50,810 nt of DNA from Asterionella formosa (GCA_002256025.1 NKIB01013818.1:1-50810); one strand, 5' to 3'. Positions 1-50,810 are shown, counted from the stretch's first letter. The notes: generated by a model from the sequence alone, not told the origin. Numbers and translations: made by a program.

Positions 1-273
1 TAAATCATCATATTTTTAGGATTGTATGATCATAAAATTGAAAAAGAATAGTCGGAGTAGTAAGCGAGCAATAGAACACCATATGTTCATGACTGTTGCT
101 ACTGCAGCGGGACAGTAAATCATCATAGTTTTAGGATTGTACGATGGTAAAATTGAAAGAGAGAAGTTGGAGTAGTAAGCAAGCAACAAAACAACATATG
201 TTCATGACTGCTGTTACTGCAGCGGGACAGTAAATCATCATGTTTTTAGGATTGTATAATCGTATAATTGAAA
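1..273. repeat. 115-bp diverged tandem repeat, about 2.4 copies, possibly continuing left of the window
   Basis: Units begin TAAATCATCAT at 1, 116 and 231. All share TTTTAGGATTGTA; the two full units also share CATATGTTCATGACTG and TACTGCAGCGGGACAG. Confidence 0.9.
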
Positions 274-533
274 ACAAGATATGCTATTACTCAAACTCGG
301 TTCTGATTTTGTAGATGCTAATGTAAATAGCACTGTTGGTCTTATGGTATAATATCTAGACAGCGTAAAATATTATATGTAATGACTGATGATTCATTTC
401 ATTGTAGCTTGCAACACCTGATTTTAAGATCATTGAACTTTAAGGAAGAGAACAACAACAGTTTTCTAGTTGTACAAGCAATGTCATCATAAAACCATAA
501 AGAGGTTCATGGAAACAAGCGACATGTGGCAAA

Positions 534-610
534 TACTGCCGGTATGGAACAAAGAAGCAAGTACCTAAATTTTTTAGCTACTGCCGGTATGGAACAAAGA
601 AGCAAGTACC
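534..610. repeat. 32-bp exact direct repeat, 45-bp period
   Basis: TACTGCCGGTATGGAACAAAGAAGCAAGTACC at 534-565 and 579-610. Confidence 0.9.
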
Positions 611-2299
611 AAAATGAGTTAACAAAGAAAAAGCGAATAGGCGATTATCCAAAGGAACCCAATTGGCGACAGGGAGTTAGTGGGGGTACTACCCCATTGT
701 CGATGGGGACACCATCAGCTACTAGTACAAAAACTCCTGTAATTGATACTGAAAGCAATGATGACTTTTCTTTTTCAGTTGTTGATACAAGAAAAATGGC
801 CCATTTTTAACAGGAGACAAATCTGGTGTGACAAAATTTCAACTAAGTCTTCGGGCACAGTGTGGATTGCAATCACGTTTTGTTGGTTTGCTGATCAATG
901 CCAGTACAGAAGCCTTTTGCTTCTTGGCGCTGAAAGGAAAATTCCGATTGCAACAAAAATATTTGGGTTTCAATCCAGATATGCAGGAAATTTCAGAGAA
1001 CGATATTCGTCATTCTACTGATTTTGTCGACATTGGTGGGAAACCACTTATCAAAAAAGTGTGAGGGAAGAAAGTTCAGTTTCAAATGGTCTCACTGATC
1101 AATGGACTGATGATGTTGATTTACTCGGTTATTATAAGGAAATCTACACTGGACTTTCACAAAAGAATCGATCTGAATATGGAAGGAATCCTAGTGGAAT
1201 GGCTACTTCCACAACAAATATCATCTACCCACACTCATACTTCTCATTTCCCAATGTAAGTGAAGAGGATATGCATCAATATGTTGAACCACTTCAACCA
1301 AATGTTCCTGAGAAGAATATTGATTACAATGAACGCATTAATCAATAGGACATTGATGACGACGTCGATTTTGAATGGATCTAAGAGAATCCAATGCATG
1401 CTTAATAGTTACATAATAAATATAGTTAGTGTGAGACTTTTACAATGCACAAACCATATCATAGATGTTAGGAAAACATTGATGTTGCTCTATACTACTA
1501 TTAGTGGCGCCTGTACTGTATGTAGCGGTATACCTCCATGTTTGCTACTATGGTGGAGCGATAATTTCACGACTCTGTATTGTCCAGCACAGCATGATCG
1601 GAGTGATGCTAAATTTATTATTAATAATTCATTTTCATTCTATCCTGTTCATATCCTGACTTTGTCATCATTTGAAATTTGCAAATGTCTTTGCGGACAT
1701 TGCAATGGTGTTATCTGTGTAACTAGGAATTTCGGAAGAACAAATCCCCATCTGAGCTTCACAATCGAAATTGTAGCAACCGTGTATTCTATGCATATGG
1801 TCACTGTCAACATTGCATGCAAGAACATCGAGTTCCTGGAATAAATAATGAAACTATGTATTGCGGTAGTGTATCGAATCATTCAAGGAAAGAAGTTAAT
1901 GGCAGTGTGACTGCTGCTGCATTTAGGGAGAGTAGACGACAAGAAGAGATTATGTGTTCTTTCCTTGAATCAAGTGGCCACAATCATTCATTTAATGACG
2001 ACAGAGACGATTCAGTTTATAACGCACAATATTCAGTCACAACAAGACGAACTATTGAGACTAAAAACTCTCCAAGGATTGAATTCAGAGACCATGCAAT
2101 ATTCAGATTTCCAAGATCACACCGGCTTTTTCCCTGAAAATGCAATGAAAATGCCCCTTCCTCCTCAATTTCAACTTCCAAGTAAACATTCCCTAAACAT
2201 GCGCGCATCCAATCGAATTAGAACTCATGTTATTCCTTAACAAGAATTACCAACCTTCCACCAGTTTACTTTGATCATCTAATGAAATTGCTGTTCAAG

Positions 2300-5250
2300 G
2301 CCAAAGCAATGAAATTTTTTGATGGAAGCAAGGTATCAAGCTCCAGCCATCCTACCAGACCTTGAAAAAAGCATGGATATTTCATTTCCACCAACATTAG
2401 CTGGTGTTCAACTGTTGACCAAAAAAATTCAGATTGATAACAATTCAAACATGATCATCCCACGCACACTCCATTATTTCGAACCAGTTCAGCTCATGGC
2501 AGGATTGTTATGTGATTCCGATATCATGCAACATTTTGTATGTCACCCACAAGTGAAGCTTACAACTTGTGGAGAACGCATATATGACGAAGTAACTTCC
2601 GCGACTTGGTTTGAAAATGCATTCAAAAATTCTCCTGCATCAGAAAATGGAGTGTTGAAGACAGGGTGTTTATTTGTTGCCCTTGCAGTTTTCAGTGATG
2701 GTTCACCTATTGATAAACTAATGAAACGCACATTCTGAGCATCCGTTTTTGTTGACAATGTTAAACTTAACGTTAGAAGGAAGAAAAAAGTTGATGGATG
2801 GCAATTGGTATCTTTTTGCCAGACATTGAAGTCAGTGATCTGGAGAAACAAATGAATAATAAGTTATCTGGTGACAACTTGTCCTTATGTCGACTCAAAT
2901 TATACCATTCTGTTACAGGATTTCTATTGTCGCCTTTCGAAGAGCAATCCAAACAATTCATACGATATTTGAGTTCATGGTCTTGGAATGACAAAAGTTT
3001 ATTTCCAGATTGGAATGAGCATTGGTGATACAGAAGAGCACAACAAAATTTGTGGTTTCAGGGGTGGTAATGGATTATATCGACGATATGTTTGTCGTGA
3101 TTGCCTGGTTCAACTGAGGATGCTGATAATCCCAATATTGGATGTGATCGTCGTAAAGTGTCAGATGTTAAAAAGTTTTAAAACAAATTTCTTGACAAAA
3201 ATGCATATCCGATTGAAAATTAATATATATCCCACCTGATCCGATTATTGTGTCTCCCAATATAATGGCGAATACGCAACAGCAAACGAGTGGTGCCATG
3301 TGTGTTATATCACATAATCCTATTATGCCTGCACTAATAAATCATTTTTTCGGTGGTGACTCAGAAAGATTATTTGGTGCAACTTCATTTGAGGTTCTTC
3401 ATCAATTACTACTTGGATTATTTGAGTAGCTACATTTTGGAATCATTGTACAATTATCGGACTATCCCTGAAGAATGGACATTTTTTTTAAGAGAGAAAA
3501 TCACCAGATATTCCAGAGGACATCTCTGATCAGAAACGTATCACTGAAACAACAGACAATGCTTTTCTTGATCAAGAGCAACCGAAGAAACGGGCAAAGG
3601 CCAAAAAGGACACACGCACCAGTTACCAAAAATATCTACACCGGCAAAAATCAAGACCCAACACTTGTACCAGCACCAGAAATGTCTTTTCGAAACTATA
3701 CCATCCTTCGAACAAAGTGCTAGATATATCAATAGTCATTTGGAAAGGCAAAGCGATCGTGATATTCCAATATTGTCATACAGATCTGGGATGATTGCTT
3801 TGTCAAAAATGTCAGGGCAAGAAATTCCCATATTATGTCTGTTAACTATTTTTTCAATGGGTGGAATGATGGGTTCAGAGAACATGCACCTAGAAAAGGA
3901 TTTCACATTGCTGTTATGGTTATTTATATACATCAATGACACTTTATTAATACCACAGTATACATCAACATGTATTGATATTTTAGAGGAAAGGGTGAAG
4001 AGATTTATGTCAGTTACTAAGATTATGATTGGTCCCCAACGGGAAATGATATCTCAAATTGGCTTGTTACGAAGGGCAAAATTTCATGGAATGAAACATT
4101 ACCCTCATCTGATTAGGAAGTTCGGATCTCCTCTTAATTTCTTTGGTGGATATTTGCAGTCTTTTTTGAAAGACAGATTGAAAAGGCCCAGTAAGCGTGT
4201 CAATGGACAATTGCATCGATTAAAGCATGACATTTTAACAAGGTCATACGAAGCAAGGCAGTTTTCCTTGACAAGAAATTTTTTTTGCAAGTGGTACATA
4301 ACATACAGAAAACAAACAAAAGAAGATGAGTAAATTAGAACATATGAATGTAACTGAGGGTATTTCAACAGAAATTGATTTCGAAGGAATGATTCCGGAT
4401 ACAAGGATGTTGCCTAGTATGTCGCCTGATAATTTGGGAATATCGCCTACCATGATCCATTCACCATCCCTTCCTGTTAAAGTTCAATTCTCTGCCTGCT
4501 TCATCATCAAATGGTCTATGGGCTATAGCAGGTGTCCCTAATAAGATTGGGCATGTATCACGGAGTAAGGATGCACCCTTGTCTCAATTGGTTCATCCTG
4601 ATTTACCAAAGGGGGCCAACTTTGTAAAGAGCATTGCGAATTCAGCAGCAATAGAAATAGCAAGAATAAAAAGTCTTGAAGATAGGGTTGGGCCTGTTTC
4701 CATTGTAAGGATTGAATTCTATTATCATGTTAAAATTAAAATTAAAATTCCCGGCCAAACTACTATTTTCAAATGCCATCCGAAATGGAATAATGATTCA
4801 AATGCAGGAATGCATCTCTGGTCGTGAATGGTTTGACTGGGTTGAAGTGAACTGGGAGAAAGGAGATGGATCAAGTTCTTACACAGTTCAGCTCTGGCAA
4901 AACTACTTCTTTTGGGAAATATTATTTTCTCCAACACAACAACCATTCTCTTAGCGTGTATTCGTTCCTTGAAAAGTTAATCTGAAATGAAAATTCATAA
5001 ACGTATGTTGTTTGCAAGAGGAGAAACCTTATGCAATGATACAACTGAATTGAGCGTTGTTGAATTTCATAACATACTTTCGGCAGCATTTGTTGTTCCT
5101 GCTTTGAAACCACAGGAATAAAGCCAAGGAAATCTCTGAAACCGCAAGAAGTTTTTTTAACAGATACGGAAAGATAATTTTTATGTTGCCATGCCTCCAC
5201 GTCATTTATGGAAATCAATCGGGTGGGACCAAAAAGTAACAAGCGAACGT
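2300..5250 (+). pseudogene. Degenerate Plavaka-like (CACTA/EnSpm-related) DDE transposase
   Basis: Motifs occur in the expected order across frameshifts and stops: IYDEVTSATWF (~2580), ALAVFSDG (~2680), SEHPFLLTMLN (~2735, shifted frame), IGDTEEHNKICG (~3020), CRDC, FGATSFEVLHQLLLGLF (~3375), KFHGMKHYPHLIRKFGSPLNF..GY.QSFLK (~4080), WFDWVEVNW (~4830). Boundaries approximate. Confidence 0.7.
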
Positions 5251-5359
5251 TGATAAATATACAAGAATAATATAAATAATAGTGATAATATAGTTTCACA
5301 TACTAGTTAAATTATTAGAAGGTTTTCATAAACTAAAACATGTCCTAAGGAATGATGAG

Positions 5360-5552
5360 ATTGGATGATCCCAATGGTCCGCCCATTATTTGTTCTTTTT
5401 CACTCCCAAAGAACCTTAGATGGTCCTTCTTGTTTCGTCCGAAATTTTTCTTCTCCACTTTTCAACTGCAGTTCGATATGAGCGAGTATGTACTAACAAA
5501 TGTTGACATTGGATGATCCCAATAGTCCATTATTTGTCCTTTTTTACTCCCA
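5360..5552. repeat. Imperfect ~45-bp direct repeat
   Basis: ATTGGATGATCCCAAT-GTCC...ATTATTTGT-CTTTTT-ACTCCCA at ~5360-5408 and ~5508-5552. Confidence 0.75.
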
Positions 5553-6313
5553 CAGCAGAGTTTCCAATAACTTTTACAATTGTAAATGGTCCACATGATC
5601 ATCCACTATCATCTGCTGGTTGAAATAACATGGAATCATGTGCATTTGCCATAATGATCGTCTTCAATGATGCTTTGGTGCCAGTATAGAAAGATTCCGA
5701 TAAACCAATTTCTTCAGGTGTATGGAATTCTTGTGGAAGATATCCTGTATCGGTGCATAACAATTCCAATTGTTTCGTGCATCCAGGGATGATTCAGTAC
5801 TTACGGGCAAGGTGAAATACTTGATCATAATGGTCATCCAAACTTGCATCTTTTCCTGGATAATAGACTTGACACAATCCATCATTTATAGCAAAAAGAT
5901 AATGCACAAAATGGTTGTTTTCCTCCTCATCTGATCAAAAAAAGTGGATGACAATCGCCTTGGTATATGTACGGTTTGTTATTACCCTTTTCTGGGTTCT
6001 CATCCAGATCAATTATAACCTTTACATCAGCTGGATGAAGTTCATGAATTATATAATGGATGATAGAGCAAGGTAATTGTTTCAAGGTCCCAATATGCCA
6101 GATCTTTAAAATCTGAAGATGATTTTTTGATAATACTACCTTTGACTCCATAAAATTCAGAGGCGTAATTGCATATTTGTTGTGGGATACGTGTGTACAA
6201 ATCTTTTCACAAATTTAGTTGTCCATGCATTTTTGGCAGACTCAAGGAAAATGCAGTTTGCTTTGGCATAATAACTCTACACATTTCACATGCTGACTCT
6301 TCACAAAAGTAGT

Positions 6314-6874
6314 CTAGCTGCCTTCGGGATTGTTCTCGATGATTTTACAGAGAAATTCTTTTTCTTCCATGTATGATTTGGAAAAAGATTCAATTTTGTG
6401 CTTCAAAATTTGTTCCCGACTCAGTGCATCAACTGCCTTAGCCAGCATCACATCTCTGTCTGCATTGATCTTCTTGAATTCGAGGTCTTGATCTAGCTCT
6501 GACTTTTCTTGAATATATTGCTTTTCTTTTAGAAATGCAATAGTTTCTCCGCTTTCATGATGTTCATCTTGATGTTCTGGACGAATAGTGAGACATATTT
6601 CAAGGTTTTGCAACTTTTCAACCATTTCTACTTCAGAAGTGATATCTCCCACATTTCCGCCGGTATTTTGATTCATCGCATGAATTTGTTCATCAAATAA
6701 ATGAGAATCACTGAGTTCCTCTTCATTATCAGTGATTTCAGGAGAATGAGGAGCAAAATACGACACTGGATGGAACTGTCGTGACTCTGTAGGAGTAGAT
6801 TCTTCATCCGCAAAGTACAGCTGTTTGGGTTTCCTCTTCGAAAGCAATCTTTCCTTCTTTTCAATATCAGCCAC
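6314..6874 (-). pseudogene. Acidic/coiled-coil ORF fragment, probably a degenerate transposon accessory gene continuing through the broken ORFs at 5664-6151
   Basis: 186-codon open frame with protein-like E/K-rich composition and no ATG start, convergent on the transposase remnant. No family recognised. Confidence 0.3.
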
Positions 6875-7732
6875 TATTGTATCGGCATACTTGCTTCATT
6901 ATTTTTTCTGGATTATTATGAATCTGTTGAAATTCATCTGTTATTTGAGTGTATTCAAAGGAGCAAATCTTCGATTGATTTCATAAGTTTCTTCATCTTC
7001 CTTTCCGAAAACATAAAGTTGTGTAGCGTAAACAATGAAAGTAAGTCACGTTTCTTGTTTGACTGATCCTTTGCATGAAATCCATGAAATGCCATTTGGA
7101 AAGCAAGTTGTTAAAGAGCCAGAAGACTATGATGTAAAACAGTGGAAGGGAAACACAGAGCTCTTTGTGGCGCTTGTGGAGGTGCAGCTGGTGTGATGGT
7201 AACTGAGTGTAGTAATTGTTGAACAGAGCACAGCAGTGTAGTATGTATGTTCCGCCAGCGTAGTATTTACACAATACACATGCTGGCATAAATACAGCTA
7301 TAACAAGGAAAAACGACACAACAATGAACGTGATGGCTGGTTGTTGAGGATACCGGTATGTGATATGCATCAATCCATATCACAAATCATATTAAAGTGA
7401 CGTACATATCAACGCATCCGTATACTTAGATCCTATCTTACATATTTTATCGTATTTTATTATCATTGTATTATTTTAACATGATCATATTTTAAATATT
7501 TTAAGAAATAATCACAGTTCTATGATCAATGCATCATGGCTATGTGATATACCTTATTCAATATTACATATCATACTTTGGTGATGTATGCATCGATGTA
7601 ACACTATCGTGATATCACATTATCATCTTATCAATCATGATGAGATGATTGGGAACTGTAGTATTCTGCATTGTACTACAGAGTATGATATTATAGCGCG
7701 CACTTTAGTAGCTAAGTCACTCCTGTAATGTA

Positions 7733-8200
7733 AACAAGTCGACAGTGCACATACACACACGCTAATCAGATTTGAGGCAACGGACAGTGGTTCCAACTAG
7801 CGAATGACAATACCACGGGTACCAATTTTTCCAGCGGCAAACCGCAATGATGAAGGACACTTGTCCCTCTATTGATGAGGATGACACAGACACCGACTTT
7901 TCCAGGAGCAAACAACAACGAAGAGACCCACTTGTCGCTCCTATTGATGGTAACAAAGATGCGGACAAGTTCAACAGCGAATACAAGAGAAACATACCAA
8001 TGAAAACAAGTCGACAGTGTGTGTACGCACACGCCAAGCAGGTTTGAGGAAACGGACAGTTCCAACAAAGCAAATGACGATATGGATATCAAATTTTTCC
8101 TACGAACCTCCTACGAGCAAACAATAATGAAGAGAGCCACTTGCTTTCGCTCTTTTGATGGTATCAAAGATGCGGACAAGTTCTATAGTAAATACAAGTA
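7733..8200. repeat. Diverged tandem duplication (units of roughly 210-270 bp)
   Basis: AAACAAGTCGACAGTG...TTTGAGG-AACGGACAGT at ~7733 and ~8004; TTGATGGTA-CAAAGATGCGGACAAGTTC at ~7944 and ~8155. Confidence 0.75.
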
Positions 8201-8882
8201 CAGCATGCCAAATGCAGAAACGAGCGACATGAAAGAGAAATTGTAATCAGAAGCAATCATTCTATTGCTATCTATAGCTATGTTGACAGTAGCTAGTCTG
8301 TTACATTTTCGTATCTCCTTCTATGCTGAATCTCAATAGTAGATGTAGTATCATGTGAGAATTGAAAATTTCAACGAGAACAAGTAGAATGTGTTTGTTT
8401 ACGGGTTGATTGGCGAGATTTTAATGCTGGTGGTCGACGAAACGGATTTACAATGTGCGTTGTGTGCAGAACCATTACAAGCTCGAATGATTTCTTCTCT
8501 CCTGTAAACTCTTAATTGAATGATTATGAACAAAGGTTCACTGCATATGACGATTACTCAAAGATATAATGATCACTTGACCAACAATTGAAGATGTTAT
8601 CGCAAACAATCATTCCACTTGTCATCACAAGTATTTCGTTGTTTATGCAAAAATCGGAGTGATGACGGATGGAAATGACGAGCCAAATTACATTACTTCA
8701 GCTGGTACATTATCCTACCAAGAAATTCGAATACAGGATTCTGATAGAAACAATACATATAATAATGAAGACAAAATTTAAATTTCAAGGGCATTTATCA
8801 AAATTATCAGATAATCTAACGAAATTTTATGATCAGATGATCACATTCCTATGATGTATCATGGAAATATGATACTTTTTAT

Positions 8883-9261
8883 TTGCAGACGAAGCACAGA
8901 AAAGCGGAGTATATCAGTTTGGCAAAAGGAGCATTTGAGAACAAGTTCATATCCATGCTACTTGAAGAAGTGATGCAATATCCAAAAGAGGAGAAATTGG
9001 TTGGACGTGTATATGAAGACAATTTAGGAGCTATCTATTTGGTAATGTACCAACATGTGGGTGAACGGACAAAGCAAATTGATGTCACTGCAAATTTCAT
9101 CCAAGAACACTTGTTGAAGATCAAGGACATTCGATGGTACAGTCTGTACAATCAGAAGAGAACTACTCAGCTGACATACTAAGCAAGAAATATCCAGAGA
9201 AGTTGCACATAAAGCATGCAGCAAGGATATGAAATGGGAATCTTGAATGTTGGAGGGAGGA
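8883..9261 (+). mobile_element. Ty1/copia retrotransposon remnant: RNase H C-terminal part and polypurine tract
   Basis: AEYISLAKG, YEDNLGAIYLV, ERTKQIDV, then in a shifted frame VQSEENYSADILSK, matching copia RNase H motifs (EAEY, DNxxA, RTKHIDV, ADxLTK). PPT GGAGGGAGGA at 9252-9261. Confidence 0.85.
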
Positions 9262-9770
9262 TGTTTAGGATAAGCGACTCCTGTTAGCGAACAGTAGTAT
9301 ATCTAGTACTGTAATGACTGCACAGTCTGCATGACCAACAGTCATGGTGAGGAGTTCCATGGAACAAGAAGGTCAGTTCAGGAAAACATAGTATGCGGGA
9401 TTCGTAAATGGAATAACAATTCCAAAAGATCAAGTCCAACATGCAAGATTAACTCATAAGACTGAGATGATTGGAATTGCAAATTGTATGAAATCGACCA
9501 ATGAGAAAGAGTGGATTGAGGTGAAGAACAAATCCAAGAAAGTAAGATTTGTGAAACAAGATCGATTTGGTAAGACCAAGTAATTTGGCAGGATTGATAG
9601 AATTTAGTAAGATTGATAGAAAAAAGTAATCTGAAGTAATCACAACATTGAAAGATGCAAATCTAAAAGTAGAGCGATTGAAGTGTTGTCGAAAACTAGC
9701 TAGTGGAGAACTGGTAGTACTGAACACTGAACGTGTAAGTACTATCAAGGAGATCTGGAACATCTCAACA
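9262..9770 (+). mobile_element. Probable 3' LTR of the copia element
   Basis: Starts TGTT immediately after the PPT. A candidate end ...CTCAACA at 9770 gives TGTT...AACA termini. The right boundary is inferred and no 5' LTR is visible. Confidence 0.5.
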
Positions 9771-9799
9771 AGTATCTCTGTTGTTAGTGATACTCTGCT

Positions 9800-11650
9800 G
9801 TTATCTTGAATTTACACTTCTGACCTTTTTTTTGCACTTTTTCTTGAAATGTCGTTAATGTCTTCTCTAGTTATATTACCGTGAGCACCAAAAATTCCTT
9901 CTGGTTAATTTGGAAAATCTCTTAGACCAGCCACTCATATTTCCTTGAGCACCTGACTTGCTTCATCAGTGGGGTCCATAGTGTAGATGTATAAATAACG
10001 TCATGTTGGTCACTGTCTTGGATCAGTCTATCTTGATGACTAGGTAGTAGTATGGCTGTCAAATGCAATTGATGGAGTTGTTTCATAATCGTGAACATTC
10101 AAACAAGAAGTGTCTCATGAATCTCTTGAGTTTCCGACTACAAGTTCTGAACTTGATGAGATAATTCATTCTGCACGTTTTTATATTCCTGAATAGATTC
10201 TTGCATTTTATATAATTCGAGTTGCATTGTGTTGTAACTGTTGGCATTTTTTGTTCTTAACACATCCTGAAGAAGTTTCCTCTCTCTGTAGCCATTTGTT
10301 TTTAATTGCGATCTTTGCTCTAGCCTTGTGGTTTTGTCATCGATATTAACTGAATTTACCTCCAAGACATTTGGAGCCTTTAACACCGATATTTGTCACA
10401 GCTGATTCATTTTAATCATTCCTCGCCTGCGGCTCCGACAAGTCCCCACCCTTTCGTTGCTGCTGCCACTGAAGTTAATTTCGTGTTAGTATTCTTGGTA
10501 GGATAGCTACCCATTGTATGCGTGCTTTTCCATTGGCTTCTTCAAATTTCGTTGATACCAATGATAGGATGACACCTGTTCAGCACTTGTCTCAATTGTA
10601 TCACTATCATGCTCTTCAATTCTAGCTCTCTTGGGTAACATTGGGTATGATGCCTCATCAGCAAAAATACTGTCAAGAATAGTAATACCACTGCGTTCCA
10701 TCTCCTCTCAAGTTTCCTCAAATTTCCTGTCGCTATCACTAGTATCTTGTGTCATTGTTGTGAAATTTCTCTGTCAAGAAATACTGTGCATAGTTTGCTT
10801 AATTATACTTTCTCAAGGAATTGTTGAGTTTCGCGTGTTTGCTTGGGCCTCAAAAAAGAATATTTCTGTCTTCTTTCTTCCTCCTTCCATGTAAAACCAC
10901 AGCGGAGAAAATCGGGCAGTTGTCTGTCTTCATTGGTGAAGTTCTTTAGTATTTCGATCATTGCAATATCGTATGTTTTAGAGTCATCAATGTTCTTGTA
11001 ATGTATGATGGCTGATGGAGAGCGAAGATTGCGTAAACTGAAATAAATAAATGTTCTGTTACAAGTGTTGTTGACGCTTGATGAAGAAGGAAGTAGCCTT
11101 GTTGTGAGAACTTTAAAGCCTGGCATTGGTATATATTTCATTTGAGATCTTGTGCCATCAGGATTGATTTTATCATTTCCATGTAAAATTATCATTGTAT
11201 TCCAAATCTCGTTGTAGTCCTCCTTGGGTCAGCGTAGTAGGCAATCATGAACTGACTCTTTCTCATTGGAACCATGAATCATTGCCCAACTGAGTTTTAT
11301 CTTTATGCTCTTGTCCGTGATGCATCTTGTAAGCTTTGCTTCAATGTGAAGTGCCAGGCTTTTTCTATCTTTGTGTGGCAGCAACCTATACAATGCTATA
11401 GCAATAACGTTTTGAGCGAAGCCAAATTTAGATTCTTGCTACTGTACTTCTTGTAGATTCTTTGTGAAAGAACTTTACCATGCTGGATGATGCAACAATA
11501 TCATCACCGCTTTGACTTAAAACCTTGAGTACCGCGAAAAAATCGCTATGGGTTACATTCCCTCCTTAATGAATGTATTTGCTTATCACCCCAGCACACC
11601 ATAGTAATTTCTTTAGGTCCATTTTGAGATTTAGTACGATTTTCTCTGGT
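9800..11650 (-). pseudogene. Series of broken minus-strand ORFs, probably a decayed repeat-derived gene
   Basis: ORFs 10138-10386, 10507-10701 and 10803-11195 lie on one strand with protein-like composition inside the TE-rich zone. No family recognised. Confidence 0.25.
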
Positions 11651-11747
11651 TCAATTGCCCCAACATGCGGAATCACATACTACTAGTACTAAGCTACAGA
11701 TCTACGTACTACTTAGTTTTGTACAAACTAATTTATATATTTTTATG

Positions 11748-12525
11748 TATTTCTCTGTCCTCTGCTCATAGTTGCTAAAAATCGTTTACTATTAGCCTGA
11801 TTCCATCCACGTACATTTTAGAAACCTTCTTCTGTGGAACCAATATGCATAGTTGTCTATGCAAGAAGATGCAGCCAGGTGATGGGTGCATCGGTAAAAT
11901 TAGTATATTTAGGTGAATATGGCGCTGCATAGCAATACATGTAAGTCATTTAGGGCGATTGTTTTTCTTTGGACAACTCACTGACCTGCATCAGCATATA
12001 TCATATCATAGGCTACTAGTCACAAGAAGAAATAGCTGAACAAATTGACGAGCATGCGTTTCTGGACACAAAATAGTTCGTTCTACAGATATCGAATAAT
12101 TGAGCTAAAGTTTTGCGTATGCCCAGTTTTATGGTGATGAGCTGGCCACCATCCATGTCAACAGTCTCATCAGTCTCCCTTTTGAGGTTGGCTGCAAAGC
12201 AAGCAATAGATGATGTACTGCTGTTGTTCTGGAGTCTAATTCTTCGTGTTCTGTTTATTGACTTACAAAGAAGGGTCTACAAAAACGGGGTTCAGAGAAA
12301 ACATTCTAATTGGGGTGCAATTCTACGAAAAATGGCGCCAAAAAATCGAGGTCAGGTTCACCTAATTCTAGACTACTCAGAACATATATTATTTGCACCA
12401 TTTGGTTCGAAATAATTTATGAATAGGAATAAGGAGGGAAGTTAGCCAAAAAGCAATCAGAGCTTGCGCTTCATGAGAGGCAGTGACCTAAGTCTGGTTG
12501 CAATTATAGTTGAACAGAGGGAGTA
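11748..12525. mobile_element. Non-autonomous Tc1/mariner (Stowaway-like) element, copy 1
   Basis: Right end ...TATAGTTGAACAGAGGGAG|TA (reverse complement TA|CTCCCTCTGTTCAAC). Both subterminal regions (~11830-11960 and ~12312-12525) align in reverse orientation with 26221-27245. Left TIR is degraded. Confidence 0.7.
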
Positions 12526-12645
12526 CATTTTTAGTTGTTGCATAACAATACATATGCAAATCTAAACTCATTGGCAGTTGGTAACATATTCTATGATTGC
12601 TCTGTGCCTCTGACCCTGCAGAATCTAGCTCTCCTGTTACCCGAA

Positions 12646-12729
12646 CGGGGGGGGGGGGGGGGGTGGGGGCGGGGGGGGGGGGGGGGGGGCGGGGGGGGGG
12701 GCGGGGGNNNNNNNNNNCCCCCCCCCCCC
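12646..12729. other. Poly-G / 10-N gap / poly-C junction (assembly join)
   Basis: G-run, 10 Ns, then C-run. Confidence 0.8.
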
Positions 12730-12965
12730 AATTTTTTGATTGTGTTTTGGGGATTGGGAGAATGAGTTTCAGCCTAAAATACTGCCAGTCAGCATGCCAC
12801 AAATGAATGATATCATTGTCCGAACTATTCAGCATATTTCTTTAAGTACTGGACCAGCAGGCATGAACATCCGCTATGTCCACATCGTCATTTCGGCAAA
12901 TTTACCACAACGTGCAGGTTGACGTTATAATGGCTAACATGTTGATGCATTGTACTAGACTTCCC

Positions 12966-13835
12966 TTAGAGTTTTATCAGTGTCCTAGCTCCCAAAACAA
13001 TCATCAATCCACTAAAGCCCCATCGCAAGATCTCTTCATTAGTTTTCAACCCAATCAGTTTTCCTCCCAAGTACGCACCTACAAAGGAACCCAATGCCAA
13101 AGTTGGAGCCACTCGCATGGCCACATTGCCCTGGGTGTAATGCGTGTACGTACCCACCATGGCAGGAAGGGACATGGCACATAGGCTTGTTCCGAGAGCT
13201 TGGTAGTGACTCATGTCTGTGAACACAGTTAATGCCGGGACAACAATGGCTCCACCACCAACACCAAAGAGGCCTGCCATGAATCCAGACCCGAGTCCAA
13301 TCATTGCCGGTGGTAACAATGTCCTTATTGTCAACGAGTTTCGTTCTTTGATTGTCGGTGCAGGCTCGTCAGCCAGGCCCACAAAATAATGCTTGAGCGG
13401 CACCATGGGAGCTACACAAATCATAAAGATCCCCAAGGCCCGCTTCAACACCCGCTCGGATAATTTAGCTGTGAGAGCGGCTCCCAACCTCGCCGTGACC
13501 ATGCCACAACAAGCAATCATTCCAGCGGCTTCCAGTTGTACTTGCTCGGCGTACCCCAAGGCCCCTGCGATACCAGTGGCGGTGACAGCAAAGAGCGACG
13601 TTCCGTGCGCTTGGTGTTGCGTCAGTTTCAAAAAGGACGATGTCATGAGTGGAATCATGACAAAGCCACCACCCATGCCAGCGAGACTTCCTAAGATGCC
13701 AGCAAGTCCCCCAATGAAGAATGTTTTGGGAAGGTCATGCTTGGCGTAGTTCCCAGACGGCGATGCATGCCAACGAGCAGAGTGCTGTGGCTGGCGCCGT
13801 GCGGCAGCAAGAACTTGACGTGATCGGAACAGCAT
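12966..13835 (-). CDS. TauE/SafE (TSUP) family sulfite exporter-like membrane protein with a probable mitochondrial presequence
   Basis: Two repeated halves, GGLAGILGSLAGMGGGFVMIP...AHGTSL and GSGFMAGLFGVGGGAIVVP...ALGTSL. R-rich, acid-free N-terminus. ATG at 13835. Confidence 0.88.
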   Translation of the reverse strand: MLFRSRQVLAAARRQPQHSARWHASPSGNYAKHDLPKTFFIGGLAGILGSLAGMGGGFVMIPLMTSSFLKLTQHQAHGTSLFAVTATGIAGALGYAEQVQLEAAGMIACCGMVTARLGAALTAKLSERVLKRALGIFMICVAPMVPLKHYFVGLADEPAPTIKERNSLTIRTLLPPAMIGLGSGFMAGLFGVGGGAIVVPALTVFTDMSHYQALGTSLCAMSLPAMVGTYTHYTQGNVAMRVAPTLALGSFVGAYLGGKLIGLKTNEEILRWGFSGLMIVLGARTLIKL

Positions 13836-14148
13836 TCACTGACACCTTTGGAGGAGCAAAGGCGAAAGGATTAAATAAATGTTGCTACGCCGCCTGATGG
13901 TGTTATAACAAACATTTCATTCAGCAAGCTGTACATATATGTAAAGCAGATCAAAGTATTATTCTACCGGTACCAAGGAACAAAAAGAAGTTCCAAATCA
14001 TCACAATGATTCATCGACACCCAGAGCAGTGCGTCGCTGCCTTGCTTCCGCCCTGCATTTTTTCTTGCATTTTTGCTTGCCTGTACTTTACTGCTGTCTT
14101 TCTTTGTTTCCCTTGCGTGCTTACCATTACCCGGTCGTAGGGGTACCA

Positions 14149-14238
14149 GCAAGTTGCGAAAATTTTGCTTAATATTACAATTTAATATGGGATAAAGATA
14201 GCTAAACTTTTAGTGTAAGCAAAATTACCGCGACTTGC
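14149..14238. mobile_element. 90-bp MITE-like hairpin element, copy 1
   Basis: TIRs GCAAGTTGCGAAAATTTTGCT / AGCAAAATTACCGCGACTTGC. Colinear with the reverse complement of 19836-19925. Confidence 0.8.
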
Positions 14239-14328
14239 AAGGTAGCTGTAACCTGCACTGGTTTATACTACACACGACCAGTAAGTATCACCGCCTGTCC
14301 GTCAGTGAAATGTCGAATTACGATCTAT

Positions 14329-14646
14329 GGTACCTGGTACCTGGTACCAGGGTACCGGTAGTAATACATAAATACTGTATTTGATATGCACATACCCAGT
14401 GATAACACGAAATGGTGCCATGATACCAGCACTCAGATTACCTGGTATCCTTCTTGTCATTCAACCACCCACCCAGGCGCACGGGCACAGGATGATCGTC
14501 ATCTCTGCCTGCCATCCTCATGACAGAGAAGAGTCGTCATAGTATCGTCATACATATACTTGATGCGTAAATAATTTGTGGCTATTTCTTTTGCGTCCAA
14601 TGGCAGCAGTGCTTTGATCTCTCTCAGGTACCTGGTACCAGGTACT
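14329..14646. repeat. GGTACC(T/A) palindromic micro-repeat clusters in the TauE/RPA49 divergent promoter
   Basis: GGTACCTGGTACCTGGTACCAGGGTACCGGTAGT at 14329-14362; perfect 18-bp palindrome GTACCTGGTACCAGGTAC at 14628-14645. Confidence 0.85.
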
Positions 14647-15041
14647 CCCTCTGGGCGAATACAGTTTCGTCAAATGTTAAAATTATCGCTCCGTGGCCAT
14701 TCTGACTCCTAAGATTTTCTCCGGCTCAATTGCCCTAGTGGCTGTCCGTTTTACTTTAAGCCACAGATCCATGCATAACATAGGGGTATATGTAGTAAAT
14801 TTAATGTTGGCAGAAAAGGTAACCATCGCAAGCCACGAAATAAAGACAGGCCCGTCCATCACCATGAGGCAAAAATTTAATTGATCTCAATTTCATGGGT
14901 CGACCGTATTATTCTTATTACCTCCATTATCAAATTCATATTCTGTTTTGCGGTCTTGCCCTTGCATTTTTTCACCAGGAGGATCCACTCACATTATCGT
15001 TAGAAGGATATACACAACGATTTATTGAGATCTCGTTCATC

Positions 15042-16358
15042 ATGGTGGTGACAATTAAAGTAAAGGAACCCGATCCATCCGTCGATCCAATTGTCGTTTC
15101 CTTTCCTGGCGGCATCCCTGAGGGACTACAGGAAGGATCGGACGCAGATCCCCCAAAGTTCCTGTGGCGCAAGATTAGCGAAACATCCACGAGAGGCCGT
15201 TCGTTGGTAGGAAAGGACTCAACCTGCCTGTACCAAGGCAAGAGTGATGAATCTAACAAGCGCCTGACGAAACTTTGCGTTGGGGTCTATCACAAGAAAA
15301 CTGGCAAGCTTGTCGTTTATCCAGCTGCCGAGCAGGGAACTGTCTTTTGTCTCTCTCAATCTATCCCGTCTTACGTGGAATCCATCTCCGACATCAAACT
15401 AACGGCAGTTCAACGACGCAAGGCGCTGTTTGAAGACTTTGGATCGCAAAAGAAACGCAAGGTGATGAAATCGCAAGAAGCCAACATCGTGAATGTTCAT
15501 TCGGTGATTGGAGCTGGATCATTAATGATGACTGCGTTGAAACATGGAAGCATGTCTGAGTCGAATCGGACTGCCATGGAGGTCACAAAGAGTGGAGAAA
15601 AGGTGAGAGGGAATCATGCAGACATATCGTTGATCGTATTTTGCCCGTCAAACTAACAACACACCACCACCTCTGCCCAGTTTGACGCTATCGAATCCAG
15701 TTACGTTGAAGCCCGTAACACACTCTTGCCTCCATTTAACCAGAATGCCAAGGACCCCCACATGGTGTATCAAGCACAGGATATTTCCGGTGACGATGCC
15801 TGGGGCCGCCTGTCTCGAGTGGCAGATGCCTGCATGCATAAAGGCAAGGTCATTGACGCCGTGACGGAGCGTGGTGAATGGCACGAGATTGTCAAGACGT
15901 TATTGAATGGTATTCCATTGGACAGTCCGAATGCGAAGTATCAAATCAAAACGTGTATGCTGTTGAATGCTTTGTTGAGCTTTCATTTGAATCGACGAAA
16001 TTTTATGAGAGGCAGTGCCGAGCAGGTGGCCAAGGATTTGAGGATCTCACCAGAACTTTGTGATCGTTTCTTGGATCTATTTACCTCTCCTCTCGAAGCA
16101 GGAGGGTTTGGAACGTCCAAGCACGAAAAGGCCAAATGCTTAATGTTCATTTTAATTCTTTATGTCGTTGCTCAAGGACGGAGCATGAAAGTGGGTACAA
16201 TAAAGCCTATTGCAGAAACTTGTAAAGTGGAGGTGGGCCAAGCTGTTACTTCGCTGCGAGAGGCTGGATTCACTGTCCAGTCTGATGGAATGGGGGCTGC
16301 CCTTAAGGTTCCTCTTACATTTCCAGGCCCGAAGAAGCGTGGTGGACGAGGACCGTAG
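15042..16358 (+). CDS. RPA49: RNA polymerase I subunit A49/PAF53-like; exons 15042-15602 and 15681-16358
   Basis: Motifs VGVYHKKTGKL, LFEDFGSQKKRK, LLPPFNQNAKDPHMVY and C-terminal AALKVPLTFP. A 78-bp GT-AG intron (15603-15680) with CTAAC joins the two ORFs in frame. Confidence 0.8.
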
Positions 16359-16461
16359 GTTTTAAGCAATACGATTAAACTCATGAAGCCATTTGATCAC
16401 AAAATATTTTTTAATACTTTCTTCGTAACTAGTTGCAGACTGGAAAACTCCAAGTAGATGT

Positions 16462-19400
16462 TTACTCCTCGCCTTCTTCGATTAAACCTTCATCGGCGGT
16501 GTCTTCAGACGCGAGGCGTCCCCGAAGGGCCGCTTCTTCAAGTTTTTTCGCTTCCGCGGCCTCCCTACGAATTTTCTCTTCGACTTGTAGCTTTCTCTCC
16601 TCAGCGTCCTTCCGAATCTTGTCATGAGTAGCGATGATGGCATCAATATCATCTTGAAAAGCTTCTCGTCCGACTGGAAGGTTCTGAAGTGTCTCAACTT
16701 GAGCCTTCAGAAGCTGGGTCTGACGGACTAGTTGAAGGTGCTTCGCATAGGCAAAGTCCAACTGAGACTCCAAGTCAACCATTCTAGAAATTGCGACAGT
16801 GAATGCGGAAGGTTCAGCTGGTTCCGGTGGAGGCGAAGGTGGTATAACATCTGGTCCCGGAAGTACTTCTGGTAAGGGAGGAACAGGAACAGGAAGAGGG
16901 GGAGGAACGGGTTCTGGCTCTGGTTGATGTTCGTGTGGCTGGTCGTTTTCTCGGAATGGATTTGGACCGTCCATGGCAAGTGAAGCATATGATGCATGTC
17001 TTTCCTCGCGTTCAAGGGGCATGTCATTGAATCGTTTGCTGTTCCAAGAGCCTAGTCCGCCCTCGGGAGGCCCTTGACGATGATGTGCCGACATTCTTCC
17101 TCCTCGGTCAAATCGACCTCGGCCACCACCAAACCCTCTTCCAACAAAACGACCTCCCGCCCTTCCTCCAGCTCCGAAACCATATTTTTGGAAGATTGGG
17201 TGGGGTAAATCACGGTCTAACGGGCCATCATTAAAGGGAGGAACAGGCAAAAATTCGAAAGCAGGTTTACCTAAAACAGAATTTTGTATAGCAGGAACAG
17301 GGGAGCTTCGAAGACGAATTGGGTCATGTGCAGACAAACTCGTCGAGCGGGCAGGTGCATGAGGAGGACTGGGGCTTGAATTCTGGCGGCCTCTTGGATC
17401 AACTCTATCACGAGGGTCTTGCCGAAATCTTGGATCCTGCCGTTCTCGCAGATTCGAATAGTCTGACTGATGCGACCATTCGATTTGCTGCTGTTGTACT
17501 TGCGGTTCCGGTAGATTTTGATTCGACTGAAAAATTCCTTCTTGCTGTGGTAGAGGTAGTGGATTTTCCCGTCGATCATATTCCGGCTCGACATGATCCT
17601 CCCGGGAACGCTTCTCGTCGTGGTAATCTAAAGGTTTGCTGACCTCAAATGACCTCTTCCGACTAATCCAGCAGTCATCAGAAGTCTCATTGCGATTGGG
17701 GCACTCGTCACTGGAGAAGGTACCTCGATCATCGCGGCCTCTGTCGCCTCGAGGAGAGAGCAGCGAGTCGGGAACCGCTCGTCCGCGGCCGCCGTAAATT
17801 GCTCTTGGTGATTTTGGTGATGCCATGTGTTGATCAGTCTCGCCACCATCAAAAGATTCGTTGCGATCATAGGTGTTGACCCGGCTGACATTCCATCGAC
17901 CGCTGAATTCGGATCCACGTCCCGATTCGAATGCATGACCATCATCTCTCCCTCTGCCACGACCACCACCTCGAAAATTCGATCTTCCTCTCCCTCGGGC
18001 TGGATCAAAAGGGATCCTGCCTCGACCGTCTCGGAAAACTCCTCGTTCGCCGAACCTTCCTCTACCTCCACTTTCAAATGAAGCCGCATTGGCAACTTCA
18101 TTAAAACGTCCCCCAGAATCATCTCGATTGAATCGTCCTCGTCCGTGATCATCATCGAGACGTCCGCTGTATCGACCGCGACCTCGTCCTTGATAACCCC
18201 TGCCACGACCTCCAGAAGATGCTGAATGATCATCATCGAATCGATCACTGTTACTAGTGAATCGATCGCTTGGAACACGGGCACTGCTATCACTTCTGAA
18301 ACGATTATTATTATTTTCTTCTGTGCTGAATCGATCAGGCTGCCCTCGCAAGTTGATATAATTGTCACTGTTGAATCGATCGTTTGGTGCCCGATCATTA
18401 TCATAGCGATTCACACTATTTTGATCGTCGTTGTCCTTTCCTCGATTGTCCGATTGTTGGAATCGATTTCCTTGTGCTTGGAATCTACCATCAGGTTCAT
18501 TGTATCGATCACCATGGTCTTTTGTATCGACCTCATTATTAAATCGAAAATCACGAGGCTTGTTTTCGTTCAACTGGCGATGTGCTGTATTGGCAAGGTG
18601 GCGATCATTAGAGTCAGAAAATCTATCTTGAGGATGTATTGCATTGAATTCCTGGCGATTTTTATCCGAAAATCGATCGTATTGTTGTGATAAAGAAACC
18701 TCCATATGGTTCCCTTCCGAAATTCTATCTTGCTGATGCTGCGAAGAAAACTTTTGTGTGGGTGGATTGGTTTCCGAAAATGTATCGTGGTACTGCGGAG
18801 AGATTATATCCTGACGGTTGTATTCTGAAGATCTTTCCTGTTGTGATTTTGTCTGAAAAATATTTGTACATCCAGCGTCTTCGTTTCTATCCTTGCCATT
18901 GTGTTCGGCAACAGTCTCGGTAATCTCGCTTCGGTGGAAAGCACGTTCAATATTATTTGTTTCAGATCTGTCAAAAAAGGATTCTCGTTCTGATCCCCGT
19001 TCCGTGTCCGTCATCTGGTATCGATCAACATCATGAGATCTCCCACCTCTCGCTTCAGTACTATAGTACCCCCTTCCATCAAATGATCGTCCTCGGCCTC
19101 GGCCACTTCCCCGAGAGAATCGGCCACGGCCTCCCCCATCGTACGTTGATCGTCCTCCTCCATCGGAATTGTCGTAGCTTCCTCTCCCCCTTCCACCCTC
19201 CTCGCCACGGCCTCTTCCACGACCGTCGACTTCCTGAAAATTTGACCTTGGTCTGATGTCTACATTGTGCCCACCGTGGGGATTAAAAGCAGTAGTACCG
19301 GTAGCTGTACTGTCCTCTCCTTGATTGATGATAGTGGGTCTCGTCGTCATCGCCCCCCTCGGCGTTGACAAGGCAGAATCGACAGTTGGTTCGAACGGAT

Positions 19401-19587
19401 ATCGCCCTCTTCCTCCACGAGCCCTTCCTCCTCTGGGATCCATCCGACCTCGTCCTCTCCCGCCACCGCGAGATGGATCGAACCGGCCCCGGCCGCTTCG
19501 TCCACGTGATGGATCAAATGATCGGCCGCCGCGACCACTGTTATATCCTCGGCCGAATCTACCTCCATCATCACCATACTCGTCCAT
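16462..19587 (-). CDS. 1041-aa RGG/RG-rich low-complexity protein with a Pro-rich linker and C-terminal coiled coil; putative RNA-binding protein
   Basis: Long uninterrupted ATG-to-stop ORF with many GRGRG/RGG tracts, DRF repeats and a helical C-terminus. Confidence 0.75.
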   Translation of the reverse strand: MDEYGDDGGRFGRGYNSGRGGRSFDPSRGRSGRGRFDPSRGGGRGRGRMDPRGGRARGGRGRYPFEPTVDSALSTPRGAMTTRPTIINQGEDSTATGTTAFNPHGGHNVDIRPRSNFQEVDGRGRGRGEEGGRGRGSYDNSDGGGRSTYDGGGRGRFSRGSGRGRGRSFDGRGYYSTEARGGRSHDVDRYQMTDTERGSERESFFDRSETNNIERAFHRSEITETVAEHNGKDRNEDAGCTNIFQTKSQQERSSEYNRQDIISPQYHDTFSETNPPTQKFSSQHQQDRISEGNHMEVSLSQQYDRFSDKNRQEFNAIHPQDRFSDSNDRHLANTAHRQLNENKPRDFRFNNEVDTKDHGDRYNEPDGRFQAQGNRFQQSDNRGKDNDDQNSVNRYDNDRAPNDRFNSDNYINLRGQPDRFSTEENNNNRFRSDSSARVPSDRFTSNSDRFDDDHSASSGGRGRGYQGRGRGRYSGRLDDDHGRGRFNRDDSGGRFNEVANAASFESGGRGRFGERGVFRDGRGRIPFDPARGRGRSNFRGGGRGRGRDDGHAFESGRGSEFSGRWNVSRVNTYDRNESFDGGETDQHMASPKSPRAIYGGRGRAVPDSLLSPRGDRGRDDRGTFSSDECPNRNETSDDCWISRKRSFEVSKPLDYHDEKRSREDHVEPEYDRRENPLPLPQQEGIFQSNQNLPEPQVQQQQIEWSHQSDYSNLRERQDPRFRQDPRDRVDPRGRQNSSPSPPHAPARSTSLSAHDPIRLRSSPVPAIQNSVLGKPAFEFLPVPPFNDGPLDRDLPHPIFQKYGFGAGGRAGGRFVGRGFGGGRGRFDRGGRMSAHHRQGPPEGGLGSWNSKRFNDMPLEREERHASYASLAMDGPNPFRENDQPHEHQPEPEPVPPPLPVPVPPLPEVLPGPDVIPPSPPPEPAEPSAFTVAISRMVDLESQLDFAYAKHLQLVRQTQLLKAQVETLQNLPVGREAFQDDIDAIIATHDKIRKDAEERKLQVEEKIRREAAEAKKLEEAALRGRLASEDTADEGLIEEGEE

Positions 19588-19729
19588 GATGGAGGTGCAT
19601 GTATTTATTTATCAATCTGCAGAAACTTGATTTATTGTTATCAAACTCTATTGTATGTTGTGATTGTCTGGAATGGTTGCATTGTTGCCGGGTCTATCAT
19701 ATTTTATTAATTTTGTTACCTGCTATCTT

Positions 19730-19995
19730 GTACCAGTGGTACCTGTACCTACCGTAGTTGGTAAATTCCTGTATTACATAGGGTCTCATGTGATACCGGT
19801 ACCTGGAGCACCCTGTTGCCTGGTAGGAGTAACATGCAAGTTGCGGTAATTTTGCTGAAACTAAAGAGTTAGCTAACTTTATCCGAGATTAAAATGTAAG
19901 TTCAAGCAAAATGACCGCAACTTGCACAGGTAGTCACCCTTTTTACGATGTATGTAGCTGGTACGGAGTACCGGTACCTGGTTACCATGGTACTC
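19730..19995. repeat. GTAC-rich micro-repeat clusters flanking MITE copy 2
   Basis: GTACCAGTGGTACCTGTACCTACC, TACCGGTACCTGG, GGTACGGAGTACCGGTACCTGGTTACCATGGTAC. Confidence 0.75.
19836..19925. mobile_element. 90-bp MITE-like hairpin element, copy 2 (inverted relative to copy 1)
   Basis: 21-bp TIRs with one mismatch (19836-19856 / 19905-19925) and an internal 12-bp palindrome AGTTAGCTAACT at 19867-19878. Confidence 0.85.
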
Positions 19996-21463
19996 TAGAG
20001 TGATTTGGGTTAGGGTTATCGGCATGCTATCAATTTGCATGGTGCAGTAGAAAATATTTCAATAATAAATAAACTGTCAATCAGTATACCGGGTAGACGA
20101 TACCGGAATATGTTAAAAAGCTTCGTACTCTCCTACGGGCTGGGTTTGTTTTCGTAGATTCGAACGTGCTAGTAGTACTCCCTAGTACCACTTGCTTTTC
20201 TCTGCTCTCCTACCGGTACCCTTACTGCTAGATAAACTAATTGACCTTCATGTCAATTCACACAATGTTTCCTGAATTGAAAATCTAAAAATCTAAGCTA
20301 AACTAAAGTTTCTTTTCCATGCATCTTTGCTTCCCACAAAGTCGTTCTAAGACTCTCTTCGAATTTCCACTTAACATTTCCATAGAAATCTTCAATCTTT
20401 GAACATTAGATGGCTGATTGGCATGGCAATGCAAGATTCGACTCGTTGGATTAGAATCGAGTCCACAATCCTCGTGACTTGCTCTAATATTCTTGACATA
20501 TATACTATATAGATCTGGTATTTCATTGAAACAAACAATTCCTGGTGAAGACGAAATATTTGATCTAATGTTAAAATGATAATCTGTTGTATAGACTCTC
20601 CTTTTTCAAGGCAAGTATTCATTGTGCCACCTGCCAACAAGACCTATGCTTTGCTAGTTTTGTTAGCATATGTGAGTCCCCAACCACCTTTCACAAAAGG
20701 TGATTGTCTTAGCCACAGCATTAAATCAGCCAATGAAAAATGATTCTATGTTAACAGAGAGGGAATCAATGATTGTGCCATCCCACATATGGGAAAATAG
20801 CACTAGCTAGGACAACTAGAAGCAAGTGAGGAGGCAATACAATTGGCAAGGACTTTCTTAGACAACTTAGATGGAGATGGAGTGAAAAAATATTGGCTAG
20901 GGGTTGGTCAGAGTGTCAGTTGGAATTTAGGTTTGAGAGTCAGGGATTTTCGTTTCTATTGCCATATGACTGCATTAGATTCGAAATGTTCCCCTGTCCT
21001 TCTTTTGATAGGTACATTTTCTAATTATATACTGCACAATCCATTTCCATAGAGCTATTTTATGCTTCAAAATTTTTTCCATCTGAGATGAGACCACATT
21101 TATCGCAAAAAACAGGCCCCAAAACTTGCTTGCCTTCTGACTGTTCTCAGTGATTTGCTCGTCACTATAGCTATACCCAGGACCAAGAGAGGCCCAACTC
21201 TGTTTCTCTGCCTTCCCCTGCTTAACCCCTGATCACATCCTGACATCGTCTCCTCCCAATTTTGCAAATTCGTGACGATGTGCCATGTAGGAATGGAATG
21301 TAAGTACAGGTACATCAACAATATATATATTATTATTCTAGCAGCATGGCAGCACAAATCACAGATAGGAGATAACATTTATATTATGTATTGGACTACC
21401 GTTATTCATATCCCGTACATAAATAATAAGTAATCGAAAACGCACTTTGACTCTTGCTCCACC

Positions 21464-22429
21464 ATGACAGCAGCAACAACAACGACTCCCACCAAAGAGG
21501 CTTTGGTCCTTCAGGATTTGAAGCGATACCTCACCAAGGGCACACCTCTCGATGACAAGTCTGCCGTCGCAATGCCCGTCGCCGCCATCAAGGCGTTGCT
21601 GGGAGTTGTCCAACGTTCCACAGCAGAAACCATGATGGGCCTGCAGTCGGAACTAGAAGATGCCAAACGACACATGCTCGAATACAATCGGCTGGAGGGA
21701 TCTCGCAGCAACATCTCCTTGGAAAGTGGCTGCCAGTTGTTTTTGAAGCACATTACGCGCACTTTCTTGGAATTGACGGACTTTGACCAGTGCAAGCAGC
21801 AAATTCTGACCAGGGGCGAGAGCTTCGCGGGACTGTCGCTGACTGCCAGAGATCGGATTGCGGCCGTCGGACATTCATTCATACGAGAGAATCAAACGAT
21901 TCTTATTCATGGCTGGAGCAGAGTCGTGGCGTCGCTGCTGCTCAAGGCGGCGGAAACGAAGCACTTTGACGTTGTCATTTTGGAAGGCCGCCCAGATGCA
22001 ACGGGCACCAAAGCAGCAGAATTCTATGCGCAAAAAGGCATTCCGACAACATTGATTTTAGACTCGGCCATGGGATACAAAATGCCAGCTGTTGACATTG
22101 TGTTGGTAGGAGCGGAAGGTGTTGTGGAAAATGGAGGGATTGTCAACAAGTTGGGAACCTATGCACTGGCCATTTGTGCACAACAACATAAAAAACCATT
22201 TTATGTCGCCGCAGAGTCATACAAGTTTGCGAGGCTTTATCCTCTCAGTCAAACTGATTTACCAGATGTGGGACAAAGTACTGACTTTGCATGCTTAGCT
22301 AAGGAGGTCACGGTGGATAATCCGCCGTCGGATTATACGCCAGCAAAATATATTACCTTGCTATTCACCGATTTGGGAGTCTTGACACCAAGTGCTGTTT
22401 CAGACGAGTTGATTCGCTTGTATCAATAG
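21464..22429 (+). CDS. EIF2B1: Translation initiation factor eIF-2B subunit alpha
   Basis: VAAIKAL, SGCQLF, ILIHGWSRVV, VGAEGVVENGGIVNKLGT, PFYVAAESYKFARLYPLSQ and DYTPAKYITLLFTDLGVLTPSAVSDELIRLY are characteristic of GCN3/eIF2B-alpha. Confidence 0.95.
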   Translation: MTAATTTTPTKEALVLQDLKRYLTKGTPLDDKSAVAMPVAAIKALLGVVQRSTAETMMGLQSELEDAKRHMLEYNRLEGSRSNISLESGCQLFLKHITRTFLELTDFDQCKQQILTRGESFAGLSLTARDRIAAVGHSFIRENQTILIHGWSRVVASLLLKAAETKHFDVVILEGRPDATGTKAAEFYAQKGIPTTLILDSAMGYKMPAVDIVLVGAEGVVENGGIVNKLGTYALAICAQQHKKPFYVAAESYKFARLYPLSQTDLPDVGQSTDFACLAKEVTVDNPPSDYTPAKYITLLFTDLGVLTPSAVSDELIRLYQ

Positions 22430-23042
22430 AAAGAGAGGATATGGACCGACTGTATCTTTCAGGGGAAACTAGACCAATTATTGGAATAGCGTGACCAGCC
22501 CAAGAAACACTGGTATGTTGGAACTTGAGAACGTAAGGGCGTTCAGCCGACGTTGGATCGAAGTTAATTGCTTTTGATATTGCGCTGGCAAAATGTTGGA
22601 TGAAAGAGTACCGCTTTTGCAACCTAGGGAGCTCAGTGCTTTTAACTTTTTGATTTCATGGTACCACATGAACCTAGCATAACCGACCCTATAACGCTAT
22701 TACTAGTTCTTGTTTGCTGTCACCCAGTCGGATACTTATGTGCCTGTCGGACGCTCACATTAGGAGAGTAGTTTGCTGTCCCCCCCTTCACTGGGTAAAC
22801 TACCGATACATCCCTGTCACGCTCACATTATTAGGAGATGAGTGCGGTTCGAATTTGGCGCACCTGTTAAACGCCAGATGGCCAACCGGCAGCGATTTAA
22901 CGGGATCAAACCGGCGATTAACACCTAATTAGTATGAAGCGTTAAGTTATGTTGGATCGCTACGATAGCTACATGCATACTTCGCTCTAGGAAAGATATA
23001 GATGGGTGTTATTACGTTCATTATTATAGGCTCGGCTCAACG

Positions 23043-23087
23043 CTACCTGGTACTGGTATCTGGTATCTGGTACCTGTACCAGGTACA
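23043..23087. repeat. CTGGTAY heptamer micro-array upstream of the MYB gene
   Basis: CTACCTGGTACTGGTATCTGGTATCTGGTACCTGTACCAGGTAC. Confidence 0.85.
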
Positions 23088-23881
23088 TACCACATCCAAA
23101 TGATGAAATGACTGGAGTCATAAGGGACGAGTGAAGTCTTGATGATTTGATGTCACGTTGGCTTTCGATACCACTCAATGGTAAGAAAGTCATATTTATA
23201 ATGGCGACATGTAATCTGAGTCGGGGTATGCGTAAATAAAGTATGTTCAATCTACAGTCATGAAGAGCACGGCCGTTACGTTTTGCGGTTACGAGTTTGC
23301 TCAAATCAACATATCGACGTAGTGATGTACCTGATCTTACGAATGTTCAGGAGTACATATATTCTTCAAAATTGGTATTGATTCTGTCTATGCGAATGAC
23401 AGACCCTTGTTACAAGAGGGATAAGTCACAGGTGCAGCCATGCTTCTGTACATCGTAACCGAACGGGTAGATCGGTTATTCTGTTCTATGATGCAGCCGC
23501 CCCACCCTCTATGTAATTGTCGAGGTAACAGGCTAATATGTAGGTGATACAATTTTAAGAAAACGTTTGGACTCATTAAACAAGTAAATCATCAAGAAAG
23601 CTGCGGTTATCTTCCTTCCATCTGAACGCCTGGATAATCATCAGGTAAGAAATGCCGATCATACTCAAGATACCTTTGGTCAATCATTGATTTGTTTGCC
23701 TCCTGCTGATCTCTTGTCGACAGCACTTGAACGACTCACAACGAACCTCACTAGGCTGCGAATACAGTTCGTTCTATCAGTGAGAGCCCTGCGTTCTGCC
23801 ATTACTGGAATCACTCGCTGAAGGGCTTGAACTTGTTGACGCCAATCGTTTTTCACCATTATCCAATTGGCTGTCATAGCG

Positions 23882-25532
23882 ATGACGTCGACTCGAAGGG
23901 CCAAACAAGTCCCATCCAAGAGGGAGGATGACGACACTGAACTGCATGGCCCCGATCACGAGGAGACTTCACAAGATGACGAGGACGACGAAATTGACGA
24001 CGAATCAGACGATTCTTCTGCCCGCAAGCGCAAAGTTGCTTCACCAGGCAGCGACAAGCAGCGTGTCAAAAAATCAAAAAGTGATTGGACCGACAAAGAA
24101 GACGATACTCTCCTAAAGGCTGTCCTATCCGACCGACAGAGTCGTCAACCTGTGGATGGCACTGACGATGATGCAGAGTTTGAAGATGATTGGGACGAAA
24201 TCGCCATGTCTCTTCCTGACAAGTCTCCTGTCCAATGTCTGCAGCGTTATTTGAAACTCAATAGTAAGTCGACAGCTTCAAAGGCTGCTGAGGATGAAAC
24301 GAGGAAGGCTGCTAGCGATTCGGAGAAATCCGGCAAGACGGATATTGACAGGTGGACATCGGCAGATGTTGATTTACTCAAGAAGCTCGTCGAGGCATAC
24401 CCAGACTGTAAGTTGTCTATCAGCGTGTTTGTAATTGTGAGTCAAGTTGCACTCAACACTATCTTGGCTGACTAAATCTTCTATTGTTATTTCTGCAGCT
24501 GCACCTAGATGGAATGATATTGCTGAAAATTTCGACGAACGAAGTGCTATTGATTGCCTAACCAAATGGCAATCTATAAGTATGCCACCGGTAATCAAGG
24601 GAAAAGGTTCTTGGACCGTGGAGGAGGACAACATTCTCCGGGACAAGAGACAGCTCTATGGGCGCAAGTGGGCTAAGATTGCTGCACATCTACCTGGTCG
24701 ACAGGGAAAACAGTGTCGAGAGCGATTCGTGAACCATCTGGATCCCGAACTCAAAAAAGGGGAGTGGACGGACGATGAAGAAGCTATTCTAATTGCATTA
24801 CATGAGACTCATGGTAATCGGTGGGCTAATATTTCTAAGAACCTACCTGGGAGATCTGATAACGACGTAAAGAACCATTGGTACTCGACTATCCAAAGGA
24901 AGTTTCAACAACACGGTAAAGACGTAAGTTTTCAAAATTGACGTTAAATATTGCGGTTACAAGAGTGCCGCCCAACTTCCACTTACACATCTGCGCGCGC
25001 ACTCACACATGATTCATCTCCTCACTACATAAAGAAATTAATTTCAGCCGCAGTCCAACAAGTCAACATGATGCAGAGCATGGGGAATATGCCTAGCCAA
25101 CAAGCGTCACCCCCGCCATCTGGATCTTGGCAGGCTGCCCCATACAGTCAGGCTGCTCCAGGTGGGCAGCCATCTCATCCACCACCTCCACATATCTACC
25201 ACCACCCTCCACCACCTGGTACATATGCCTATGGATATCCACCACCTCCGCCAGACGGGTACCCACCACACTATGGAGGTCCGCATATGCCACCACACTA
25301 TCAGTATCATCACCCATACTACTACCCTCACCCACCGCATGGTCGCTCCTCACATCCCCATCATTCTACACCGTCACGTGAAGGAGACAGTCCGTCCAAA
25401 AAAGGTGGAGATAGTACTTCCAAAGAGGACTACCATGGTGCATACGGGCACCCAAGGGGAGGTGATCATGGCGCGCCCGAGCGGGATTCGCGGCCTACCG
25501 ATGACGACGACGAGGAGGACGAAGAACAGTAA
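23882..25532 (+). CDS. MYB transcription factor with four Myb/SANT repeats and a P/H/Y-rich C-terminus; exons 23882-24407, 24499-24923, 25035-25532
   Basis: Repeats: WTDKEDDTLL...WDEIA...QCLQRY; WTSADVDLL...WNDIA...DCLTKW; KGSWTVEED...WAKIAAHLPGRQGKQCRERF; KGEWTDDEE...WANISKNLPGRSDNDVKNHW. GTAAGT donors at 24408 and 24924 with AG acceptors keep the frame. Confidence 0.9.
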
Positions 25533-26220
25533 TTAAATTGTGGATGGGGAATAAATTTACTAATACCCAAATCATAACATGGATTACGGGTGCGCTATCG
25601 GGGTCAATATTTGACACACAAACATGGAATTCTTGACGGGGACAACGGATTGAAGTCGGGAAGATTGGCAAGGAGTCTGCCATGGAGTGAAGGTGCTGGG
25701 TGACAACCGGGATAACCTACGGTAACAGGTACTGTGCAGCTGCCACCTTGTAGTGGTATCAGGTAGTCTGACTTTTTTTGCCATAACAACTTGACTCTAT
25801 TTTACATGTAGATACCGGGTATGCATGTACCGGTAGGGAGTAGCTCCATCAGTAGGTACAATATGTAGGGAGATGCAACTTGACAAAACGGAGAGTGCAG
25901 TAGCTCGTACTGGGAGTGCTAAGTCATGGCTGGCAAAGAAGCGTTTTGGGTGTCGCTCGTAGCAAGCATGCTTTGCTTAGGCACACCCATGGCTGTCACA
26001 CGTGTCGTGAGAGCAGCCTGTGAGCGACCTTTCACCAACATGAGACGATCGTATGCAGGAACTTACAGCGTATGACGTAAAATTCATTAATTCAGAGTTG
26101 CAATACCGGGTACCTGGTACCAGTACAGCAATACCTCGACATAATACCGGTAGTCTTACAAACAAATAATTAATTATATATGAATATACCGGTACACACA
26201 GTGTTACCAGGTAGACCCCC

Positions 26221-27245
26221 TATTCCCTTTTTCCAACTATACTACCGGTAGTTGCAACCAAACTTTAAGTCACTGCCTCTCATGAAGTGCAAGCTCCAAT
26301 AATTCTCTGGCTCACAGTCCTACCTATTTTAAAAATTATTCCGAACTGATGTTTTTAGTAGTCAAGAATTAGATCAACCTGACCTAGATTATTTGGCATT
26401 TTTTGTAGAATTGTGCCCTGGCTGATTGGAAGGTTTGCTCTGCCCCCCCCCCTTTTTTAACCCTCTATTAGTCAAAAGAGTTCATTTCTGTGAAGATAAA
26501 TAATATCAATGTCACCTTGTTCCTCCTTTTTGACAATGACATCAAGAAATGAAAAACTTGCCACCCCAAATCCACGTTTGTCCTTACATCTAACAGACAC
26601 CTCCAAGGAATTTTCGAGCAGCCCCTGCACCTCAGCATACCTCCCAAGGCATTTGGAGGAAAGGCAATCAACTGTCTCCCAATTTACCCCACAAAACAAC
26701 AAGGCATTCCATCTGCTCTTGTACCCTCTCCATTATTGCATAACAAAATGACTGCAATTGCATTCTCCTCTTATCAGTCAAGTCATCAACAATAACAATT
26801 TCCTGAAATTCAACGATGCTGCCTGACACAACATTGCTTCCAAAGACATGGTGAATTTCACATGTATGCCCATTGTTGTTGGCCTTTAGACACAAGACTT
26901 GCCAATTGATTTTCATTTTCATGCTGCAAAATTTTTGTTTGGTGAGGCACTTTGAACTTTGTTTATAGCATTTCTAGTTGATTGATCTTAATTATTGCAT
27001 ACCACTCCTTGTAGAGCAAAGCAAACATGCAGACTAGCATATTCATGTAAATTCAATAAGCCCTTATCGATCCACATGTATTGCTATTTAGCATTATACT
27101 TGCCAAAATATACTCATCTAACAAATGTACCTGCTGCCAGCATCATCTTGCCTAGAAAATGCATATTGATTCTACATAGGGCAGCTTTGAATCAAGCCAG
27201 GTTAGCCACTGAGCTTATTGGAACTAAAGTTGAACAGAAGGAGTA
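26221..27245. mobile_element. Non-autonomous Tc1/mariner (Stowaway-like) element, copy 2, about 1 kb
   Basis: Left end TA|TTCCCTTTTTCCAACTATA..GTTGC, right end AACTAAAGTTGAACAGAAGGAG|TA. TA flanks both ends. Subterminal homology to 11748-12525. Confidence 0.75.
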
Positions 27246-27282
27246 CATACTATGTTGTACATACCTATGTATCATGCTTATT

Positions 27283-28095
27283 ACCGGTACATGGTGTGAT
27301 ACTGTTGTATCATGGCGGAGTACCAGGTACGGGCGGAGTACCAGGTACGGTACCAGGGTACCTGGTACTGAACTGGTAGACTACTACCGGTATACTCCCA
27401 AAGTTTCTAACAACTGAGCAAAAACAACATACCGGTATATTCGCTTGTTATCATCCCACGTGATGCAGGACAGTGTTCCGTGATCAAGCAATGACAGATG
27501 AATAAAAATAAGAATCCGTACATACGCACAAGCGTTTTGGTCCCTGAGGTTGACTGATGAAAGAAAGATATCATGAGGCAGATGATGCATTGATTCCGAC
27601 AATGCATAGCTCGCTTGCCGGTATTATTTTGCTTACCGGTACATTATGATACGGTACCAGGTACCAGGAACTTGGTACTCGAGTGTACTACGTATTCCGG
27701 AGTAGTACCATAGAAGGTACAGGTATGTTGTCTATTGTTTGTTCATGTGGTGGTGTCTGTGGCTGGTGGTCTGTGGATGGCTGGTCGAAGATGTTCTTGT
27801 TTGAAATTGCATGCTGAAGATCACGGCCCACTTGATGAGGGGTACTAGGTACCAGGTACTGGTACCAGGTACCTGGTACTATAACTGTACCTGATAAAAA
27901 TTCTACTGTCCCCTCTACCAGCGTGGATGACGTAGCGATATTTCAGGTCGTTCCTTACCTTACCGTAGTACATACCGTATTTCTGGTTACCTGTACCTGG
28001 TACCTGGTACCTAGTACTCCGTACTACGTAGCACCCGGTACGAATAAATATTTTTTGCTTTGTTATTACAGAATGAACAGTACTACCTGGTAACG
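27283..28095. repeat. Densest GTAC/CCWGG micro-repeat field, upstream of the mS35 gene
   Basis: Exact 18-bp tandem GGCGGAGTACCAGGTACG x2 (27314-27349); GGTACTAGGTACCAGGTACTGGTACCAGGTACCTGGTACT (27841-27880); CCTGTACCTGGTACCTGGTACCTAGTAC (~27990-28017). Confidence 0.85.
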
Positions 28096-28376
28096 TATGA
28101 TACTGTGACACACCAAGGAGGGACCGACACGAGAATACCGTACAGGGAATTGATGCTCAACAGACAATCGTCCCGGGATTCTCCCCTGCAACATTTACGC
28201 GGCCGGCCTATACTGTATCCCATCAATCCTCCTCCCTCTGTCAGTTCAAAGCACCCTGGTTCGTTAACACTGTCAACACGACAGCTCCGTTCTCAGCTAA
28301 CTTATTGCTCATAAATCGACAAGCCTTTCTGATAGCAACTGCTCCCCAGTTAAAACCTCATCTCCAAATCTCGCCC

Positions 28377-28922
28377 ATGAGCCGATTTACCCTTCTTCAT
28401 CGCGCGGCTCACTCTGCTTCACGAGCTGGGGGCCGCCGAAACTTTGCGTCTACCGTTGGTAGTACTACTTCCTCCGACTATGATTCACCCTTGAAGGAGT
28501 TTTTCGACATGGTAGAACGCAACGAAACGTCCTTCCGATCGACGGAGCAGATTCTTGCCCGACGCCCTTCGTCGGTGCTAAAGTGTGGCGTCTTGGAAGA
28601 TGATCTCGAATTCTCAACCATTTGTTACGGTCGCTTGCAACTGGCCCCGCATGTACAGCCCCTGGAACACCGAGTGATTTTGAAAGTGAGTCTTGATGTC
28701 TTGCCAGTCAAGACTCTACTTGAGAAGGTCATTCTGCGGGAGATTGTGGGCAACAGGATGAACGAGCAAAAGAATGTTTTGAAAATACAGTCCAATATAT
28801 TTGGGAGTAGGATTGAGAATAAGCGTCATTTGGTGAGCATGTTGGATCGGATCATTCTTGGTACCAAGAGGTTGGCCAAGGAGATGGAGGCGGAGGAAGC
28901 AGCGCGTGAAAGCTCGGCATAG
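28377..28922 (+). CDS. MRPS35: Mitochondrial small ribosomal subunit protein mS35 (MRP-S28 domain)
   Basis: R-rich presequence MSRFTLLHRAAHSASRAGGRRNF; domain PLEHRVILKVSLDVL...LREIVGNRMN....LKIQSNIFGSRIENKRHLVSMLDRII. First ATG at 28377. Confidence 0.7.
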   Translation: MSRFTLLHRAAHSASRAGGRRNFASTVGSTTSSDYDSPLKEFFDMVERNETSFRSTEQILARRPSSVLKCGVLEDDLEFSTICYGRLQLAPHVQPLEHRVILKVSLDVLPVKTLLEKVILREIVGNRMNEQKNVLKIQSNIFGSRIENKRHLVSMLDRIILGTKRLAKEMEAEEAARESSA

Positions 28923-30692
28923 TCGTCATTCATTTAGCCTGTTCCTTGGCAACAGTACATTTGTGTACATTCATTCAAAAAATTCCATTAGTGCGGATTT
29001 TTGCCTTAAACTTGAGAATTAATAACACTAACTATGTGGAAATTTAATCGATTGTAAGATGTTCATCATGGTGAAAAGTATAGTTCATGTCGTCTCTAAT
29101 AAGATATCAGATTCCACGTCGTAAAGCCTACCAGAACACAGGAACAAAACTATGTGAAAGCAGAGAAGTTATTTGTCCCTCTGTAAAACCGGTAGTCTAG
29201 GACGACGCATCAATAAAATGCGGTTTAGAAAATCAAATACTTGTGTTGAGTCTATTTTAGAAATGTGCCGAACAATTTAGGATCGTCCTTGTTCATGAAT
29301 CATAACTGTTGGCTGATCTACTGTGCAACAATTGTATCATTGTTAGTATTGATTCGCTACACAAGTTACACAATTTAGATGTATAGTCTACTGCAATAAT
29401 CCTCCTGTCGTTTATTTAATCTATATAGATACTATGTTGTCGTGATGGCGCTTGGGAAAAGGGAATTGAGCTGATCTGAAGCATTGTAAAGCCAAGTCAG
29501 ACGAACAAGTATTCTTCCCAAAGGATGAGAAGCTGAACTTGGATAATTTTGAAATTAATTCAATAGTCACCTCACCAAGCAAAAGAAATGCACTTTGAGG
29601 AGTTCCAACTCCATTGCATTCAAACAATCATCCAAAGCTAGCTTATTTCATGATTTTGAGTGATGATGAATAGTACATTTGGACATGCATTTGCGACCAT
29701 GTCCTTGCTCAGATTTACAGCATGGGGATACATGGAGAGGGCACTCAAGGTCTTTGGATATCTGAAGAAGAGGTATTGAATTGCTATGGACTCAAGGCAA
29801 CCGAATTTTGTGGGTTTAAGGAAGTTTTCAAAAGGACTATGTCATACTGGTACTTGGAGAAGACTACCAGATGCATCAGAAGTAGTTAACTTAAATGTAT
29901 CACAATTCTTCTCCTCCCAATTGTTAACAAAAGAAACTACCAGTAAACTAGTAGTACTATCACAGCAACTCTCCTGGCGCTCTGATGATGTCCATGCATC
30001 CAAATCAGATCCAAACAGACTGTTTCCATCCCATCATATCTACATAGCACTTCATAATGAACAACAAGCAGGTGAAAGAACCACAAGAATTGACAAGAAA
30101 CTCATGCATTGTCATTAAATTGATGAATGCTCAGACAAATTGTAGGACAGACACAATGAAACAAACGAAAATAATAATTTCCAGGTACTTGTCCCACCAG
30201 CTAAAAACACAAAAGGCAATTTTTTACAAGACTCCTCCACGAGGGAGTGACCACCCTCACCCTCTCGACTGCTCCTGCTCCTGCCCGCCCACACAGTTCT
30301 GGGCCAAGGAGCGCCATGAAGACAATCTTGTAGTTATATACTGTATATAAACTATATACCGGTACATATAGGTAACTAATACTAAGAATCCGGTAAAATT
30401 TTTTTTGATTCTAAATCTATATATTTACATGTCTATATGTAACATCTCTCTCCTTCAAATTTGGGTATCACCGCTTGTGGCATCGAGAATCAAGCATAGA
30501 GCATCATACAGAGTATACAGGCGGTACAACGGTACAGCATGTTGCATCCAACAAAAGGCAATAAATAAGGTCAACCGGTGCGTAGTCAATGGCTTTATAG
30601 CAACACCAGGCAGTCTTCTCCACTTCCCAACACACAAGCCGAAAAACGTCTTGAGCAATCAAAAAAGCATCATCTTTCCAAGCAGCAAAATA

Positions 30693-33600
30693 ATGCAAGG
30701 CGAACACACAACAATAATTAGTCACAAAAGGCAACGATCCGAAATTACACAGAAACAGTATCAGTCTACGAATGATGACGATGGCGACGACAACGATGAG
30801 AATCAGCAACCAGAGAAAGCCCCTCCTATTTTGACTCCGCATATAGTACGACTCTTGAAAGTGCTCAAGGAAGGAACGTCTGCTCACGCCGAAGTGGCCG
30901 CCTCGCATATCCGAGATATTTGCCGTCAGTCATCTCCAGAGGTATTGTGGGATATCTTGGGTCGTCTACAAGGGTATTTAGTCAGCGAGGACTTTACATC
31001 TCGTCGGAATGCTGCAACAGCGATGGAAGGAGTTGCAGCTTGCTTGCCAGAAAGGAATCAAACAGAATTTCTGGAGAGTGCGATTGACGGGGAGAAGGGC
31101 CTGTGGTTGAATGTCCACGACTTGGCCAAGTTAGACGACAAGAATGAAACTGGACTACAAACTATCTTGCGAAAAGGACGACAGCTGCTTGTATCATCTG
31201 GTAACGAATTTGATTTAGAAAACAATGAGGATTTGTTTCAACGAGAGCAGAGCCAACTCGATACTTTGGATCAATCACGAGGGCAGCAAGATTTCCTGGA
31301 GCACCGAGTTCGACTTCAACGTCAAATTTTGGCTCAGCGACTTGGATTAGCGGGAGTCATGGATGCGGTCGGATCGAGTGTGTTGCCAAATGAAATTACT
31401 AGCGAAGATTTAATTGAATGCAGTCCTGGTGTGTTCGAAAGTAAAAAATGCATCAAATTGTTACCAAAAATAGAAGCAGATGATGATGATGTTTCGTCTA
31501 TTCGAGCCCTATTAGTTTTGGAAATGCAAGGACAATGCTTGTCACAACGGGGCTCGGAATCTCACAAGAATCCACAAACATTGCTTGCCACAGAACTACT
31601 CTATCGCATGTTTGATGCCGACTGGAAGAAACGACAGGGAGCAATAATGGGAATTTTGGCGTTACTCAAGGCATGGAACGGTTGCTCAACCGAGACAACG
31701 ACGTTCGGCAGTTGGCCCAGGGATATACTAACAAGGTGCTTGTGCGTCTTGGCATTAGATCGCTTTGGAGATTATGGGGAAAATATGATGGCACCTGTTC
31801 GCCAAATGGCTGGACAGTTATTGGCAGTATTGTACCGAAAAGCACCAATCCAGGTGCAAACCGAATGTCGAGCCGTACTCATGGAATTGACACGGTACGA
31901 TGCAGAATGGGAAGTGAGGCATGGTGGAATTGTTGGGTTGACATTTATTGCAGCCTTATCAGACCAGGCAACTGAAGTAGAGGGGATCTCGGCTGTCGCT
32001 ATTGGCTGCTTGTCTGACGACAACGACGACGTCAAGGGTGCTGCGGCCACGATTTTGATGACCTTCTTCCATTCCAACAAAACAATTTATTTAATCCGGG
32101 CTTGTGTAGGACCACTCTGGAAAGCAATATCAACTGTCAGAAGCGTTGCTTCGTGTGCAGAAAATTTGATATCATTGTTCTCCGCAATGTTGTGTCAAGA
32201 AACTCAAATAGTTTTGGACGGAATTGATGTAGGATTGCATCATGTTTTGACAAAACTTGTTGAATTGCTTGAGTTTGAGTCACTTTCGGTTAAGCTTGCT
32301 AGCTTGCAAGCTATTGGGAGCCTAACAAGACAAATTTCTGCGTTGGACTCAGTGAACGTGGTTAACGCCCTTATTTCACCCCACTATGCCCTCATGACAT
32401 ACTTGTTTGAAACGCACTGGAATTTAGCAACATGGACCGACGATGAATCGACTTTCGGAACATTGAAGAAGGCAAGAGACCAAGTTTGGATTCAGGTGGT
32501 CCAGCAAGTTTCGTTTCTTTTTCAGTACCTGACTCCACTGTCGCTGCAAAAGGTTCCCTTGAACGCACTCTTGCTTCGCCTCACACTGCGGTATTTCGGA
32601 ATTTTATATGAGCTTCATTCCTGGACTGAGCCAAAACGACTGGATGAATCATCCATATCCATTCAAGAGGATGCGGCGAATGCTCTCGCCTATTTCTGGG
32701 TGGTTATGATGAAAACATTCGAAATCGACCAGTTCGTTCGCTGTACTGTGTATTCTCTCATTCATTCACCATGGATCTTTCTTTGTGAATCGGCCTGCAT
32801 TTTGCACGCAGTACTCTGTCGAAGTGTAGGCTTACTTCCATGGATGGAGACTAGCCATCTACGGTTGAACGAATTTCTTCAGCAGGCGCCTGTTTGTATG
32901 CGATACCAGCATCAAGTCCAACTTGCACGAAACGTACATGGCTTTGACCATGATTTGGTTCAGCACCTTCAACGAGCCCTCCAAGCCTCTCAGCAAGTAG
33001 TCAGCGACTCCTTGATATTCACATGGACTGAAGATTTGTCGGAGGTCGTAATGATGGACACACCTGTAGGTATTGCTCAGATGAGACTGTCAGCTGTCAT
33101 TGCGGGTGCCATTGCTGCGGGTGGCAGTAATAACCTTCCGGCCAAGCTCACTCCACTTGTACGAGCGCTAACGACATCAATTAAGAGTGAGGCCGACAAC
33201 GGGCGACGAGAGTTTACTTGTAAAACTTTCTTCTGGATGCTGCAATCATTGTCTGATGAACAACATTCCAAGGTCAAGGCGAAGGTGCTATCAAACCTTT
33301 GCATGATGTTAGTGGAGAGACCTCTGGTGTGTAGCGGGAAAGCGGCGGCCCTAGTGATCAAAACGATGGTAGCCCATATACCTAGGACTCAAACTATTGA
33401 AACAATTCCACCAGTCTGGTTGCTACTAGATCCACTAACGACTGGGAACCCAATAGCATCACGAAACGATGAGGCCCTTGACCAATCTCTGGATGTTTTG
33501 AAGGTGCTTTCTGAATCACTAACGGTTGGAAGTCGTGCGACATTCCATGTTATTGAATCTACAACGTCGAATCTAGTTGGTATTGCATGTACTCACAAGT

Positions 33601-35891
33601 CCTCCGTGCGACGCCTATCTGCTGAATCGACAATCAAATTGCTTTGCAAATTAGCCGCTGGTTCGGTGCTTCGCCAATGTATTCCATCTCTACTGATTCA
33701 TCTAAAAGACATCGATAATATTGCCTTTAGAATTGGAGCTTGCAGGCTTTTACATTCCATCATCGAGGCCGTTGATATGGAAATATGCCCGTTCGTACGA
33801 ATACTCCTTCCCGTAGTCATGTCTTTGATGGCAGACCCAGAGGAAACATGCGCGAAACAAGCATCTCAAACTTTTGCTATTCTCGTTCGAGTCGCTCCTC
33901 TTGTCCGCGAAAGTGTTCCGCCGACTTGGCAGACAGGAGGGTTTGACGATCATTCTGTTGCAGTCATGGATCACCTCATTCATGGAATGCCCTTGCCCCC
34001 ATGTCAGTTTCCTTCGCTATTGACTGTAGAAATGGAGTCTGCAGGGATTTCGTTGAGAAGCTACCAGCAAGAAGGGATTTCTTGGTTGCGGTTCCTACAA
34101 TCAGTGAAATTGAATGGAGCTTTGTGTGACGACATGGGTGTTGGGAAAACGGTACAAGCCCTACTTGCCGTGGCTTTAGCTCACGCCGATGCCAATGAAT
34201 CATTTCCATGTTCGCTTGTTGTATGTCCATCAACTTTAGTCGGTCTTTGGCTTAATGAAGTGAAGAAGTTTTTCCCCAGCGATTCTGTGTTTCGTCCTTT
34301 TGCCCTTGTTGGAAATGGTAAAGAACGTACCTCCCGTTGGAAGGCGCGACCTTGTGATTGCAATCTTGTTCTTACCAGCTACGCCGTTTTGCGGAGTGAT
34401 ATCAAGATACTAGAATCCACTTGTTGGAAGTATTGCATCCTCGACGAAGGTCATCTTCTCAAAAACCCAAGGACTGCGACAGCCATCGCTGCGAGACGAT
34501 TGCGAGCAAACCACAAACTCATCTTGACAGGCACACCAGTACAGAACCATGTCAGTGAGTTATGGGCAACATTTGATTTTCTATTGCCAAACTTTCTTGG
34601 TTCACAGGCAGCATTCTCGAAAGCTTTCGCTCGACCAATTGCCAACAGCCAGCGTCCAGGGGCATCATCAGAAGCCATTAGTGTTGGGATGGAGAGGTTA
34701 AAAATTCTTCACCAGCAGGTACTACCATTTATTCTTCGTCGTGAGAAATCTCAAGTGTTGAAGGACTTGCCCCCAAAGATAGTCACGGATATTCCATGTT
34801 CACTGAGTGAAATGCAGAGTATTCTGTACAAGCAAATCTGTGAAAGCACGTCCGCACGAAAGTCACTTGCAGTTTTCGATCAAGCAATTGATCAGGTCAG
34901 TAGAACTGAATCTGCTACGAAAGAAGTGGAACTTGGATCTGAAGTATTCAAGACGCTTCTGTGCTTGCGTCTTTTATGTACGCACCCTTCCCTTGTGGTG
35001 GGCCGTGTTACGGGTCTCGGAATAAATGATTACCGGACAAGTAACCATCTGGAGGCAAGTGGGAAACTCTTAGCATTGAACGACCTACTACGTACCGCAG
35101 GTGTTGGTGGAACAGAACTCACAGCTGCTGACAATGACACGTCATTGATGTATGTTGGGTTTAAAGATTCAAAAGACACTGTTACAACAATTCTTGATGA
35201 AGATGATAACGATGATGAGTTCCCTACAATTAGTAACGGACGATCAAATCAAGGAGACAATGAAAATCCGAAATGTTTAATCTTCGCTCAGTTCTCTCAA
35301 AGTCTTGATATCGTAGAGACTCTTCTCTTTAAACCTCACATGCCCTCCCTTAGATATCTTCGGCTAGATGGCAGCATTCCACAAGACAGGCGATCTGAAG
35401 TAGTGGACACATTCAACAATGATGATAGTATTCGCGTCCTCCTTTTGACAACGCGAGTTGGAGGGCTCGGTTTGAACTTAACATCTGCCAGCATGGTTGT
35501 TTTTTTAGAACATGACTATAATCCACATGCTGATTTGCAAGCAGCAGATCGGTGTTACCGTCTCGGACAATCGAAAACGGTGAATATCTATCGCTTGATA
35601 ACAACAGATACCATTGAAGAAAAGATTCGAACGCTTCAAAAGGTGAAGCTTGCCATGAGTGATGCCATTGTTAACACTGAAAACTCCTCCATGTACTCGA
35701 TGGGCACTGATCGATTGCTGGATATCTTTACCTTTCGTAGTGATCAAGATGACGAGAAGCTGAACACGAAGGGATCTAAAGCAAAACGAATCGACACGGA
35801 TTCAATCGACAATGTATACAGTTCTAACGAATATGAATCGCTTTCAGTCCAGGAGTTTGTCAAGGGATTCGCCGTGAATAGGAAAAATTGA
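30693..35891 (+). CDS. BTAF1: TBP-associated Swi2/Snf2 ATPase MOT1/BTAF1
   Basis: N-terminal HEAT region with LALDRFGDY..APVRQMAGQLL and WEVRHGG. Snf2 motifs ALCDDMGVGKT, ILDEGH, LTGTPVQN, LHQQVLPFILRR, LLTTRVGGLGLNLT, QAADRCYRLGQ. Start ATG at 30693 is inferred; the frame is open from 30405. Confidence 0.93.
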   Translation: MQGEHTTIISHKRQRSEITQKQYQSTNDDDGDDNDENQQPEKAPPILTPHIVRLLKVLKEGTSAHAEVAASHIRDICRQSSPEVLWDILGRLQGYLVSEDFTSRRNAATAMEGVAACLPERNQTEFLESAIDGEKGLWLNVHDLAKLDDKNETGLQTILRKGRQLLVSSGNEFDLENNEDLFQREQSQLDTLDQSRGQQDFLEHRVRLQRQILAQRLGLAGVMDAVGSSVLPNEITSEDLIECSPGVFESKKCIKLLPKIEADDDDVSSIRALLVLEMQGQCLSQRGSESHKNPQTLLATELLYRMFDADWKKRQGAIMGILALLKAWNGCSTETTTFGSWPRDILTRCLCVLALDRFGDYGENMMAPVRQMAGQLLAVLYRKAPIQVQTECRAVLMELTRYDAEWEVRHGGIVGLTFIAALSDQATEVEGISAVAIGCLSDDNDDVKGAAATILMTFFHSNKTIYLIRACVGPLWKAISTVRSVASCAENLISLFSAMLCQETQIVLDGIDVGLHHVLTKLVELLEFESLSVKLASLQAIGSLTRQISALDSVNVVNALISPHYALMTYLFETHWNLATWTDDESTFGTLKKARDQVWIQVVQQVSFLFQYLTPLSLQKVPLNALLLRLTLRYFGILYELHSWTEPKRLDESSISIQEDAANALAYFWVVMMKTFEIDQFVRCTVYSLIHSPWIFLCESACILHAVLCRSVGLLPWMETSHLRLNEFLQQAPVCMRYQHQVQLARNVHGFDHDLVQHLQRALQASQQVVSDSLIFTWTEDLSEVVMMDTPVGIAQMRLSAVIAGAIAAGGSNNLPAKLTPLVRALTTSIKSEADNGRREFTCKTFFWMLQSLSDEQHSKVKAKVLSNLCMMLVERPLVCSGKAAALVIKTMVAHIPRTQTIETIPPVWLLLDPLTTGNPIASRNDEALDQSLDVLKVLSESLTVGSRATFHVIESTTSNLVGIACTHKSSVRRLSAESTIKLLCKLAAGSVLRQCIPSLLIHLKDIDNIAFRIGACRLLHSIIEAVDMEICPFVRILLPVVMSLMADPEETCAKQASQTFAILVRVAPLVRESVPPTWQTGGFDDHSVAVMDHLIHGMPLPPCQFPSLLTVEMESAGISLRSYQQEGISWLRFLQSVKLNGALCDDMGVGKTVQALLAVALAHADANESFPCSLVVCPSTLVGLWLNEVKKFFPSDSVFRPFALVGNGKERTSRWKARPCDCNLVLTSYAVLRSDIKILESTCWKYCILDEGHLLKNPRTATAIAARRLRANHKLILTGTPVQNHVSELWATFDFLLPNFLGSQAAFSKAFARPIANSQRPGASSEAISVGMERLKILHQQVLPFILRREKSQVLKDLPPKIVTDIPCSLSEMQSILYKQICESTSARKSLAVFDQAIDQVSRTESATKEVELGSEVFKTLLCLRLLCTHPSLVVGRVTGLGINDYRTSNHLEASGKLLALNDLLRTAGVGGTELTAADNDTSLMYVGFKDSKDTVTTILDEDDNDDEFPTISNGRSNQGDNENPKCLIFAQFSQSLDIVETLLFKPHMPSLRYLRLDGSIPQDRRSEVVDTFNNDDSIRVLLLTTRVGGLGLNLTSASMVVFLEHDYNPHADLQAADRCYRLGQSKTVNIYRLITTDTIEEKIRTLQKVKLAMSDAIVNTENSSMYSMGTDRLLDIFTFRSDQDDEKLNTKGSKAKRIDTDSIDNVYSSNEYESLSVQEFVKGFAVNRKN

Positions 35892-36401
35892 CGTGAGCGT
35901 TTCTGGATTTCTGGATGGCAAGCAAGCCTCCCTGATAAAAAATGAGCATTTTAAGAACGAGGTTCTTACATGAACTGTATGTAAAACCACCATAGTTGAA
36001 TGTTGATATGTTGCGCTGATGGTAGCTTTTCAACAAAGAATTGCATATTTTCAACGTCAATGGTCTCTTCCTCATCGCAAAACACCATGCCGACTGCATT
36101 TTCCCTTACTGATGACTGTGGAGTACGAATCAATCAACCTTCTATCATGTGATGACAAGGAAATATTCTAATACCGACTATAAATTTTGAAATCAGAAAT
36201 TGCTGAAGATGAAGTGAAGGGTCAGAGAGAACTGGAACTTAGAGCTGTTTCATCAGGTAAAGTGAAAGTAAATCTCGTTTTTGGATTGATACCACAAAAA
36301 CGAACGTTCTCATGCACATAAAAAAGATAGGATACATTGTCATGAAACCGTAGCTCCAAAATAGATACTAGAGGAATACTAGTCAATAGTGCAGCATTCG
36401 A

Positions 36402-36998
36402 TTAATTTATCCAACCCATAGCCTCCAAGACTAGACCTGAGCATCGTCGTCTAGCTGCATCAAAGTCATCCAAAGAATCCGGTAAGTCATCCCACAGACA
36501 TTGCATTCTTCTCAAGGCATCGTCCGCCGGTTTCAGCAATGGAAAACGCAGTTTCATATCTTGAATCAATCTTCGTGAACACTCTTGTTCGGTTCCAATC
36601 TCATACCTTGTAGCACCTGCCATGGCAGCCAAGACTTCCGAGTATCCGCCAGGTCCGCCATCTGTTCCATCCCATTTTCCATTTTGCCACGCCAGCGCTA
36701 ATACTAACTTCACTTCTTCAAACGGAGGATCCGCAGATATAGCTTCTATCAATTTCTTAACCAATTTATCCCTCGACTGTGGCGTATCATAGGTTCGTCT
36801 CGAGATCATGGCGCAATCATGGCCCGTCCCCTGACCATAACCCCAACGCCAGGCTTCCGACGTCCAACCAGATCGGCGGATGCCATAAATTTCTTTGCTA
36901 CTACTCATACTCAACGAGAAGGCGCTGGATAAGGACGTAACAAGTGTAACGAGGAGGAAGGTATAACCCAAGCTAAAGGAAGATATGCAGGCCATCAT
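36402..36998 (-). CDS. Hypothetical protein, probably plastid-targeted
   Basis: Hydrophobic signal peptide ending SSA|FSL (ASAFAP-like); mature region with WRWGYGQGTGHDCAM and WDGTDGGPGGY. Start codon inferred. Confidence 0.65.
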   Translation of the reverse strand: MMACISSFSLGYTFLLVTLVTSLSSAFSLSMSSSKEIYGIRRSGWTSEAWRWGYGQGTGHDCAMISRRTYDTPQSRDKLVKKLIEAISADPPFEEVKLVLALAWQNGKWDGTDGGPGGYSEVLAAMAGATRYEIGTEQECSRRLIQDMKLRFPLLKPADDALRRMQCLWDDLPDSLDDFDAARRRCSGLVLEAMGWIN

Positions 36999-37075
36999 AA
37001 TGATAAACCATGATGATCCTGTTGAAACAAACATTATGAAAAAGAATTTTCTTTGAATGTTGTGAGTCATTGGCC

Positions 37076-37335
37076 AAGTACCTGGTACTAGGTGCCAGGT
37101 ATCAGCAACCATACCAGGTACTACCTGGTACCAGGTCTGCTCTCGCTCAAAGCAACTCTCTGCCTGCTGGTATCAGCCAGAGGGGACCCGGAATCAGGTA
37201 CTGGTATCTGGTATCAGACATGCGTCTTTTTAGTGAAATTAGATCTTTGTCTACAGCATACATCATAACGGTAGTCTATCATGATAATGTACTTAGACTA
37301 GACTAGGTATCAGTACCCTGGTGCCCGATACCTGG
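37076..37335. repeat. GTAC micro-repeat clusters in a divergent intergenic region
   Basis: AAGTACCTGGTACTAGG, TACCAGGTACTACCTGGTACCAGG, CAGGTACTGGTATCTGGTATC. Confidence 0.8.
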
Positions 37336-37518
37336 GAGGCTAGTTCAGACATGCATGAGATGATTTGTGCCTCAAATCCAATCCCACCAAACGTGTTAAT
37401 AACGATACCATGAACAGCATGTGAAATATGACATAGATGATAGGTAAAGGATGTAGAACTGAAACCCATAAGGAAAATCAGAACACATTATTAACTGCAC
37501 AAACAAGTTGAAGGCAGA

Positions 37519-38244
37519 ATGGCCGATGATATTGCTCGCATAATATTTGACTCCGCCCAGACCATGGAGCAGCAGTACTACTCCACTGTAGTAACTGACA
37601 CTGGGGCGCCTAGTGGCTTTCAAGTGTTGGGACTCGAGCCCGGGAGTTCTATTCACTTCCACGATATTGAAGCAGCAGTCAACTGTCTGCATCATCGTGC
37701 ATTTTCACGTTTGGAAGAGAATGAAGAGAATCGATGGCTATTGAGCTACAATGGACGACCACTACCAGATAAAAATGCAATAGTGGGCCCTGGTCTTACA
37801 GTGGGAGTTTTTGCAACAAATAACCATATTGCAATTACACAAACATATCCGAGGGCCTCAATCATTTGTCACCAGGAACGAGACCCAGGTGTTGAACTTG
37901 TCGAAGCTCTCGTCGAACGATCACATCAGCATGAGCACACGGCCCGTCACTATCCTAGTATTGCTACAATTCGCTTGTTGCCAGAACCAGCAATATCTGC
38001 ACATGGAGTTGAACAGAATTATGCCATTTATGGGCTTGGTACTCTGTTGCCGAGGCACGTGTCAGTCATGGTAGATGCAGTGAATGAATTGACAGCTCAG
38101 GGATACAAAAGGATGAGGCAGGACGATGAAATGAAGTGGAAGGCGTTCCTCAACAGAGCAGTTAACTTTGTACCCGACTCAGGCTATCAATATTGTTGCG
38201 GCAAAATCAATAGCATCTATTCCAAAGCAAGTCTAGACCAATGA
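37519..38244 (+). CDS. Hypothetical protein (241 aa)
   Basis: ATG-initiated ORF with globular-looking composition; no family recognised. Confidence 0.5.
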   Translation: MADDIARIIFDSAQTMEQQYYSTVVTDTGAPSGFQVLGLEPGSSIHFHDIEAAVNCLHHRAFSRLEENEENRWLLSYNGRPLPDKNAIVGPGLTVGVFATNNHIAITQTYPRASIICHQERDPGVELVEALVERSHQHEHTARHYPSIATIRLLPEPAISAHGVEQNYAIYGLGTLLPRHVSVMVDAVNELTAQGYKRMRQDDEMKWKAFLNRAVNFVPDSGYQYCCGKINSIYSKASLDQ

Positions 38245-38792
38245 TTTCACTTGTCGGATGAAGAACGAACAACAGAATCCGTCAATATGAACCATCACTC
38301 CACCTTGTCTGTTCGTTCTGCTTATAGGCTGTTGGTGTTAGGATTAAGCCTCCAACAGCATAAAATATACCTGTGTTTCCAGCCTGCTGATACCTTTCAA
38401 ATTCTTGGATACACTCATAACCAAGAATCATCATACACTAGTAAGGAAGAGAACTATTTTGTCATCATAAAGCCCAGATGATATGAATGTACCTGGTATA
38501 CCATTGGACGAGGTGCAGGTCGAGGGCAGGATGTGATTACACGTGGACGGTAGAAAGTTGCTTTAATCATTTCTGGGAGAAGGCTTCAGTCACGACCTTC
38601 AGTTGACCTGAATTCCGGCCAATCGACGATTCTTTCCACTCATGACCCTTCCCGTCTGCCATGATCGGTTCCAAGAATACCATGTGATTTTGATGAAATT
38701 TCCATCAAAGCAATTCAAAAAATAAAATAAAAAGACATTTAGCAGCATTTATTCTTTAGTGATAGAAATAGAGGCTGCGTTCCTTGACTACT

Positions 38793-40529
38793 TCAAAAAT
38801 CAAAAGTAATCTTAGTGGCCTTCTTCATTGGGCCACTGGTAGGTCCAAAATTCCCATACAGCTTGTGCTCCTTTTTCTTGATGGTTGATCCAAACTTCAT
38901 CAGGGCATCTGGAACCTTTTGGCCAGCTTGTTTCATGACTTGTTGCAATTCACCGGCATGTGACTTGTCGCCTGGTTGAAAGAAGGTATGGCTGATACCA
39001 GTTTTTCCGGCGCGTCCTGTTCGTCCAATCCGATGCACATAGTCTTCAATCGTCAAGGGGAAGGTGTAATTAATGACGGCTTCGACGTTTGGAATATCCA
39101 ATCCTCTGGCAGCGACATCCGTCGCTATCATGAGCGGACATGTTCCATCCTTGAATTGTGCCAAAGCAGCAGTTCTTGCAGCTTGTTGCTTGTTTCCATG
39201 GATTGAACAGCATTTCCACCCATCCTTGGACAGTGAAAACTCCAATCGCTCAGCTTCCTTTTTATAAAGCGCGAAGACGAGTATACGATCTTGTCTGTCT
39301 TTCCCATGATGCTGCTTTAATAATTGTCTCAATCTCGCATCGCGCGCCCGGTCTTCAATGACTTCCACCGTCTGTGTCACCCTTTTGTTAGCACTCAAAC
39401 TATCATCCATTGTCCCATCTCCCGAACTTCCCACAATGGCTTCAAATCCAACATACACACGAATTGGTTTCACCATGTACTCAATAGCAATCTTTTGAAT
39501 TGCAGCCGGCCATGTTGCACTAAACATTGCGGTCTGACGACCATCTTCTCGTGACTTGCATTGCCCAATAATGTATCTCACATCTTCTTCAAAACCCATG
39601 TCTAGCATGCGATCGGCTTCATCCAAGACCAAGTGATGAACCTGACTCAAATCACACGCTCCTTGATCTATAAGGTCCTTGAGTCGCCCAGGAGTTGCCA
39701 CAATGCAATCGACAGTGCCCTTTTTCAGTTCCGCCACTTGCGTGTATTTGGGGACACCTCCATATACGACCAATGATGTCAACTGTACGACCGCTCCAAA
39801 TTCTTCCAAAACGTCATGAGATTGCATGGCCAATTCTCGTGTGGGCGCCAACACGAGCATACGAGGAGCCCTCTTTTTGCTGGCATTGGTTCGCATCTCT
39901 TTTGACATTTGAGTGAGGGCCGGCATGGCAAAGGCCAGTGTCTTTCCGGAGCCAGTCTCAGCAATGCCCACAACGTCACGTTGGATTGTGCATTCGAGCA
40001 TGACAGGCCAGCATTGTGCTTGTATAGGAGACGGTGTAGTGAAGCCGTTCTTGGCGGTGCAATGGGAAAGTAGGGATTGTGGGATGGTGCCACTGGCAGC
40101 GTGAAAAGTAGTGTAGGGGTAATATTCCTTCAAGTCGTTCAAGGCAGTGGAATCGTCTTCGATGGTATCTTTCAAGACAATCTTGTGTTGCTTGCGCCAG
40201 GCATTCATGTCGGATGGAGGCATGGCGTCTTCCTCCTTCTTTGGTTTCTTGGCAGATGCAATATTTCCTCCAGCAGCGACATCAGCGTCATCATTCCCAA
40301 CTTCTTTGCGCTTGTTGTTGATGTTGCTCAATGAAATGATCTTGCCATCGACGGAAAACTTGTCGCTCTTGGAAAGAAACTTTTTGACTTTCTTTGGAGT
40401 CACGTCGTCCAGCTTTTCCGCAACTTCCTTGGCCAGTTCCTTAATCTTCATGCGCCCATCGTCGTGCTTCTTCAAGCACTTCTTGGCAGCCTTAATGGCC
40501 ACTTCTGCCATTTCTACTGATAAGCCCAT
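38793..40529 (-). CDS. DBP3: DEAD-box RNA helicase Dbp3 (nucleolar, 60S biogenesis)
   Basis: AETGSGKT, PTRELA, DEADRMLDMGFE, SATWP, HRIGRTGRAG, K-rich N-terminus, and the Dbp3-type VFALYKKEA and C-terminal KKKEHKLYG...KKATKITF. Confidence 0.92.
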   Translation of the reverse strand: MGLSVEMAEVAIKAAKKCLKKHDDGRMKIKELAKEVAEKLDDVTPKKVKKFLSKSDKFSVDGKIISLSNINNKRKEVGNDDADVAAGGNIASAKKPKKEEDAMPPSDMNAWRKQHKIVLKDTIEDDSTALNDLKEYYPYTTFHAASGTIPQSLLSHCTAKNGFTTPSPIQAQCWPVMLECTIQRDVVGIAETGSGKTLAFAMPALTQMSKEMRTNASKKRAPRMLVLAPTRELAMQSHDVLEEFGAVVQLTSLVVYGGVPKYTQVAELKKGTVDCIVATPGRLKDLIDQGACDLSQVHHLVLDEADRMLDMGFEEDVRYIIGQCKSREDGRQTAMFSATWPAAIQKIAIEYMVKPIRVYVGFEAIVGSSGDGTMDDSLSANKRVTQTVEVIEDRARDARLRQLLKQHHGKDRQDRILVFALYKKEAERLEFSLSKDGWKCCSIHGNKQQAARTAALAQFKDGTCPLMIATDVAARGLDIPNVEAVINYTFPLTIEDYVHRIGRTGRAGKTGISHTFFQPGDKSHAGELQQVMKQAGQKVPDALMKFGSTIKKKEHKLYGNFGPTSGPMKKATKITFDF

Positions 40530-41081
40530 GTTTGGTTGGAGATCAATTCCGTCAACTGCTACTATACTCTGTTAAGTACCGGTCCTAATACGGCAATTCT
40601 GACAAACAAATGTTAACACTATTATGTGTACATCACAAAAGTATCTGTACACTTGTATATTTACTGGTATGCTGTAAGTGCAGTACAACGAAACTCAAAA
40701 TCACACTGATTGGAAGAACAACCGGCCGTACATTGAGAGTTTTACCTCTTCACTCTTGCTGTATGGACATGTAAGATATGTACCGGTAGTTCGTGAATAG
40801 AATGGATGATACTATCATATCAATTACGTCCGATGCTGCTTGCTGTTCGAGTGCTATGATTGTACTCGCTCCTGAAAATCATTTTATATTTTGGTTGGCT
40901 TTGAGGGTGCACTGTCTGTACGACGCTCAATGAGCCCAACAGAATCCACCACTCCTAATCGACGCTTGAAGCTATCCCGGACATTAATTTGGATAACCGG
41001 GAGGGTTGACCTTTTCACTGTCCGTCGTGCGCAAAAATAACAATTGTTTTAATAATTTCTTGCAAAAGCAACCACAGCATT

Positions 41082-41153
41082 CCGGTACTGTGGTATTGCC
41101 TACTTGGTACCTGGTACCTACTCCTACCATGGTACCGTGGTACCAGGTACCAG
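41082..41153. repeat. GTAC micro-repeat cluster in the DBP3/VPS72 divergent promoter
   Basis: CCGGTACTG...TGGTACCTGGTACCTAC...CATGGTACCGTGGTACCAGGTACCAG. Confidence 0.85.
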
Positions 41154-41405
41154 TATCGTTATCATTCACATACCGGGTAGTAGTCATGGCACTATTTATT
41201 ACATTCGGTATTGTTCACTCACTCTGCCCCTAAATAAATATGAAATCACCTTTCATCGGAAAGCACTTGTAAATATTATCACATACATGTGATTTCAAAC
41301 GACCATATCATAGTCTACCAGAAGTCGGGTACCGGTAGTCCTGGTATACAATTTTCTCGACTCCGCTGCTGGCAGTTTAGTCCACCTCTTCTTCCCTCCA
41401 CAATC

Positions 41406-42848
41406 ATGACAATGAAGACCGATACGGTCACAGCAACACGCGACAAGCGGTCCACGGCAGGGAAGCGAATGTCGCATCTTGTGGGGGAGGCACAAGACGC
41501 AGACGACGCCTTTTGGGGCCACGACACGTGGGCGGAGGATGATTCCGGGAACGAGTCATTTCGGGAATCAGATGAAGATTCCGAAGTCAGAAAAGATCAA
41601 TTCGATAGTGACTTTGACGAATCAGAAGAGGACTTCAGTGATGCCGAGGCAGCAGCGGGACGGGACGAGGAAGTCAACTTGCGACAACAAGAGAAACTGG
41701 AGAGTAGGAAGAAGACATTCGATGTTGCGAAGGCAGGAAGGGATTTGCTGCAAAAGAAGAAGGGAGCGAAAGGAAGAATGAAGGGTCAACGAATTTTTGG
41801 AGATGGCGATAATGCCGGGTTGGTCTTGAACATGCCCAATGCGGCACAGCCCCTGCTTCGTGTTCAAAAGGTGGGACCCACTCCCACTACAAAGATCACG
41901 TTGGCATCGACTCGGTTGAGACGAAACCGTTCCAAATCACTGCGCACTACGACACAGCTCAAGTCAACGAATGAGCTACCACCAAAGCCATCCAAAAAGG
42001 GCACGTCCACGAAGAAATCGAGAGCCCAATATTGGACACAAGAACAATTGCTATTGGAGGCAGCCACTGTCACAGAGCCGGAAAACGAGCGGTGGCTTCT
42101 AGGTCGCAAACGACTGCACGAACAAGCTGAAGCAGTTACGAAGTTGCAAGATTCCCAGCAGCGGAATGGCAAACTGATTTCTAAATATCGATCGAGGCGG
42201 GGAATGTTAACTACTCTCACGTTTTCGGAAATGGATGCTGTTCCAGAAATTTTAGTGCAGATAGGTGGTGCACCACCTAGGCCAAGGCCAGTTTATTGTG
42301 CCATTACTGGAAGGAGAGCAAACTACAAATGCCCCAAGACAGGAAAAGGATATTATGACATGATGGCATTTAAGGAGTTGAGACGACGATTGGAAGCGGG
42401 GGAAGCGTTGGATCAACGGAAGCACAAACAGGAAGAGTTATATTTATTACAAGTGGAAAAAAATGAACGTTCTCTGAATGACAAAGCATCGTCAGTGATA
42501 TCGTCGCCATTCGCAATATCATCCACGACAGAAAGAACTATTACAATGGCTCAACAATCAGTCGAATCTCCTTCTCGGAGTATCACCATGACGACAAGAA
42601 TGGCCACTAAATTTCCGATGAAACACAATGTTCCCGAGCAGATTTCTACATACACTCTGCCTCCCACTTTACCTGTCGTTGAGAGCAGTACTATTCCCAT
42701 GGAAAAAACAGCTCAAAATAATCCAAAAACATCGGCGCAAATAGTGACACCATTTTCAATGCTATTGGACAATCCCTTTGCAGCGGCGGCGGCTCTCGCT
42801 GCCTCCTTAGCAGAAGAATCAATGAAACTTGCCGAGAAACGAAAATGA
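41406..42848 (+). CDS. VPS72: VPS72/YL1 (Swc2), H2A.Z chaperone subunit of the SWR1 complex
   Basis: RDKRSTAGKRMSHLV, acidic DQFDSDFDESEE, WTQEQLLLEA..TEPEN, and YL1_C domain CAITGRRANYKCPKTGKGY...AFKELR. Confidence 0.88.
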   Translation: MTMKTDTVTATRDKRSTAGKRMSHLVGEAQDADDAFWGHDTWAEDDSGNESFRESDEDSEVRKDQFDSDFDESEEDFSDAEAAAGRDEEVNLRQQEKLESRKKTFDVAKAGRDLLQKKKGAKGRMKGQRIFGDGDNAGLVLNMPNAAQPLLRVQKVGPTPTTKITLASTRLRRNRSKSLRTTTQLKSTNELPPKPSKKGTSTKKSRAQYWTQEQLLLEAATVTEPENERWLLGRKRLHEQAEAVTKLQDSQQRNGKLISKYRSRRGMLTTLTFSEMDAVPEILVQIGGAPPRPRPVYCAITGRRANYKCPKTGKGYYDMMAFKELRRRLEAGEALDQRKHKQEELYLLQVEKNERSLNDKASSVISSPFAISSTTERTITMAQQSVESPSRSITMTTRMATKFPMKHNVPEQISTYTLPPTLPVVESSTIPMEKTAQNNPKTSAQIVTPFSMLLDNPFAAAAALAASLAEESMKLAEKRK

Positions 42849-43079
42849 CTATAGTTACGATGAGTGATTCGATTCGCACTCGTATCTGGAATACTAGAAA
42901 TTCATGTATAGAACTAGTAGTGTTGTACGTTTTTTCGAACATCAAATTAATTATTGCCCTATTACTTGTATTTTCAAGGACGATTTCAAATCAATACTTA
43001 TTGTGCGTTACAAACAGCCTCAGATTTACAAGTAACTGTGATGTTTTGAACGAGCTAGTCTGTAACTGGTACAGTGGAA

Positions 43080-43889
43080 TTACTCCGAATCTACAATAAT
43101 ATCCTCCCCTGTCACTGTCCAGTACCTTCCATCGTGCCAGTACACATGTCCTTGTGCCACAACCTTTTCTGCTCCCGACAAAGCATCTTCTTCCATCATC
43201 GTTGCTCCCTCTTTCATGCCAATAACAATAACAGTTGCTTCTTGTTCAGGAAATTCCTTGTACGACATGGAATGGACGGATACTTTGGCCTTGGTATTGA
43301 TATCACTGCTGAGAACAAAATGTTGACATGCTTCCAACACTTCCATAACTACCAAATCATCCCCTCCACAAAAGTTAATGATAATTTTATCATAGTCCAT
43401 AGCAGGTCCTGCCGCGGCCATGGCGTTCTTAATCGCATCATCGGGAGAGTACTGGACGGACTTTGTGGTGGTCGCTCCTGGATCTGCGTAAATTTCTAGT
43501 CCCTTGCCAGTACAAATGACAGTACCTCCTACCTTGGTCAATGTTGCTTGGACCGTGGCTTCAGGAACTTGCGTTAGTTTGGAGTAATGTTCCAAGTTTG
43601 TCAAATCTGGTTCTGCACTTCCTGGCTTGTGCGTAATTCGACCCTCCAAAACAACCACATTTTCCAAGGCAAATCGAACGCCACCCTGTTGGAAGTCAAT
43701 AATGAATTCACTTTCCTCAATTCCCTTGATGACACCTGTTTGGAAACTGGAACTAAAGAGTTGCGTAGTAGAGGTCGTTGAGCGACTACTGGTAGTGACA
43801 CTCACAGGCGGATGGATTTGAAAGGCGCCTACCGATGCTGGTAAAATGCTGAGAGAGAGGAGCTGCGCCAGTAACAGAGAGTTCTTCAT
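43080..43889 (-). CDS. Plastid-targeted protein resembling the tubulin/FtsZ C-terminal sandwich domain, with no GTPase domain
   Basis: Signal peptide ending VGA|FQI plus S/T-rich transit peptide. CTGKG...AIKNAM...KIIINFCGGDDLVVMEVLEAC...ATVIVIG parallels FtsZ-C (GxG...AAI...vlvNItGGxDLtLfEVneAa...vTVIAtG). No GGGTG(S/T)G motif. Confidence 0.6.
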   Translation of the reverse strand: MKNSLLLAQLLSLSILPASVGAFQIHPPVSVTTSSRSTTSTTQLFSSSFQTGVIKGIEESEFIIDFQQGGVRFALENVVVLEGRITHKPGSAEPDLTNLEHYSKLTQVPEATVQATLTKVGGTVICTGKGLEIYADPGATTTKSVQYSPDDAIKNAMAAAGPAMDYDKIIINFCGGDDLVVMEVLEACQHFVLSSDINTKAKVSVHSMSYKEFPEQEATVIVIGMKEGATMMEEDALSGAEKVVAQGHVYWHDGRYWTVTGEDIIVDSE

Positions 43890-44062
43890 TGTCAGAAAAC
43901 GAGATGGCAAGGACTGTGTGTGGTCTTGACAGAGCGAATGAATCAGTAAAATCTAAAAAGACATATAAGTGAGTTCGAATTTTATTGAAAAAATTATTGT
44001 CATAAATGGAGACAGACGACGAGAAAAAGCTCCTCCAGTGATGGTCAGTCATGTGATCGTTT

Positions 44063-44637
44063 NNNNNNNNNNNNNNNNNNNNNNNNNNNNNNNNNNNNNN
44101 NNNNNNNNNNNNNNNNNNNNNNNNNNNNNNNNNNNNNNNNNNNNNNNNNNNNNNNNNNNNNNNNNNNNNNNNNNNNNNNNNNNNNNNNNNNNNNNNNNNN
44201 NNNNNNNNNNNNNNNNNNNNNNNNNNNNNNNNNNNNNNNNNNNNNNNNNNNNNNNNNNNNNNNNNNNNNNNNNNNNNNNNNNNNNNNNNNNNNNNNNNNN
44301 NNNNNNNNNNNNNNNNNNNNNNNNNNNNNNNNNNNNNNNNNNNNNNNNNNNNNNNNNNNNNNNNNNNNNNNNNNNNNNNNNNNNNNNNNNNNNNNNNNNN
44401 NNNNNNNNNNNNNNNNNNNNNNNNNNNNNNNNNNNNNNNNNNNNNNNNNNNNNNNNNNNNNNNNNNNNNNNNNNNNNNNNNNNNNNNNNNNNNNNNNNNN
44501 NNNNNNNNNNNNNNNNNNNNNNNNNNNNNNNNNNNNNNNNNNNNNNNNNNNNNNNNNNNNNNNNNNNNNNNNNNNNNNNNNNNNNNNNNNNNNNNNNNNN
44601 NNNNNNNNNNNNNNNNNNNNNNNNNNNNNNNNNNNNN
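44063..44637. other. Assembly gap (575 N)
   Basis: Run of Ns. Confidence 0.99.
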
Positions 44638-44738
44638 GCGTACCGGTACCGGTAGTACTTATTTTCTTACATAGGACGAGATACAGTTATCAGGTTGTTC
44701 CTCTAGTGTACCCGTACACCTGTACCAGGTACCAGGTA
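44638..44738. repeat. GTAC micro-repeat cluster abutting the gap
   Basis: GCGTACCGGTACCGGTAGTACT; GTGTACCCGTACACCTGTACCAGGTACCAGGTA. Confidence 0.8.
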
Positions 44739-44963
44739 TGATGTTGCGTTCTTGCTTGGAAAAATTATGACGAGAACGCACAGATCGAGTGAGATGACCG
44801 ATGATGTTCTTGAGTTCAAAAACAAACCTGCTTAATTTCTCTCCCCTCTGCCCTTGCTTATTTTGAACAAGCATCCATCTGCTGTCACTTACTTGCCGTC
44901 CTCGAAACTCAAACTAGAGAATCTCACCATCAACGACATCAAGTTCTCTTGGATACCGATACT

Positions 44964-45635
44964 ATGATTGAAAGAATTGCTACGTCAGCAGCCATGTTTA
45001 TCGCTGGTGTTCTGACAGCCAGCTCAATCCATAATGCAGCACAAACTGTCTTGATTGCGCAAGTCCATGCGGACAGGTACATGAGTGACACCAAGCAAAT
45101 GTTCCAAGACGACACGGCTACGACCACTGTTGTGAAGAAACTGCAAACCATGAAACGAAAGGAATTGCTGGAATTGTTCAAAAGCAGTGAGATACCTTGT
45201 CGTAGTGCTTTACCGCAACTAATACAAGGTGAATATGATGGATGCTTGTTGAATAATAATGGATTGACAAAAATAACTGAGATCATAACCAATGGATTAT
45301 TTGGTCGAGGTCGGCAGTGGAATGGGAAATCATTCGGAGAAAAAAGTACTGGTATCAATCGATTTCGTTCTAAAGAACTCGGTAGTACTACTGAAACAGA
45401 GCATATGTTTCGATACGATATTGGACCATCGACATTGCATCCAGACAAGGAATCCATACGATTAGATTATGGCAACTTCCAATCACCATGGTCGTTATGG
45501 AAGACTATGAAGGATGAAGTCCGAGTGGCAGCAGTTAATGATGACGGCAACCTGGTGCTCATTGGAATGGGATGTATGGCATGGAGTGGTGGGTTTTGGA
45601 ATGCCTCGCCCTTTTGCTTATATACTCGCAAGTAA
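44964..45635 (+). CDS. Hypothetical protein with an N-terminal hydrophobic segment
   Basis: ATG at 44964. Motifs GEYDG, WNGKSF, GINRF, IRLDY, MKDEVR, LIGMG. Confidence 0.7.
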   Translation: MIERIATSAAMFIAGVLTASSIHNAAQTVLIAQVHADRYMSDTKQMFQDDTATTTVVKKLQTMKRKELLELFKSSEIPCRSALPQLIQGEYDGCLLNNNGLTKITEIITNGLFGRGRQWNGKSFGEKSTGINRFRSKELGSTTETEHMFRYDIGPSTLHPDKESIRLDYGNFQSPWSLWKTMKDEVRVAAVNDDGNLVLIGMGCMAWSGGFWNASPFCLYTRK

Positions 45636-47107
45636 GGAACCAGTAAATATTGTCACTAAATATTCAATAGTATACATAAGCATATTATACAATTGCCAAG
45701 ACTAGCTGTATCGAGGACCAACAATTCCTTGGAAATGAGGTCAGCGGTGGATGACCTGATGACCTAATTAGCCTGGAACAAGCAGTCAACTCTATTATCA
45801 TACATCACTTAATGGTTGATTTCATAGAGTATCAGAAATAAACATGAGCTATTGACCCTGCCTTAGCACGAAACGCCTACTTTCCAGCTGTTTCTCATCC
45901 ACCTGTGCCACCACAAGTCATTTTTGATCCAACACCCATTCCCTGTGAACTGATTAATTTATGAGTTGCTGCTCCTTCAGGCCCAATTTAAATCTTTCTG
46001 AAATTTTTTTTCACAACAAAAAAGTGTATTTTGGCAATTGTTAATGAACATGCATTGACAATTTTTCACACACCTTTCCACCAACCCATTTTCTTTTTCA
46101 CTATTTATTCTTCTCCCTTTTTCATTGTTGTCATGTCTTACCTTTCATTTTCAATTTCATACTCTGGTTGCTTAAAAAATCATGTCGAATTTTTCATTTT
46201 GTTTGTTACAAGAATTCTTGCGTTGTCATTATTCATTCGCTCCATGCATTTTTGATGGCAGCGGCTGATGCATTTTGATTTCTAAACTTTCCCCATGAAA
46301 ATTCTGCTCCTGACATTGCTCAATGGCCCCTTTCCAAAGCTAGAATTGAACTGCTGAGAAATCCACTGTGCCCCTATATCGCCCCTAAATTATAAATTAC
46401 TTAGAGATAACAAAAATCAAGTAGACACCCATAGCTCTCATCAAAAAGCAAGATGATAGCCATGAAGCACACATGTTTGCTTATGGCTGCTTTGAAACAA
46501 GTCAATATAAATGGGAAGGTGCATTGTTTGCCAAATGTATCAATAATGATTTGGCTCATCATGGTCATGATGGTCAGATGCAGCTTCCCTCTGGTGCATG
46601 TGGGAGACAAAGTTGATCTGGAGATATTCACCACCATTGTTGGAGGGAATGAAGCAAGTGTAATGACATGATCGAATTTGCATCCAACCGAAAGCTAAAA
46701 AAATAACATACCAGGTCGACGATGTCTACCCTCGGCCTCATCATGATCAGGCCCACCTCCTGTGATGTTCTTGACCATCAAATTTTTTTATTCTACTCAA
46801 ATCACGGCAGATATTTGTCATGGCTGGCTGGTGCCGCCAGAAGTTATCGGAGGACGTATGTACTGGCGTACATAGGAAGAAATTTGACATCAAAAATCAA
46901 AACAATCCAAAATCAAAACAATCCCTTATCAAAATCCATTTTGTCCAGACTTCTTCATACAGACCCGAACCATAAGAAAAGTACCAGGTACTACCGGCAT
47001 GCTTACATTTTTAACATCATGTAGAAAAGCTATCAAATCATCTCAAAGCCATTGACGTTTTGCTTTGATTATTTTAGAACTTGCATCGGTCTTGTTCTGC
47101 AGGCACC

Positions 47108-49279
47108 ATGATTTCCTCCCCATCTTGCCTTCTTGCGGTACTATCGCTTGTGTGTGCGTTGTCGACAGAGGCCTTCGTCCCATCTGCAACGGCGGCTCCA
47201 AGGACAACATTTTCTTCTGGACTGGTTTCTGTTTCCATGGCTTCGACAGATACAGCCTCCACATCTGCGAGCAAGTATCCGACAGCTAGAGGATCCGAAG
47301 TGGATAGCCGCAAGATCATCGCTGGTGCCGGCGGAGAGTTTCTGACTGCGGTTCGGGTCAATCATATTTTGTTTGCTTCCAAGGACATGGCGTTGAGTAC
47401 CTTGCAAGAACTGCGATCGGCTTTTTTGAATTTTGAAGAACTGGCGACGCAGCTGTCCAATTGTGACGTGACGAGAAAGGATGGCGGGGCTGTGGGGTGG
47501 GTGGCAGTTCATGAAGGAGATTCGGGGGTCAATGAGCATCTGGATCTTATACTCCCCCGAGAGGCTCGGCTTGAAGTCATGGATTTGTCCACCAAGGTGA
47601 GCTAGGGGTTTCTTTAGCTTGATTCGATCTAGGCGTAGGAAGATGGATTGTTTCTTATTTCAGCGTTATCCCTAACCTGTCGTACTGCATAAAACAGCCT
47701 GGAGACATTAGTATGGTCGAATCGTACAGAGGAGTTCATTTGGTTCAAATTGTTGATGTTATGGTGGACGTACGCAAAATGGCCACTCGGAAAACACTGC
47801 GCGAAAAGAATGAAGATGGTTCCAAACGTACATACACTGGTATTCTCGGTGGGGCTCTTTTGTCAGATGTGAAGATGGATTTGACGTATCAAATGGAGAC
47901 TATGGGTTGCCAGATGAACTTGGCAGATAGTGAGAGAATGGAAGGGCAACTACAAGCACTTGGGATTCGACCATTGGAGGAAGGAGAAGCGAAACATCCA
48001 GACTTGGTCATTTTGAATACATGTTCGATACGTGATCATGCCGAACAAAAAGTATATTCGTACATCGGACCACACGCAAAGAGAAAACGAGATGGCGAGG
48101 ATGTGACAATCGTTGTAGCGGGCTGTGTGGCTCAACAAGAAGGCGAAGCATTGTTGCGACGGGCTCCTGAAGTCGATTTGGTCATGGGGCCTCAGTATGC
48201 CAATCGCCTTGCCGATTTGTTGGAGGATGTATCGAACGGTAATCAAGTTGTAGCGACTGAGGCTAGTCATATCATGGAGGATTCCACAAAGCCCCGCCGA
48301 GGATCCAAAGTTGCAGCGTGGGTGAACGTGATTTATGGTTGCAATGAGCGATGTACTTATTGCATTGTGCCGACGACTCGTGGGGTTGAACAGAGTCGAC
48401 CCCCAGAAATCATTGTGCAAGAAGTCGTAGAACTTGTGCGCCAAGGGTACAAAGAAGTTACTCTTTTGGGTCAAAACATAGATGCATATGGACGAGACAT
48501 GTCGCCCAAGAGGAAATTCTCGGACCTGATTCGAACCGTGGGATCGGTTCCAGGATTAGACAGATTACGGTTTGTCACTTCTCACCCTCGTTACATGAGT
48601 CTTGGTGTAGTCGATGCCGTTGCCGAAACGCCATCTGCTTGTGAGAATTTTCATGTTCCTTTTCAAGCTGGCTCCAACAAAATTTTGCAAGCCATGGGAA
48701 GAGGACATACGCGAGAAAAATATTTACAGATCATTGATCGAATCAGGGCGGTAAGTGCCTCAAAATGGAATAGTTTTTCCTCATCTCGGACCTTTGAAAT
48801 TTCGCTTCATCTCATGTTTCGAACTCTTTCGGATTCAGCGACTCCCTGATGCTTCCATCACTGCAGATGTTATTGTTGGCTTTCCTGGCGAGACTGAAGA
48901 AGATTTCCTAGAAACTTTGAGCTTGATGGAGGAGGTGGTGTTTGATTCTGTCAACACGGCTGCATATTCCCCTAGACCCAATACTCCAGCAGCTCTCTGG
49001 ACCAACCAGATTTCAGAGCAGGTCAAGCAAGACCGCCTCGATCGCATTAACGTGCTGAACCGACAGCATGCGGGTGAAAGAAGACTCAGAATGCTGGGCC
49101 GCACAGTGGAGATTCTTGTGGAAGAGCGAAATGTCAAGAAACCGACCCAAGTAATGGGACGAACCACACATGGTTATATTGTGTACTGCGACGGTGATAT
49201 CGAAGAATTGCGAGGAGCGTTAGTCAAGGTCAAAGTTGATGAATGCAAGGTGTACTATTTATCGGGAAAGAGAGTATGA
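47108..49279 (+). CDS. miaB: Plastid-targeted tRNA-2-methylthio-N6-dimethylallyladenosine synthase (MiaB) fused to an N-terminal parvulin-type PPIase domain; exons 47108-47596, 47698-48750, 48839-49279
   Basis: Presequence ending TEA|FVP. Parvulin: VRVNHIL...[12 protein letters not shown]...GGAVGW...KPGDIS.VES.RGVHL. MTTase N-domain [24 protein letters not shown]. Radical [25 protein letters not shown]-terminal TRAM-like region. Both GT-AG introns are phase 0 and keep the frame. Confidence 0.92.
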
Positions 49280-49519
49280 ACATTTTTCTTGCAAAATTAA
49301 GATGACTAAGAGTAATCAACGCATGATATACAGTTCCCCTTGTTCAATTACTGGTACTGCTAGTAGTATTTTTAGTATTATATGTGTATATGTGTACAGT
49401 ATACAGATGGATGAATGTGTCATGTGCAGCAGCAGCTTTCACTTTTTAATTCCATATTATCAATAATTACGCAATAAATGCAACCCATTTGTAGGCTGGT
49501 GTAAACAACACATCCTCTC

Positions 49520-50594
49520 TCACGGGGAAACTAGATATGAAGGCAAGTAATCTCGTTGGTCCACTTCGCTTCTCTTTGCGGCAGCAGCCGCTAGTCCCGA
49601 GAGACCACACAGAACTTCTGCAGCCATCTCATCCTCTCCCTTGCCCTTTGTACGTAGTGGAGTTACACATATGGCTGATGGTTTGTACCCTTCAGTGTCA
49701 GTTGTAGTGGCTGTTGCTGACGAAATCATTGAATCTGACCTGCAACAGTTGATCACTGAATCCTCCTTTGATTCGTTTTGTGAAGTCGTGGGCAAGAACG
49801 CAAACGTAAATCCACTTCCCAACTTCGAGTTACTACCGAGGGTAGTGCGATAAATGGTGGCATGTTTAGTGACATTCCTCTCTTTGCAGTCTCCAACTGT
49901 GAATCGAAACCTATCATCTTTTGTCGCACAAGATAAGACGAGTTTCATTGGAGCATGCGCTGTTAGATGTTTCTTTCGCATTAGCTCATCATCAATACGA
50001 ACTGCAGAATTCACGGCGATGGGTACTTTACTGGGTACGACTTTGATGGATGTAGGATCCAGCAAGGCGGCTTGTTGTGCCTTGACTAATAACGCCTCCA
50101 CTTGGCTTATATTTGCAGTGTAAGGTGCAAAAATGTCATCTCCGGCTTCAACTCGTTTCATTACTTTTTGGGCGTGACTTTTGATTTGAATAAGTGATCT
50201 GTAGAGTGCAGAGTGATGTACGATTAATTAGTCCCTGGACAAGTATCAAGCAGCATGGTAAATTGTTCACAAGTTCACCAAGGAGTCGTGATTTCCGTTC
50301 AATGTGAATCACAGCACGAATGCCTATCCAAACAACGTACCTAAATGGAAGAAACGTTCTGATCTTCTTCCAGCGTCCCTTGCCGAAGACTTTTAGTCCA
50401 TGAAGGAACAGCAGTTGTTCATCTGCAGACCATCGCCCCGAACGTTGAGAGGCACGAGGAGCCGATGAACCACGATCGCCCTCGCTGGGACCTTGTGTCC
50501 TGGTAATCGACGTGCTTTCATCGACTGAAAGGGACGCAGGGGCTAAGAGCACTTCACCGCCATTCTGGCCGGCGGATAGTGTTTTCGCATGCAT
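49520..50594 (-). CDS. SHAQKY-class single-repeat MYB transcription factor; exons 50594-50341 and 50198-49520
   Basis: GRWSADEQLLFLHGLKVFGKGRWKKI..FLPF-R|SLIQIKSHAQK after removing a GT-AG intron (50340-50199). C-terminal AAEVLCGL motif. Confidence 0.88.
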
Positions 50595-50810
50595 GGTGGG
50601 TCGGGCAGGATAAAGAAGTGGTCAGACCTGAAGATACCTTTCTAAATTTTGCAACCACAGCCAAGTCCTCGATTACGAGCAATTAATTTTCTAAAATGTT
50701 GCTCTACGCAAGTCTCGTCTAGTATGTGGGATATTGAAACACATGAATAAATTTCGAAGTTTTGTATTTTCAGCGAAGATCAAATATTATGTGTGGGTGA
50801 AAAAGTTTAC

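Follow-up and report, generated by a model that had tools for sequence, protein, structure and literature searches.

HIP1 of cyanobacteria is a short, dispersed palindrome that is many-fold over-represented genome-wide and also occurs in genes. Among Tc1/mariner elements, one-sided tokens of 2–3 nt are the classical mariner scars, and Sleeping Beauty canonically leaves TAC(A/T)GTA. For Mos1, an excerpt of the published work gives the 5′ ITR oligonucleotide as TA|CCAGGTG... and describes mariner footprints in vivo that fit a cut at the 3′ end with a 5′ break 2–3 nt inside the element (PMC2642840), while sections of two other papers put Tc1/mariner footprints at 2–4 bp (PMC7913693) and describe mariner elements with a TA duplication, a CTCCCTC TIR, and TIR-derived 3′ overhangs (PMC4423477). 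Here, we analyze a window of 50,810 nucleotides (NKIB01013818.1) from Asterionella formosa, a freshwater diatom, where the original prediction had pointed to clusters of short palindromic words, built from GGTACC, CCWGG, ACCGGT, and AGTACT, mostly in 5′ flanks of genes. We posit that these clusters are probably the accumulated excision scars of Tc1/mariner-type, TA-targeting elements, mainly of a ~98-bp palindromic MITE with ends CCAG...CTGG.

Anatomy and location of the units

The motifs were present at all 13 places originally named, and GGTACC (38 versus 9.5 expected), CCGGTA (31 versus 5.6), TACCGG (28 versus 5.4), and ACCGGT (24 versus 5.5) each exceeded an order-2 Markov background of the window. 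The true repeat unit is TA-CC(W)GG-TA, not GGTACC: TACCGGTA (TA-CCGG-TA) occurs 20 times in the window versus 0.13–0.5 expected, covering 20 of the 24 ACCGGT and 20 of the 86 CCGG, and TACCWGGTA occurs 28 times versus ~0.3 expected, divided into 15 TA-CCTGG-TA (0.07–0.23 expected) and 13 TA-CCAGG-TA (0.23 expected). The anticipated enrichment over background was borne out in this window for GGTACC, ACCGGT, and TACCWGGTA, and the proposed motif set stands for GGTACC, CCWGG, and ACCGGT, but not for AGTACT, whose membership is not convincing (22 occurrences versus ~14 expected by base composition, 5 of the 22 inside the TE zone). The same-composition controls TAGGCCTA and TAGGWCCTA (TA-GGCC-TA and TA-GGWCC-TA) were absent from the window, as were TA-CGCG-TA, AT-CCWGG-AT, and AA-CCWGG-TT, and TT-CCWGG-AA occurred once; the enriched words all consist of TA, C..G, and TA, with mirror and same-composition words at 0–1. 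GGTACC is the junction of two TA-delimited units in 33 of its 38 occurrences, GTAC-to-GTAC distances cluster at 7 bp and 6 bp, with 24 and 8 cases, S-centred units (CCGGG type) are rare in the window (4 versus 28 W-centred), and many decayed units, e.g., GGTATC and GGTGCC, adjoin intact ones.

Counted as TACC-N0-2-GGTA across the whole window, 57 units were found, 50 of them in divergent spacers (23 in 4.1 kb, 5.6 per kb) or tandem spacers (27 in 6.9 kb, 3.9 per kb), with one in 2.1 kb of convergent spacers, one in the 13 kb of the TE zone (1–12.9 kb), and five in 23.6 kb of stop-to-stop ORFs. True coding sequence holds a single unit (19296); the unit at 41330 lies inside a stop-to-stop ORF but upstream of that ORF's first ATG, and those at 37079, 37112, and 37122 are located at, or 5′ of, the first three in-frame ATGs of orf256. 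The distance from unit to start codon varies from 15 bp to >1 kb. As a trend, the proposed promoter bias holds, with divergent and tandem spacers dense and coding sequence and TE zone nearly empty, but it is inseparable here from a preference for long non-coding spacers next to genes. The proposed scarcity in convergent spacers likewise holds when units are counted, but by clusters it is not significant in the window alone, because those spacers total only ~2 kb.

Along the window, the TauE/RPA49 divergent spacer carries a single TA-CCGG-TA unit running into GGTACC (13965–13974), and two arrays follow, one reading TA-TGG-TA-CCTGG-TA-CCTGG-TA-CCAGGG-TA-CCGG-TA (14329–14360) and one reading TA-CCTGG-TA-CCAGG-TA that adjoins a Stowaway-like end remnant, TA|CTCCCTCTG... 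(14627–14666). Two clusters with tokens CCAGTGG, CCTG, CC, and CCG, together with TACCGGTACCTGG and CCTGGTA, lie left of the second MITE copy (19730–19825), a cluster with a TA-CCATGG-TA (3+3) unit lies to its right (19960–19994), and a further cluster contains TA|CTCCCTAG|TA and TACCGGTACC (20174–20220). An array with decayed units (GGTATC) occupies the eIF2B-alpha/Myb tandem spacer (23044–23086). Of four clusters at 25813–26250, the last ends in a TACCGGTA unit (26243–26250) adjoining the left end of a ~1 kb non-coding TE (26251–27246), whose Stowaway-like end (...GTTGAACAGAAGGAG|TA) also closes the TE zone at 12428–12526. The densest stretch of the window comprises six clusters upstream of mS35 (27282–28092), with a solo MITE-arm remnant among them (27607–27637). 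Further along, one solitary TACCGGTA precedes the Mot1 ORF by 15 bp (30357–30364), and the divergent region between orf256 and orf249 has clusters in which many units are decayed (GGTATC, GGTGCC; 37077–37335). The spacer between the divergent DEAD-box and YL1 genes, together with the YL1 5′ leader, contains both units and arrays (40781–41346, with tokens including CTTGG, CCTGG, CC, CCATGG, CCGTGG, CCAGG, CCAG, and CCGGG). Two arrays come right after an assembly gap (44640–44738; N run 44063–44637), and the unit AGTACCAGGTACTACCGG lies ~96 bp before a MiaB-like ORF (46980–46997).

The palindromic MITE and its proposed excision

The array-bearing spacers also contain a palindromic MITE of 97–99 bp with TA duplications and ends CCAG...CTGG. 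Copy 1 (14144–14244 with TA duplications; element 14146–14242, 97 bp) has ends CCAGCAAGTTGCG... and ...CGACTTGCAAGG, 36-nt arms that are 75% complementary, and a predicted hairpin of −21.1 kcal/mol (z −6.7). Copy 2 (19830–19932 with TA duplications; element 19832–19930, 99 bp) has 28-nt arms that are 89% complementary, a right end ...CAACTTGCACAGG|TA, and a degenerate left end (TA|ACATGCAAG), and matches copy 1 at 81%. With these two and a third full copy in metagenome locus L018, five of six ends start with CC(A/T) and five of six are TA-flanked; in the loose-end consensus of other copies, the arm is preceded by ...GGTACC (run X7, 25 contigs) and followed by TGGTA (run X6, 19 contigs). Across comparison contigs from four runs of four studies (X1, X2, X6, and X7), summed contig depth over the MITE and array bins was ~25–580x that of flanking genes in all four runs, with the MITE bin at ~150–370x as a depth ratio, not a copy number, and 14,645 contig pieces of run X1 aligned onto 14.4 kb. 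The element has the TA duplication, inverted repeats, small size, absence of an ORF, and high copy of a Tc1/mariner-type MITE. A mariner-type transposase was not found in the window; the 18 ORFs of the TE zone (1–12.7 kb), scanned against Pfam, gave only one weak sub-threshold Plavaka transposase match and one spurious match. A TA-anchored inverted-repeat scan of the window returned mostly array-on-array matches and was uninformative. In viral contigs, a MITE 20-mer had no match, and three matches of an array 18-mer, all within phage coding sequence, were taken as chance.

Mechanistically, insertion would duplicate TA, and upon excision the cut would be exact at the 3′ ends and displaced a few bases into the element on the 5′ strands, leaving TA plus C, CC, CCA, or CCAG on one flank and G, GG, TGG, or CTGG on the other, which end joining would turn into TA-CCGG-TA, TA-CCWGG-TA, and rarer variants. 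Each scar would present two fresh TAs in the same permissive spacer, and later cycles would add 6- or 7-bp units and stack them into heptamer arrays with GGTACC at every unit junction, which point mutation would then erode to GGTATC and GGTGCC. A gain of 6–7 bp per insertion-excision cycle would thus explain the heptamer arrays.

Tokens made of a CCAG prefix and a CTGG suffix, over a wide range of lengths, exceeded expectation both in the window and in the metagenome loci (in the window, CTGG 8 versus 0.87 expected, CCAG 3 versus 0.57, CCAGGG 2 versus 0.07, and CCATGG 2 versus 0.13); tokens of mirrored control ends (GGAC..GTCC) were not enriched, nor, counter to an excision origin, were the one-sided 2–3 nt tokens CC, GG, CCA, and TGG. 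As in an excision footprint, the units keep the TA duplication with the element's terminal bases between the copies. We infer that the units arose by excision and that the CCAG...CTGG MITE, rather than another family, was the source of the scars, with open chromatin as the presumable reason for their location. The original prediction had envisaged a genome-wide process that writes short palindromic units, which fits this evidence, the process being most likely ordinary, repeated insertion and excision of a TA-targeting MITE. It had also held that no MITE explains the clusters. This is correct in that they are not MITE copies: the flanks (loose ends) of other genomic arrays agree at only 0.36–0.43, versus 0.84 for a true repeat at 20402, so the arrays are not carried by a longer repeat. 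It does not hold in that the clusters match the TA duplication and terminal bases of the MITE and share its spacers.

Similar arrays were present in a second diatom, represented by 54 non-redundant metagenome loci (161.5 kb), with 573 units outside ORFs and 8 inside (5.9 versus 0.12 per kb); part of the CCWGG excess there is by design, because the loci were picked by the array pattern itself. Divergent spacers were densest in these loci, and convergent spacers hold a few units there as in the window. Other TA-palindrome-TA tokens also exceeded expectation in the metagenome loci, namely TA-CWG-TA (184 versus 73), TA-GWC-TA (161 versus 28), and TA-CTCGAG-TA (13 versus 0.6), as would be expected from other mariner-type ends. 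Bases after TACC lead into further units, not into a longer arm, and a search of the 161 kb turned up no intact CC-ended element flanked by TA, although metagenome contigs tend to break at high-copy repeats. The inverted-repeat candidates were array-on-array matches, telomere-like repeats (L013), or unrelated small inverted repeats (L036, L048). An all-against-all BLAST of the loci for allelic pairs returned the same contigs in duplicate and, as the only genuine pair, L036/L046, which differ by an unrelated 54-bp minisatellite step rather than in an array.

Population variation and alternative explanations

Among the comparison contigs, one of 5.5 kb (run X2) reads through the arrays at 14329–14646 with only 20 substitutions and one gap. 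At 20087–20095, the window reads TA-CCGGG-TA, and contigs of X2, X6, and X7, from three other studies, are without 7 bases and read TA only; at 26245, the TACCGGTA unit lacks 3 bases in X2 and X7. The 7-bp indel repeats only TA and is therefore not slippage of a repeat unit. The polymorphic unit is the rare S-centred CCGGG, not the common CCWGG, and a TA-TA microhomology deletion would look identical to a scar-versus-TA polymorphism at this site. Among the matches listed, from contigs of four runs, this was the one scar-versus-plain-TA site, and none formed a MITE-present/scar allele pair.

It is unlikely that the units are instead selected cis-regulatory sites, with a dimeric host factor on TACC/GGTA half-sites or a GTAC core constituting a lineage-specific promoter code that the MITE shares or exploits. 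Such sites would fit the peak in density in divergent spacers (5.6 units per kb in the window and 7.6 in the metagenome loci), the near absence of units from coding sequence, the recurrence of the motif in a second diatom, and arrays unchanged across 5.5 kb between two populations. However, one factor does not predict the whole prefix-plus-suffix token family of the MITE ends, nor the parallel excess of the unrelated TA-palindrome-TA words TACTCGAGTA, TAGWCTA, and TACWGTA, and many decayed units beside intact ones, the lack of a fixed start-codon distance, and the occurrence of units in tandem spacers far from the next gene, with a few in convergent spacers, also argue against it. The promoter code, methylation sites, or HIP1-like feature originally suggested gained no support from anything tested, HIP1 failing on distribution since the units are clustered and non-coding. 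We consider it doubtful, too, that diatom promoters consist in part of stacked transposon scars now acting as a nucleosome-excluding or factor-binding code, e.g., bound by a domesticated mariner-type transposase or a GTAC-core factor.

Growth of micro- or minisatellites by slippage or unequal exchange from a chance seed, with the arrays a preferred MITE landing site and the MITE association an effect, is improbable as well. Neighbouring units are no more alike than chance, the central base being the same in 82 and different in 68 of 150 adjacent pairs (p = 0.29 versus 50:50), and this independent variation points to independent events, since copies made by tandem duplication should match the unit beside them. 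Arrays combine units of 6, 7, and 8 bp, and many units are solitary, including most of the 20 TACCGGTA. The head-to-tail heptamers, up to ~5 units long, and the GTAC spacing maximum at 7 bp do resemble a satellite, and Tc1/mariner elements favour palindromic TA-rich targets, according to part of one source (PMC7913693); however, the MITE's CC is internal to its TA duplication, the right flank beyond TA is not CC, and the 7-bp polymorphism is no copy of neighbouring sequence. Slippage also leaves unexplained why the seed should equal the MITE termini.

Very improbable is a larger degenerate transposon, of which a pair of clusters would bound one element as terminal or subterminal repeats (transposase-binding arrays). 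Clusters are often paired 100–300 bp apart as inverted repeats, e.g., 27839–27871 with 27988–28020 (33 nt, 82%) and 14331 with 14644, but any two palindromic arrays are mutual inverted repeats by construction, the sequences between paired clusters in the window share no family, and the flanks of other genomic arrays diverge at once. Finally, an assembly or library artefact, by which the original prediction could have fallen, has a negligible chance of being the answer: one array adjoins an N gap (44640) and repeats break short-read contigs, but the same arrays are present in contigs of four runs from four studies and in many unrelated metagenome assemblies.

Implications and relation to known systems

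If the units are indeed excision scars, a large share of diatom promoter-spacer sequence would chronicle the MITEs that came and went there, with several units per kb and hundreds-fold enrichment over background. The landing sites of TA-targeting elements and the frequency of their departure could then be read directly from sequence alone. A dominant k-mer signature, otherwise mistakable for regulatory code in motif searches, would be explained, as would short-read assembly breaks in these spacers, and the question would arise whether scar arrays were co-opted for promoter function; were they active, transposon traffic would mark and shape regulatory DNA across diatom lineages. Diatom promoter architecture is, to our knowledge, poorly known, and motif mining of diatom upstream regions will meet these words first. 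A full-text literature search gave no description of these words or of scar arrays in diatoms, with KpnI/AgeI cloning sites swamping short-word matches, and four array strings had no match in the full-text literature searched.

Compared with micro- and minisatellites, the diatom arrays share head-to-tail 7-bp units in non-coding DNA, but their neighbours vary independently, their lengths are mixed, and every unit is TA-bounded. HIP1 is likewise an over-represented short palindrome, whereas the diatom units form tandem clusters and hardly occur in coding sequence (1/57 in the window; 8/581 in the second diatom). Stowaway/MADE1-type MITEs resemble the element in being ~100 bp, almost all inverted repeat, TA-duplicating, high-copy, and gene-proximal in non-coding DNA, and a second family in the window ends in CTCCCTC as plant Stowaway does in the relevant section of PMC4423477; unlike them, the element has no partner transposase found in the window, and the finding concerns scars, not MITE copies. 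Closest are the Tc1/mariner footprints of Mos1, Sleeping Beauty, and ZB, which also keep the TA duplication with a few terminal bases between the TAs and a palindromic or W centre; Mos1 itself starts TA|CCAGG (in an excerpt of PMC2642840), and the footprint size range fits, although the common putative scar in the diatom, with 4–5 element bases, is at the top of or above the 2–4 bp given in part of PMC7913693. The known footprints are described as single scars, each at one donor site, whereas those of the diatom would be stacked and, at ~4–6 units per kb in the spacers next to genes, frequent enough to dominate the k-mer spectrum.

The repeated unit and its place in the window

The clusters of GGTACC and related short palindromes are confirmed: the motifs are present at every place where the original prediction had put them, and, as it had anticipated for k-mers set against a Markov background, they come near the top when the hexamers of the window are ranked by over-representation (GGTACC, 38 observed vs 9.5 expected; CCGGTA, 31 vs 5.6; TACCGG, 28 vs 5.4; ACCGGT, 24 vs 5.5; order-2 Markov model). 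AGTACT, proposed as a further member of the set, is not convincing, with 22 occurrences vs ~14 expected from composition, five of them in the TE zone (the first ~13 kb of the window). When the window was cut at each TA and the words between successive TAs were tabulated, the repeated unit proved to be TA-CC(W)GG-TA, with 20 TA-CCGG-TA (0.5 expected), 15 TA-CCTGG-TA (0.07 expected), 13 TA-CCAGG-TA (0.23 expected) and 8 TA-CTGG-TA (0.8 expected). The controls TA-GGCC-TA, TA-GGWCC-TA, TA-CGCG-TA, AT-CCWGG-AT and AA-CCWGG-TT each gave zero in the window, and TT-CCWGG-AA gave one. TA stands on both flanks of 20 of the 86 CCGG and 28 of the 97 CCWGG words in the window, where 20 of the 24 ACCGGT fall within TACCGGTA and GGTACC serves mainly as a junction, with another TA-C..G-TA token adjoining 33 of its 38 occurrences; distances from one GTAC to the next have maxima at 7 bp, with 24 cases, and at 6 bp, with 8.

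For location, units were counted as TACC-N0-2-GGTA (n = 57 in the window). Divergent spacers held 23 units (5.6 per kb) and tandem spacers 27 (3.9 per kb), with one unit in the convergent spacers (2.1 kb in total), one in the 13-kb TE zone and five in stop-to-stop ORFs. Unit 41330 precedes the first ATG in the YL1 ORF; in orf256 (an ORF near 37 kb), the units at 37079, 37112 and 37122 coincide with or precede the first three in-frame ATGs; and the sole unit of the 57 in true coding sequence is that at 19296. The predicted 5' bias is thus real as a trend, but the emptiness of the convergent spacers, when counted by clusters in the window alone, is not significant because those spacers are so short in this compact genome. 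A regulatory role for the arrays, the candidate 'promoter code' of the original prediction, is here a minority reading.

The long ORFs of the window encode an ordinary eukaryotic housekeeping set (TauE, RNA polymerase I A49, eIF2B-alpha, a Myb protein, mS35, Mot1, a DEAD-box helicase, YL1/VPS72 and a MiaB-like enzyme). The eIF2B-alpha ORF matches diatom proteins from Seminavis, Cylindrotheca, Amphora and Nitzschia at ~59-63% identity and two unnamed proteins at 93% and 91%, and the public runs that contain this stretch carry the labels algae or freshwater metagenome. A49 shows up as two same-frame ORFs split by a stop, but that stop lies inside a 79-nt GT...AG intron (15603-15681), and the interruption is an ordinary intron, not a broken gene. 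In the TE zone (1-12700), GC is low (0.37) and no ORF has a Pfam match above threshold; a match to Plavaka transposase at 2313-2738 is weak (E 5e-4) and stays under the cut-off. At its edge (12639-12730), ~70 G with a few T or C are followed by 10 N and then 12 C; the stretch resembles an artefact of scaffolding or of reads where the assembly has a gap, and its homopolymer is the only reason that GGGGGG tops the hexamer table.

A palindromic element and its probable excision

Two palindromic copies of a 97-99 bp MITE lie in two of the cluster-bearing spacers (14146-14242 and 19832-19930), with a third complete copy in a metagenome locus (L018), and the element folds into a near-perfect hairpin (z -6.7). 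Across the three copies, five of six ends start with CC(A/T) (CCAGCAAG twice, CCTTGCAAG twice and CCTGTGCAAG once) and five of six are flanked by TA. The CC sits inside the TA, and past the right-hand TA comes a base other than C; the CC is therefore part of the element and not of a GGTACC target. Contigs of four public sequencing runs from four studies (X1, X2, X6 and X7) were compared with window positions 13800-28200: summed depth over the bins holding MITE and arrays was ~25-580x that of neighbouring genes in four of four runs, X1 alone contributing 14,645 contig pieces. The loose ends of other genomic copies agree on ...GGTACC ahead of the arm (25 contigs, X7) and on TGGTA past it (19 contigs, X6), which gives a MITE consensus of CCWG...CWGG directly bounded by TA on each side. 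Partner transposase aside, the element has the features of a Tc1/mariner-type MITE. An assembly gap of 575 N (44063-44637) stops 2 bases short of an array (GTACCGGTACCGGTAGTACT), pointing to arrays or MITEs as what may interrupt the assembly there.

A second family, with the Stowaway-like end CTCCCTCTG, is represented by a non-coding element of ~1 kb (26251-27246) with its right end ...GTTGAACAGAAGGAG abutting TA and its left end truncated at TACCGGTA, by the final element in the TE zone (12428-12526), and by a remnant, TA followed by CTCCCTCTGGGCG, that adjoins the array at 14644.

On balance, we think that the units are probably excision scars of a mariner-type transposon. In the parts of the literature consulted, mariner elements duplicate TA and their 3' overhangs derive from the TIRs (PMC4423477), Tc1/mariner footprints are put at 2-4 bp (PMC7913693), and in vivo mariner footprints agree with cleavage at the 3' end and a 5' break 2-3 nt within the element, in a paper where an oligonucleotide draws the Mos1 5' end as CCAGGTG immediately after TA (PMC2642840). 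Given such footprints and overhangs, an element with CCAG...CTGG ends would be expected to leave CC+GG-type joins, that is TA-CC+GG-TA, TA-CCA+GG-TA, TA-CC+TGG-TA and similar. Each cycle would lengthen the site by 6 or 7 bp and supply two further TAs, so that an element returning again and again to one permissive spacer would build mixed heptamer/hexamer arrays of the kind seen, for example, at 14329 (TA-TGG-TA-CCTGG-TA-CCTGG-TA-CCAGGG-TA-CCGG-TA). Tabulating every join of a CCAG prefix with a CTGG suffix, we found CCGG, CCTGG, CCAGG, CTGG, CCAG, CCAGGG, CCATGG, CCG and CGG enriched in the window and metagenome loci, part of the CCWGG excess being by design since the listed loci were picked by array pattern; the control table for mirrored ends (GGAC..GTCC) was flat. 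The proposal of a genome-wide writing process is supported, in the ordinary form of transposon scars. Against excision count the lack of enrichment of the one-sided 2-3 nt tokens CC, GG, CCA and TGG, and the absence of a mariner-type transposase from the window.

Arrays in a second diatom

An 18-base array pattern matched at least 128 loci in metagenome contigs; its three matches in viral contigs lay in phage genes and were judged to be chance. From the metagenome matches listed, we kept 54 loci (161,546 bp), leaving out the three viral loci, six that duplicated a contig or locus already in the set, and any with GC outside 0.39-0.48 or fewer than four TACCWGGTA. Their ORFs are eukaryotic (LRR, sulfotransferase, DUF6818 and cytochrome b5 reductase), the last matching the diatoms Ditylum, Staurosira, Odontella, Thalassiosira, Pseudo-nitzschia and Amphora. 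Across these 54 loci, 573 units lay outside ORFs of 150 aa or longer and 8 inside them (5.9 vs 0.12 per kb), with densities of 7.6 per kb in divergent (6/7 intervals occupied), 4.3 in tandem (12/28) and 2.1 in convergent spacers (2/4); where only one ORF bordering a unit-bearing interval was known, units lay on its 5' side in 14 cases and on its 3' side in 6.

Other TA-palindrome-TA words were also in excess in the 54 loci: TA-C-TA and TA-G-TA (869 and 863, ~390 expected), TA-GC-TA (195, 60 expected), TA-GWC-TA (161, 28 expected), TA-CWG-TA (184, 73 expected) and TA-CTCGAG-TA (13, 0.6 expected). With C..G tokens removed, short palindromic tokens remained 2.3-2.8-fold enriched and non-palindromic ones did not, an excess to be expected if the ends of several inverted-repeat families had been joined. 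No intact CC-ended element was present in the listed loci (161 kb), which counts against excision, although metagenome contigs tend to end at repeats of this kind. In one locus (L013, 190-1391) the arrays adjoin CCCTAAA-type telomere-like repeats, and its source organism may differ from that of the other array-rich loci. L036 (3150-3330) and L046 are the same locus in two samples, one 54-bp CCTCA-rich minisatellite unit apart, with arrays not involved.

Variation between runs and comparison with known systems

At 20087, where the window has TA-CCGGG-TA, single contigs of X2, X6 and X7, from three other studies, are 7 bases shorter and read TA; as nothing but TA is repeated there, either 5 bases and a TA were inserted or a deletion took place through TA-TA microhomology. 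This clean polymorphism concerns CCGGG, the rarer S-centred form (4 vs 28 in the window), and among the run-contig differences listed no site paired a MITE-bearing allele with a scar-bearing one, both of which count against excision. In addition, TACCGGTA at 26245, beside the 1-kb element, is 3 bases shorter in X2 and X7, and an X6 contig across 14342-16234 exceeds the window by 7 bases, which may reflect a further scar-sized polymorphism. One X2 contig covers 14185-19682 with 20 substitutions and one gap, so most arrays are common to both populations. As a rough plausibility check, we infer that 57 units of ~9 bp would take ~2 of the ~60 substitutions expected over 14.4 kb at X2 divergence, a figure comparable in magnitude to the 1-2 changes observed at unit level.

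If the arrays were pieces of a longer repeat, their copies should agree in their flanks, whereas loose-end agreement at array edges is 0.36-0.43 vs 0.84 at the genuine repeat edge at 20402, where 87 contigs run on into one common sequence unlike the window. The spacer 5' of eIF2B-alpha holds a very high-copy repeat there (~20250-21000), with summed contig depth up to ~580x that of neighbouring genes in X1. Slippage of a plain microsatellite fails, since it predicts identical neighbouring units, whereas of 150 adjacent pairs in the metagenome loci 82 share their central base and 68 do not (p = 0.29 vs 50:50), and in the window three pairs share it and two do not, an independence that bears out the earlier claim that the clusters are not a simple microsatellite.

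Mariner-like elements have been reported in diatoms. Full-text literature searches returned neither an account of these words, or of scar arrays, from diatoms nor any occurrence of four array strings. The suggested analogy with HIP1 is not borne out, failing on the distribution of the units. These units work like mariner excision footprints, but, unlike the footprints as described, are stacked in arrays, several per kb of gene-proximal spacer.
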